From the NCBI GenBank assembly GCA_964430065.1, contig CAYSEP010000001.1:6394-50089 (forward strand): 43,696 bases of DNA, given 5' to 3'. A program made the translations under genes and the position numbers. Under the pieces are notes generated by a model. That model saw nothing but the letters and a program-made list of their open reading frames with translations. It did not search any database and had not been told where the DNA came from. This document shows positions 1 through 43,696 of this stretch, in pieces. This stretch comes from an uncultured Candidatus Peribacteria bacterium (GTDB lineage: Bacteria; Patescibacteriota; Gracilibacteria; BD1-5; UBA2023). How positions within the stretch are numbered: position 1 is the first letter of the stretch; each line of letters begins with the position of its first letter.

Positions 1-576
1 ATGAGTGTATATATCCAGACGACCAATCTCGGACAGAAGATGCGTGCTATGCGCCATCTTTCTGAAACAGCGAGAGAAATCACTGAACGTATCGCTGAAG
101 ATGTACGAGAAAAGGGACTCTCTCTCTCAGGTTCAACATTCGATGATCACACCATAGGTTCTCCATGGAATACGATGGAATATACTGGTTCTGGAGGTGA
201 AATCCTCGGTATAAGAGATGGATCGAAACAATATGTATATGGAAAAGTTGAGAACGGTAGTGTATCTTACTGTAAAAATGAAGATCGAAAAAATCCAAAA
301 ATCCAATGTGGGCTTTATATCATAGAGAATCAAGACTTTACGAAATGGTGGAATCTCGTCGATAGCTTCGTTCCAGAAGAAGATAAAAAACGCGTAAAAA
401 TAGAAGATCTGAAGTTTTATATATCGGGTGATGGAATCACGACAGAGAAGAAAGTCACTCTCGTCTTCACACTCGCGCTCATGCCTCGGATCGGTGTGCC
501 ACCAGGACTTATTAGCGATACTCGTACCCATATACAGACGACGATCTCAGAAAGATTTTTTAAGAATACACCATAA
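1..576 (+). CDS. hypothetical protein; the 5' end may lie upstream of the window
   Basis: Uninterrupted 191-codon ORF ending at TAA 574-576. Its stop overlaps the next start (TAATG, 574-578), which suggests translational coupling with the pilin-like gene. I recognise no motif. Confidence 0.4.
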   Translation: MSVYIQTTNLGQKMRAMRHLSETAREITERIAEDVREKGLSLSGSTFDDHTIGSPWNTMEYTGSGGEILGIRDGSKQYVYGKVENGSVSYCKNEDRKNPKIQCGLYIIENQDFTKWWNLVDSFVPEEDKKRVKIEDLKFYISGDGITTEKKVTLVFTLALMPRIGVPPGLISDTRTHIQTTISERFFKNTP

Positions 577-1499
577 TGTACCACCCTCTTCTCGCATCTC
601 GTAAAGGGTTCTCTATACTCGTCGCCCTCGGAACTGTCGGGGTCCTGCTCATCATCGTGATCGGGATAGCATCGGTGTATCAGCGAGAGATTACTCTTTC
701 TCGTATGAGCTATGAGGATATCCTCACCGATGCTCGCGCTGAGTGAGCCTTCGAATACGCTATGCTGAAAGTACGAAATCATCGTGAAGGGTTCGAAGAT
801 AGCATGAAAACTGATGATATCGATACTCTCATCTTCTCTGGATCGAGTGACCGTACGAAAAATACCAAAACAACGTACGCTATCGAAGCACAAACAGGAA
901 GTCATATATTTACTGTAGGACCTGATGAACACCTCATATTGCCACTTTTTGTGGGGAGTGCTGATCTCATTTCGACTCATTCGAGAAATCCATCATTCTC
1001 GACTGGAGTAACGAGAACAACAGGACTTCAGATCACTTGAGCAGATGCGAATATCTCCTGGAGTATCGTCGCGATGAGTGGATCAGAGAATGTGAGTCTT
1101 GCAGGAAACGGAAATATAGGAACCAATGAGGTTGGTACGATGCGACTCAGATGAGAAGATTGTCTCGATAGTGATGGTAAGAATATAAACTGTAATGCTG
1201 TCTGAGTTGAAGAATCTCTCACCTACTTTTATGATCTTACTGGTTCGGTGAATGAATTTCTCAATTCATGAGGAAAATTCAATAAAACTTCTATAAAAGA
1301 TCCGTATATTCTCATTTTTAATGATGGCGAAAGTTCAACGATCACTATAAAAAGCGATACTCCTTACGCTCTTCCGAAATTGGAAGTGACAGCAGAGTCG
1401 AGAAAAGGAAATAGTCTAAAATCCATACGATTTATGGAAGATAAGAGTCGCTACTATGATGCACTCAAATATGGTGTATATGACACATATAATCCATAA
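576..1499 (+). CDS. type IV pilin-like / PilX-like minor pseudopilin
   Basis: ATG 576, 307 codons in one frame through 5 TGA codons to TAA 1497-1499; track ORF 762..1040 is an internal piece. The N-terminus MYHPLLASRKGFSILVALGTVGVLLIIVIG is a short basic leader, then G|F, then a hydrophobic helix, as in prepilins. DARAEGAFEYA resembles the PilX N-terminal region. Confidence 0.5.
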
Positions 1500-1520
1500 T
1501 TAAATAGGAGAGTCGAAATA

Positions 1521-1650
1521 GTCATTTTCGTCATTTCGAGTGAGCCCTGTTTCTGTGGGCGACGAGAAATCTTCCATACAAGGTACCAGAATTTGAAGAT
1601 TTCTCTCTTGATTCATTACAGGAACAGATGAATCTCGCTCGAAATGACAA
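1521..1650. repeat. family-A palindromic mini-repeat (copy A1), long multi-hairpin form
   Basis: Termini gtcatttcgagtgag ... ctcgctcgaaatgac. Internal perfect inverted repeat gagaaatcttc/gaagatttctc, plus gattcat/atgaatc. Lies between the convergent pilin-like gene and dnaB. Confidence 0.7.
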
Positions 1651-1670
1651 TTTATAAATACCCACTAGAT

Positions 1671-3017
1671 CTACTCCCCATCGAAGTCCCCATCTCGAGC
1701 GCGCTCGATCTCGTAGAATTTCTGATGCTGTTTTTCGAACTTCAGATCGACTTGTCCTGTCGGTCCATTTCGGTTTTTTCGGATAAAAATATTCGTCACA
1801 TTCGGTGTCTCAGACATATCGTTGTAGTAGTCATCACGGTAGAGCATGAGGATGATATCGGCATCTTGTTCGATCGCACCAGACTCACGGAGATCTGACA
1901 TGATCGGTCGCTTATCGGGACGAGCTTCCAGGGCACGAGAGAGTTGCGAGAGAGCGATCACAGGAACATTGAGCTCACGTGCGAGCGACTTGAGTCCACG
2001 AGAAATCTCAGATACTTCCTGGACGCGATTGAAACTATTTCCACTCGAGATAAGCTGGAGATAGTCGATCACGATGAGATCGAGTCCAGATTCCATCTTG
2101 AGGCGACGTGCCTTCGACTTCAGTTCTAGGATACCCGCTCCAGCAGGGGAGTCATCGATGTATATTTTCGCTCGAGAAAGACGCTCGAGAGCATCACCCA
2201 TCTTCGCGAATTCATCTTCAGAAAGTTTTCCTTTCTGGAGTTTCCAGCTATCGACTGCCATACTCGCTGCGATCATACGATCGGTAAGTTGCTCTTTCGA
2301 CATTTCGAGGGAAAACACTGCCACATTTTTTCCTTTTTCTCCGACATTTTGCGCGAAGTTCATAGCGATAGCAGTCTTTCCCATAGAGGGACGAGCTGCC
2401 ACGATGATGAGGTCTCCCCGCTTGAATCCTCCGAGTTTGAAATCGAATCCCTCATATCCCGTCGAGACGCTATTCGCCTGAGAAAGTGTCGGATCGGCAT
2501 GAATCGCGGCGAACTCTTCGTATCGAGCATTGAGGATATCTTTGATATGGACGAGTTTATTCTGGATGAATGTCTGTGTCACAGAAAAGAGAGATTTTTC
2601 TGCTTTTTCGAGGAGTTCGTTTATCTCTGTCACCTCATCGAAACCAGCTTGTGTGATATCACTTCCCGATTTTATAAGCTTTCGAAGGACAGATTTATTT
2701 TTCACGATCTGCGCATACTGGAATATATTCGCACTCGTGAAGACTGCCGTCATGAGATCCGCGAGGAAGTTATCCCCACCGATAGATTCGAGTTTTTTCT
2801 GGTCGTCTATGACCTCGCGGACAGTGAGTGAGTCGATAGGACGATTGCGCGCATAGAGATCGAGCATCGCCGCATAGACGATACCGTGTGCAGGGTCGTA
2901 GAAATCTTCAGGAAGGAGCATGCTCGCAACCTGGATCATACCATCCTTATCGATAAGGATAGAACCGAGGACTCAGCGCTCAGCTTCGATGCTATGTGGA
3001 GGGGTGGAGAGAGACAA
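1671..3017 (-). CDS. dnaB: replicative DNA helicase DnaB
   Basis: Track ORF 1671..2939 carries the Walker A sequence GARPSMGKT and other DnaB motifs. Reading through TGA 2973-2975 restores the conserved N-terminus PPHSIEAERGVLGSILIDKDG. There is no ATG, so TTG at 3017 is the likely start (uncertain). Confidence 0.9.
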
Positions 3018-3048
3018 AGTTGAATAAATAATGAATAACTATAGTGTC

Positions 3049-3429
3049 TTATTTCCAATAATGAGGAAGCAAGTCCGAGAGAGGAAGCATATCATTTTTT
3101 CAGATATATACAAGTGTATTTTTATTATTCTGGTGTATTTGCATCATCATTTCTCTGCATCTTCCACAAGGAGCTACTACTTCACCAGTATCTCGTACAG
3201 CGATGATTTCCGATATTCCAGAGTGATCAGTTTTAAGCATTTCAGCAATAGCAGAATGTTCCGCACAAAATCCTACACTCGCAGAAAAATCCAAACACTT
3301 ACCCGTAAAAATATTTCCATCTTTCGTGATCAGTGCAGCTGAAACACCTCCGACACTCGCATATCAGGAAAGGATAATATCTTCACTTATAGCAAAAGCT
3401 TCTTTATATAAAGTATCAAAATGATTCAT
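3049..3429 (-). CDS. cdd: cytidine deaminase (small homotetrameric type)
   Basis: CAEHSAI and PCGRCRE zinc-ligand motifs. ATG at 3429, two in-frame TGA codons, TAA at 3049-3051, about 126 aa. Confidence 0.8.
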
Positions 3430-3443
3430 ATTTAACTAAACTT

Positions 3444-4787
3444 TTATTTCTCCCCTCCAAAATTTCCAGCAAGTTCCTCTTCAGTAACGAGTTTTCCTAT
3501 GAGATCAACGATTTCTTGATTATAGGGAGTGAGGTTTTTGAGCTTTATGAGCGTCTCAACTGCTTCTTTTCGTTCACCTCGAGATATCAGTGCCTGTGTA
3601 TAGAGCCAGAGGATTTCTGGATTACGAGGGTATTGTTTCAGATAACTTTTTCCGTAGGTATAGACATCTTCTGGAAGTGAGAGCTCAGAAGCAAGATGAG
3701 TGAGCGTATAGAGAAGATCTTCTTTCTCTCCTCCGAGATCGAGGACTTTCTTATAGAGCTCGTAGGAGACCTCATAGCGTCGCTGCATGGCTAGAGAGGT
3801 AGCGAGATGTTCGAGGATTTCGAGATCGTCAGGGTAGAGTTTCGCGAGATCCTTGAAGATGTATTCTGCCTTGGTATAGGCATGATCTCGCTCGTAGAGA
3901 CTTGCCATGAGGAGATTGAGATCTCGGTGGTCTTTATCGAGCGCGAGCCCCGATACGATAAATGCTCGTGCTTCCTCGAGCTGACCGCGAGCGATGAGTG
4001 TCCTGACCATAGAGACGATTTCGACTATTTTGTCACGTTTTTCTGGTGCTATAGTGCTATCTAGAACTTTTTCAGAAATAGGAGCTGATACAGGAATCTC
4101 TATCTTTTCCTCGATCGTAGCGGTGACTCATACAGGAGTTTCTTCTATTTTTTCTGATATTTCTTCAGTTGATTCAACTTCTCATGTAGCGAGAAGAGCT
4201 TCAGGAAGAGTGTCTGGTGTCGTATGTCAGATAAGATCGGTGTCATCCTCGATTTTTTCTTCTGGTATTTCTACAGCCGTATCGACATCACTCGTTGATT
4301 CCGGTAGTTCTAGTATCTCTTCAGGGGCTTGAGCGTTTTCTATGATTTGCTCTATAGCACTATCGTCTGGAGTGATTGTTTCAGTTGTAGTGATAAGAGG
4401 TTCATCGAGAAATGGTGATACAACTTCTACTGTTTCTGGAGGGTTTTCTGGACTCGCTTCTGGAGTTTCTATCGTTTCCTCTGGAGGAAGCTCTGTTGGA
4501 GCTATTTCTACAGAGCTCTCACCTTCGGGAATTTGAGATGGTTCTTCTGGTGTGCCTGTTTCTGTCGGTAACTCTTCAGAAGCTTCTGTCATAGGGGTAG
4601 AGTTCTCCATGACATACGCTTTTCGCGGATGAAAAAGGTAAAAAATACGCTTCAAAAACTGATAAGCGTCATGCGCAAACATGAGTGCTATGAGTCCAAT
4701 ACAGAGAAAGAGGATGATGGCCTCGATCGATGCAACCTGATTCGTAAAGAGAAATTCCATGAAAAGAGGAAAGAAAATTGCTTCCAT
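3444..4787 (-). CDS. membrane-anchored TPR-repeat protein with an acidic Pro/Glu-rich linker
   Basis: Track ORFs 4227..4787 and 3444..4010 are in the same frame. The 216 nt between them contain only TGA (3 in-frame TGA in total, including the 4227-4229 junction codon), with no TAA or TAG. N-terminal TM helix, PE-rich low-complexity segment, C-terminal TPR-like helices. Confidence 0.6.
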
Positions 4788-4922
4788 ATGATAGAAAAAA
4801 AAATGAAATTTGCAAACAGGAAAATATGTTTTTCGAGAGAGAAAAACTTTTTCGAAAAATTATTTGCTTTTCTTATTCATTATCATATAATCCACCGCGA
4901 TTTACTTATCAATTCTCTCCTC

Positions 4923-5276
4923 ATGGACGCTACTCTCATCGCCGCGATACAGGCAACTACATCACAAAAATCTGACGACACTCGCTACAAGACGGGTATG
5001 GAAGTCGAAGTTCACCAGATCATAAAAGACGGTGACAAGGAAAGAATACAGCTTTTCCGCGGACTTATCATCTCTATGAAAGGAAAAACTCAGCTCGATA
5101 AAGTTATCACTGTACGTGCTGATATCGACGGGATCGGTATCGAGAAGATTTTCCCGATCAATTCTCCGTTCATATCGAAGATCGTCGTACTTCGTCAGTT
5201 CAAGGTTCGTCGCAATAATATCGGATATATCCGTAACCTTACTGGTAAAGCAGCTCGTCTCAAAGAAATCAAGTAA
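4923..5276 (+). CDS. rplS: 50S ribosomal protein L19
   Basis: MDATLIAAIQ...KERIQLFRGLIISMKGK...RRNNIGYIRNLTGKAARLKE matches the L19 family. The upstream in-frame extension in the track overlaps the TPR gene and is not credible. No TGA codons. Confidence 0.9.
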   Translation: MDATLIAAIQATTSQKSDDTRYKTGMEVEVHQIIKDGDKERIQLFRGLIISMKGKTQLDKVITVRADIDGIGIEKIFPINSPFISKIVVLRQFKVRRNNIGYIRNLTGKAARLKEIK

Positions 5277-5294
5277 TTGTTCTACGGTTCTTTT

Positions 5295-5325
5295 AAAAAC
5301 TCCCCCATTTGGGGAGTTTTTCTTT
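5295..5325 (+). terminator. intrinsic terminator downstream of rplS
   Basis: aaaactcccc-attt-ggggagtttt hairpin followed by a T-rich run. Confidence 0.7.
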
Positions 5326-5362
5326 TCTTATAGTGAATGCTAAAAGATTTGCTAGTGTCAGT

Positions 5363-5440
5363 CCTCCTCTTATAGGGGAGGTAAGGAGGGGTACTTTCGT
5401 CTCGAATACCCCCTCTCACTCGCCCTACAAGGGGGAGAAT
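5363..5440. repeat. family-B G/C-hairpin mini-repeat (copy B1), intergenic
   Basis: cctcctcttataggggagg ... ccccctctcactcgccctacaagggggagaat. Colinear with copy B2 at 25705-25769 apart from a 12-nt insert. Confidence 0.7.
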
Positions 5441-5758
5441 TTGGAATCAGAGTATACAGACTTATGGAATAATTTCAGTATTTTATAGCACGCGAGAATC
5501 TCATTTCAGAGTAAAAAAGTTACTATAAATCTCTAAAAATTCTTCACATACTTCGGCTTGCTTTTTCCGTGAAGCAATGGTGAAGGGCGTTACTCATTTT
5601 TCCTGTATACATAGCGTGTTCGATATTCCTGTCAAATGATTTTTTTCTTTTGACTTCGCTTAAAAAAAGAATAAAAAGGCGTTCATAAATCCAGAGATAA
5701 AACAGTATTACAGAGCGTATAGTGAGTCCGTCAAGTTTCCATTTCTTTTGCTCTTCTC

Positions 5759-7183
5759 ATGTCACAGGTTTTCTCTTTTCTTCATCTCACAGAAGTTATC
5801 AAGTCTCTCTCAGTTTCTGTGCGTAAGCAAGATTTTCTTACATATTTTAAGAGATTTTCTCTCGTGTCTGCTACAGAAGATAGTATCACTCTCGGGGTAG
5901 TATCGTCATTTCACCGGGACAATCTCCTGAAGAAGTTCTATGATGAGATCAAAGAAACAGTACAGAAAGTCAATCCAGCAATAACTTCTCTCGATATCGT
6001 CGTCGATGATGAGATGGACAGGAAGTGAGAAGATCTTGTCGTCGACTGTAGAAATGCTCTCAAAGAAAGTGAAAAAACTACCAAAAAACAACAAGTCGAA
6101 TGAGTAGAAATCGTCGAAGGACTCAATAGTCGTCTCACGAGTGATAGATATAAGCTCGATAACTTCATCGTCGGTCCATCGACACAGCTCGCTCATGCAG
6201 CCTGTGAAGCGGTTGCTCGCCGTCCAGGAAGCTCATACAATCCGCTCTATCTCTATGGGAACGTCGGACTCGGGAAGACGCACCTTCTTCAGGCAAGTGC
6301 GAACACGATCCGCGAGAAGCACAAATGACTGAAGGTGATATATACGACGGCAGATAGATTTCTCTCTGACTATGTCGCGAGTATCAAGGGGCGTTCTATA
6401 GATAAACTCCGTGAAAAATACCGCCAGATCGATGTCCTCGTGATCGACGACGTCCAGTTCCTCTCAGGGAAAAAACAAACTCAAGAAGAGCTCTACAACA
6501 TCTTCAATATCCTCTACGAAGCAGGAAAGCAGATCATCCTCTCGGGAGATCGTCCGCCGAAAGAGCTCACTGAGCTCGAGCCACGACTGCAGAGTCGATT
6601 CGAGTGGGGGATCACGGTCGACCTCGGAGAACCAGACTACGAGACGCGTCTCGCGATCATCCAGGAGAAATCCCGTGCCAGAGAATTCATCCTCGACCAG
6701 GAAGTGGCAGAGTTCATCGCTGAGAATGTGACGACCAATGTCCGTGAACTCGAAGGTATACTCAACCAGATCATCGCAGAATACGATCTCAAGAATACTC
6801 CTCCCACTCTCGAAAATGTCGCATTTCGTCTCTCAAAACTCGCCGTCCGCTCTATCACGACGAGCCTCACAGAAAGTCGATGAGTCCGTACAGGAAACTG
6901 TAGTTACGAAGACCTCATCCAGGCTGTCTCTGGACACTTCGGTATCGAGATCCGTACACTCCTCTCAGAAGATCGCAAAAAAGAAAACATGATCCCTCGC
7001 CAAGTCGCGATGTATCTGCTAAAAAACCGACTTCACTACACCTACGAACGCATCGGGAATATATTCTCAGGGCGCAACCATACAGCAGTGATGTACTCAT
7101 GCAAGAAACTCGAACTCGTGATGAAAAAAGATCAGCAAGTTGTGTATGAAGTGAATGTGATACGGGATAAACTTGGAATTTAA
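5759..7183 (+). CDS. dnaA: chromosomal replication initiator DnaA
   Basis: Track pieces 5759..6028, 6335..6883 and 6989..7183 share one frame. The gaps contain only TGA (4 in total). The joined protein has the Walker A sequence [14 protein letters not shown], sensor motifs, and the domain IV sequence RQVAMYLLK...GRNHTAVMY. Confidence 0.95.
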
Positions 7184-7221
7184 TCTTCAATCGATCAATA
7201 AGGTAATTAAGAATTTATAAT

Positions 7222-7692
7222 ATGGGAAATATAATTACAAATTCTTTAGAAAAACTTCTTCCCTCATGAGTATCTAGCAATGAGCAAGGTATCGTAAAAA
7301 TTGTTCGAACAAGCATTGCAGAGTTACTAAATGAATATACCTCAAGAGAACTTGATGAAATAGATAAATTAGACTCAGTATGAGAAAAAGCAAAAGGCGC
7401 TTACAATACACTAAAGAAAAGAATTAAAGAGCTACATCCAGATGAGGATTTTGAGCTCTATGAAGAAACTTCTCGCATAAATACACTTGCATTACAAATA
7501 CTTGATTATGGAAAATGGTGAATAAACGGTTCTCTGCAGAAAATGATGCATAATCTTTTGATGCTAAGAAATCAATCACTTCAGATACAGCTTATCGATA
7601 CGGAAAATGATGAACGAAAAATGCAATGACGTCCAGCATTCTTGTCAGCAGACTTTGCAGAATTAAAAAGAGATTTTACCTATAGTTCTTAG
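7222..7692 (+). CDS. hypothetical helical protein
   Basis: 156 codons from ATG 7222 to TAG 7690-7692, with 4 in-frame TGA. AT-rich composition unlike the flanking dnaA and rsmI. It occupies the position where dnaN usually sits. Confidence 0.45.
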
Positions 7693-7698
7693 ACTTTT

Positions 7699-8361
7699 AT
7701 GCTCTCAATAGTTTCTACACCAATAGGCAATCTCGAAGATATCACGCTTCGAGCAATGCGAATACTGAAAGAAGCAGACTATATAGCCTGCGAAGATACT
7801 CGTATGACAGGGCAACTTCTCGGCTACTACGATATCCCAAATGACGGGAGACTTCTCTCATTTCACTCGCACTCAGGGTTCTCGAAGATGGAGCGGATCA
7901 TAGAGCTCCTGAAAGAAGGAAAACATGTGGCGCTCGTATCGGATGCGGGGACTCCAGGTATTTCTGATCCAGGATTTGTCCTCATACGCAGAGCTGTCGA
8001 AGAGGGGATCGAGGTGACTCCTATCCCATGAGCTTCTGCTGTTCTTTCCGCACTTGTCGCAAGTGGGATCGACTGTCATCAGTATCTCTATCTCGGATTC
8101 CTCCCCGTGAAGAAGTGACGCCAGACGATGCTAAAAAGCCTCGTGAACAAGGAATATACCGTCGTCGTCTATGAGTCAGTCCACCGCATCGAACGGACGC
8201 TCGAGGAACTCTGAGAATATCTCTGAGCCGATCATCATATCGTGGTTGGGCGCGAGCTCACGAAGAAATTCGAAGAATTTCGCCGTGGAACCATCGCCGA
8301 AGTAAGAGAGTACTATAAGTGAGAGGGGAAAGTGAAAGGGGAGTTTGTATTAGTATTTTAG
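7699..8361 (+). CDS. rsmI: 16S rRNA (cytidine1402-2'-O)-methyltransferase RsmI
   Basis: The sequence [18 protein letters not shown], the sequence [12 protein letters not shown], and IP[TGA]ASA (family consensus IPGxSA). 5 in-frame TGA, TAG at 8359-8361. Confidence 0.85.
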
Positions 8362-8441
8362 AGAGGTTTTGACAATTTAGAAAAATAACTTGATTTATAT
8401 TTAAAATATAGTATATATAAGATACTATTTATTATTAGTAT

Positions 8442-11366
8442 ATGTCGATTTTAGTTTATTCTGAGTGAGACTCTGGGGTCGAGAAAATAAATGCAACAAA
8501 AGAGCAAAAACCTGACCACCTTTGATTAACAGCAGACGATTACTCTAGTTGTGCTTTTGCTATGGGTTTCGATAGGGAACGAGTAACTAAAACTCTAGAG
8601 TATTTTTCTAAATACCGCCAGGTAGCCGCAAGTCTCATGCATTTAGATATTGAATCTTCTACATTTTTAAACTCATTCCTTAGTTGCTTACTATTCGAAA
8701 GAGAACTAGTAGTACCAAGTGAAGATGTTGTAAATAAGATAAGAAACTGGATAGCATCGATTCCTGGTATTTGGGCGGTAAATGAGGATTTTCTTATTGC
8801 TATTGCAATGGAAAATCAAAAATCTTATCACACTCTTAGAGTATTACTTTTATTTGTAAACTTCTGGAGATTGCATCCAAAGTATATCTGAAGGTTAATT
8901 GGGGAAGACGAATATAGTAATAATTCAGAGAAAGGAATCGTACCTTTAACTCTAGCCAGTTCTGATTTCATAGCTCTTTCTAATATATATTTGGCTAAAT
9001 CAGATAATCTTAACTTTAGATCAACTACATGGTTTAATACGAGTGATGGGAATCGTCTCACTTACCATTTTAAGTGAAGATACTCTTCTCAAAAAAATAA
9101 AGATGTTGGCAAAGCCTTTCCTCACTATCGACATTTTTGTAAGATAGATTCTATAGGAGCACTCCGCGCATTGGAAGAATACATACTTGTTTGATGATTT
9201 TGACTACAAGAATCTGGTGATATACCTATTGATATACTTCGAGCTTTTATCAGAAAACATATTCTTCATATTGATACGATCATTGCTTTTTTAAACAAAA
9301 AATGAATAGATTTTTATTCATTGAATCAACTTACAAGAAAAGTTATTGAGGCAGAGAGAGGGAAAATTGCGTGAGGATCACCTACCCCTAAAAAAACAAA
9401 CCCATGAAAATTATGAAAACATACCTCAATCCTTCAGCCATCACGACCAATATATACTAGTAATGCAAATAATAGTAATACTGTAGACCCAAATACCAGA
9501 AACACAGTTCCAGAAAGCCATAAATATGAAGTTCCTATTTTTATCTGAAACGCAAAGAAATCTCTTATATCTTGACAATGATTTAATTGAACTAGAGAGA
9601 ACCTAGTAAGAGAGATCCCTTACTCCAAACTTACACTTTTATGGATTAGGGAGGATTGAGGTGAATGGATATCTCATGCAGGGTGAATTTCTATAAATCT
9701 CAACAAGAAGGATATTGGTTCATATGAATTCTGTTATACTCGTCCAGAAAATACTCCAGAAACGGAAAATAGTCCAGTGGAAAGAATACAAATCGAGCAA
9801 AAGAAAAATGTATGAAGTATCACAGATACTGTGCCGAAACAAGTTGCCGTGAACATCCCTGATCAGCCAAAACAAGAAGAAGAAAACCCACTCGATGCTA
9901 TCGCTCTGAATTTACTTTCGAAGATTGGAGAAGGTGCTTATGCTATTAATGAAGATGGTCTAGGAAATATCTCTCTGAGATTTTCGGATTGTGACTATGT
10001 TGCTCGTTGGTATAAGGAGCTTTCTATAGCAACGCTCTCTGGATGAGGAACGGAAAACGATCATGCATATCTTATAGACCTTCTTAGAAAAGAAATTACA
10101 AATGCATTTACCCAACATATGGCTCTAAAAAGAGAGAGAGAAGAGGCAGAAAAAACGCGTATACTGATTCAAGTAATGGGGAAGTTCACAGATATGATTA
10201 TAGCACTGAGCTGACCACATGATGTTCTAAATATAGAAACCCTCCTGAGAGCATCGAGGCACAACGACTATCATGCAGGGATTATTGCTACCAGAAATGG
10301 TTATAAGGAAAAAACGGATAAATTTTTAGTTGAGATGCGAAAACTCTGAGTTATCATAGAGTACGCTCGAGTAGACATATCATGAAAAAAGGACGAGAAG
10401 TGAAAAGAATTCTCCCTAAAAGTATATGCTCAAAGTGATCAAGAAAATATAGTTTCTATACACTCTACTCAGGATAACTATACTTTACAAGGCGGTATGG
10501 GAGACGAGAAACTTGCCGAGATTGCCAAAGCAGGTTTTGCACTCTTTGGACTCTTGGGAAGAAGAATTATAGAAGAGCCTCATTCTAGCCAAGTAAAGAA
10601 ATGAGAAACTAAACCAACAGTAAGTGACGTACTCGGTGGAAACTATAAAAAACCTCGGACAATCTTTACTCAGCTTGAGAAAGGTGAACAAGATACCATT
10701 CGAGATTTGATAAAGCGACTCGATGAATGAAGGGGGAAAATATCAAAAGGTGCTTATGTAAATTATGAGATAGGTTTTCTAGATCATCAAATATCCAGTA
10801 GAAAAGGCTGGCAAGATATCCAAGATTGAGATATGCTTGTCCTTCGAGATGAATCTATCAGGGCCGAGAGTAGTGAACATACTAAACCAAATCCAGAAGT
10901 ATACGATCTCCTTGAAGTGAGTGAACATTTTCAGAAGTACATGCTCCTCAGGTGGGTAAGTACTATAACAGATATAGAAGGTATATCCCTTCCTCAGTAC
11001 AAAAGACAAAAATCACCATTCCAGAATTGAGCACTTGAATTTTTTCGAGCATTTTGGTTCTCACTCTCAGAAGAAAAAAGAAACGAATTCAAGAACAATA
11101 TCGGACTAGATCCAAATACAGAAAAGCTATCACCGACAACATGACTCAGGACTATGTACGATGAATGAAGAACTCTCTTTCATCACTTCATGTATCTCAT
11201 TCGAAGGGGGCGAGAAAATGCTATCACTTACCAGGAGGGTAGTGAAAGGAAAATATACCAACAGAGGTGACCTATTCCACTCATATATACACGACCGAGT
11301 CTTATAACTCAAGAAGATCTTAGAGAATATCGACAAGAAATTGCACAAAACACATGAAATCACTAA
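8442..11366 (+). CDS. large orphan protein (974 aa) of unknown function
   Basis: I read frame 0 line by line from ATG 8442 to TAA 11364-11366. There is no TAA or TAG in 974 codons of AT-rich DNA, and 31 TGA codons. Track ORFs 8562..8891, 9831..10046 and 10833..11030 are pieces of it. No domain recognised. Confidence 0.7.
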
Positions 11367-11831
11367 AACCTGACCCACAAACGTGAACGAACTATCAAGT
11401 ACTTTTTGAAGATTTCTCGATGAGATACGGTGATACTACCCTGAAGAAAGTATTCGAGAATTCATCTCTTGGCACAGTCAGTTTTCTCTTGCAGAAAAGA
11501 TAGGCGATCCCAGTCGTTTTTTCGTGTTGTAAAAGACGAAAAAGGGAATATAATTGGATACTTTGAGTCTCGTAAGCATCCGAAAGTGGAAAATACTCAA
11601 GTTATCCAATGGTTTTTCGTAAAAGAAAACTACAGAAATAAGGGCATACTTAAGTGAATAATGTCCGAATTTGAGTCCTGGTGTCAGAAATATGGATATA
11701 CCTCTATTTGGAGTTATTCTGCACTCAGAAATAATGTCTCAAATGATGTTCATGGGAAACTCTTTTCAGATAACAGTATAGTTGATGTATGATTTTGACC
11801 TGTCTTTTGGTATAGAAAATCCTTGCAATAA
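11354..11831 (+). CDS. GNAT-family N-acetyltransferase, apparently frameshifted
   Basis: The C-terminal part (frame 0, to TAA 11829-11831) has FFRVVKDEKGNIIGYFES and the acetyl-CoA motif YRNKGILKG. A plausible N-terminal 49 codons start at ATG 11354 in another frame and end at TAG 11501-11503. The two frames join with a +1 shift at the A-run near 11494-11497. Confidence 0.55.
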
Positions 11832-11903
11832 TTCACTTTTCCCTATAATCCTCATTACCCGAGCTACAACTCGCGTATTTTTATCTATTAGCCGCAACTA
11901 ATT

Positions 11904-12992
11904 ATGGTCTCTCAGCTCAATGCTCGGCACAAGCCGAAATTTTCTCTGCTCACGTTTTATAAATTCGTCGATATCCCCGAATCCGAGCTCGACGCACTCG
12001 CACAGGATCATCTCGATTTCTGTCGTGACATCGGACTCAAGGGTCGTGTCTATCTCGGTACCGAAGGTATCAGCTCGACTGTCACTGGAAATCAGGGGCA
12101 ATGCTGGTCTTATCGCGAATATTTGCAGAAATCAAAATACTTCCAAGATATCCCCGATATCGACTCGAAATCGACTCCCGTAGAAGACCACCAGTTCCCT
12201 CGTATGAGCGTAAAGATCCGCAATGAGATAGTCACCCTCGGAGTGAAAGTAAGTGCAGAAGAAGTCAAAAAACACAAAAAAGAACTCACGCCAGAAGAAT
12301 TCAAAGAAATCCTCGATGGAGGAAAAGCAGATGACTATGTGATCCTCGACATGAGAAATGACTACGAATATAGGCTCGGGCATTTTCGGAATGCTATCCC
12401 AGCAGGGACAGTGAATTTCCGTGAAGTCCCGAAGCTTCTCGAGCAATACGGAAAAGCTGCACAAGGCAAAAAAGTCATCTGGTACTGTACTGGAGGTATC
12501 CGCTGTGAGAAGGCAGCCGTCCTCGCGAACCAGTGAAGTGATACTGAGTACTACTCGATCCAGGGTGGTGTGGTAAAGTATGTGAACGAATACAATGACG
12601 GAAACTGGCTCGGGAATCTCTATACATTCGATGGACGTGTCTCGACACAAGTCGGGGATCAGTCTACTCATACGACGATCGGAGAGTGTCTCTACACAGG
12701 AGAAAAAACAGATAATTGCGAAAATTGTCGCTACGCTCCGTGCAATGCTCGACTCATCGCGACAGAAAAGGCATTCCGCAAACATATGGGATTTTGCTCT
12801 CGGGAATGCTACGAAAAAGCTCGTCTCGATGGACTCGTAAAGGATGTGGAGTGGGACAAGCTCGACTACAAAAATGTACGAAAGGAAACTGACGGACTCG
12901 GAAAGATCGCCGCCCACCTCGATCGCAAGCTCGCGAATATCGAGTGGACTCATGCAACTTCTCAGAAAGAAGGGGAAGTGGTAGAATGCTAG
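11904..12992 (+). CDS. trhO: rhodanese-domain tRNA uridine(34) hydroxylase TrhO (YceA/UPF0176 family)
   Basis: Track ORFs 11904..12536 and 12570..12992 are in frame and joined through one TGA. The active-site loop CTGGIRCEKA and the C-terminal Cys cluster are typical of the YceA family. Confidence 0.85.
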
Positions 12993-13054
12993 ATATTTGC
13001 AAAAAATAAAGAAATGTGAGAGAATAAATTACAATAAAATTTATTCTTACCCTT

Positions 13055-14524
13055 ATGAGTATTTTTTGACAACTATTTCCATCATATTGAGAACAAGATC
13101 ATGTTTGAGTTTTGCGTGATGCTGATTTGGTTCTTAGTTTGCTAAGATGACATCCAGAAATGTGAAAATTTCACGATAAGATTATAGCTCTACTGCAAGA
13201 TGATTCGAGTATTTGAGTAACACTAAGAGAGAAACTTTTTCGATCATATGGATCGATGAAAAACTGACCTCTAGCTCCTCAAGACAGAGAAAATCTTACA
13301 TTAATTGATAAGTCTCATTGAGCATACAAAGATATGCTTACATTTCGCTATTTTGCACAAAGTAATCCTTCGCAGTTTCTCGAAAATCTTAAAGTCAATA
13401 TCCAAAAATTACTTGATAAGTATCCCCTAAAATCAGAAGAAATAAACAAAGTTTCAGAAATGGTGTCCAAAGTAGATGAGAAGAATTTTGCTTCGATACT
13501 ATCTCATCTCACTAATCATGCAGAAAAAATCGCATTTTGTGAATGATGTATCAGTAAGGGGAAGTGTCTTCCTCAAATTCTTGCCTATGCGAAAGAAGAA
13601 CAAAATGTCAGGACAGACACAAAAGAAAAATCGTTTGAATATTGGGACTATAACAATCTCATCTCTCTTGTGGAGACTCGCATGAGAATTTCAGATAAAA
13701 AAACAAATGAAAGTAAGGCATTTTCCCTTTCTGGGTGAGCATGAAATGCTCTCAGTCAGCTCTCTGTGATTTATGAGTATATAAAATGATGAGGTCGCGT
13801 ATCTAGTATCTCAGGAACCAGTATGGGGTCGCTGATTGCAGTGCTTGTAGCAAAAGCTTGAAATAATCATGAGCAGATAAAGAAATTTATGGATGATATA
13901 GAGATGATGGGCAACCAATGAGTAATACCTGAAAAATTAAACTCAAGCCAAAAACAAAGGGAAGCTTTAGAGTTATTTGAGAAATTTCTTGAAACACATG
14001 GCATAACAGAACAGACTCGTTTTTCTGATCTTGATATACCAGCTCTAGTAAATGCATGAAGGCAGTATGAATGATGAGAACAAGAAGTGGTACTCTGATG
14101 ATCTGAGAAAGTTCTCGAAGCAGTGCGCGCCTCCATGAATGTGCCGACTGGAAATAATAATAATGGTAAACTAGGCTCTACACCTGTTCATGGAGTCCCT
14201 ATGATCGATTACGCTGCGAATGAACGATGAAACCCTACTCACTGGCTTGAGATTGCCTGAGAAGAGCAAAAAAATCTTGTAGCTATTGATGTTTGATATT
14301 CTTCTGAAAAATGAGGAAGTGCATTTGTGAGAAGACTTTTTCAGAGAGCGACATTTAGGGATTTTTATGCAAAGATGCGTATGAAATCAGCTGGAGGAAT
14401 CGTTATTGATATGCCTCTCCAATCTAGCGAATGATATAACTTTCCTAAAGGTGCTATGCGAAGATTCTTTGATATCGGTAAAACTGCATACGAAGAACAC
14501 TTTACCTCCCCACCCGCACCATAA
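13055..14524 (+). CDS. patatin-like phospholipase with an N-terminal domain of about 225 aa of unknown function
   Basis: Frame 2 is open from ATG 13055 to TAA 14522-14524 with about 25 TGA. The oxyanion motif SG[TGA]A[TGA]N reads GGxG, the nucleophile elbow is GTSMG, and ASMNVP and a downstream IDYAAN (Asp of the dyad) are present. Confidence 0.75.
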
Positions 14525-15806
14525 CCTTCACCCCTCGTGGGGTGTTTTTTTCGAGTGAGAGTGATCCTCTATGCAAACGCGCGATACGATCGACGATCGA
14601 GAGTCAGATTCCCATACTTTTATCTGTACCAGTACGAGCCTTATCGACTCGGTAGAATTTCTCCTTTACGAACATGAGCTCATCTTCAGGGATCCCAGTA
14701 CCATCATCAGAAAAGGTAATGATATACTCTTTCTCTGATTTCTCATAGGAGAATGTAAGTGTCGTATCTTCACCTGCATACTTGATGAAGTTCGACATGA
14801 TGTTGTGGAGGATCTGGACATACATACTCTTGTCCATCGAAGTCATCGTGTCAGAAGGGAAGTGGATTTCGGTTTTTTGGTTATTTTTCTGAAGCTGTGG
14901 GACGTACTCAGAGACGATATCCTCCGTGATACGACGAAGAGAAAATCTCTCCACTTTCACCTGCTCGAATATATCGTGCGTGAGTGACTCGTAGTCCATG
15001 ATGCGGCCAGTGATATGGGTTAGGCGTTCGAGCTCAGACTGGAGGAGATCAACTGTCCCCGTATCGAGCTTCATGACGCCGTCTTGTATCCCTTCGAGGT
15101 AGCACTTCACAGCGGTGATCGGCGTACGGATCTCATGAGAAAGGTCAGAGAGGAAGTCAGATCGGATTTTTTCCTGGATCGAGAGGGATTTATGGAGATT
15201 ATTGATCGTGGAGATGAGCGGAGCAAATTCATTTTTCCCACTATAGCGGATACTCGCATAGCGTTTGCGATCGATGATGTTTCGGATATTTTCTGTGACG
15301 ATACCGATCGGACGAAATATAGAACGTATCCAGAGAAGATAGAGTACGAGTATGAGAGCGAGCCAGATGAAGTTCGCGAGAAATACTCACTTCAGTATAT
15401 TGGTCACGAATCGTCACTCAGAAGTATCATCTCCGAGAGCTCCGAGACGAAATACAGAGAATCAGGCTCATTTGTACGAGCTTACCGATGGTATACTAAA
15501 CATCGTATCTGAGCCTCCACTTCCCATATAGAGTTCCGGATTTTTCGAGATATTTTCGATCGAGGTCGATATATTCGCGAGCTCAGAGAAGATGGCGAGA
15601 TACTCTGCTTGGTCTTTTTTATCGAGCTTACCGATCTGCAGAAGCGCTCTGAGTCTCTCGGGATCTGGAGTAGATTCTTTCGAGAGTTCAGCGACGTATG
15701 TAGAAAAATATTTTTCAGAAAAATACTGAAAAGCCATGATATTAACCACAGCCGTAAAAATCAGGATGATACCCGTGATGAGTGGGATACGATAGACGAG
15801 CTTCAT
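14502..15806 (-). CDS. sensor histidine kinase (orphan; no adjacent response regulator)
   Basis: Track ORFs 15468..15806 and 14604..15110 share a frame, and the intervening and downstream stretches have only TGA. Two TM segments, H-box LSHEIRTPIT, N-box, and G-boxes DDGTGI and G[TGA]LSIV. TAA at 14502-14504, giving a 23-nt convergent overlap with the patatin gene. Confidence 0.85.
14529..14551 (+). terminator. intrinsic terminator downstream of the patatin gene, embedded in the histidine kinase coding sequence on the other strand
   Basis: cacccc-tcgt-ggggtg followed by T7. Confidence 0.6.
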
Positions 15807-15850
15807 GAGCGTATTATAGCGAGAAGGAGAAAAAAGACAAAACAGTTTCC

Positions 15851-15920
15851 GTCATTCCTGCGCGCCCCTTACGAAGTGAAACGAAGTATGGAAGTACCCT
15901 TGGGGGTGAAGGCAGGAATC
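15851..15920. repeat. family-A mini-repeat (copy A2), short form with an extra insert in the loop
   Basis: gtcattcctgcg [46-nt insert] aaggcaggaatc. Compare the compact copies at 41710 and 30281. Confidence 0.6.
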
Positions 15921-16008
15921 TCGCTTTTATAGAGGCTTTTTCTTTGCTTTTTCTCCATTTTTTCCTATACTCCATCTATATTTCTCTCATATTACCATTC
16001 CATTTTTC

Positions 16009-17475
16009 ATGACCGTAAGAACACGTCTCGCCCCATCCCCGACAGGATATCTTCATATCGGATGACTCAGAACTGCTCTCTACTGCTATCTCTGGGCTCA
16101 TCATAATAAGTGACAATACCTTATCCGTATCGAAGATACCGATCGCACTCGTCTTGTAGAAGGTGCTGTAGATATGATCCTCGATACACACGATATCCTC
16201 GGGCTCACACCCGACGAGAGCGTACGACACGGTGGTGACTACGGTCCCTATATCCAGAGTGAACGTCTCCCTACGTATGCGCCACGACTTCATAGTATGT
16301 GTGAGAATGGCACTGGCTATTACTGTTTCTGTACTTCCGAGAGACTCACAGCACTGAAAGAAGAACAAGAGCTCCTGAAACTCCCTCCTCGCTACGATGG
16401 ACTCTGTCGAGATATCCCTCTCGAGGAAGCTCGCGAGCGTATAGCAAATGGTGAGAAATATGTCATCCGACTCAAAGTCCCGAAAGCAGAAAAAATCATA
16501 TTCAACGACCTTATCCGTGGACGCATAGAGTTCAATACGGGCGAAGTAGAAGATCAAGTTCTTCTAAAATCTGATGGCATCTATCCGACGTATCATGGTG
16601 CCATCGTGATCGACGATGAAGCTATGAAGATCTCGCATGTCATGCGAGGAGAAGAGTGGATCAGCTCGATCCCGAAGCAAGTCCTCGTCGCTCGAGCACT
16701 TGGCATCACTCTCCCAGAGTATGCTCATCTTCCGAATGTCCTCGGTGCAGACGGGAAGAAACTCTCGAAACGTACGGGAGATGTCGCAGTCAGCGAATAT
16801 CTGAAAAAATGATATATGCCCGAAGCGCTTCTGAATTTCCTCTCCCTTCTCGGATGGCATCCGAAGACCGATCAAGAGATCATGAGCATGGACGAGATGA
16901 TAGAGAAATTCGAGATCCGAGACATCCATAAGTCATGAGCTGTCCTCGATCCTGTGAAGCTCGACTGGATGAATGGCGAGTACATAAAACGTATGGAAAT
17001 CGGAGAGCTCCATACACGCCTCGCGAAGTATCTCGAAGAGTACGAGGAGGATTTCTACAGAAATACCTTCAGTCAGCGTGACTACGAATACAATACCCGT
17101 ATCATCCGCGAACTTCAGACTCGTATGAAGAAATTCGATGAATACATCGGTCTCACGACATCGCTCTACGGAGAAGCAAAAATCCGTAAAGATCTCCTCG
17201 TGAATGCAAAAATGAAGATCGAGTCAGAGACAGAAGCACTCGACTCACTCGCCTTCGCACTTCCACTTCTCGAGTCTGCCGACTATACTTCGCTCGATGC
17301 TCTGAAGGGCCCAATCCTCGAAGCGATAGCAACTGCCGGAAAGAAAAACGGACAGATTCTCTGGCCACTGCGAGTCGCACTCTCGGGAGAAGAGTTCTCA
17401 CCAGGAGCATTCGAACTCGCATACATTCTCGGAAAAGAAGAGTCTCTGAAGCGCATAAAAAAAGTCCTAGAATAA
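16009..17475 (+). CDS. gltX: glutamate--tRNA ligase
   Basis: [10 protein letters not shown][TGA]LRTAL (HIGH motif; family consensus HIGG) and KLSKR. Track pieces 16174..16812 and 16954..17475 are in frame. 4 TGA in total. Confidence 0.95.
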
Positions 17476-17498
17476 GACGAACTCTAAATTTCTATTTT

Positions 17499-17601
17499 GT
17501 CATGCCGTAGGCATCCCTTTCAGAATCACGTTTGAAAAAAAGATAATCAAAATCTCTTAAGCAAATGAAAAAGCGATTTCTCCGCTACGCTACGAAATGA
17601 C
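17499..17601. repeat. family-A mini-repeat (copy A3)
   Basis: ttgtcatgccgtaggcat ... cgaaatgacaa termini, located downstream of gltX. Confidence 0.6.
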
Positions 17602-17656
17602 AAATCCAAAAATCCTGAATTTAAAAACTTAATACCTAAATCCTAACACCCAAAAA

Positions 17657-17992
17657 ATGCTCTACGTCGTCCTCAAAACCATCATAGAAACAAGTATACT
17701 TCAATATACTTGCCAGAGTTGCCAAGGAAAAGTGAATGAATCCTCTATAAACGTCACTCATGCGAATGAAAACGCCATAGACCTCACCATCACTTGTCCT
17801 CACTGTGCTTCTGGAACGCAGATACACGCTGAGATAGCGAATATGAATCATGAATTCCTCCAGTCAGACGAGTGACAACAGGTGATCCACCAAGCTATCA
17901 AAAAAAGTGAAAACGCGATCAAAGATACCGATATAGAGTCTGTACAAAAATCCCTTTCGGAAAGTCGCTCGATCGAAGATCTTCTTAAATAA
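17657..17992 (+). CDS. small zinc-ribbon protein
   Basis: 111 codons with one TGA. CxxC (CQSC) and CxxC (CPHC) pairs. Confidence 0.5.
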
Positions 17993-17998
17993 CTTTTT

Positions 17999-18394
17999 AT
18001 GTTTGCTAAATTTTTTGCACTCCTTCTGCTTATTGCCACTCTCTACGGTGTAGCTATTTTTGCTACCCCCGAACTCGCAGACACTTACGGAAATAAAGAG
18101 TGGAACATGAAAATCCGAGAATACAAAAAATCGTTCGAGAGCTTCTCGTCTGGATGACTCACGCCAAAGTCACTCATAGAAAGTGCTCAAGATATAGCAA
18201 AACCCTATATCGACGAATCCCAAAAGACTATACAAGAAGTCCAAAATACCGCCAAAGAAATAAAAACAACGATAGACACCAAAACAGAACAAGTGTCTCA
18301 GGCTATTGATTCCACACAAAAAGCACTCGATGGAGTCAATAAAGCAAAAGAAGATATCCAAAATACTCTTCGCTTCTCTTCAGGATCACGGTAA
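17999..18394 (+). CDS. membrane-anchored coiled-coil protein
   Basis: 131 codons with one TGA. N-terminal hydrophobic helix MFAKFFALLLLIATLYGVAIFA, then a K/E/Q-rich helical region. Confidence 0.5.
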
Positions 18395-18417
18395 CATACC
18401 ACCAACCACTCCTATTT

Positions 18418-19449
18418 ATGAATTTCGATACCCGATACATGCGAGGAAGACCTGCGAAGAAGAAAAATAGCTTTCTTCCTATTCTTATTATCGTTCTCAT
18501 TATCGGGGTTTTTCTCTCGTATATGAGCATTCGTGGTATATGAGATACTCCTGTAAAAGCAGGAAAATATACGATCAGCAAGTGAGTGACTCTCTCCGAA
18601 ATGCCGAAAATACTGAATCTCGATATAGCAGATTGGCGATATAAGTTCTGGCTCAAGTACATTTCGAAGACGACTCCGAAGATCCAAGCAGGAACCTACG
18701 AAGTCGATAAAACCACGACACTTTCTGAGGTCTTCACCAGCGTCCTCACGAAACCAGTGATTACTGATCTCACGATCACAGTGCTCCCAGGGTGGAATAT
18801 CTATGACATCGACGATGCGCTCGCGAATAAGAAAATCATCGAACCAGGTGCGCTTCTCCTCGCAGCTCGTGACCACTTCGGAACTCTTCAGGACAAATAC
18901 TCATTTCTGAAATGAAGGCTCACCCTCGAAGGATTTCTCTACCCAGATACCTATCGTGTCCTCCCGACTGCCGATGCCTACATGATCCTCGATCGACTTC
19001 TCGGAGAATTCGATAAAAAAATCGGAGAATCTTATAACTCTCTCGGAGATGCCGCATACGAAAGCCTCATACTCGCATCCATCGTCGAACGAGAAGAACG
19101 CAACTCGAGCGAAAAACCGATCGTCGCCGATATCCTCGCGAAGCGTGTAAAAGAATGAATCCCTATGTGAGCGGATGCGACGGTGTGTTATGGATATGCG
19201 AAGACGCAAAAACAGTGTACTCCCGCATTTATCGGCGAAGTTATCTATAAAAAAGATCCCTACAATACTCGTAACAAACAAGGATATCCACCAACTCCGA
19301 TCTCGAGTATATCTCAGGGTACCTGGGAAGCGGTGATGAACAAAAAATCTTCTCCATACTACTACTACCTTCATGATAATGATGGAAATATTCACTACGG
19401 AAAGACACTTGCCGAGCATAATGCGAATAAGGCACAATACCTGCAGTAA
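18418..19449 (+). CDS. mltG: endolytic murein transglycosylase MltG (YceG family)
   Basis: N-terminal TM helix, LEGFLYPDTY, ASIVEREE, and G[TGA]ADATVCYG. Track pieces 18586..18915 and 19183..19449 are in frame. 5 TGA. Confidence 0.85.
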
Positions 19450-19512
19450 GACCTCTTACCTTCCTCTTACGAAAGTATGATACACTTGAAAAATACTCTA
19501 TAAGTCCATAGC

Positions 19513-20967
19513 ATGATAGAACACCTAAATACACTCCTCCTTCCTCTCGAGAACCTGATAAAAAAATACCGAAAATATATAGGCTACGTCTTTCTTCTTC
19601 TGACGCTTCTCTCATTTTCTTTTTTTGCTATGCAAAATGGTGTGAAAGAGAGCTGAGAAAAAGCGATTCTCATACTCTGGATACTCCTCTGGATTCCGAT
19701 TTTTGCTCGAGTACTCGATCTGGGTATTGCCAAAGCTTTGCTACCGTTACGCAAAGAGCTTGGAATCCTTATGGGAACTCTGGCAGTAGTACACGCTACT
19801 AGCTTTATATCACCAGATCCAGGTTATCTTTTCACGTCGAATTTTTGGATTTCTGGATGATATCCTTCGGCCTATGCTTTTGGATTTTTTGCCTATATTC
19901 TCACCCTTCCTCTTCTTTTCACTTCGAGTACTTGGATGATGAAAAAAATGGGAAAATACTGGAAACTCCTCCACCGTCTTGCTTATGTTATAATTATACT
20001 TGTTGTAATACATGTGGTACTTATAAAGGCATTTCTTTGATTTGAGTACTGACCGGTAGTCATACTCGTCCTCTACTTCATAGGAAAAACTCTCGAATGG
20101 AGAGGCTTCACACTGAGAAAAAAATGAGAAAAAAATTACCAGAAATGACAAAAATGGATATGTCTTCCCTGTGGTATGATATATGATCCTATCCTCGGCG
20201 ATCCTGATGGTGGCATAAAACCTGGTACAGAATTTCATGATATCCCTGATTCATGGAGATGTCCTGAATGTGGTGTGACGAAGGCAGACTTCGCTCCCTA
20301 TGAACCAGGGAAAAAAGAAAAACGAGAACCCATACAGGTAGTAGAAAAAACTTTTTTGAATGAGACTACCGTAGAACTCATACTCGAAACAGTGAAGGAA
20401 GAAGAGTCAAAACCAGGACAGTTCATGAGTCTCATCTGGCAAGATGAAGATGGAGAGTTCCAGAGATCATATTCGATAGCAGCACAAGAGGGAAGTCGAT
20501 ATACCTTTCTCATCAAGCTCACTGAACATGGTCGAGGATCACGTGCGCTCAGATCTATCTCTGTATGAGAAAGTATAGTTACTCGTGGAGTGCTTGGCCA
20601 TTTTATCCTCCAGGAGGATTCACATCCGAAAATATTTGTCGCGACAGGAACAGGACTTGCTCCAATATACAATATGATCTCTAGCCTCTCTGAAGACGTG
20701 AAAAAGTCACTCTATTTCAGCGTATCGACAGAGGCAGAGCTTTTCTATATTGATAAGCTCCACTGCATCTCAAATCTCGATCTCCATATCCATACGACTC
20801 GTCAGAAAGTAGAATGATACAAGGAGGGAAGGATCGATATAGACCATATCGAAGCAAACCCCGATACTGAGTGGTATCTCTGTGGAAACCCTCGTATGGT
20901 CAGCGAAGCCAGAGAAAAACTCATGAAGAGATGATTCACGAAAGTCTATAGTGAAGAGTTTAACTAA
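19513..20967 (+). CDS. fusion protein: ferric-reductase-like transmembrane domain + rubredoxin + FNR-like FAD/NAD(P)-binding reductase
   Basis: Frame 1 is open from ATG 19513 to TAA 20965-20967 with 9 TGA. About 6 TM helices with His residues ([18 protein letters not shown]). Rubredoxin segment [12 protein letters not shown]...WRCPECG. FNR motifs [14 protein letters not shown] and YLCGNPRMV. Confidence 0.7.
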
Positions 20968-20982
20968 AAAGTCTCTCAAAAT

Positions 20983-21011
20983 TTGACAGGGGGGGGGTGA
21001 AGTGCTACACT
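20983..21011 (+). promoter_or_regulatory. sigma70-like promoter TTGACA-N17-TACACT whose spacer contains a G9 homopolymer
   Basis: TTGACA at 20983-20988, G9 at 20989-20997, a 17-nt spacer, and TACACT at 21006-21011. The downstream ATG is at 21043. Confidence 0.5.
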
Positions 21012-21042
21012 TATATCATATTAGCACTTTTCCCTATTTTTT

Positions 21043-22467
21043 ATGAAACCCTCTTCTCTCTCCCGCCGTGAGAAACTCCTCCTCGGACTTCTCTCTTCTA
21101 CCCTCATCTTCTCTGCATCATTCTCCTATGGAGCCGTGAATAGCAATAAGGTGGATGCTATCATGGAAATGATCACCAAAGGGTGAGCGAATTTCTCAGA
21201 TATCCCAGTAGCAGGACAAACCAAGAGTGAAAGAACTCAATACTACGAGAAAGTCGATGCAGGACTCTGAGATGCAGTAGAGATGCTTGCAGTCGTACGC
21301 AACAATATACGATCTCTCATGGGACTCTCTCCAGCATACACAGCAGATGATATCGTCTGAAGTATCCTCGGCTGATTGGTAAGTGGAGTAGGAGGGAATA
21401 CTGGAACGACAACGAGTCCAGGAAATCCAGCGAACCCTACCAGTACGACAGGAAACAGTTGTACAAACGGAGGTATAGTCGAACTCCCCCAGAGCATGCC
21501 TCACGGTCTTGATATGGGGGTCATACGAATAGCAATGGATAATACGTGTCGTACTCAGGTGTTCCGATGTAATAATGGTACCATAGAAAAGGTATGAGCA
21601 GAGGGAAGATCTTGCCCGACCAATTCTCGAATCCCTTTCCCAGGATATAGTCCACCAGCTGCACAGAGCTGTAAGACCAATCCTAAAATCACGGTGAAAA
21701 CCGCATACAGTGATTCTTTTAATGGTTTCGATTATGCAGGTGGAATATATGAAGATAACGGATTCCAAAATGCTACATTTCACTCCTATCCACTTCACGG
21801 TACACCAGATGGGATGAATCCAGATGACTTCTGAAAATATCAGGTCTCGCGATTTCAACGGACAGATGGAACAATCTTTGGTGATGTAATATTTCGTACA
21901 GTAGCTATCTCCAAGGTTCCAGACCAGTATACTCGTATAGCTCTCGGTGTCGACCCAAAGATCAGCAGGGGAGAACTATTCCCTGAAGTAAAGTGGGATC
22001 AGCAAACGAGACAAGCTAAGACAGGTAGTGGGATTCTCACAAAGGATGCTATAGACTATCCAGTTACTCCTTGGAATCTTGGTGTCTTTAGTTCTGGATT
22101 CACGATGGCGCTTTCTCGATGCCCTGGTGATGATGGAGATCTTGGGAATAGAGATACGATAAAAGGGCCATTCGGTACGAGAGGAATAGTAAGCATAGAG
22201 AGCAACCAGCCAGCCACTTTGGTAACAAGAACAGTCAAGTCTACCTATAAAAACGACGAGTCGACCGTATGGACCACCTATGATGCGAGCGCCCCAGGAT
22301 TTGGTGCTATGTTGTATGCCCTTCCTTGACTCTATACAGATACGATATGGTATAAAAATTATACCGGACATGGAGATTGTATGCCTAATAATACTACATG
22401 GTGATGTATCTTTAAAAGAGAGGGTGGATCAGCTGGATCACGATATGGTCCCATGGGGCCACTCTAG
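21043..22467 (+). CDS. secreted Cys-rich protein of unknown function
   Basis: Frame 1 was read line by line and is open for 474 codons with 8 TGA to TAG 22465-22467. Signal-peptide-like N-terminus MKPSSLSRREKLLLGLLSSTLIFSASFSYGA, followed by a Thr/Pro/Gly linker. Confidence 0.65.
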
Positions 22468-22582
22468 GAAAATCATAGAAAATTTTTAGTATGAGTATTG
22501 ATCACTACGAACAAGATAGCATGACTTTAAGCATAGGGAAAGGTTTACAAAAAATAAAGTGAAGAGTGTAACTAAATCTATT

Positions 22583-22618
22583 ACACTCGAAAATATGAAA
22601 ATTTCGAGTGTTTTTTTT
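22583..22618 (+). terminator. intrinsic terminator
   Basis: acactcgaaa ... tttcgagtgt hairpin followed by T8. Confidence 0.6.
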
Positions 22619-22681
22619 ATTCTGCTTTGGTAAAAGCAGGGAAGAGTTATACACTAGGGGGCATACTACTAATTCACACTC

Positions 22682-23851
22682 ATGCCTTCCAATCTCCTTG
22701 CCGATATTTTCAATAATCTTCTCACCCTCAGTGACAAGACGCTCGATGCATTTTTCGATCAGGCTCGCGACGCCTATAAAAAACTCAAAAAAGACGGTGA
22801 TATAGACAATCTCAAAGTCCTCCGCAACCAACTCCAGACCGTCCGTGAGACTCAGGGTGATGCAGTACGAAAGAAGAGTAAAGAAGAGTATCGTAGACTC
22901 GTCGATATCATAGACGACATCGATGGGCTTCTTGCTGCATTCGATAAGGAAACCGCGAAGAACCTCGTCCTCGTCGATGTCGTGAAGAAATTTCGAAAGA
23001 AAAATGCTCCACTAAAAACTCTCCCTGAAGAGAAGAAAAAAACTCACCAACTTGTGGCAGTGAAGAAGTCAGAAATCGATTACGAAGCAGAGATGCTCAC
23101 GCTCCAGCTCGAACTCGTGAAGCTGCAGAAATATATCATCGAGAGTGGAGAGAAGCTCCTCATCATCTTCGAAGGTCGAGATGCAGCAGGGAAGTGAGGG
23201 AATATCAAGCGTTTTATGGAAAGCCTGAATCCTCGGTCTGCGAAGGTCGTCGCCCTCATGAAGCCGACAGATATAGAGAAGGGACAGTGGTACTTCGAGC
23301 GGTATATCGCTCACTTACCGAATGCAGGTGAGATGGTATTTTTCGATCGTTCATGGTACAATCGTGCAGGAGTCGAGCCTGTCATGGGTTTCGTAGGAAA
23401 GACGGACTATGAGAAATTTATGAAAGATGTCCCCGAGCTCGAGAAGATGCTCGTGAAATCTGCAGGCATACGTATCGTGAAGTTCTACTTCTCTGTATCG
23501 AAATCTGAGCAAGCTGCTCGTTTCGAAGAAAGACGTACCAATCCCCTCAAACAATTCAAACTCTCACCCATCGATCAATTCTCCCAGAAGCTCTGGGATC
23601 GCTATACCATCGCCGAGTACGAGAACTTCACTCGCACGCACACTGACTATGCTCCGTGGACGATAGTAAATAGCGATGATAAGGAAGCTTCTCGCATCAA
23701 CGCGATCAAGTATCTCCTCTCACTCTTCGAATATCCAGATAAGATCAGTGCGAAAAAACTCGAGATCGATCCAGAGGTGATCCACACAGGAAAGGAAAAA
23801 GCGAGAATACTGAAAGAAGAAATAGCAGGGAAGAAAGGATTGTTTGAATAA
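22682..23851 (+). CDS. ppk2: polyphosphate kinase 2 with an N-terminal coiled-coil extension of about 140 aa
   Basis: The sequence FEGRDAAGK[TGA]G (PPK2 Walker A; family consensus GKGG), FDRSWYNRAGVE and lid-region motifs. Track ORFs 22682..23197 and 23216..23851 are in frame. Confidence 0.9.
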
Positions 23852-23852
23852 C

Positions 23853-23885
23853 AAAAATCCTCCAGATACTGGAGGATTTTATTTT
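23853..23885. terminator. bidirectional hairpin between convergent genes
   Basis: aaaatcctcca-gatac-tggaggatttt, flanked by A and T runs on both sides. Confidence 0.6.
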
Positions 23886-24256
23886 CTGATAATCTGGACA
23901 TCCATCACGACACGGATTTTTTCTTCAGCATATTCACGATACTCGATAAAGAGACGACGAGTTCCGATAGAAGTGGTGATAGTATAGCTTTCTCATTCAG
24001 GATTATGGGAATATCCGAGGATTGTATCTTTCTCTAGAATCAGAAAAAGTGTATCATATATGCCATCACGGAGTATATCAGCTGATTCTTTATACTGAGA
24101 CTTTATGATTTTTTCGGTAGCTCACATCCCAGTATCCGTAAAAAGATCATCATAATATCTCCACAGAAGATCTGCATGAGTTTCTATAGTGAGTCTTGCT
24201 CGATCTGATATTTGTACTTCCCACATAGTTATACGTTTTGTAGTTTCGTTTCCCAT
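23879..24256 (-). CDS. hypothetical small protein (125 aa)
   Basis: ATG at 24256 to TAA at 23879-23881, with 2 TGA and no TAA or TAG in frame. The C-terminus RRLFIEYREYAEEKIRVVMDVQII faintly resembles RelE/ParE-type toxins, but I cannot support that assignment. Confidence 0.4.
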
Positions 24257-24368
24257 TTTCTAATATTTTTCTCAACCCTTTGATCGAAGAGTTTTTTTGA
24301 TTCTTCTATGCTATAGCATGTGATCCCATCTATTATTTTTGGCATAAATACAAATTAATATATTCCTA

Positions 24369-25835
24369 TTATATACTTTTTTCTTCTTGTGCAAGTTTTC
24401 TCACGATCTCTTTTCCAGAACTATACCCACTCGCCCAGCATATCTGGAGTGAAAAGCCTCCCGTATATCCATCGACATTGAGTACTTCGCCTGCGAAGTA
24501 GAGATTGTTATGGATTTTTGACTCCATCGTCTCAGGATCGAGTTCATCGGTCGAGACGCCTCATGCCGTCACGAACTCATCTCCTGGTCGACGTTCGAGG
24601 AGGGTAAGTGGTATACCAGATCCGAGAAGTTCCGCGATTCTTTCTCTATCTTTTTTCGATATCGAGCTCGCGAACGTCTCTCGAATATGAGAAAAATACT
24701 CGAGAATGAAAGCTTCTGCGAATCTTCGTGGGAGTTTTTCAGCGAGGATGCTCGTGATGAGTTTCTTCGGATGAAGTACGAATTGTTCCTTTAGGAAAGT
24801 CTCCCATTTCAGGGTTTCCATATCCGATAGGGGAGAGAGGTGGATGATTTTCGCATGCGCTGGACTGATATGATCCCACGCAAGTGCCGATGATGTCATG
24901 AAGGCAAGTGGTCATGATATACCGAAGTGAGTCAGGAGAAGTGGTCAGGTTAGATCCTCCCTTTTGTCATCCTTGGCGATAGCCGAGGATCTCTTCCTAT
25001 CGTTTGGAATACCTGAAAGAGATTCTCCTACGGAGAATGACAAAGAAACCTTTGCACTCGGAAAAGAAAGTCCTGAGAGAGCATGAAGCCAATTTTCTCT
25101 CGTGAGAAATGAAGAAAGCGAAGGACCAAGTTGTGTCACAGTATGTCCGAGTGATCGGGCAAAAGCATATCCATCTCCAGTCGATCCCGTATGACTGTAG
25201 GCATTTCACCCTGTCGTGATGACGAGGATATCCGCTTCATAGGATCACTTAGGAGTAGTGATAGAGAACTTCTCGTCATCATGTTTTTTGTCATTCCGAG
25301 TTTGCGAGGAATCTGCTTGATTTTCGAGCAGATCCTTCGTTCCTCAGGATGACAAAAAAGAAACCTCAGAAACCCCTTCTCCATAGTGAAGACTGATCCT
25401 ATCACGATATTTCGCGAATACCTCTTCGAAAGCACCGACGACATCGTGCCCGTCATCAGAAATAGGGAATACTCGATTATCTTCTTCACACTTCAGTGGT
25501 ACTCCATGAGTCTCGAACCATTCTCGACATTTTTTCGGAGAAAACTTCCCCATTGCTCGCTCTATGAATTCCCATCCACGAGTGTATTTCGTAGCGAGAA
25601 TTTTCTTATCCGTGATTCCTGTAGTCACGTTGCATCTCCCTCATCCTGAGATGATGACCTTTTTCCCAGGTGTTGTATTTTTCTCGAAAAGATGGATGTG
25701 GTACTCCTCCCCTTGTAGGGGAGGTTGGGTGGGGTACCCCCTCTCACTCCCCCTAAAAGGGGGAGAATTCTCCAGTATCGTCACTGCCGTCATGAGTCCC
25801 GCAGCTCCCGCTCAGATGATCGCTATCGTTTTCAT
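24369..25835 (-). CDS. HI0933/YhiN-family FAD-dependent oxidoreductase carrying three in-frame repeat insertions
   Basis: II[TGA]AGAAG (GxGxxG), ISG[TGA]GRCNVT, the sequence TG[TGA]NAYSHTGSTGDGY, THFGIS[TGA]P and the sequence YFAGEVLNVDGYTGG. All track pieces on this strand (25344..25628, 24945..25139, 24561..24899) share one frame. Confidence 0.85.
24966..25041. repeat. family-A mini-repeat (copy A4) inside the HI0933-family CDS
   Basis: gtcatccttggcgatagccgaggat ... gattctcctacggagaatgac. Translated in the gene frame as LSFSVGESLSGIPNDRKRSSAIAKDDKR. Confidence 0.75.
25290..25353. repeat. family-A mini-repeat (copy A5, 64 bp) inside the HI0933-family CDS
   Basis: gtcattccgagtttgcgaggaat c tgcttgattttcgagcag atccttcgttcctcaggat gac. 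Translated as FLSSGGTKDLLENQADSSQTRNDKK. Confidence 0.75.
25705..25769. repeat. family-B mini-repeat (copy B2) inside the HI0933-family CDS
   Basis: Colinear with the intergenic copy at 5363-5440. Translated as SPPFRGSERGYPTQPPLQGE between the GxGxxG helix and the second beta-strand. Confidence 0.75.
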
Positions 25836-25839
25836 AAAT

Positions 25840-26391
25840 CTAATGGATTGTATTTATATATTGTATAATTAATTCTACCTGTCAGGGTAAAAAATTTGTT
25901 GTATCAACCGTATAAGTATAATCTACATCAAGAAAGTCATCATATCATTGAGTAAGTTTCTTTTTCCATTCTTCTAAATTTTCTTTATCCTGATGTCACG
26001 GATGTCGTACTCAGTGTAATGCACGATCTTTAAATCTTTCATAAAGAACTTCCTCATCAGTCCTGCAAAAAATCTGAACTATATTAATATCATAACTTTT
26101 TTTAAATTTTCTCAATTTTTCATTAGCAAATTTTGGATCAAAGTTTGTTTCAATAATACAGGATAATTTTGAGGCTAAAATTGAATCAGTTAGTGAGTAA
26201 AGAATATCATAACTTGCACTTCATAATTTTTTTGACCAAATCCTATCATTCGATCATAGAGAATCAAAGAGTATCTCTTTATAAATATCTTTAGAAAAAA
26301 ATGGCAGGGAAAGTTTCTCTGATAAACTTTTTCAAAGTGTAGTTTTTCCAGTTCAGGGAAGCCCAGCAATAACGATAAGAAAGTTTTTCAT
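25840..26391 (-). CDS. P-loop NTPase / small-molecule kinase-like protein
   Basis: 183 codons with 8 TGA. Walker A reads IAGLP[TGA]TGKTTL[TGA]. Ends 5 nt upstream of the HI0933-family start, so an operon is likely. Confidence 0.6.
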
Positions 26392-26464
26392 AGAAAATCA
26401 GTATAGAGAAAAGTCTAGAAAAAGAAAGAGTTGACAATAGATATATAAAAAATATAAATATCTT

Positions 26465-26931
26465 ATGGATATAAGAAATTCTCAATCAGGAACGCGTATT
26501 GAGATCGTCTCTAAGGATGATTTTAACTTCTACTGAGACAATAAGCTAGTAACACCCAAATTTTGACCTATTCAAGTGAGGCGATCAGGTTCTTGCATAA
26601 GAGGAACCGATCTTTGGTATGCTGTTTCTAGTCTTTGTTGAGATAAGGATGTTCCAGAAGTGGAACCATTGAGTTCTGAAAAATATCTCGTAAAGTGCGA
26701 CCCGCTCGTATATACTGAAAAAACTGGGTTCATAGCCTGATGACATGAAGAATGATTGATTTTTTGATTATGGAGAAAGGAGACTGGTAAAGAAGAACAT
26801 ATTACGGAATTTCTTATAAAAACAGTTGGTAAACAAGCGAGCGGAATCCTCATAGTCAATCCGAGACAATTTTCACAATTTATGAATTTGGCACAATCTA
26901 TACAAAAATATTCAGAATCCGTAAGGGTTTA
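26465..26931 (+). CDS. hypothetical protein (155 aa)
   Basis: Frame 2 is open from ATG 26465 to TAA 26929-26931 with 7 TGA. The antisense track ORF 26572..26859 looks less protein-like. Confidence 0.45.
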
Positions 26932-27002
26932 AATCTTTTTTTGTCACCATTTTTCGATATACTCGTCTCTAGGTTTGTAGTACTTACGAAAAACAGATAA
27001 AA

Positions 27003-27572
27003 ATGCTCGTGGAAGCGATCGCGAAAGCGAAATCCTGAGATAGAGATGCTCTCGGCACCCTCTATGATGCCTCATATGATCGAGTTTATCGTATGCTTTT
27101 TCACCGTACGCTCGATGTCGCCTTCACAGAAGATGTCATCTCAGACGTGTACATGAAGGTCGTAAAAGGTATAGAAAAATTCGTAGGATCGACAGAAGGG
27201 GAGTACTTCTCCTGGGTACTCCGCATCGCCTACACGACACTCATCGACTCACTCCGTCATGAGAAGCCGATCGACTCTCTCGATGACATCGAATGGGAAC
27301 CGAGTGAATCTGTAGATTTCGGGGAAATAGTCGACCATAAAGAGAAACTCACCGAAGTCCTCTCCTACATGGATACTCTTCCAGAACGAGATCGCATGAT
27401 CGTCACACTCCGTATCTGGGATGACCTCTCCTACGACGAAATAGCAGAGATCACTGGAGAGTCAGTATCAAATAGTAAAAAAATCGTCTCTCGATCTCTC
27501 GAGAAAATCGCTGCCAACGTCTCACCCCTCGCGCTCATAGCATTCATCTCTACTCATGTCTTCACACGCTAA
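27003..27572 (+). CDS. ECF-type RNA polymerase sigma factor
   Basis: Region 2 (DVISDVYMKVVKGIEKF...FSWVLRIAYTTLIDSLR) and region 4 (LPERDRMIVTLRIWDDLSYDEIAEITGESVSNSKKIVSRSLEKI). One TGA near the N-terminus. Confidence 0.85.
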
Positions 27573-28488
27573 CGACATCCTCGAAGAGCTCGCACCACTT
27601 CTCACGAAGAAGGTGGAGCATGAGAAACTCCAGAAAGTCATCTCACTCTTTTCGAGCTATACGCCAAAAGTATATCCCGATGCGAATTTTCGTGATAGAC
27701 TCAGACAAGATATTCTCATAAGCAAAAAACAGGAGACTAAAAAAAGATATACCTTCTCTTGGTATACGTTTTTCCCTGTTTTTGGGACTGCATTTGCGTG
27801 TATGCTTTTTGGTATAAGCTTCTGGAAATTCTTTTTCCCTACAGAAAATATGGAAATAGGGATTCCTATGATCTCACGAGAATCACCTGTCAGTCAGGAT
27901 AAGGGGGAAGCTCCTGCAGGGGCAATGAGTAAAATCGCAAATGAAAAAATACAAGAATTCCGAGCCGAAAAGAGGAGTATCGATACAGAAATACAGGGAA
28001 TAGTCGACGATATGAATTCTCTAGACATATCAGATGTCTCAAGAGAAATTTCTCCTGAGTCAGTCACTCCTCCAGTAGCAGCTACTCCGACAGTTTCGAC
28101 GACAACATATGATACTGCACTTGCAGGAACTGCTTCGCCTATGATGATGAAATCTATACCTGCGATAGTATCATATCCTCTCCCCGAATACGCTACGACG
28201 ATGCGTCTCTATGTGAAACCAGAGTCATGGTCAGCAGATGAGATAGCATCTCGGTCAGGAAGTGGTATCCTAGTACGCGATACTCCGACAGAGAAGCGGT
28301 CTGTCGTAGAGACAAAATCCATGAAAATCCTCGAAGGAAAAACCGTCATATCTTCAAAGGTAGAGTATAGAGTCATGTCGAAGATAGCAGTAAATCCAGA
28401 GAAACTCTTCTATCTCGTCCCTGTCATCGAATATACGACAGATACTGGTGAGCACATACTCATTTCGCTCATCCGAGGATTCCGATAG
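27556..28488 (+). CDS. putative anti-sigma factor (single-pass membrane protein)
   Basis: Overlaps the sigma gene by 17 nt. A cytoplasmic N-terminal region of about 70 aa, one TM helix (WYTFFPVFGTAFACMLFGISFW), and an extracytoplasmic domain. No TGA codons. Confidence 0.5.
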   Translation: MSSHANDILEELAPLLTKKVEHEKLQKVISLFSSYTPKVYPDANFRDRLRQDILISKKQETKKRYTFSWYTFFPVFGTAFACMLFGISFWKFFFPTENMEIGIPMISRESPVSQDKGEAPAGAMSKIANEKIQEFRAEKRSIDTEIQGIVDDMNSLDISDVSREISPESVTPPVAATPTVSTTTYDTALAGTASPMMMKSIPAIVSYPLPEYATTMRLYVKPESWSADEIASRSGSGILVRDTPTEKRSVVETKSMKILEGKTVISSKVEYRVMSKIAVNPEKLFYLVPVIEYTTDTGEHILISLIRGFR

Positions 28489-28538
28489 GAACTCTATTTT
28501 CAGAAATAGATTTGACTTATTTATAAAAAAGTATATAG

Positions 28539-29444
28539 ATGAATTACATAACTTCATTTTTTATGAAATCATTTTTCTCAAAAATCCTCATCGTTCTCAT
28601 ATCACTCAGTGTCATCACAGAAAGTGTATCAGCCTACGGAGTGAGCAGATACCGCTCGCGCACACAGTCTTCATACTATAATAACCGTGGCTACGTAGCT
28701 CCAGCGCCACAGTACAATAATGGTTACAATAACTACAACAACTATCAAACTCCTGTCGTATCGTGTCCGAATTTTTCGAACGCGAGCGTATCTATAGGAA
28801 CTCTCCCAAATGGACTCAATATATCGGTATCTTCATACGATAGCGCACTTCAGACATGTATCAGGAGTACTGCATGGGCTTCATACTTCACTCGATTCGG
28901 GAATAGCGTGAACTTCAGCGTCGTGAATACGACACTCGGTGTACAGATGACAGCCACAAGCTACGATAGCTACACGATATCGAGTATACAGAACACTTCA
29001 TGGGTCAGTATCATAAATGGAATACAGGGCTATAGCTACTCTCCATACTACAACCAACCTCAGTACTCATATCCACAATACCAAAACAACCCTTCGTACA
29101 ACTACAATAACAACCCATACTACTACAATAATCAATATCAGTACAATCCTCCCGTATACGATAACTCATCTCGAAGAGGAAGTGTCGTGTTCGGAAACAC
29201 GAATCAGATAGCACGTTCACTTACGTATGTATCCAACGGGGTACAGATGAATTTCACAAGCAACGACTACAATACGATGAACTATCTTCAGAGATTCTCA
29301 TTTACCTATCTCTTCTCGCACCTCGGAGGTGTATCGGTAAGTCAGTCGAATATATCTGGAGGGATCCAAGTAACCGTTACAGCAGGAAGCACTTCTACGA
29401 TCCAGGAAATACAAAATATCGGATCAGTCCTCGTCTATCAGTAG
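28539..29444 (+). CDS. secreted protein with N/Q/Y-rich segments and a four-fold internal repeat
   Basis: Signal peptide, two N/Y/Q/P low-complexity tracts, and four copies of a motif of about 20 aa (NGLNISVSSYDSALQTCIRS, LGVQMTATSYDSYTISSIQN, NGVQMNFTSNDYNTMNYLQR, GGIQVTVTAGSTSTIQEIQN). No TGA codons. Confidence 0.65.
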   Translation: MNYITSFFMKSFFSKILIVLISLSVITESVSAYGVSRYRSRTQSSYYNNRGYVAPAPQYNNGYNNYNNYQTPVVSCPNFSNASVSIGTLPNGLNISVSSYDSALQTCIRSTAWASYFTRFGNSVNFSVVNTTLGVQMTATSYDSYTISSIQNTSWVSIINGIQGYSYSPYYNQPQYSYPQYQNNPSYNYNNNPYYYNNQYQYNPPVYDNSSRRGSVVFGNTNQIARSLTYVSNGVQMNFTSNDYNTMNYLQRFSFTYLFSHLGGVSVSQSNISGGIQVTVTAGSTSTIQEIQNIGSVLVYQ

Positions 29445-29460
29445 AAAAAACAATTATATA

Positions 29461-29488
29461 AAAACCTCACCAATTTGGTGAGGTTTTT
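29461..29488 (+). terminator. intrinsic terminator
   Basis: aaaacctcacc-aatt-tggtgaggtttt. Confidence 0.65.
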
Positions 29489-29519
29489 ATAGTATTTGAA
29501 CTTGGGCGAACTTTTTCCT

Positions 29520-29583
29520 GTCATCCCGGTGAATACCGGGATCCAGAGATTCTGAACTGGATTCTGGCATACGCCAGAATGAC
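29520..29583. repeat. family-A mini-repeat (copy A6, 64 bp; the clearest two-hairpin form)
   Basis: gtc [atcccggt gaat accgggat] c cagagattctgaactgg [attctggc atac gccagaat] gac. Located downstream of gdh. Confidence 0.8.
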
Positions 29584-29618
29584 AGAAACAGGTTGCGAAC
29601 GATGTAACCAAATACGTA

Positions 29619-30959
<1,341 letters not shown>

Positions 30960-31016
30960 TTAGGAAAAATCAAATAATAGTGAGAATTATTCTCATATAA
31001 AAGTATTGCTATTCAC

Positions 31017-32390
31017 TTATTTTGATTTTTTGAGATTCTTCGCGACGATCTTCAGAGACTTCTCGAGTGCTTTGAGTCCTCGATCGATCTCATCATAACT
31101 GATGATAATAGGTGGCTCGATACGAGAAGTAAGAGCACTGTTCAGTGTACCAGCTATCAGGACACCATGCTTGAAGAGCTCGGCGGTGACCTGGTATCCG
31201 ATCTCTGCAGAGCGGAAGTGCTGAGCGATAAGGAGTCACTTCCCACTCACAGACTCATAGATTTCTGGATACTCTTTCACGAGTTTTTGGAGTTTTTTCA
31301 TGAGATAGACTCACTTCTCCTCTGCCATCTTCGGGAAGTCATCTCGGAGAGCGATATGGAGACCTGCGATCGCTGCAGAGCAGGCGAGGGCTCATCCCCC
31401 TGTCGTCGTGGTGTGTATGAAAGGATTCGGATGCATCATGCATTGCCAGATTTTTTCTGTCGAGACAAAAGCCGATATCGGCATGACACCACCACCGAGA
31501 GCTTTTCCCATCGTCATGATATCAGGAACGACTCCCCAGTGATCGACTCACCACATCTTCCCCGTACGTCCGATGCCTGTCTGAACTTCGTCAGCTATGA
31601 GAAGGACGCCATGTTTCGTCGTCGCGGCTCGGATGCGCGGCCAGAAATCATCAGGTGGGACGACCGCACCTGCTTCTCACTGGATCGGTTCCATCATGAC
31701 AGCCGCGATACCGACTCCGACGGTTTCACATATTTCTAATTGTCTCTCTACAGCCTCAGCATCACCATAGGGGACATGATAGACTGGTCATCCATAGAGT
31801 TGTCCGACAGGTTCTCGATAGTCTTTTTTCCCGATCATAGAAAGCGATCCCATCGTCTTTCCGTGGAATCCTTTCACCGCGACGATGAATCCTGCTTTTT
31901 TCGTATACATCTTCGCGAGTTTGATCGCTCATTCATTGGCTTCTGTGCCACTTCATGCGAAGAAAGCGTATTTCAGATCTCCTGGAGTAATCTCAGCAAG
32001 CATACGAGCGAGCACGCCACGGAGAGGGTCGATGAGCTCTTGCGATGGCATAGGGTTATGGAGAAGCTGTGACTGAACTGCCTCGATAACTTCAGGATGT
32101 GACCATCCATGAGAAAGCAGTCCGTAGCCTCCGAGCCAGTCGATATATTTGCGTCCGTAGACATCTTCGATAGTAGATCATCTCCCTTTCCACTCGATAG
32201 CCGCATGATCTCCTGCCAGCGTGACAGATTTTCTATATTCGAGCCATCATTCATTGAAGTGTTCATGGAAGTTATGCAACGACTCTTCTGCGATCCAGTT
32301 GGCTTCCTCGAGGGTTGGTGTTTGTTTTTCTTTGATGATTTCGAGCCACTTGTGACTATAGGCGAGGACAGATTTTTTGGATGCTTTCAT
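31017..32390 (-). CDS. patA: class III PLP-dependent aminotransferase, putrescine aminotransferase (YgjG/PatA)-like
   Basis: I read the frame line by line: 457 codons, 10 TGA, no TAA or TAG. The motifs EYRKSV, SGTEANE, EPIQ[TGA]EAG, DEVQTGIGRTGKMW, the sequence GKALGGGVMPI, HTTTTGG and RIEPPI resemble E. coli YgjG as I remember it. Confidence 0.8.
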
Positions 32391-32547
32391 ATGTATATGA
32401 GTGTTGGATAGAGAAATTATAAGGGAGAAAGATTACGTACAGATTAGGTTCGGCGAGATACTTCTAATCATAAAACTCGTATATCATGGTAGCATAATAG
32501 CTCTCAAAATACAAAAATCTGGGCTTGCCCTATTTCTTACCTATGTT

Positions 32548-32580
32548 AAAATTCCCTCTCCATTGCTGGAAGGGGAATTT
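32548..32580 (-). terminator. hairpin downstream of tRNA-Trp
   Basis: aaattcccct ... agagggaatttt on the minus strand. The sequence is loosely related to family-B hairpins. Confidence 0.45.
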
Positions 32581-32605
32581 CTATGATAAAGGGAATTTTG
32601 ATGAA

Positions 32606-32680
32606 TGGCAGCCCCGCTCAGAATCGAACTGAGGTTCTCGGCTTTGGAGACCGATGTACTAACCGCTGTACGACAGGGCT
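32606..32680 (-). tRNA. tRNA-Trp (anticodon CCA), 3' CCA encoded
   Basis: Folded by hand. Acceptor AGCCCTG/CGGGGCT, D-stem GTAC/GTAC, anticodon stem TCGGT/GCCGA with loop CTCCAAA, and T-arm CTCAG-TTCGATT-CTGAG. Confidence 0.9.
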
Positions 32681-32713
32681 ACATCTCCTAGGAAAAACCT
32701 AGGAAGAGGAAGA

Positions 32714-33502
32714 CTAGATAGAGTATCGATAGAATTTTACTACTGCATCTTTTCCGATAAAATCACCAACTTTCATATCAGGATTGACGACAAATGGTTG
32801 CGTAAGGAGAGCATTCTCTTCACGGAATTTTGTCATTTTTCCATCGATGATTTTCTCGAGGATTTCTGCAGGTTTGCTTGCATTTTTCGGATCTTGTTTC
32901 ATGATCTCGAGTTGGATTTCTTTCTCTTTTGCCACGACCTCATCGGAGATGTCAGTAGGAGAGGTAACCTGTGGAGCAGAAGCAACGACGTGCATAGCGA
33001 CTTGCTTGAGTTTATCAGCATCAGTCCCAGATTTTGCGACGACGACAGATCCGTTCTTAAAGTTCGAATGGACATAGCTTGCTATGACATCACCTTCGAT
33101 CTTCGTGAGTGCTTGGATGACCATGTTCTCACCGACTTTGAGTGTGTATTCACTTGCTTTGAGTTCATCAGCCTGGTCAATAGCTTCAGCGTCTGAGTCA
33201 GAGTTCTGACGGATAGAGATGAAATGATCGAGCATCGCATCGAATGTCTCGTTGCGAGCGACGAAGTCAGTCTCACAAGAAACGACTGCTACATAGGTAG
33301 CACCACCTTCTGTGACGATCTTGATTTTTCCTTCGCTTGTCTCGTTTCCAGAGCGTTTCGCAGCCTTCGCGAGACCCTTCTTACGGAGAAGGTCGATCGC
33401 AATCTCGAGGTCACCATTGGCTTCGACGAGTGCATTTTTACAGTCAGACATACCGACTCCTGTTCTTTCACGGAGTTCTTTTATCATTTGAGGGGTTACC
33501 AT
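32714..33502 (-). CDS. tsf: translation elongation factor Ts
   Basis: The N-terminal UBA-like sequence MIKELRERTGVGMSDCKNAL. 262-aa intact ORF with no TGA codons. Confidence 0.95.
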   Translation of the reverse strand: MVTPQMIKELRERTGVGMSDCKNALVEANGDLEIAIDLLRKKGLAKAAKRSGNETSEGKIKIVTEGGATYVAVVSCETDFVARNETFDAMLDHFISIRQNSDSDAEAIDQADELKASEYTLKVGENMVIQALTKIEGDVIASYVHSNFKNGSVVVAKSGTDADKLKQVAMHVVASAPQVTSPTDISDEVVAKEKEIQLEIMKQDPKNASKPAEILEKIIDGKMTKFREENALLTQPFVVNPDMKVGDFIGKDAVVKFYRYSI

Positions 33503-33529
33503 AGTGAGGATAATTTATAAATTAAATTT

Positions 33530-33593
33530 GTCATTCTCTGAGTCGAAAATCTGTACCTTTTTTTGAAAGGGATCCTCGCAAGGCGAGAATGAC
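33530..33593. repeat. family-A mini-repeat (copy A8, 64 bp) inside the rpsB-tsf operon
   Basis: gtcattctctgagtcgaaaatc ... atcctcgcaaggcgagaatgac. Confidence 0.75.
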
Positions 33594-33603
33594 AAAACAG
33601 GAA

Positions 33604-33984
33604 CTACTTTCCAGGAGTAAACATATTCGAGATACCAAGAGCCTGGATGAGCTTCTCTGCATTTTCGAGGAGAAATGGTATCGCAAATTCTTTTCCGTTA
33701 AATGCCTGCACCGCAAGGAAGAGGGAAGTGAGGAAAAGTGCAAGGTTCACCAATCATCCAAGTCCGTATATCCAAATAAAGGAAAGAGCGATCGCAAGAA
33801 TGACAGATGCAACATTGATGATAAATCCCTGTTTCATATATTTCACGACAAATGAAGTTTTCACATTCATAAGAAGTGGCACAAAGAAGAGGAACGATGC
33901 GAGAGCTGCAGCGAGTTTTTCCTGGCTAGATACGACTGGAGAAGTAGGAGTTTCCATAAGAGAAAAAGTAAAAAATAGAAACAA
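33604..33984 (-). CDS. small multi-pass membrane protein (DUF4870-like)
   Basis: Three hydrophobic helices, one TGA, TAG at 33604-33606. The start is either 33984 or the ATG at 33957. Confidence 0.5.
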
Positions 33985-34020
33985 AGCGAGGGATATATAT
34001 TTCTTTTTATGAGATATGTA

Positions 34021-34824
34021 TTACGCTTCTACGGTTTCAGTTTTTTCAGGAGTTTCTTCTGTTTTCACAGTACGAGCCATAGGAGTTTTTGGAGCGAGTT
34101 TCTCTGTTTTTGCTGGTGCTGAAGCGAGAGGTTTCTTATCATCAGACTTGCGAGCCTTGATAGACGACTTGAGTTCACCGAGGATGAATGCAAGAGCCTT
34201 GATCGAGTTTACATTGCATGGAACGAAGTAGTCAGTCTTATCGATATCACCAGTAGAACCGAGGAGAGCGATAGTAGTGACACCCATAGTATGAGCTTCT
34301 GTAAGAGCAAGATCTTCGTAGTGACCATCGACGACCACGACGACATCTGGAGCGCGTTTCATGTCTTTCACACCGACATATGCCGTCTTGAGTTTCTCGA
34401 GTTCCTTCATTTTTACTGATACTTCTTTCTTCGTAAGTCCTTCGAGCATCCCGTTTGCGAGAGATGATTCGAGTTCGTTATAGTAGCTGATTCGTTTTTT
34501 GATCGTTCCGAAATTCGTGAGGAGTCCTGGAACCCACTTCGAACTGACATAGAAATGTCCTGTAGCGATAGCAAGAGCTTCGACGAGATCCTTAGTCTGA
34601 ACCTTCGTTCCGACGAAAAGGATAGTCTTTCCACGAGAAGAAAGATCTTCCAGAAGAGCTTTCACTTCAGTGAGCTTTTCTGCAGTTTTATAAAGGTCGA
34701 ATACATGGATACCATTCTGGACACCATAGATGTAGTTACGCATCTTTGGAGACCAGTATTCACGCTTGTGTCCGATGTGGACGGCGTTTTCGAGCATGCT
34801 CTGTACGAGAGTAGCGTTTGACAT
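34021..34824 (-). CDS. rpsB: 30S ribosomal protein S2
   Basis: The sequence LENAVHIGHKREYWSPKM and other S2 motifs. 267 aa with no TGA codons. Confidence 0.95.
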   Translation of the reverse strand: MSNATLVQSMLENAVHIGHKREYWSPKMRNYIYGVQNGIHVFDLYKTAEKLTEVKALLEDLSSRGKTILFVGTKVQTKDLVEALAIATGHFYVSSKWVPGLLTNFGTIKKRISYYNELESSLANGMLEGLTKKEVSVKMKELEKLKTAYVGVKDMKRAPDVVVVVDGHYEDLALTEAHTMGVTTIALLGSTGDIDKTDYFVPCNVNSIKALAFILGELKSSIKARKSDDKKPLASAPAKTEKLAPKTPMARTVKTEETPEKTETVEA

Positions 34825-34980
34825 AGAAAAAAATAATAAAAAAATAATCCTTACGAGATCTTAGGTCAGATACGTAGTCCTTCGTAGCTCTGTTTATCCT
34901 TCGTAGCTCGGAAAGAGTGGAGAAGGAAAAGGAGCGGAGAAGGAAGGAAGTATCCTTGTGCTCAGGAACATACATCCCTG

Positions 34981-35030
34981 AAAAACAAAAAATCCCAACT
35001 CGATCTTTCATTTTCCGAAAGTGAGTCGGG
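34981..35030 (-). terminator. intrinsic terminator between the small ORF and rpsB
   Basis: Minus strand: cccgactcactttcggaaaatgaaagatcgagttggg, followed by attttttgttttt. Confidence 0.55.
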
Positions 35031-35082
35031 CGTATTATAGCGAAAATCAGGAAAAAGCAAGGCTATTTATTGGGATTTCACA

Positions 35083-35328
35083 CTAATCATCAGCTGTTGT
35101 ATCTTTTAATGTTCGTGCCATACATTCAGCAACTACCTTACTCCAATCAGCTATTTCTCTCGTTGTCATAGGTACTCATGATGTGTGAGGATTACCAGCA
35201 TAATCAACTGATGCATCAGAGAAATTTGCCTCCTGAACTGGTCACCATAATACAGGCGGTGACGGAAGTCAAAAACCTTTGAGCTGATCCTCATCTGAGC
35301 AAGTTCATCCGTATGATATTTCTAGCAT
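35083..35328 (-). CDS. hypothetical small protein (81 aa)
   Basis: ATG at 35328 to TAG at 35083-35085, with 4 TGA and no TAA or TAG in frame. Confidence 0.35.
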
Positions 35329-35382
35329 AAATTTTTTATTACAAGTAAAAATTATTATACTACTATTAATTATTTGTCAATT

Positions 35383-36852
35383 TTATTTTACTCATTCATA
35401 TCACTTTCCTCAGATCCATTTATAAAGCATTTGTCCTGCGACGAAACCTATGATCGCCATGAGGAATCCGAAGAAGTGTGGAGGCATAGAGTATACTTCC
35501 TCGAATCCGAGAGAGTACTCGAATGTCAGCCATGTCCCGATACCTACGATCATAGAGAGGAGAGCAGAGATGGTGTGGACTTTTTTACAGATGAGTGCCA
35601 TAGCAAGTGGGACGAAGGCTCAGGCAAGAGTGATCTTGTAGGCATTTTCTACCATTTCGAATATACGAGCCTCTTCCTGATAGTATTTGTATGAGACGAA
35701 GCTCACGATGATGAGAAAAAATCCGATCACTGAAGCTCGAGTCATGAAGAGTGCCTTACGATCAGAAATACGAGGAAGAAATGGGCGAAGGATATTTTCC
35801 ATGAAGAGTGCCGATGGCGCAAGAAGCGTCCCCGATGCTGTCGACATGATGGCTGAGAGTAGAGCTCAGAAGAACATGACTTGCACAAAAAGAGGGGTAG
35901 CCTCGAGGATAAGTATAGGGAGGACTCGCTGAGTATCGCTTGTTCCTGTGATGAGATCGGGAGCTACCATATACGCTGCATAGCCGAGCATGATCGGGAG
36001 AAATGCTATGATGATATAGAGTGATCATCAGAGAATTCATCATTTTCGAGCATGCTCTCGGGAATCTGCCGAAAGCACTCTCTGAAAGACATCTTGCTGT
36101 GGTATAGAACCAAATCCCATGGTCAGTACAGCAGATATGATCCCTATGATAGCGACAAGTGAGAATCCATCTGGAAGAAGGTCGAACTTCCCAGCACTAT
36201 ATGCCTCAGAGATGACATGCGTCATGCCACCAGCACCAGGAAGCGATGTGACGAAAAAACTCGCGATAGCCATACCCACAACGATGATGATCATCTGGAA
36301 AAAATCTGTGAGTGCCACAGACCACATCCCTCAGAAAAATGTATAGAGAAGAACGATGAATCCGCCGATCAGTGACCACTGCATCTGTGAGAGAAAAGCA
36401 AGACTCGATCCCTCTGTGAGTATATCTCCGATGAGTCCGAGTGCGACGATCTGTGCCGATACCCACCCGATATAGGATACGATGATCATGATCGAAGCGA
36501 GGAGCTCTACGGTACGGCCGTATTTCATACGATAGTAGTCTCCGAGCGTCTTCACTCAGGCATCGTAGAGAGGTCGTGCGAAGAAAAGTCAGACGAGGAT
36601 AAGACAGAGTCCAGCACCAAATGGATCTGCGAGGATGCCCAGAATCCCTTCATCGAGAAATGTCGATGACGTCCCGAGTACTGTCTCAGAGCCAAACCAT
36701 GTGGCGAAAGTCGTCGCGATGACGATATAGAGGGGAAGTCCGCGTCATGCGAGAATATAGTCTGTATCCGTCTTCACTCGACGCGAAGCATAGAGTCCTA
36801 TACCTATAGAAATGATGAGATAGAGCCCGATCCAGAAGAGAAGTGAGTTCAT
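35383..36852 (-). CDS. sodium:solute symporter (SSS) family transporter
   Basis: All four track pieces on this strand share one frame. I read that frame line by line: 489 codons and about 13 TGA. Typical SSS features include the sequences FATWFGSETVLG and GSIPQQDVFQR and multiple TM helices. Confidence 0.8.
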
Positions 36853-36955
36853 AGAAAAATTTATGATAAAAAATACTCTTACCAAATATTCTAGAGGATT
36901 TAGGAGAAATGCAAGAAAATATCCTTACTATAAAAGCATAGAATCGAAAATGAAA

Positions 36956-36984
36956 TTGACAATTATTATTAATTAATATATAAT
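36956..36984 (+). promoter_or_regulatory. perfect consensus sigma70 promoter TTGACA-N17-TATAAT
   Basis: TTGACA at 36956-36961 and TATAAT at 36979-36984. The ATG of the downstream gene is at 36991, only 6 nt after the -10 element. Confidence 0.55.
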
Positions 36985-36990
36985 AACCAC

Positions 36991-37719
36991 ATGCGACAAA
37001 TGCCCTCTGGAAAAGAATATACATGACCGAAAGCCGTAACCTCTGCAACACTCAGTGAAATACAAAGAAATGCGGAGCAACTTGACGTAAAATGAGTGCA
37101 TGATGCGCTTATGAAGTTTAATAGCATAAATTTTACTACCCTTGATGAGAAGGTGAATACTATAGAAATGATGGCCCTCTATCAACAAGCCTTCACACTC
37201 CTAGGAACACCTCTAAAAGTAGACTGATTTTTTGGTGGAGCAACACGCGTAGCAGTCAAAAAATTCCAAGAAAAAAATGGGTTAGTGGGCGATGGAATAC
37301 CGTGACAAAAAACGACAGAAACACTACTGAGAAAACTTTCAGAAAAATGATTATCGAGTAATCCTATGAAAGAGGTTATGAAGAATTTGGAAATCACTCC
37401 TGAAGATAATAAAAATGTCGTACGTATAATAAAAGAGGCACGAAAGAATCCACTTCCTGGAAGTAATCAGTATTCGAGTTACTCAGGGAACAATTTCGAC
37501 AATATAGAATACGCCTATGTAAAACAGCCTGATGGGTGATATTATGTTTTCGGTGAGAGATCTACAGATACTCCAGTATGGAGATATGTTTACCAGACTG
37601 ATAAAGATTTTAATATTCTCGATGTAGCAAAAGTAGAAGGTGGCGGAAAAATCTCTTCCCGTAAGTGAAAAATACTTGAGGTGCCATTTAATCCTGCTCC
37701 CGTAATTAAGAAAAAATAA
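36991..37719 (+). CDS. peptidoglycan-binding-domain protein
   Basis: 242 codons with 7 TGA. PG_binding_1-like segment YQQAFTLLGTPLKVD[TGA]FFGGATRVAVKKFQEKNGLVGDGIP[TGA]QKT, with both TGA codons at the family's conserved Gly positions. Confidence 0.65.
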
Positions 37720-38420
37720 TGTCTATCAAGAATTTCATACAAGCAGCAGGCGTGGTTGCTGGTCTCGCCACAAGCCCCATATCTCACGCTTGAGATATTT
37801 TCGAACCACAAATAGTAGAAATAAAAGAAGTGTGCACATGAAAAGTCTCAGTCATACTCGGTGGGAAAAATATATGTGAGCTATCAAGTAAGGAAGTCGT
37901 AGAGATATCACAAGATGGAGGAAAGACCTGGAAGATATTATGAGTGGGAAGTATACTCGCACTCGACCTCGCTATATGACTCTGAGTTTTGATTCGATCG
38001 AGAAGAAAGATATGACAAGGTCCTGGAATAGGAATAGATATAGAAGGGAGTGAGTCAAACGAATTAGTAGAACTTACGTATATTATCGAGGAGAGTCCTG
38101 CAGAGAAAATAGATGTAGCCAAGAAGCGAATAGAGGAGTTTTTTGAGGGTAATAATATTTTTGAAGATAAATGATCCTGCTATCTCCTAACTTTTCAGGT
38201 TGATCCAGGAAAAGAATCAGCAAGTGAGGCATATCACTCATATCAGATAATCATAGAGAAATGATCGTGAAAAATCTCTTTCTTTAAGGTGTATCCTAAC
38301 TTCTCTTGGTTCGACAATCAAAGAAAATGGAATGATAACAAAAATTCCGAGGGCACAATTCTCGAAAGTGTATGCTTACAACTCGAATTAATGAAGCTTT
38401 ATAATACTAAGTTCATATAA
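37719..38420 (+). CDS. secreted hypothetical protein
   Basis: TAATG overlap with the upstream gene. 233 codons with 9 TGA. Signal-peptide-like MSIKNFIQAAGVVAGLATSPISHA. Confidence 0.5.
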
Positions 38421-38434
38421 AAAATAATCACGCT

Positions 38435-38467
38435 AAAGACAAGTTTCTCTTGTCTTTTTTTGTTTTT
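38435..38467 (+). terminator. intrinsic terminator
   Basis: aaagacaag-tttct-cttgtcttt followed by a T-run. Confidence 0.65.
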
Positions 38468-38504
38468 TCGTAGAATACGGGAAGTCAGAACTTTACTGAA
38501 GCTT

Positions 38505-38954
38505 ATGGACTATACACGTATTTTCACAGATATACTCACATGAGATCACTATCTCGTACTTGCGACCGTAGACGATGAATGAAATCCATGGACAGCACCA
38601 CTGGGATATGTATGGGACGGAGGGCGATCACTCTACTATATATCTCATACTGGGTCAGTTCACTCGAAAAATATCGAAACAAATCCTAAGATAGGTTTTA
38701 GTATATTTCATACGGATCAGATACCAGGAAATGCTTTCTGAGTGCAGTGATCCGGAATAGCCGAAAGAGTAAGCGAAGAAACTGTTCCGAGAGAACTTCA
38801 GGAAAAACTTCAGAAACTTGTTTCTCTCGTCATCCTCCAGAGAGAACACTCTTTCTATAGAATAGATATCGTCGATGCATTTCTCCCCGATGCTACTCGC
38901 TGGAAAACTGATGGGAAAATAAAAACACGAGTAGAACTTCCTAATAAATCATAA
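38505..38954 (+). CDS. pyridoxamine 5'-phosphate oxidase-family (general stress protein 26-like) flavin-binding protein
   Basis: LATVDDE[TGA]NPW (family consensus dG-P), then HSKNIETNPKIGFSIF. 149 codons with 4 TGA. Confidence 0.55.
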
Positions 38955-38958
38955 TAAA

Positions 38959-40392
38959 ATGCCAAAAGAATACGAACTTATCATGTGACTCGAGACCCAC
39001 GTCCGAGTGAAGTCGAACACCAAGATGTTCTGTAGCTGTGCGAATGCTCTCGAGCTCGCAAAAGAACCAAATATGAATGTCTGTCCTATCTGTATGGGAT
39101 TTCCTGGGATGCTTCCGACACTTTCCGCAGGAGTCGTCGATCTCGCTGTACGTGCTGGTCATGCGATGCGTGGGCAAGTGCAGGAAAAAAGTATATTCGA
39201 CCGCAAGAGCTATTTCTACCCAGATCTTCCTATGGGATACCAGATTACTCAGCTCTATGAGCCGATCGTGATGGGCGGGGAAGTGCGTGCGATGGTCGAA
39301 GGTGAGGTGAAGACATTTCGCATACACCATACCCATATCGAGAACGATGCAGGAAAGCTCGTCCATGCAGGAGGGAAGACTCTCTGTGACTATAACCGTG
39401 CAGGATCACCACTTATGGAGATCGTGACGGAGCCAGATTTCCGATCGAAAGCAGATGTGATAGGCTATCTCGAAGAGCTCCAGAAGCTCATGCGTTGGTG
39501 TGGTGCGAGTGACGCTGACATGGAGAAGTGACAGCTTCGCTGTGATGTGAATATCTCTGTTCGTGAGAAGTGAGAGACTCAGTTCCGTAATCGTGTGGAA
39601 CTGAAAAATATCAACTCATTTGCCTCTATCGCTCGTGCGATAGACGTCGAGTACGCTCGCCAGGTCGAGATCTACGAGACTGGTGGAACGATCGACCAGG
39701 AAACTCGAGGATGGAGCGATGAACGTGGATACTCGACTCCACTCCGGTCAAAGGAAGATGCCATGGACTACCGCTACTTCCCAGATCCAGATCTCCCACC
39801 ACTTATCCTCACACGTGAGTATATCGAAGAGAGAAATATCGGAGAACTCCCCATGGATCGCCGACTCAAGTATAGAGATACATACAAGCTCATCGAAGAT
39901 GACGCGCGCATACTTTCGAGTGATCGGCTCACAAGTGATTTCTATGAGTCTCTTGTAGCGACATCGGGCGATCCGAAAAAGTCGTGTTCCTATATCACGA
40001 CGGTACTCTTCGCGATATTCGAAGCGCACCATGAGAAGATCGATCTCTCCCACGTGAAGGGCTGAGCTCTCGAGATCGGAAATGTCATCAAGCTCGTAAA
40101 TGCAGACGCACTATCGAGTACGAACTCGAAACTCGTCGTAGAAAAACTCGTCTTCGAAGGAGGAACTGCAGAAGAGTGGGTCGAGAAACTCGGACTTCGC
40201 CAGTCCAATGACACGAGCGCACTCGAAGCGATCGTCGACCAAGTCATCGTGGACAATGCTTCCCAAGTCGCGGAGTACAAATCTGGAAAAGAGGCACTCT
40301 TCGGCTTCTTCGTCGGACAATCTATGAAAGCCTCGAAATGACAGGGAAATCCGAAAATATTCACAGACATACTCAAGAAAAAACTCTCCTAA
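38959..40392 (+). CDS. gatB: Asp-tRNA(Asn)/Glu-tRNA(Gln) amidotransferase subunit B
   Basis: M[TGA]LETHV (family consensus IGLEIH), the sequence CPICMGFPGMLP, ME[K][TGA]QLRCDVNISV and YRYFPDPDLPP. Track pieces are in frame. 5 TGA. Confidence 0.95.
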
Positions 40393-40847
40393 GGTTTAGG
40401 AGAGTTTTCTCATAATCAATTATGATATTCACTTACTGCATTCAGAAAGGCTGAAAATGTAACAGGTAAACGAATGCCTAACTTATTCATATTCTCTGAA
40501 TAATATTCGCAAAGTAAAGTGATCTCTCGTTTTTTTCACCAATGTTGAAAAAATGGAGCTACCAATCATTGATTTTCGGACAAACATTCCATACGATTCA
40601 CGCCATCCTTAGCAAGAAAATTTCTGACAAAATCAGCGATTTGACTAGGCACATCTTTCTTTATTTCTTGATTTTTTTTCTGCTCTTCAATAACTGATGC
40701 TACAAAACCTTTTACATAATCCTCTACCCCCTTTCCTTTGGTTTCCCATGGGTCAACAACCTTAGGAAATTCTTGAGGTTTTTGAAATTTAAAATTGTGA
40801 GGAGAAGGAATATCGCCTCTAGATGTATCATTATTAATTCAAGTCAT
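40389..40847 (-). CDS. hypothetical protein (152 aa)
   Basis: ATG at 40847 to TAG at 40389-40391, with 5 TGA and no TAA or TAG in frame. The last 9 codons run through the gatB terminator and overlap the gatB stop. Confidence 0.4.
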
Positions 40848-40903
40848 GAGTATGATATATCCAATAATTTGCAAAAGTCAATAATTTATGTTAAAATACT
40901 CTC

Positions 40904-41701
40904 ATGAAAAAACTTATTTCTCTCATCTTCATTTTTCTCTTGCTCACCGAGCATGTATGAGCATTAAATATGCTGAAACCGAGCCTCACAGCTCAGATGA
41001 ACAGACAGGCGAGTATAGATAAAGTGAACTATATAACAGAGAAAAAACTCAAGAACCAACTCAGACTCGCAGAGATCCAGGCACGCAGAAAGGTAGGGAT
41101 AAAAACCACAGTAGCCAGCACTACGCCAAATACTACAACTTCCTCAGTAAAGCCTGTCTATACAGCTCCTTCGAACACCAATACAACATACTCAGTCTCA
41201 TCCTCGATCCCATGAGTCGATATGAATCGTGTCCGAGCAACGTGGATGGGCTGGTACAATAGTACGAGAAGTGCTCTCTCACTCCAAAACTATACATGGG
41301 ATACTCGACTTGATGGAACCGCTCATGACTGGAATATCGTATTTGCAGCAGGGAAGGGGCAAAATCACCATAGACGCAATCCAGGAGACAGCTACTATGA
41401 TTTCCCTGTGATCGATGCATGGTTCGGTGCTCGTGGAGTGAATCCGAAAGTGATAAATAGAGCAAAAAATACTGAGAATGTCGGCTATGGATACTACTCA
41501 TGTAGCGACTCGGACTGTACCGATGAGCTCATCGCGAGTATCCGCTCTACCTATGACTTCTTCATGAGCGAGAAGGGGAAATCCTATGATGCTCACTACC
41601 GCAGTATCGTACAGCCATACTTCTCGAAGATCGGGATGGATATCATAGTCGTACCGAGCGAGAAACGATACTATATGACCATCCACTATATCACGGAATA
41701 G
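40904..41701 (+). CDS. secreted CAP/SCP/PR-1-like domain protein
   Basis: Signal peptide, Thr/Ser-rich linker, and a C-terminal domain of about 150 aa with the spacing typical of SCP-like extracellular proteins (W..R...L.W...L...A, HY..IV). 2 TGA. Confidence 0.5.
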
Positions 41702-41709
41702 ACTGTCTC

Positions 41710-41734
41710 GTCATTCCTGCGAAGGCAGGAATCC
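41710..41734. repeat. family-A short hairpin (copy A9), intergenic
   Basis: gtc attcctgc gaag gcaggaat cc. Confidence 0.75.
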
Positions 41735-41828
41735 AGTAATAATATGATTTATACCATATATTTCATATAATTCTCTTTTCTTTTGCAAAAGAGTTTTTTT
41801 AAGATATATTCATACAATAATTTTTTCT

Positions 41829-43574
41829 ATGCCATTTATCGATATTCCGCAAGTTGATCCGAATCAATTACCAAGTTTATGAGCTCCACCACCTCTCACA
41901 CAGAGTATATCGAGTCGTGTAAATAGCGTCACTATCGGATATACCGTGCAGGTCAAAATACCTGATGGGAATACTTATCACTATCGGAACACTGATGAGA
42001 TACTCCATTCCCTCATATATGCCTACGAGAATATATCGAGATGATCTCTTTCGAAAGAGGAGAGAGCACTTCTCGAGAAAGTATGGATACAGTATACATC
42101 TTCGAGATGAACAACTCTCAGTCTCACTGATATACTGAGATTTCTGAGTACTAGTGAGGATGCTCGCATGAATGAAATAAGTAATGTCATCGGAAACAGC
42201 ATCTCTACCGATCCACAGAACCTCTATCTGCTCTTGTCAGAAAGTCTCAGTAGAGAAGCAGGGCGATTTCGATGATTTCTCACAGATCTGATAGGAAAAA
42301 TCCCCCCGAAAGAACTCTCGAATCTCATCCTCATAATCGGCTGACTCGATCGTACTCAGGATATATCCGGAATCATGGCAAGTCTCACCCCAGAACAACG
42401 AGCAGAAATTACAGAAATAATGAAAGATCCACGAAGTCGACGAGTATTTCTCCAAGATGTCGTCCTTCGTATGACTCATCTCATCTATAGGGAGACTGGC
42501 GTGCGTATCGATGCTATAAGTTTCGGATGAAGAGAGCATGGAGATGGGGGTATGATCATATCGATACCAGGAAAGGCAGGGAAACCGATATTTCTCATCA
42601 TCACGAAACACCATACTACCGTAGCCGAAACAGCAACAGAAGCTCTCGATACACTCAGTATGGCAAACAAGAGTCCTGTCTTTACTCACTATCTCATCGA
42701 TGCGAGTGGAAAAATCCTCTGACAGATCGAGACACCTCTTTCGGTATGGACACGAGATCAGATATTCCCGACAGCGGAACTCATGGAACGGTGGACGCGA
42801 AACCCGAGTCTAATACCGACAGGAGTGAGTCTCGATATCTCTCTCTTCAATCATAGAAACAAAGTCACTCTGACACAAAAAACCAAAAATGGATGGTTCG
42901 CACAACTTGGTATCTCCGAAGGGAACATATGGGGAATAAGAGCAAATACATCATTCGCAAATTTCGGATGGCAATATAAAAGTCAGGAAAATACCCTTAC
43001 GCTCCACACATCTGCCAGCAGTACGAACTTTGATCCTCGTGGGTTTCGAGATGTGGAAGGACTCTCTTTTGGTGCGAACTGGTATAATTCTCTCGGGAAA
43101 GTAGGGAGCATCACGCTCAGTTCATCAGGAAGTGCGTATATAAGTGCGCAGGCTACGGAGTGAAACTGGAGAAATCCGCAAATAGGTGAATGAGTCATAA
43201 AAAATAGTGTTCATGCGAATTCTCAAATTTCTCCTCATACTACAATCAGTACATCAATCGGAAGCAAATACAACTGGGCACCATGAAATGTGACACCAAA
43301 TACTTTCGATCATATACAAATCTCCGATAGAGATCTCTGAAGAGCTCTGAGCTCTACAGAATATGGCTTCCAGGTAGCTCATATACTCCAAAACGGAGAA
43401 AAAATAGACGGGAATATTCACTATGAGATATGACCTCTAGCAAAGAAAATACAAGGACAAGTCTCTTATACTCTCGCGGATGGAAAAACTCGTCTCATCG
43501 GACACTGAGAAAAAACAAGTTGAACCTATAATTCGAATACTTATTATGGATTTCGCCTAGAACATAAATTCTAA
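41829..43574 (+). CDS. large hypothetical protein (581 aa), beta-strand-rich C-terminal half
   Basis: I read frame 0 line by line from ATG 41829 to TAA 43572-43574, with 16 TGA and no TAA or TAG. Track ORFs 42783..43163 and others are fragments. Confidence 0.6.
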
Positions 43575-43613
43575 AAAATCCCTCTTTCGAGAGATTTTTT
43601 TATATATTAAAAA

Positions 43614-43696
43614 CTACACATCCAAATTCGCTACGCTCGTTGCACGCGACTGGATGAAGTGCTTGCGTGGTGGAACATCCTCACCCATAAGCATAC
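43614..43696 (-). CDS. 3' end of an unidentified gene that continues beyond the window
   Basis: The frame ending ...GEDVPPRKHFIQSRATSVANLDV-TAG (43614-43616) stops just before the shared hairpin at 43575-43603. Confidence 0.3.
   Translation of the reverse strand, partial: MLMGEDVPPRKHFIQSRATSVANLDV

Follow-up and report, generated by a model that had tools for sequence, protein, structure and literature searches.

Very probable use of UGA as a glycine codon in a genome segment of a Gracilibacteria-type Patescibacterium

We analyzed a 43.7-kb stretch of DNA (the window) and conclude from its sequence that it is very probably chromosomal DNA of a Patescibacterium of the Gracilibacteria (BD1-5) type on translation table 25, with UGA as an ordinary glycine codon. 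Other codons are not reassigned; CGA, CGG, and AGG behave as arginine.

TGA is a sense codon throughout the window

Our refined map of 39 genes reads TGA as sense and contains 212 in-frame TGAs in 12892 codons. Read this way, the 39 genes have no internal TAA or TAG, and they terminate with TAA (26 genes) or TAG (13 genes), never with TGA. Nearly every gene contains TGA, whose frequency is 16 per 1000 codons, or 22% of glycine codons; counting it as Gly raises glycine content from 5.8% to 7.4%. The 17 Pfam-supported genes contain 111 in-frame TGAs in 6842 codons, again with no internal TAA or TAG, and table 11 would break them into 128 pieces. This bears out the original prediction that genes are shattered by TGA only, and the genes that it named are real, as matches to Pfam profiles run through the TGAs from one end to the other (GluRS catalytic domain, 2-314/314; SSF, 1-406/406; GatB_N, 3-277/277). 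In alignments with solved homologs, GluRS, GDH, and GatB match up to the last few residues at the C-termini and then meet TAA or TAG. These termini, together with the absence of internal TAA and TAG from Pfam-verified genes, indicate that UAA and UAG are retained as stop codons. The genes considered here are:

1671-3038, minus strand: dnaB, replicative helicase; a single TGA at 2973-2975, close to the N-terminus (context EAERxVLGS); Pfam DnaB_C 5.5e-103, DnaB 8.5e-34
5759-7183, plus strand: dnaA; 4 in-frame TGAs; Pfam Bac_DnaA 1.2e-63, Bac_DnaA_C 6.1e-23
7699-8361, plus strand: rsmI-like methyltransferase; 5 TGAs; Pfam TP_methylase
8442-11366, plus strand: 974-aa ORF; 31 TGAs (44% of its Gly codons), GC 36%; no match in a Pfam search
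13055-14524, plus strand: patatin-like phospholipase; 25 TGAs (60% of its Gly codons); Pfam Patatin 1.3e-6
14502-15806, minus strand: sensor histidine kinase; 5 TGAs; Pfam HATPase_c, HisKA
16009-17475, plus strand: gltX (GluRS); 4 TGAs, at 16063, 16111, 16810, and 16936; Pfam tRNA-synt_1c 3.7e-91
18418-19449, plus strand: mltG/YceG; 5 TGAs; Pfam YceG 7.1e-55
19513-20967, plus strand: ferric-reductase/rubredoxin/FNR fusion; 9 TGAs; Pfam Rubredoxin, Ferric_reduct, NAD_binding_1, FAD_binding_6
22682-23851, plus strand: ppk2; 1 TGA; Pfam PPK2 1.1e-89
24369-25835, minus strand: HI0933-like flavoprotein; 8 TGAs
25840-26385, minus strand: AAA_33 P-loop kinase; 8 TGAs (80% of its Gly codons), GC 29%; Pfam AAA_33 4.7e-14
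29619-30917, minus strand: gdh, glutamate dehydrogenase; 4 TGAs; Pfam ELFV_dehydrog 6.2e-71, ELFV_dehydrog_N 1.5e-53
31017-32390, minus strand: class-III (putrescine-type) aminotransferase; 10 TGAs
32714-33502, minus strand: tsf (EF-Ts); 0 TGA; Pfam EF_TS 8.3e-45
34021-34824, minus strand: rpsB, ribosomal protein S2; 0 TGA; Pfam Ribosomal_S2 3e-64
35383-36852, minus strand: sodium:solute symporter; 13 TGAs; Pfam SSF
38959-40392, plus strand: gatB; 5 TGAs; Pfam GatB_N
41829-43574, plus strand: 581-aa ORF; 14 TGAs; no match in a Pfam search

TGA stands where homologs have glycine

The original prediction placed TGA on invariant glycines of unrelated families. All ten positions that it listed are exact, in frame and in sequence context (x = TGA):

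16063-16065: GluRS HIG[G], GYLHIGxLRTALY
23195-23197: PPK2 GK[G]G, RDAAGKxGNIKRF
8029-8031: RsmI IP[G]ASA, EVTPIPxASAVLS
38986-38988: GatB I[G]LE, EYELIMxLETHVR
30597-30599: GDH GGGK[G]G, PLGGGKxGIIVDP
30234-30236: GDH Q[G]AGNAG, KKIVIQxAGNAGL
25812-25814: flavoprotein [G]xGxxG, KTIAIIxAGAAGL
31677-31679: aminotransferase EPIQ[G]E, MMEPIQxEAGAVV
13736-13744: patatin G[G]A[G], SLSGxAxNALSQL, followed by a GxSxG motif (GTSMG)
26353-26355: P-loop GLP[G]TGKT, VIAGLPxTGKTTL

"Invariant" is too strong for two of these. The fourth residue of HIGH is Gly in 8 of 17 standard-code GluRS sequences and M, S, or A in the rest, with HVGT at this motif in Thermus thermophilus GluRS; and the P-loop glycine is a typical Walker A position, not a defining one.

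Column by column, the residue facing TGA is glycine. Where GluRS columns have a conservation of 80% or more in standard-code bacteria, TGA stands opposite G in 93 of 96 cases, GGN opposite G in 91-97%, and TGG opposite W in 39 of 39; no TGA was found on conserved Trp columns of GluRS. Among 187 TGA codons from 39 GluRS genes of the clade, the share with Gly opposite in standard-code homologs is 62%, and Trp is absent from the top classes. Eight of the ten aminotransferase TGA sites are near-invariant Gly across 89 homologs, and in a homolog from a standard-code organism that stops at TGA (contig of 3.2 Mb), those eight are GGN. Taken together, solved-structure alignments and aminotransferase homologs give a majority of Gly at 18 of 23 sites and of Trp at none; the gdh motif sites 30597 and 30234 are each G in 3/3 PDB structures, as are three gatB sites, with 2/3 at a fourth. 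At about one-fifth of TGA sites the homologs have residues other than Gly (N, S, E, A, K), which is not real counter-evidence, as the fraction is of the same order as for GGN at variable positions.

TGA and GGN interchange freely between related genomes. Opposite 77 TGA sites of the window, relatives have GGN 358 times, TGA 338, TGG 8, and other codons 198 (902 in total), an outcome unchanged between BLAST table 4 and table 25. Of 130 pairs at the mltG sites, 119 have GGN or TGA in the relative; GGN and TGA counts are 8 and 9 at rsmI site 8029, 18 and 2 at histidine kinase site 14604, and 5 and 11 at ppk2 site 23195.

Profile scores agree in direction. On re-translation, Pfam scores ranked G above X above W in 7/7 domains, G exceeding W by 7-28 bits (bits for G, X, and W: TP_methylase 118.0, 113.6, 106.2; HI0933_like 217.0, 200.7, 195.5; Aminotran_3 308.3, 291.4, 280.5; SSF 127.4, 113.9, 108.7; GatB_N 359.6 for G and 345.7 for W). 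With all 20 residues tried against homolog-built HMMs, G ranks first for GluRS (G 589.8, A 580.5, W 573.9) and for the aminotransferase (G 835.9, A 816.2, W 799.7). Column, codon, Pfam, and HMM comparisons thus support the earlier reading of UGA as glycine, not tryptophan.

tRNAs and the decoding of UGA

The sole tRNA within the window has A1-U72, G73, and an anticodon stem of the normal 5 bp, and should decode UGG only:

32606-32680, minus strand: tRNA-Trp(CCA) (ARAGORN; Rfam RF00005, 58.9 bits)

Its presence had been taken to argue against UGA as tryptophan. The CCA anticodon is confirmed; the argument is weak, because bacteria with UGA as Trp may have a CCA tRNA-Trp alongside a UCA tRNA-Trp. 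A search of the window and of 45 related gltX loci found no tRNA-Gly(UCA). Related metagenome contigs, most of them open only if TGA is sense, carry 24 UCA tRNAs with the glycine identity set G1:C72, C2:G71, G3:C70, and U73, none assignable to the window's genome. Three of the 24 were checked and score as ordinary tRNAs, not tRNA-Sec; five lie directly upstream of tRNA-Gly(GCC), in tandem. By analogy with the lineage, UGA would be decoded by a dedicated tRNA-Gly(UCA) with the same G1:C72, C2:G71, G3:C70, and U73; release factor 2 would have been lost, so that nothing would compete for UGA; RF1 would handle UAA and UAG; and the window's CCA tRNA-Trp would hold UGG as tryptophan. prfB was undetected in all BD1-5 genomes available in 2019 (PMC6851277).

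Lineage and comparison with known codes

The 40 best GluRS loci among GTDB species representatives, 94% to 47% identical, belong to MAGs labelled Gracilibacteria, "Peribacteria," or Patescibacteria. All 40 contain in-frame TGA; standard-code homologs contain none. These loci place the window in the Gracilibacteria/Absconditabacteria clade, a placement by nearest neighbours only; the gTranslate preprint equates the clade with GTDB class JAEDAM01 (10.64898/2026.05.24.727570). The window's species is absent from reference genomes, its closest relative having a 94% identical GluRS and 85-91% nucleotide identity over collinear blocks. Independently assembled relatives keep TGA positions (site 24945 in 15/15, site 8320 in 16/17).

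Gracilibacteria and Absconditabacteria are established users of table 25 (Shulgina and Eddy, 2021, PMC8629427), where Campbell 2013 and Rinke 2013 are cited for UGA = Gly in Gracilibacteria (BD1-5)/Absconditabacteria (SR1); its proteomics validation (Hanke 2014, PMC4032931) is cited in Sieber 2019 (PMC6851277). We see no substantive difference between the window and this system: UGA lies at glycine positions, the only stops are UAA and UAG, the nearest Gracilibacteria MAGs use TGA identically, and a GC content of 42% falls inside the range of 0.21-0.53 reported for the lineage. The Absconditabacteria variant code (PMC8629427) has UGA = Gly in common with the window, but reads CGA and CGG as Trp. 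We rejected this extended code, as both codons face Arg or Lys in the window: in GluRS conserved columns the fraction opposite R is 0.94 for CGA and 0.89 for CGG, and of the CGG pairs with relatives 86% have R or K, Trp being outside the five commonest classes. CGA, at 11.0 per 1000 codons, is not rare; CGG occurs at 1.9 per 1000. Because both stay arginine, the window has plain table 25.

Alternative readings of TGA

It is extremely unlikely that UGA is tryptophan here, as under the table 4 code of the Mycoplasma and endosymbiont type. That code resembles the window's in turning the stop UGA into a sense codon, with RF2 loss the presumed enabling step, but has tryptophan where the window has glycine; its hosts are Mycoplasmatales, several insect endosymbionts, and some Actinomycetota. 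Gene calls are equally open with table 4, and W occupies these positions in many public proteins of the clade (31 of 120 aminotransferase hits), which reflects translation choice. However, TGA never falls on the conserved Trp columns that TGG occupies in 39 of 39 cases, TGG supplies only 8 of the 902 codons opposite the window's TGAs, W lies 7-28 bits below G in every Pfam domain tested and comes 18th and 19th among the 20 residues with the homolog HMMs, and the window's tRNA-Trp has a CCA anticodon on a normal 5-bp stem.

We also consider it very unlikely that UGA is ambiguous, ending some genes by context-dependent read-through or inserting more than one amino acid. A U34 tRNA might in principle read UGG too (PMC8629427), and the highly expressed rpsB and tsf lack TGA, which would fit a decoding cost; but TGA avoidance follows gene GC content (Spearman -0.62), a simpler explanation. 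Appreciable termination is incompatible with TGA at 16 per 1000 codons, at as much as 5% of all codons in certain genes, and inside catalytic motifs, and GluRS, GDH, and GatB are near full length against solved homologs before TAA or TAG ends them. Pseudogenes, sequencing or assembly errors, or selenocysteine codons have a vanishingly small probability: nothing more than the fragmented look under table 11 speaks for them, yet frames are broken by TGA only, never by TAA or TAG, frameshifts are absent, independently assembled relatives have the same TGA positions, TGA faces Gly and not Cys or Sec, and 212 sites in 43.7 kb far exceed any selenoproteome.

Distribution of TGA along the window

UGA is absent from rpsB, tsf, and several other genes; it clusters in islands of low GC content that vary from one close relative to the next. 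UGA accounts for 15% of glycines in genes collinear with the closest relative versus 38% in four islands that differ from it, and for up to 80% in single island genes:

8362-11816: island, containing the 974-aa ORF at 8442-11366 and without alignment to the closest relative
13021-14503: island
20968-22555: island
25835-26934: island

Two causes are possible: highly expressed genes may be under selection against UGA, if its decoding is slow or error-prone, or the islands may derive from code-25-adapted mobile elements or phages. That UGA-glycine usage marks the flexible part of the genome is a speculative and rather unlikely proposal; if genome-wide and beyond the GC effect, island-linked UGA usage would add a new layer to a known code.

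Significance

To our knowledge, UGA = Gly is the only known stop-to-glycine reassignment, and it was discovered in this lineage. The finding is itself already known: table 25 in Gracilibacteria/BD1-5 is established, proteomics included, and the window is therefore no novelty, a textbook instance that leaves existing knowledge unchanged. Its value is practical, as all other observations in the window need table 25. Table 4 places tryptophan in catalytic glycine motifs (GxGxxG, the P-loop, GGGKGG), and many public protein entries of the clade already have this error.

TGA read as glycine

In this DNA, UGA occurs often as a sense codon and is equivalent to GGN; UAA and UAG terminate. With TGA as sense, long ORFs cover ~96% of the window (43,696 nt, GC 42.4%). 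All ten TGAs singled out in the original prediction are present in the frame and sequence context described (10/10), and the genes named there as broken do span their TGAs, giving Pfam matches at full profile length with TGA written as X (for example GluRS catalytic domain, profile 2-314/314; SSF symporter, 1-406/406). Pfam-matched products comprise DnaB, DnaA, RsmI (TP_methylase), a histidine kinase, GluRS, MltG/YceG, PPK2, a ferric-reductase/rubredoxin/FNR fusion, an HI0933-like flavoprotein, an AAA_33 kinase, GDH, a class-III aminotransferase, an SSF symporter and GatB. Genes with Pfam support number 17 and together hold 111 in-frame TGAs in 6842 codons, stopping at TAA (13) or TAG (4); as had been proposed, they fragment under the standard code (128 pieces with table 11) and are interrupted by TGA alone, with no internal TAA or TAG.

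We mapped 39 genes, going beyond a greedy choice of longest ORFs by using codon-usage score and Pfam scans, which set the strand at 417-1415, 11898-13028, 17636-18415, 26898-27656, 28521-29453 and 32663-34836. Further Pfam scans added rpsB, tsf, an ECF sigma factor, a TrhO-like rhodanese, a GNAT protein, a PNPOx-like protein and others. The final map has 12,892 codons, 212 of them TGA (16.4 per 1000; 22% of glycine codons), with stops TAA (26) and TAG (13). The symporter (35383-36852 (-)) ends in ...YKWIxGKxYExVK (x, TGA), with three TGAs within the final ten codons; table 25 gives a short glycine-rich tail, and table 11 an apparent end ten codons sooner.

TGA codons align with glycine

We compared the window with 80 GluRS loci taken from GTDB species representatives. 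The 39 closest GluRS sequences contain 187 in-frame TGAs in total, and the standard-code sequences checked contain none. We took the 120 GluRS columns whose conservation across 17 standard-code sequences is 80% or higher. There, 93 of the 96 TGAs stand on Gly, bearing out the predicted residue; GGA, GGC, GGG and GGT fall on Gly at 91-97%, TGG falls on Trp at 39/39, and no other adequately counted codon departs from its standard meaning in these columns. The ten aminotransferase TGAs, set against 120 database homologs, occupy eight near-invariant Gly sites, one Ala site and one that is Asn or Gly. Homolog P0068, encoded on a 3.2 Mb contig where TGA closes genes and is never internal to them, has GGN codons at all eight near-invariant sites; the E. 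coli aminotransferase structure by itself has Gly at just 4/10. Across structure alignments of GluRS, GDH and GatB together with the aminotransferase homologs, the majority residue is Gly at 18/23 sites and Trp at 0/23.

At the codon level (77 sites, 13 genes, 902 codon pairs), related genomes place GGN (358), TGA (338), TGG (8) or another codon (198) opposite window TGA, and in the reverse comparison TGA stands opposite window GGN in 7-13% of pairs. The BLAST translation table was ruled out as a source of bias, the counts being identical with tables 4 and 25. Re-translation, a check suggested with the original prediction, ranked glycine over X over tryptophan in 7/7 Pfam domains, and in a comparison of all 20 residues, using HMMs from the 17 standard-code GluRS and from 86 aminotransferase homologs (the window's immediate clade excluded), glycine came top and tryptophan 18th and 19th. 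Glycine content rises from 5.8% to 7.4% once TGA is counted as Gly.

Pfam bit scores with TGA translated as G, X or W
Domain; G; X; W
HI0933_like; 217.0; 200.7; 195.5
HI0933_like_1st; 59.4; 50.0; 48.5
Aminotran_3; 308.3; 291.4; 280.5
SSF; 127.4; 113.9; 108.7
TP_methylase; 118.0; 113.6; 106.2
GatB_N; 359.6; 347.7; 345.7
GatB_Yqey; 117.5; 113.6; 110.6

Every alignment-based test that we ran contradicts table 4, under which UGA would be Trp. Pseudogenes or sequencing errors are excluded by the restriction of interruptions to TGA and by the retention of identical sites in independently assembled relatives, such as the TGA at 24945, kept in 15 of 15. Both the number of sites and the residue aligned with them exclude selenocysteine, and partial or ambiguous decoding of UGA is hard to reconcile with TGAs that lie inside catalytic motifs and make up as much as 5% of one gene's codons.

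Code variant and lineage

Because CGA and CGG are also read as Trp in Absconditabacteria, and possibly in some Gracilibacteria (PMC8629427), we examined these codons too. In contrast to Absconditabacteria, this window and its clade pair CGA and CGG, like AGA and AGG, with Arg or Lys, Trp never being notable among the aligned residues; neither GluRS columns nor relatives' codons revealed reassignment of CGA, CGG, AGG or any other codon, which makes this ordinary table 25.

The best 40 GluRS loci are all from uncultured MAGs labelled Candidatus Gracilibacteria, 'Peribacteria' or Patescibacteria group, with identities to the window GluRS from 94% down to 47%; the matches that follow, none above 44%, come from ordinary Firmicutes. 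L003 (CAYVAG010000002.1), the nearest of the MAGs, is a close relative whose sequence runs collinear with the window's at 85-91% nucleotide identity; the reference genomes do not contain the exact window sequence. The protein of a TGA-free ORF (27556-28485) has exact matches on just two short Logan contigs (2-3.5 kb; runs SRR13208906 and SRR13208889), both of which lie within the window's extent and so do not lengthen it.

The putrescine-type aminotransferase (31017-32390 (-); L083 3001-4359) is 67-68% identical to standard-code bacterial proteins, one of them encoded beside amino-acid permeases on a 3.2 Mb contig. Such similarity, unusually high for a Patescibacterium, suggests horizontal transfer.

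Uneven TGA use

TGA use is very uneven among the 39 genes, falling to zero in tsf, rpsB and several other ORFs and reaching 44-80% of glycine codons in single low-GC ORFs:

8442-11366 (+), 974-aa ORF, TGA 44% of glycine codons
13055-14524 (+), patatin-like gene, 60%
25840-26385 (-), AAA_33 kinase, 80%
32714-33502 (-), tsf, zero
34021-34824 (-), rpsB, zero

The lower a gene's GC content, the larger its TGA share tends to be (Spearman -0.62, p = 2e-5, 39 genes). Four islands, 8362-11816, 13021-14503, 20968-22555 and 25835-26934, interrupt collinearity with L003, where they are missing or replaced. Their genes have low GC and poor codon-usage scores, and TGA makes up 38% of their glycine codons, versus 15% in genes collinear with L003. 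The islands may be strain-variable or mobile DNA.

Upstream of dnaA is a 971-nt gap (4788-5758, GC 38%) without a confident gene, holding only a weak 142-aa ORF (4902-5327 (-)). The gap has no notable repeats and no cluster of E. coli-type DnaA boxes (TTATCCACA-type). An origin located in the gap would have boxes that depart from the E. coli consensus.

Candidate decoding tRNAs

The predicted decoder of UGA is a tRNA-Gly(UCA), and RF2 would be absent; prfB was reported in no BD1-5 genome then available (PMC6851277). Rfam models matched nothing in the window but tRNA. The sole tRNA is tRNA-Trp with anticodon CCA rather than UCA, as originally noted, with A1-U72 and G73; its normal 5-bp anticodon stem sets it apart from the short-stem type proposed as a UGA reader (PMC13092985). 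Neither the window nor 45 Gracilibacteria loci around gltX contain a UCA tRNA, the tRNAs seen there being only Trp(CCA), Leu(UAA) and Gln(CUG).

A pattern scan of metagenome contigs for anticodon UCA with the glycine identity set of Shulgina and Eddy (G1:C72, C2:G71, G3:C70 and U73; PMC8629427) yielded 24 such tRNA genes (71-79 nt), none assignable to the window's genome. Most of these contigs open only with TGA as sense (in one, L141, long-ORF coverage rises from 0.15 to 0.90), and several have genes in common with Gracilibacteria loci. Three of the tRNAs were checked, and score in Rfam as ordinary tRNA, not tRNA-Sec. Five lie immediately upstream of tRNA-Gly(GCC) and four upstream of tRNA-Arg(GCG), the latter a tRNA used by the Candidate Phyla Radiation (PMC8629427). 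The only link to the window is contig L157, whose gatB, ~10 kb from its UCA tRNA, is 57% identical to window gatB; no further gene order is in common, so the tRNA's position cannot be projected onto the window's genome.

A conserved 79-nt tRNA(UCA) family (GCGGGGGTAACATAA...GGCTTCAACC...CCCCGCTCCA) occurs on TGA-as-sense contigs, directly upstream of tRNA-Gly(GCC) or tRNA-Arg(GCG), at L129 5120-5198, L141 3980-4058, L157 10034-10112 and 15 more loci; it has an encoded CCA end, a long D-loop and a possible sixth anticodon-stem pair. On another metagenome contig (L161, 2924-7704), 27 tRNA genes are arrayed on a single strand, among them a tRNA(UCA) with a glycine acceptor stem, tRNA-Trp(CCA) and tRNA-Gly(UCC); the array could represent a phage or mobile tRNA island bearing a UGA decoder.

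Consequences for annotation

The window uses table 25 and belongs to the lineage for which that table was defined (PMC8629427; 10.64898/2026.05.24.727570), and the original prediction was correct in observation and interpretation. Proteomic confirmation of UGA as Gly is reported (PMC6851277, PMC4032931). Among the aminotransferase homologs (P0001-P0120), 31 of 120 have Trp at family-Gly columns, exactly at TGA positions. Many public proteins of the clade were predicted under table 4 and hence show Trp at such positions, so that in the clade's public protein sets Trp stands systematically in error for Gly in catalytic motifs. The importance of the code is practical: on it depends the proper translation of everything else that the window contains.

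Follow-up and report, generated by a model that had tools for sequence, protein, structure and literature searches.

The window analysed here, a 43.7-kb stretch of DNA, reads TGA as a sense codon. Its host is a Gracilibacterium using genetic code 25, in which TGA encodes glycine, and a table-11 list of open reading frames is therefore misleading on the coding regions. Across this window lie 15 short hairpin units at nine loci, six of which hold inverted pairs and three single units. The initial annotation had proposed a dispersed, REP-like family of hairpin repeats; every one of its nine loci could be verified at its coordinates, and the family itself was borne out by these loci and by a test against chance. 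Its account of their placement (after convergent genes, in an r-protein operon and within coding sequences) also agrees with the code-25 gene map, where loci occupy convergent gaps (1529-1649, 29519-29584), a divergent gap (15850-15920), tandem gaps (17498-17602, 41709-41736) and coding sequence (24965-25042, 25289-25354, 30279-30306).

The basic element is a single hairpin with a definite orientation, roughly 28 nt long. Its 5' end is an unpaired (C/T)GTC tag; then come a stem opening with AT (an A-T pair followed by T-A), a loop and a 3' tail whose first base is C. All 15 units carry the (C/T)GTC tag. Canonical hairpins, with an 8-bp stem and a 4-nt loop, account for four of the 15, and the tail CCAG is confined to these canonical copies; the others have stems of 5-9 bp or G.A mismatches, and some of these 11 may represent other CGTC subfamilies or decaying copies. 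The GTCAT...ATGAC stretches of 64-130 bp had been taken for the repeat unit. They do consist of hairpin repeats, and three of them do measure exactly 64 bp (25290-25353, 29520-29583 and 33530-33593), but they are inverted dimers of the ~28-nt hairpin with tags pointing outward rather than the basic element. The halves of a dimer mostly differ in their stems, making heterodimers. On re-reading, the variable yet complementary stem cores described earlier are present (CCCGGT/ACCGGG, TCTGGC/GCCAGA, TCCTGC/GCAGGA and TCTCC/GGAGA). The reading of structure rather than sequence is only half right: the tag, the AT at the stem base and the first C of the tail are all conserved as sequence. No target-site duplication is visible; instead of being directly repeated, the flanks prolong the palindrome, with T-rich sequence to its left and A-rich sequence to its right.

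Two dimers lie between convergent genes. The first (1529..1649), of a 'CGAG...CGAG' subtype with long loops, separates the ends of gene 576-1499 (+) and dnaB at 1671-3017 (-); its left unit (1529-1574, + strand) reads CGTCATTTCGAG...CGAGAAATCTTC and its right unit (about 1595-1649, - strand) TGTCATTTCGAGCGAG...GAGAAATCTTC, with a partial extra tag, GTCATTTTC, alongside at 1521-1529. As ssDNA, 1520-1651 folds with -26.7 kcal/mol (z = -5.3). The second, a 64-bp dimer (29519..29584), is built of two canonical units, TGTCATCCCGGTGAATACCGGGATCCAG at 29519-29546 (+) and TGTCATTCTGGCGTATGCCAGAATCCAG at 29557-29584 (-), and folds with -18.9 kcal/mol (z = -5.5). A separate terminator-like hairpin adjoins it at 29457-29491.

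The divergent gap between a histidine-kinase gene (14502-15806, -) and gltX (16009-17475, +) holds a single + strand unit with a canonical 8-bp stem (15850..15920), CGTCATTCCTGC-[50 nt]-GCAGGAATCTCG; about 46 nt of inserted sequence are nested exactly in its loop. This insert is itself a small hairpin, rich in G/C, rather than an IS, and the orthologous unit in the relative L122 (12826-12853, CTTCATTCCTGCGGAGGCAGGAATCTCG) has an ordinary 4-nt loop. Downstream of gltX, between tandem genes, lies a weak inverted dimer (17498..17602) with a left unit TGTCATGCCGTAGGCATC (17498-17515, +), conserved in L122 at 11238-11254, and a right unit TGTCATTTCGTAGCGTAGCGGAGAAATC (17575-17602, -); its composite fold is weak (z = -1.3). 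Within the rpsB-tsf cluster, downstream of rpsB, a 64-bp dimer (33529..33594) sits between a 117-aa gene (33604-33957, -) and tsf (32714-33502, -). Its right unit (33570-33594, -; TGTCATTCTCGCCTTGCGAGGATC) is recognisable and its left unit (33529-33552, +) degenerate, and the composite fold has z = -2.4. A single canonical unit, CGTCATTCCTGCGAAGGCAGGAATCCAG, lies on the + strand between tandem genes at 41709..41736, starting 8 nt past the stop codon of gene 40904-41701 (+); its ssDNA hairpin has -7.7 kcal/mol (z = -4.75).

Five of the 15 units lie in frame within two genes. The HI0933-like flavoprotein gene (24369-25835, -) contains two inverted dimers. The one at 24965..25042, with a 9-bp stem including one G.T pair on the left (24965-24991, +) and a 7-bp stem on the right (25021-25042, -), encodes residues 271-296, LSFSVGESLSGIPNDRKRSSAIAKDD. 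The other, a 64-bp dimer at 25289..25354 with a 'CGAG'-subtype left unit (25289-25313, +) and a right unit at 25331-25354 (-), encodes residues 167-188, LSSGGTKDLLENQADSSQTRND, in a frame that includes a TGA (Gly) codon, and its composite fold has z = -4.5. The fifth unit is a single canonical copy (30279..30306, -) in the glutamate dehydrogenase gene (29619-30917, -), where it encodes VIPAKAGIQ; its 28 nt are the same as those of the unit at 41709..41736. These in-frame insertions add 9-27 residues. Across all six frames the three 64-bp dimers are free of TAA and TAG, but TGA occurs in three or four of the frames.

A rule combining tag and hairpin (GTCAT whose A opens a run of at least 5 Watson-Crick pairs, a loop no longer than 14 nt and a following C) finds 12 sites in the window, against a mean of 0.66 and a maximum of 4 in 300 dinucleotide-preserving shuffles. 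By itself, the bare heptamer GTCATYC shows no enrichment in the window (22 vs 15.3 expected). Two of the rule sites probably match by chance, one at 27269-27287 and one at 42186-42213; the former sits in the sigma-factor gene, and L122 has a near-identical sequence in its own sigma-factor gene. Folded as ssDNA, canonical units reach z-scores of -4.2 to -5.6, and z lies between -3.4 and -5.5 for four of the six dimers. Folded singly, neither unit of 25289-25354 gives a convincing structure, and the same holds for the right unit of 17498-17602 and the left unit of 33529-33594.

Comparison with relatives indicates that copies are gained and lost over the divergence of relatives at 85-90% nucleotide identity. 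The dimer at 24965..25042 is missing in the orthologues P0122 and P0123 (84% identity) and in the DNA of L121 and L122, while that at 25289..25354 is missing in L121 and P0123, and L122 carries a homologue of it at this position. The dimer at 29519..29584 is missing in L121. For the unit in the glutamate dehydrogenase gene, the closest homologue, P0001 (91% identity), lacks the copy, the DNA alignment showing 30 additional nt in the window, and a decayed orthologous copy is found in L206. No unit at all came up in two other stretches of Gracilibacteria DNA, the 11-kb L121 and the 21-kb L207, and the family is therefore not general to the lineage.

The family itself has been described before, in 2013 under the name CGTC-1 REPs (PMC3733652) and in 2025 under NTS/SRM, which Ssn nucleases target as ssDNA (PMC11893778). 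CGTC-1 has a CGTC/TGTC tag, an 8-bp stem with initial AT, a 4-nt loop and a CCA tail, with dimers predominant, and its intragenic dimers encode 20-30 aa (PMC3733652). Ssn, a GIY-YIG nuclease only about 95 aa long, binds the hairpin as ssDNA only and in one orientation only, cutting just upstream; both cleavage and binding depend critically on the GTC tag and on the C that follows the palindrome, and the ssn gene is typically bracketed by two hairpins with tags outward (PMC11893778). The two CGTCATTCCTGCGAAGGCAGGAATCCAG units are 26/28 identical to the Neisseria NTS consensus CGTCATTCCCGCGMAVGCGGGAATCYRG, and both differences make up one compensatory pair, C-G to T-A. Three window units match the published SRM pattern (0.1 expected), both units of 29519..29584 among those that fit it.

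A covariance model, R1, was built solely from 25 hairpins beside ssn (GIY-YIG) genes on unrelated metagenome contigs. With this model, four units of the window score 35-47 bits (E from 5e-11 to 1e-7), namely the two CGTCATTCCTGCGAAGGCAGGAATCCAG copies (46.8 bits, E = 5e-11 each) and the left (39.6 bits, E = 6e-9) and right (35.3 bits, E = 1e-7) units of 29519..29584. In reverse orientation the model gives at most 9.4 bits, and on the remaining 11 units at most 12 bits (10.4 bits, E = 1.3, for the right unit of 33529..33594). In 93 ssn-linked units, the commonest states include the stems ATTCCTGC and ATTCTGGC that occur in the window, as well as its GAAG loop, CCAG tail and TGTC/CGTC tags. A hairpin lies within 400 bp of ssn in 35 of 42 parsed loci, and on both sides in 21; the two-sided loci are arranged unit(+) - ssn - unit(-), tags outward, as in the window dimers. 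The window repeats are thus probably CGTC-tagged repetitive palindromes, with the canonical copies being CGTC-1 (= dRS3/NTS, RPE-6, SRM) and the genome colonised by the same element. The analysis establishes family membership by sequence and structure, and also how the dimers are built, that some copies are inserted in frame and which relatives have or lack copies.

The hairpins might instead be locally selected at the RNA level as terminators, mRNA stabilisers or processing sites rather than being mobile or nuclease-linked DNA. Several units do lie directly past stop codons or between convergent genes, and many REPs have been argued to be transcribed (PMC3733652). However, no unit is followed by a T-run, a terminator scan of 24000-43696 flags none of them although it does detect the separate hairpin at 29457-29491, five units lie within ORFs, presence varies among close relatives, no Rfam match was found, and the oriented tag and first tail C, kept across phyla, are unexplained by a local RNA function. 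We consider this reading unlikely, though units may have a secondary effect on transcripts. Rather less probable is a main role in which an IS110-family recombinase or a filamentous phage uses the units to attach or as its target. The core of Neisseria dRS3 is indeed a phage recombinase target (cited in PMC11893778), and the unit at 15850-15920 has received foreign DNA exactly in its loop; but that DNA is no IS, the window holds no IS110 or phage gene, and being a target accounts for insertions into units, not for their multiplication. This role is compatible with the CGTC/Ssn explanation rather than an alternative to it.

Mobilisation as REP/REPIN elements by a RAYT, the IS200/IS605-type tyrosine transposase that had been suggested as the enzyme to seek, is more improbable still. 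The logic is alike, with a small hairpin, short palindromes in inverted doublets that contain no gene but resemble the sequences on either side of the enzyme gene, intergenic sites after genes and hundreds of copies per genome, and a RAYT may be encoded outside the window. Yet RAYT-associated REPs are tagged GTAG while all 15 window units are tagged (C/T)GTC, CGTC repeats flank no RAYT/IS200 gene in any surveyed species (PMC3733652), and the hairpins sampled here flank GIY-YIG genes, the cognate enzyme being the GIY-YIG nuclease Ssn (PMC11893778) and not an HUH tyrosine transposase. Domain searches confirmed that the window has no HUH, transposase or RAYT gene. Least probable of all are classical MITEs, in which the 64-130 bp GTCAT...ATGAC stretch would be the mobile unit and a DDE transposase would recognise its terminal inverted repeats: inverted pairs whose termini match make up six of nine loci and three loci share the 64-bp length, but three loci are partnerless single units (two mutually identical over 28 nt), the same unit is known from more than 12 phyla (as a 26-nt pattern with free loop), the flanks lack a duplication and prolong the palindrome, and mostly heterodimeric copies are at odds with the copying of one 64-bp master.

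The window shares with NTS/SRM (PMC11893778) the GTC tag, the post-palindrome C, the hairpin fold, the tags-outward geometry and, in two units, the same 28 nt except for one compensatory pair; it shares with CGTC-1 (PMC3733652; Neisseria dRS3, R. conorii RPE-6) the tag, the AT-initial 8-bp stem, the 4-nt loop and the CCA tail, the predominance of inverted dimers, often heterodimers, and sites after and sometimes inside genes. Many window units nevertheless leave the 8/4 format, with stems of 5-9 bp, G.A mismatches and long loops, and about one third of the units are intragenic, in contrast to the 2% reported for N. meningitidis NTS (PMC11893778). Rickettsia RPE, of which RPE-4 and RPE-6 are CGTC repeats (PMC3733652), resemble the window copies as palindromes in frame in still-open genes, at variable sites and missing from orthologues; compared by description rather than by sequence, they differ in host lineage and genetic code, and RPE-1 is much longer.

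The host of the window hairpins is a code-25 Gracilibacterium of the candidate phyla radiation. No ssn/GIY-YIG gene was found in the 43.7-kb window by phmmer, motif regex or Pfam, and 80 metagenome ssn loci and the best 120 Ssn homologues included no TGA-recoded contig and no protein named Gracilibacteria. We infer an Ssn-type nuclease in the host genome, its action on the copies and their route of spread. An Ssn-linked element would have colonised this Gracilibacterium genome as single units and gene-less inverted dimers, the latter reproducing, by analogy, the geometry of the ssn cassette as REPINs do that of RAYT genes. Intragenic copies would be tolerated because they are short, because they land in variable protein stretches where other Gracilibacteria have different insertions, and because the element's usual sole stop codon is TGA, glycine in this host. 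The 2013 survey covered five phyla, without candidate-phyla-radiation bacteria (PMC3733652), and the main text of the 2025 study makes no mention of 'Gracilibacteria' or 'Patescibacteria' (PMC11893778). For a family already described, what is new is the host: a Gracilibacterium with genetic code 25, carrying copies in frame within its genes.

The repeat family reported for the window is real, and the initial annotation was both correct and careful in describing it: each of its nine loci lies at the position it gave between 1521 and 41734, and the three copies it counted at 64 bp have exactly that length. The GTCAT...ATGAC element that it took as the unit is a true repeat, but the basic unit is a single, oriented hairpin, and GTCAT...ATGAC is an inverted dimer of two such units with their tags outward and their tails inward. 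When both strands are read, each unit consists of an unpaired tag (C/T)GTC, a stem opening with an A-T and a T-A pair, a loop, and a tail that begins with C. Scanning with a rule that asked for GTCAT, at least five Watson-Crick pairs counted from the A, a loop of at most 14 nt and then C, we found 12 sites in the window, against a mean of 0.66 and a maximum of 4 in 300 dinucleotide shuffles; two of the 12 are probably due to chance. The heptamer GTCATYC alone was not enriched in the window, and the signal resides in the tag, hairpin and tail combined. Altogether the window carries 15 units at the nine loci, arranged as six dimers and three singles, or one unit per 2.9 kb. Extrapolated from these 43.7 kb, the copy number would be a few hundred if the density holds over a genome of about 1 Mb.

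The tag reads CGTC in five of the 15 units and TGTC in the other ten, and the stem opens with AT in all of them. Four units, at 29519 (+), 29584 (-), 30306 (-) and 41709 (+), fit a canonical form of an 8-bp stem and a 4-nt loop exactly. A fifth, at 15850-15920 (+), has the canonical 8-bp stem with an insertion that extends the loop to 50 nt, and the remaining ten have stems of 5-9 bp or different loop lengths. The tail is CCAG on the four canonical units; the others retain the first C, followed by T, C or G. Two or three window units belong to a subtype with tandem G.A mismatches, TGTCATTYCGAG...CGAGRAATCT, which is also seen in Nitrospirota, Dehalococcoidia and a Nanoarchaeota MAG. All six dimers have their tags outward, and none of the nine loci holds a head-to-tail pair. 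Folded as single-stranded DNA, the canonical units gave z-scores of -4.2 to -5.6 and the dimers at 29519-29584, 25289-25354, 24965-25042 and 1520-1651 gave -3.4 to -5.5; weak folds were obtained for the dimers at 33529-33594 (z = -2.4) and 17498-17602 (z = -1.3). Nested in the long loop of the 15850-15920 unit is an insertion of some 46 nt that ends in CCCC/GGGG (15862-15911), and the orthologous unit in L122, a DNA stretch from a relative (12826-12853), has a plain 4-nt loop. This pair of sequences suggests that the hairpin loops are themselves insertion targets.

A scan of the window with Rfam at gathering thresholds returned tRNA-Trp only and nothing at the repeats. The family is one already described. 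The units at 41709-41736 (+) and 30279-30306 (-) share one sequence, CGTCATTCCTGCGAAGGCAGGAATCCAG, which agrees at 26 of 28 positions with the Neisseria Transformation Sequence (NTS), CGTCATTCCCGCGMAVGCGGGAATCYRG, a motif that includes the dRS3 repeat (PMC11893778); the two mismatches form one compensatory pair. In Neisseria, the 94-aa GIY-YIG protein SsnA binds and cuts the NTS hairpin only when it is single-stranded DNA and only in one of its two orientations; cleavage depends critically on the GTC that precedes the palindrome, and binding on the C that follows it (PMC11893778). The generalised Ssn-related motif (SRM) defined in the same work matches three window units, at 24965 (+), 29519 (+) and 29557 (-), with 0.1 matches expected from 100 shuffles, and it is the T in CCTGC alone that keeps the two NTS-like copies outside the pattern. 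The family was earlier classed among the CGTC-tagged REPs, where CGTC-1, identical with Neisseria dRS3 and Rickettsia conorii RPE-6, has the tag CGTC/TGTC, an 8-bp stem opening with AT, a 4-nt loop and a CCA tail, occurs mostly as dimers and forms head-to-tail pairs at a negligible rate (PMC3733652). The window units share with it the tag, the AT start of the stem and the prevalence of dimers, and the four canonical units also match the 8/4 format and the CCA tail.

We further compared the window units with hairpins that flank ssn genes elsewhere. The pattern CGTCATTCCTGCNNNNGCAGGAATCC, scanned over one genome per species, hit at least 120 loci; the matches listed span over a dozen phyla, with Patescibacteria, Peregrinibacteria and a Nanoarchaeota MAG among the hosts, and an Ssn-like GIY-YIG ORF was found at five of the loci. 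A profile built from four of these proteins recovered 80 ssn loci from metagenomes. In 35 of the 42 loci that could be parsed automatically a tagged hairpin lay within 400 bp of ssn, in 21 of the 42 on both sides, in the order unit (+), ssn, unit (-). Among the 93 distinct perfect units recovered from these loci there are 25 different stems, of which the window stem ATTCCTGC ranks second in frequency and ATTCTGGC is frequent as well; both TGTC and CGTC serve as tags, the loop is most often GAAG, and 68 of the 93 have the tail CCAG. Since a MAFFT alignment of the window units misplaced their 3' arms, we used an external covariance model, R1, built from 25 ssn-linked units and no window sequence. 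With R1, the canonical window units, four in all, reached 35-47 bits with E-values from 5e-11 to 1e-7, their reverse complements no more than 9.4 bits, and every other window unit at most 12 bits, which is not significant. Judged by these scores, the four canonical units are unambiguous family members. The other eleven agree with them in the tag, in the AT at the stem base and in the C that opens the tail, but are divergent, and may represent other subfamilies or decaying copies. The window repeats are a real family already known as CGTC-1 REP, or dRS3/NTS/SRM; what is new here is the host lineage, the genetic code and the clear in-frame examples.

Other readings of the repeats fare differently. 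That the units serve as recombinase targets is compatible with membership in the CGTC family, but such a role leaves their multiplication unexplained. REPs mobilised by a RAYT, including REPINs, are tagged with GTAG on one side of their palindrome; this tag is absent from the window units, 15 of 15 of which carry (C/T)GTC, and CGTC-tagged REPs have no published association with RAYTs or other transposases (PMC3733652). A MITE would share with the window dimers its inverted termini, but not a direct duplication of the target site: we found none at the six dimers, where flanking TTT...AAA merely prolongs the palindrome, and single units and heterodimers likewise speak against this reading. Against intrinsic terminators stand the missing T-runs and the intragenic copies, and a terminator scan of 24000-43696 flagged none of the units; what it did pick out, next to the 29519 dimer, is a distinct hairpin at 29457-29491. 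Long perfect hairpins of this kind, with 10-16 bp stems and A/T flanks, stand at gene ends at 29457-29491, 23854-23880, 40380-40408, 5295-5321 and 13021-13047; they resemble intrinsic terminators that act in both directions, and have no relation to the CGTC family.

The genome that hosts these known CGTC-family hairpins reads TGA as a sense codon. Coverage by long ORFs in the window, which has a G+C content of 42%, rises four-fold, from 24 kb to 97 kb, once TGA is not counted as a stop. Conserved glycines in the glutamate dehydrogenase (GDH) and in an HI0933-like flavoprotein are encoded by TGA and appear as W in database entries translated with code 4, and the nearest relatives of both proteins are named Candidatus Gracilibacteria. 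Because TGA is a sense codon, W stands where conserved glycines are expected and the closest relatives are Candidatus Gracilibacteria, we assign the host to a Gracilibacterium with code 25, under which the gene map of the window was drawn. By Pfam the window holds ordinary housekeeping genes (dnaA, dnaB, gltX, gatB, rpsB, tsf, a sigma factor, PPK2 and others). A 974-aa ORF at 8442-11366 has no Pfam match, and further sizeable ORFs, at 21043-22467, 41829-43574 and 27556-28488, have no recognisable domain. Genes switch from the minus to the plus strand at about 4.8 kb, where the AT skew also changes sign (4788-7183), and dnaA (5759-7183) is preceded by a 480-bp intergenic region; the region 4788-7183 may be the replication origin. 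The GC skew of the window gave no usable replication-strand signal for analysing unit orientation. Two Logan contigs, from SRR13208906 and SRR13208889, are 100% and 99.97% identical to 30538-34260 and 32256-35588, respectively, which places the same strain in at least two further public sequencing runs.

Copies inside coding sequences had been claimed for the window, and we find such units in frame in two housekeeping enzymes. In GDH, the single unit at 30279-30306 (-) is read as VIPAKAGIQ. The insert is missing from the closest orthologue, P0001 (91% identity), and at the DNA level it is a 30-nt gain in otherwise colinear sequence. L206, DNA of another relative, has a decayed copy of the unit in its GDH gene with the same flanks, CGTCATTGCGAAGAATGAAACAATCCAG, and many other Gracilibacteria GDHs carry unrelated insertions at this position. 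The flavoprotein gene (24369-25835, -) contains two in-frame dimers, at residues 167-188 and 271-296, which amount to gains of 22-27 and 25-26 residues relative to the orthologues P0122 and P0123 and those in L121 and L122, two further stretches from relatives. The second dimer is missing from orthologues of 84% identity and from insertion-free forms of about 411 aa, and some lack the first; at the first site a homologous dimer is present in L122, while in L121 both sites are empty. L122 also carries a canonical unit inside a ferric-reductase/rubredoxin gene. On these presence/absence patterns at the GDH and flavoprotein sites, units are gained and lost among genomes 85-90% identical at the nucleotide level. 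Some CGTC-tagged REPs are known within ORFs, where dimers encode 20-30 residues (PMC3733652), and the intragenic window units show RPE-like behaviour, lying in intact ORFs, adding residues and being missing from close orthologues. No units were present in two further stretches of Gracilibacteria DNA, 11 kb and 21 kb long, and the expansion is therefore lineage-specific.

The same few GDH and flavoprotein positions carry varied, unrelated insertions across Gracilibacteria, with hot spots at residues ~215-230 and 295-305 of GDH and ~23-45, 165-190 and 265-297 of the flavoprotein, whose orthologues range from 411 to 739 aa. A second, G/C-rich hairpin repeat family, CCCC...GGGG, occurs at 25706-25765, 30046-30073 and 5409-5435. 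One 27-mer, CCCCCTCTCACTC(G/C)CCCTA(C/A)AAGGGGG, is found upstream of dnaA and again, in frame, within the flavoprotein gene, and related hairpins encode SPPFRGS, PPLQGEE and LPLDKGG within the flavoprotein and GDH; two orthologues share the GDH copy (LPLEKGGRGDF).

Of the six frames of a canonical CGTC-family unit, a single one contains a stop, which is a TGA, and this is also true of 87 of the 93 ssn-linked units. Neither TAA nor TAG occurs in any of the six frames of the three 64-bp dimers, but TGA does in three or four, so that they are stop-free only under code 25, where every frame is open, and one of them is actually read through an in-frame TGA to give LSS-G-G. About one third of the window units (5 of 15) are intragenic; for NTS in N. 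meningitidis the share is 2% (PMC11893778). It is plausible that frames opened by code 25 contribute to this high share. Code 25 is not necessary for intragenic units, since Rickettsia genes tolerate such palindromic inserts under the standard code. On a wider and more speculative proposal, decoding TGA as glycine would remove the one stop that the invariant tag (GTCA/TGAC) and the stems tend to create, and with all six frames of the 64-bp dimers open, a selfish hairpin would be free to remodel variable loop regions of housekeeping proteins.

No ssn or other GIY-YIG gene, transposase or HUH protein was found in the window, in agreement with the initial annotation, which had seen no transposase gene there. 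A phmmer search with an Ssn homologue against all six-frame window ORFs, under codes 11 and 25, gave no match. Among the 80 metagenome ssn loci no contig was TGA-recoded; L125 and L176, considered as recoded candidates, proved merely repeat-rich. A protein-database search with a low-GC Ssn returned, among its best 120 matches (P0241-P0360), only other phyla and no Gracilibacteria homologue. Among these matches, Ssn-like GIY-YIG proteins of Thermotogota, Gemmatimonadota, Kiritimatiellae and Desulfobacterota share 75-96% identity along their whole length of 95 residues, an unusually high cross-phylum identity that suggests frequent horizontal transfer. Since no fetched ssn locus or homologue came from a TGA-recoded organism and the window has none, we infer the link to Ssn in this genome from family membership. 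Support for the window units as putative single-stranded targets of Ssn is computational and comes from their stable hairpin folds as ssDNA (z = -4.2 to -5.6). The wider proposal, that CGTC/NTS hairpins and an implied Ssn-type nuclease are active in Gracilibacteria and that TGA-to-glycine recoding lets the hairpins remodel proteins unusually often, strikes us as rather unlikely. Gracilibacteria episymbionts are thought to depend on DNA uptake, and one may speculate that an Ssn/NTS pair polices incoming single-stranded DNA there, by analogy with transformation in Neisseria.

The dRS3/NTS/CGTC-REP hairpins are among the most widespread bacterial hairpin repeats, and are now seen in a candidate-phyla-radiation lineage with an altered code. 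The 2013 survey covered five phyla, none of that radiation (PMC3733652), and the 2025 paper uses neither the word 'Gracilibacteria' nor 'Patescibacteria' in its main text (PMC11893778). The family membership predicts that this reduced genome encodes a ~95-aa GIY-YIG ssn gene bracketed by CGTC hairpins. For annotation, peptides such as VIPAKAGIQ within real Gracilibacteria proteins are repeat-derived and not conserved protein motifs, and the two housekeeping enzymes offer clean comparisons of filled and empty sites for in-frame insertion. Dimers that are stop-free only under code 25 provide a small but concrete lead on recoding and the tolerance of selfish DNA; if the proposal is true, a change of genetic code would be tied to that tolerance.

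What the first reader, a model, noticed from the sequence alone, without database searches (positions are those of the whole stretch)
24369..25835. Three palindromic mini-repeats inserted in-frame in one flavoprotein gene
The HI0933/YhiN-family gene reads through three elements that also occur intergenically in this window.
- Family-B copy 25705-25769 encodes SPPFRGSERGYPTQPPLQGE, just after the GxGxxG helix.
- Family-A copy 25290-25353 encodes FLSSGGTKDLLENQADSSQTRNDKK.
- Family-A copy 24966-25041 encodes LSFSVGESLSGIPNDRKRSSAIAKDDKR, immediately before the conserved THFGISGP motif.

All three keep the frame and carry no TAA or TAG. The conserved family motifs resume on both sides. This parallels the established case of Rickettsia palindromic elements inside coding genes, but here it occurs in a code-25 lineage and involves two unrelated repeat families in a single gene.
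Basis: partly seen in the sequence, partly recalled or inferred. Interest (0 to 1): 0.85.

Follow-up and report, generated by a model that had tools for sequence, protein, structure and literature searches.

The report
Palindromic mini-repeats translated inside a flavoprotein gene
A Gracilibacteria enzyme gene reads straight through three small palindromic repeat elements that also sit between genes. They add floppy surface loops to the protein, much as in the classic Rickettsia case, and reading TGA as glycine makes such insertions easier to survive.

Summary
Gene 24369-25835 (-) is an intact 488-codon HI0933-like flavoprotein read with code 25: eight in-frame TGA codons fall on conserved glycines.

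It contains three in-frame repeat elements:
- family B at 25704-25769
- two family-A elements at 25290-25353 and 24966-25041

Many Gracilibacteria orthologues of 408-414 aa, and all more distant ones, run straight across the three points. The net gains are about +16, +25 and +29 aa. In an AlphaFold model (pLDDT 86) the inserts are the only long low-confidence coils, each between regular secondary-structure elements.

The finding extends beyond this gene:
- The three points are insertion hotspots. Over half of 72 orthologues carry different elements there.
- A sister genome (90% nt identity) differs at all three.
- GDH in this window, and an FNR-type and a SpoU-type gene elsewhere, also read through such elements.
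- Ten of 17 inserts contain in-frame TGA.

Best reading: selfish MITE-like palindromes retained in permissive loops, analogous to but not homologous with Rickettsia RPEs. The mobilising enzyme is unknown, and translation of the inserts is inferred, not shown.

The parts
24369..25835 (-). HI0933-like (YhiN / aminoacetone-oxidase family) FAD flavoprotein CDS. 488 codons, genetic code 25, stop TAA at 24369-24371.
   Evidence: Translation with 8 TGA = Gly on conserved glycines. Pfam PF03486 3.4e-64 and PF22780 4.9e-16. PDB 4cnj and 2i0z at E about 1e-39. Foldseek 2i0z target-normalised TM 0.84. 91% aa against 78% third-position identity to the L083 orthologue, which indicates purifying selection.
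25704..25769 (.). Family-B element, in frame at hotspot 1 (loop between Rossmann helix alpha1 and strand beta2). It is read as (N)SPPFRGSERGYPTQPPLQGEE. The net gain is about 16 aa, because about 5 native loop codons are missing.
   Evidence: Matches the intergenic copy at 5361-5441. 92% identical to the copy at the same site in L081. Absent from L083, L003 and L004. AF2 coil at residues 24-44, pLDDT about 52-76.
25284..25359 (.). Family-A element A2 (core 25290-25353 plus T/A-run TIR extension), in frame at hotspot 2 (beta-hairpin loop). It is read as FLSSGGTKDLLENQADSSQTRNDKK (+25 aa) and contains one in-frame TGA.
   Evidence: TIR regex. Fold -34 kcal/mol, z = -7.2. Codon alignment against empty sites in L004 and L006. 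86% identical to the L001 copy, which sits at hotspot 3 in the same frame. AF2 coil at residues 162-188.
24960..25047 (.). Family-A element A1 (core 24966-25041), in frame at hotspot 3 (beta-hairpin turn just before THFGISGP). It is read as LSFSVGESLSGIPNDRKRSSAIAKDDKRE (+29 aa).
   Evidence: TIR regex. Fold z = -3.2. Empty site in L083, L081, L004 and L005. AF2 coil at residues 268-290, pLDDT 47-57.
5361..5441 (.). Family-B element, intergenic copy between the rplS-like ORF (ends 5276) and dnaA (5759-7183). It has 15 extra central nt.
29520..29583 (.). Family-A element A3, intergenic between convergent genes 28539-29444 (+) and GDH 29619-30917 (-). It consists of two inverted hairpin modules around ATCCAG...CTGGAT.
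   Evidence: Fold z = -6.7. A related element lies in frame at hotspot 2 of the L005 orthologue.
33530..33593 (.). Family-A element A4, intergenic between a small ORF (33604-34020, -) and tsf (32714-33502, -).
   Evidence: Fold z = -5.4.
1521..1648 (.). Family-A-type 128-nt element A5 (GTCATTTCGAG...CTCGAAATGAC subfamily), intergenic between 576-1499 (+) and 1671-2939 (-). It is the same subfamily as the in-gene inserts of L081 and L083.
   Evidence: Fold -49.9 kcal/mol, z = -5.9.
30279..30306 (-). Single dRS3-like hairpin module (ATTCCTGC-CTTC-GCAGGAAT). It is read in frame inside the glutamate dehydrogenase gene as [10 protein letters not shown], about 10 extra residues just before the NAD-binding GxGxxG strand.
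   Evidence: The GDH alignment to 1euz and 1gtm shows an 8-10 aa gap there. Pattern expectation 0.02 against 2 observed.
41709..41736 (.). Single dRS3-like module (ATTCCTGC-GAAG-GCAGGAAT), intergenic, 8 nt after the stop of 40904-41701. It is a perfect 28-nt inverted match to 30279-30306.
   Evidence: I3; z = -3.5.

Best explanation
The three segments are copies of small, non-autonomous, palindromic (MITE-like) repeat elements.

Family A
- An outer stem TTTYTGTCAT/ATGACARAAA encloses two inverted hairpin modules of the ATTCC-N-GGAAT (dRS3-like) type.

Family B
- Two CTCCCC...GGGGAG hairpins flank a GGGGTA...TACCCC centre.

Both families are dispersed in Gracilibacteria genomes, between genes and inside them.

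Shown
- In this flavoprotein gene the elements landed in three positions where the fold tolerates extra residues: the alpha1-beta2 loop of the FAD Rossmann fold and two beta-hairpin turns.
- They sit in a frame without TAA or TAG, and the gene stays under purifying selection.

Inferred
- The elements are transcribed and translated as disordered surface loops of about 16-29 aa.
- Selection removes insertions anywhere else. That filter is why the same loops are occupied again and again, by different elements, in different orthologues.
- Reassignment of TGA to glycine makes the filter much more lenient, because family-A termini (ATGAC) and bodies are rich in TGA but poor in TAA and TAG.

Unknown
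- The enzyme that moves the elements.
For: Repeat nature
- B1/B2 similarity, E = 2e-10.
- Five TIR-bounded A copies against a null of 0.1.
- A-type elements number 13 per 152 kb in Gracilibacteria loci against 3 per 1.09 Mb elsewhere.
- Fold z = -3.2 to -7.2 for family A.

Lineage-specific insertion
- Base-length orthologues lack all three segments.
- PDB homologues show gaps.

Recency and mobility
- Sister locus L083 (nt identity 0.90, third positions 0.78) is empty at sites 1 and 3 and has a different element at site 2.
- The A2 subfamily sits at hotspot 2 here and at hotspot 3 in L001, with 86% identity.
- Family B is in frame in a SpoU-type methylase and in another ORF, and is intergenic elsewhere.
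- An A element is in frame in L083's FNR-type gene but absent from the window orthologue.
- A single module is in frame in GDH.

Permissive loops
- The AF2 model has pLDDT 86.3 and pTM 0.83. The inserts are coils of low pLDDT between regular strands and helices.
- The core superposes on 2i0z, 2gqf and 3v76 with target-normalised TM 0.83-0.84.

Translation through the elements
- In nine DNA-level orthologues chosen by conserved motifs, all 17 inserts of 8 aa or more keep frame with zero TAA or TAG.

Code-25 link
- 65 of 90 element frames are open under code 25 against 33 of 90 under code 11.
- 10 of 17 inserts contain an in-frame TGA.
Against: - There are no RNA or protein data, so translation of the inserts is inferred.
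- No target-site duplication could be defined. The filled and empty sites are too diverged, and at site 1 about 5 native codons are missing rather than simply interrupted.
- No transposase or RAYT-like gene was found in the 19 ORFs scanned in the window, or in the Pfam calls of L081 and L083. Mobility therefore rests on distribution only.
- The family-B copies at site 1 of the query and of distant L081 are 92% identical with the same right junction, although third codon positions of the host genes are near saturation (0.43). A pure 'random insertion plus selection filter' model does not readily predict this.
- Two sister lineages both have an element within 3 codons of each other at site 2, which also strains a purely random model.
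- Family B is not more stable than shuffled sequence.
Confidence: 0.8

Rival explanations
1. Site-directed turnover. The elements do not land at random and get filtered. Instead they home to, or replace one another at, pre-existing element ends or short target motifs such as the GTTTCT that forms the outer TIR. The route would be recombination or gene conversion, or a sequence- or structure-specific recombinase of the IS110/Piv type that targets dRS3 in Neisseria. Hotspots would then be created by the insertion mechanism.
For: - The same loops are occupied by different subfamilies in more than half of the orthologues, with a patchy distribution on the tree.
- Sisters QUERY and L083 both carry an element within 3 codons of each other at site 2, next to a native GTTTCT that equals the element's outer TIR.
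- Family B sits at the same junction in QUERY and in distant L081 at 92% identity.
- At hotspot 3, at least 6 subfamilies sit at the same codon, give or take one.
Against: - Insertion points within hotspot 2 differ by several codons among loci.
- Flanks of family-B copies in five contexts share no motif.
- Flanks of A copies beyond the TIR are not conserved.
- No recombinase candidate was found.
- Short beta-turns are the only permissive places, so selection alone can mimic site specificity.
Confidence: 0.25
2. Exapted loops. The inserted peptides have been co-opted and are now maintained for a function of the protein, such as interaction surfaces or regulation, rather than being merely tolerated.
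For: - The family-B peptide is strongly conserved between QUERY, L081 and the SpoU-type gene, and is read in the same frame in all three (SPP.RGS.RGYP.QPPLQGEE).
- The A2 subfamily is read in the same frame at two different sites.
Against: - The inserts are absent from many close orthologues and differ completely between sister genomes.
- They are predicted disordered.
- Intergenic copies are just as conserved, so the conservation is at the DNA level.
- Frame sharing is expected when few frames are open: family B has 3 of 6.
Confidence: 0.1
3. The elements are removed or bypassed before the protein is made, for example by RNA processing at the hairpins or by translational hopping. The protein would then be of normal length.
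For: The elements form very stable hairpins on the mRNA strand, -29 to -36 kcal/mol. RNase III cleavage of MITE hairpins is known for Correia elements (PMC10969869).
Against: Removal would lift any constraint on frame or stops, yet all 17 inserts in nine orthologues keep frame with no TAA or TAG. No bacterial ligation mechanism is known for such hairpins (established knowledge).
Confidence: 0.04
4. There is nothing mobile here. The segments are ordinary fast-evolving loops, or the gene is a decaying pseudogene or an assembly chimera, and the resemblance to intergenic sequences is chance.
For: Loops at these positions vary in length across the family. 2i0z has a longer loop at site 3 than 4cnj.
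Against: - DNA-level repeats with E = 2e-10 and a TIR architecture far above chance.
- The same elements occur in other genes and contigs from other samples.
- The frame is intact over 488 codons with 91% aa against 78% third-position identity to L083.
- Insert-bearing orthologues are recovered in independent NCBI and Logan assemblies.
Confidence: 0.03

Closest known systems
Rickettsia palindromic elements (RPEs; Ogata et al. 2000 Science, 2002 Genome Res; summarised in PMC10969869)
   Same: - Short palindromic repeats occur both between genes and in frame inside unrelated housekeeping genes.
- They are translated as extra peptide segments compatible with the fold.
- Several families coexist in one genome.
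- The host is a reduced-genome, host-dependent bacterium.
   Different: - The phylum is unrelated (Gracilibacteria / CPR) and the genetic code differs (25).
- The elements are shorter: 64-128 nt and single 28-nt modules, against about 100-150 bp.
- The termini differ (GTCAT...ATGAC, dRS3-like modules).
- Most inserts contain in-frame TGA and would be lethal under the standard code.
- Turnover at the same loops across orthologues is very high.
- Sequence homology to RPE families was not tested.
Neisseria dRS3 repeats / NIMEs (dRS3 = ATTCCC(N8)GGGAAT; PMC3898611)
   Same: - The hairpin module here is a 20-nt unit with 6-nt inverted ends, ATTCCT(N8)AGGAAT, flanked by GTC...CCAG.
- Full family-A elements are two such inverted modules around a short variable centre. 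This is reminiscent of RS sequences bracketed by dRS3.
   Different: - The arms differ by one base from the dRS3 pattern.
- Stems vary freely among copies (CCCGG, CTGGC, CCTGC, CTCGC and others).
- Neisserial dRS3 and NIMEs are described as intergenic arrays and phage-integration targets, not as in-frame coding inserts.
- No Nf-type phage or Piv/IS110 integrase was seen here.
Bacterial MITEs in general (Correia/CREE, ERIC, Nezha, QMITE; review PMC10969869)
   Same: Small size, terminal inverted repeats, many dispersed copies, strong hairpin potential, occasional in-frame fusions with host ORFs.
   Different: - No target-site duplication could be demonstrated.
- No parent IS with matching TIRs was found.
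- The proportion of copies inside genes is much higher than is typical for the MITEs reviewed.
REP/BIME elements mobilised by RAYT (IS200/IS605-like Y1) transposases
   Same: Hairpin-based modular repeats that form inverted doublets. The stems are conserved as structure rather than as sequence.
   Different: No GTAG-type head and no RAYT gene detected. REPs are extragenic by definition.

Membership tests
HI0933-like / aminoacetone-oxidase-family flavoprotein (Pfam PF03486 + PF22780) | Scores above Pfam gathering thresholds for the Rossmann domain and the barrel/H2TH domain. | tested here: met
   217 bits (cut-off 50) and 59.4 bits (cut-off 27).
HI0933-like / aminoacetone-oxidase-family flavoprotein (Pfam PF03486 + PF22780) | Three-domain fold as in 2i0z, 2gqf, 3v76 and 4cnj. 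| tested here: met
   Foldseek E = 2.6e-31 to 1.4e-27, target-normalised TM 0.77-0.84.
Genetic code 25 (Gracilibacteria / SR1: UGA = Gly) | In-frame TGA at positions that are conserved glycines in homologues. | tested here: met
   8 of 8 TGA codons fall on family glycines (GxGxxG, SGGGRCN, TGGN, ISGP, AGGV). The closest named relatives are Candidatus Gracilibacteria. The only tRNA in the window is Trp(CCA).
Rickettsia palindromic elements (RPE) | Palindromic repeat present in many copies, both intergenic and intragenic. | tested here: met
Rickettsia palindromic elements (RPE) | Intragenic copies are in frame and located where the fold tolerates them (surface). | tested here: met
   17 of 17 inserts are in frame and stop-free. 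AF2 shows coils between secondary-structure elements.
Rickettsia palindromic elements (RPE) | Sequence homology to one of the RPE-1 to RPE-10 consensus families. | not tested
   No RPE consensus was available in the tools, and Rfam has no hit on the elements. The finding is therefore filed as an analogue, not as a member.
MITE (miniature inverted-repeat transposable element) | Small size (under about 300 bp) with terminal inverted repeats and multiple dispersed copies. | tested here: met
   64-128 nt, with TIR matches of 9-10 out of 11.
MITE (miniature inverted-repeat transposable element) | Target-site duplication flanking the element. | tested here: inconclusive
   Filled/empty comparisons with L083 are too diverged around the junctions. 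Site 1 shows loss of about 5 native codons.
MITE (miniature inverted-repeat transposable element) | A cognate autonomous IS or transposase sharing the TIRs. | tested here: not met
   No transposase domain in the 19 window ORFs scanned, or in the Pfam calls for L081 and L083. Only about 150 kb of Gracilibacteria DNA was examined, so absence from the genome is not shown.
Neisseria dRS3 / NIME | 20-bp unit matching ATTCCC(N8)GGGAAT. | tested here: not met
   The window units are ATTCCT(N8)AGGAAT, one change per arm. The relaxed pattern ATTCCY(N8)RGGAAT gives 2 hits against 0.02 expected. The architecture is the same, but the defining pattern is not matched exactly.
Neisseria dRS3 / NIME | Serves as attachment site for Nf filamentous phage / Piv-type integrase. 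| not testable with these tools
   No such phage or integrase was seen in the window.
REP/BIME with RAYT | Associated RAYT (Y1 transposase) gene and extragenic location. | tested here: not met
   No Y1_Tnp hit. About half of the copies seen are intragenic.

The most novel reading that the evidence does not exclude
Gracilibacteria carry a diverse superfamily of dRS3-like palindromic elements that actively home to, and replace one another at, a few loops of many housekeeping proteins. This site-directed turnover would be driven by an unidentified recombinase or by hairpin-mediated gene conversion. It would make those loops hypervariable protein segments. The UGA-to-Gly reassignment would be what allowed, or co-evolved with, this colonisation of coding DNA.
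Probability: 0.17. Interest if true: 0.85.

Novelty: new variant of a known kind. Interest (0 to 1): 0.62.

Why it matters
[quoted passage not shown] This finding shows an independent and apparently more dynamic case in a candidate-phyla-radiation lineage.
- Unrelated element families are involved.
- Sister genomes differ at every hotspot.
- At least four different enzymes are affected.

It gives a concrete, testable link between a codon reassignment (UGA = Gly) and tolerance of mobile-element insertion in coding sequence. Ten of 17 inserts would be nonsense mutations under the standard code.

There are practical consequences.
- Such inserts inflate and diversify Gracilibacteria protein lengths (408 to 567 aa for one orthologue).
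- They confound orthologue alignment and structure prediction.
- They can be mistaken for lineage-specific domains.

I found no description of this in the searchable literature. Subscription journals are not covered.

Tried and rejected
- Simple BLAST of the family-A segments against the window finds only 11-12 nt matches. The family was recovered by TIR regex instead.
I used P0001, the same protein with W at the TGA positions, which probably causes the low pLDDT at 212-216.
- The PDB search by DNA reference failed because of TGA 'stops'.
- The look-up of encoding contigs for P0001 returned nothing, so the source genome beyond the window could not be sampled.
- One Pfam call was wasted on truncated sequences.
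- Ogata 2002 (PMC186582) is not held.
- The protein-universe search with the insert peptides failed twice, first as too short and then with no candidates from the word index. A proteome-wide census of insert peptides was therefore not obtained.
- The generic hairpin-module scan is only about 3.4-fold enriched in Gracilibacteria loci (24 per 166 kb against 46 per 1.09 Mb) and catches terminators, so I did not lean on it.
- Rfam has no family for the elements.
- Considered and rejected: inteins (far too short, no motifs), group I/II introns (no Rfam hit, frame constraint), and pseudogene (purifying selection).
Full report
THE GENE

On the minus strand, 24369-25835 is a single 1467-nt frame ending in TAA. 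It has eight internal TGA codons and no TAA or TAG. Read with code 25, the TGAs fall on the family's canonical glycines (IIGAGAAG, SGGGRCN, TTGGN, HFGISGP, TAGGV).

The product scores 217 bits on Pfam HI0933_like and 59 bits on HI0933_like_1st. It matches the solved structures 4cnj, 2i0z, 3v76 and 2gqf. The closest database proteins are from Candidatus Gracilibacteria. P0001, from an NCBI MAG contig of 50 kb, is the same protein translated with W at the TGA positions. The only tRNA in the window is Trp(CCA).

THE REPEATS

Family B
- The in-gene copy (25698-25769) matches 5355-5441 at 94% over 35 nt (E = 2e-10) and 80% over another 40 nt. The intergenic copy has 15 extra central bases.
- The intergenic copy lies between an rplS-like ORF and dnaA.
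- The element consists of two perfect 7-8 bp hairpins (CTCCCCC...GGGGGAG and CCTCCCC...GGGGAGG) around a GGGGTA...TACCCC centre.
- Its folding energy is not better than dinucleotide shuffles (z = -1.2 and -1.7), because G and C runs fold well anyway.

Family A
- BLAST does not find it. A TIR pattern, GTCATYC...GRATGAC, does.
- Copies are at 24966-25041 and 25290-25353 in the gene, and at 29520-29583 and 33530-33593 between genes. With a slightly looser pattern, a 128-nt copy appears at 1521-1648.
- The TIR continues outward as (G)TTTYT/ARAAA(C).
- A strict test (pattern plus at least 9 of 11 TIR matches) gives 5 observed against a null mean of 0.1, maximum 2 in 1000.
- The copies fold with z = -3.2 to -7.2. 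The three gene segments are among the strongest local folding peaks of the whole window.
- Each family-A element is modular: an outer stem plus two inverted hairpin modules of the form ATYCY-stem-loop-stem-RGRAT. The stem sequences differ freely between copies while pairing is kept.
- Single modules occur alone at 30283-30302 and 41713-41732 (ATTCCT-N8-AGGAAT, 2 hits against 0.02 expected).
- The architecture is that of the neisserial dRS3 repeat, ATTCCC(N8)GGGAAT (PMC3898611), with one change per arm.
- A1 and A2 share little beyond the TIR and the architecture, so 'family A' is a superfamily.

ARE THE SEGMENTS INSERTIONS?

An alignment of 72 Gracilibacteria orthologues has a core of 423 columns. 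Many orthologues are 408-414 aa with nothing at the three positions. Extra residues cluster after core columns 25, 149-156 and 235, with a minor site at 267-272. Orthologues from Peribacteria, Absconditabacterales, Uhrbacteria and Firmicutes are of base length.

Relative to base-length orthologues the query gains about 16, 25 and 29 aa. Site 2 is exactly 75 nt, that is T5 + 64 + A6. At site 1 the element is 66 nt but about five native loop codons (VESRD in the sister) are missing.

STRUCTURE

AlphaFold2 with this alignment gives pLDDT 86.3 and pTM 0.83. The inserts are the only long coil, low-confidence stretches:
- residues 24-44, between helix 11-23 and strand 45-51
- residues 162-188, between strands 157-161 and 189-193
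- residues 268-290, between strands 257-267 and 291-302

The core superposes on 2i0z, 2gqf and 3v76 with target-normalised TM 0.83-0.84. Surface exposure as such was not computed. It is inferred from loop position and low confidence.

TURNOVER AND MOBILITY

The inserts found at the hotspots in other orthologues read like translated palindromes of several kinds: VIARNE..AIQ, IPAHAGI, SLRNDK, PSERG, SEWQK. They are distributed patchily on a core-column NJ tree.

Two syntenic orthologous loci were fetched, both showing PPK2, then the flavoprotein, then GltX and HisKA further along.

L083, the sister genome
- It is 91% aa, 90% nt and 78% third-position identical in core codons.
- It is empty at sites 1 and 3.
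- At site 2 it carries a different A subfamily that starts three codons earlier.

L081, a distant orthologue
- Third-position identity is 0.43.
- It has family B at site 1 with the same right junction and 61 of 66 identical bases.
- I cannot fully explain this. See the rivals.

Other evidence
- The A2 subfamily is at hotspot 3 in L001 (YLSSRGTRDLPENGADSSLRRNDKK), with 86% nt identity and the same frame.
- An A3-like element is at hotspot 2 in L005.
- A-type elements are about 30 times denser in Gracilibacteria loci than in the other loci fetched (13 per 152 kb against 3 per 1.09 Mb). The Gracilibacteria loci are centred on this gene, which biases the genic fraction.

OTHER GENES

- In this window the GDH gene (29619-30917, -) reads a single module as [10 protein letters not shown], about 8-10 residues absent from solved GDHs, just before the dinucleotide-binding strand.
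- In L083 the Ferric_reduct-Rubredoxin-FNR gene has a 31-aa in-frame A element (…[11 protein letters not shown]…) that the window orthologue (19513-20967) lacks.
- A metagenome scan for family B found five further contexts. It is in frame in a SpoU/TrmH-type methyltransferase (SPPCRGSQRGYPSQPPLQGEE, same frame as here; I named this protein from its motifs and did not test it with Pfam). It is in frame in an unnamed ORF. It is apparently intergenic in the other two contexts.
- Flanks of these copies share no motif.

FRAME, STOPS AND THE CODE

- Across 15 elements, 65 of 90 reading frames are open under code 25 against 33 of 90 under code 11. The 64-nt A copies are open in 5-6 of 6 frames, against about 4.05 for random window segments.
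- Nine orthologues were selected at DNA level through conserved motifs, not through intact ORFs. In them all 17 inserts of 8 aa or more keep frame with no TAA or TAG, and 10 of the 17 contain at least one in-frame TGA.
- TGA frequency is 3.95% of insert codons against 2.19% of core codons.

This argues that the elements are translated: removal before translation would need no such constraint. It also argues that the UGA = Gly code roughly doubles the chance that an insertion is non-disruptive.

MECHANISM

The shown steps are repeat nature, lineage-specific presence, loop location, frame and stop constraint, and purifying selection on the host gene. The inferred steps are transcription and translation of the inserts, and selection as the cause of the hotspots.

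What moves the elements is unknown. No transposase-like domain was found in 19 scanned ORFs of the window or in the precomputed Pfam calls of L081 and L083. No target-site duplication could be defined. Rfam has no family for the elements.

The main rival for the origin of the hotspots is site-directed homing or element-for-element replacement. Two facts support it: both sisters carry an element at site 2, and near-identical family-B copies sit at one junction in distant orthologues.

COMPARISON AND NOVELTY

The behaviour is that of Rickettsia palindromic elements (PMC10969869). Membership was not tested, and the termini resemble neisserial dRS3 instead.

Full-text searches found no description of such elements in the held library. 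The searches combined Gracilibacteria, CPR or Patescibacteria with palindromic, MITE or in-frame terms.

I rate this a new variant of a known kind. It is of real interest to people working on mobile DNA, CPR genomics and genetic-code evolution. It is not categorically new.

Noticed in passing
window 30279-30306 (in GDH gene 29619-30917, -): The glutamate dehydrogenase gene reads a single dRS3-like hairpin module in frame as [10 protein letters not shown]. These are about 8-10 residues absent from the solved GDHs 1euz and 1gtm, just upstream of the NAD-binding GxGxxG strand.
   Followed up: partly
window 1521-1648: A 128-nt family-A-type element (GTCATTTCGAG...CTCGAAATGAC, fold -49.9 kcal/mol, z = -5.9) lies between ORF 576-1499 and the dnaB-like gene. 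It is the same subfamily as the in-gene hotspot-2 inserts of L081 and L083.
   Followed up: partly
L083 7928-8003 versus window 20679-20707: The sister genome's Ferric_reduct-Rubredoxin-FNR gene (515 aa) carries a 31-aa in-frame A-type element ([31 protein letters not shown]). The window orthologue (484 aa, 19513-20967) lacks it.
   Followed up: yes
L081 10001-12220 site 1 versus window 25704-25769: Family-B copies at the same junction of two distant orthologues are 92% identical (61 of 66), while third codon positions of the host genes are only 43% identical. The more closely related L083 has the native loop instead. This remains unexplained.
   Followed up: partly
window 34856-34976: An intergenic stretch upstream of rpsB (34021-34860, -) has a direct repeat TCCTTCGTAGCTC (x2) facing purine-rich GGAGAAGGAA repeats. 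It folds to -41 kcal/mol. This may be another repeat type or a leader structure.
   Followed up: no
window 29460-29488 and 40755-40783, 5294-5322: AAAAACCTCACCAATTTGGTGAGGTTTTT-type perfect palindromes with A/T tails look like bidirectional intrinsic terminators. One lies immediately next to element A3.
   Followed up: no
window 22577-22579 versus L083 5137-5889: L083 has about 750 nt, including a 208-aa ORF with no Pfam hit, between PPK2 and the upstream gene. The window lacks it. This is another indel between the sister genomes.
   Followed up: no
L081 10001-10780 (P0004, annotated 739 aa); window 26898-27641 (-): With TGA no longer a stop, long spurious or over-extended ORFs appear. P0004 carries a 260-aa N-terminal extension that is not part of the flavoprotein. 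A similar Cys/Asp-rich 'shadow' ORF occurs in the window. This is a risk for automated annotation of code-25 genomes.
   Followed up: no
window 8442-11366, 21043-22467, 41829-43574: Three large ORFs (974, 474 and 581 aa) have no Pfam match at E <= 1e-3.
   Followed up: no
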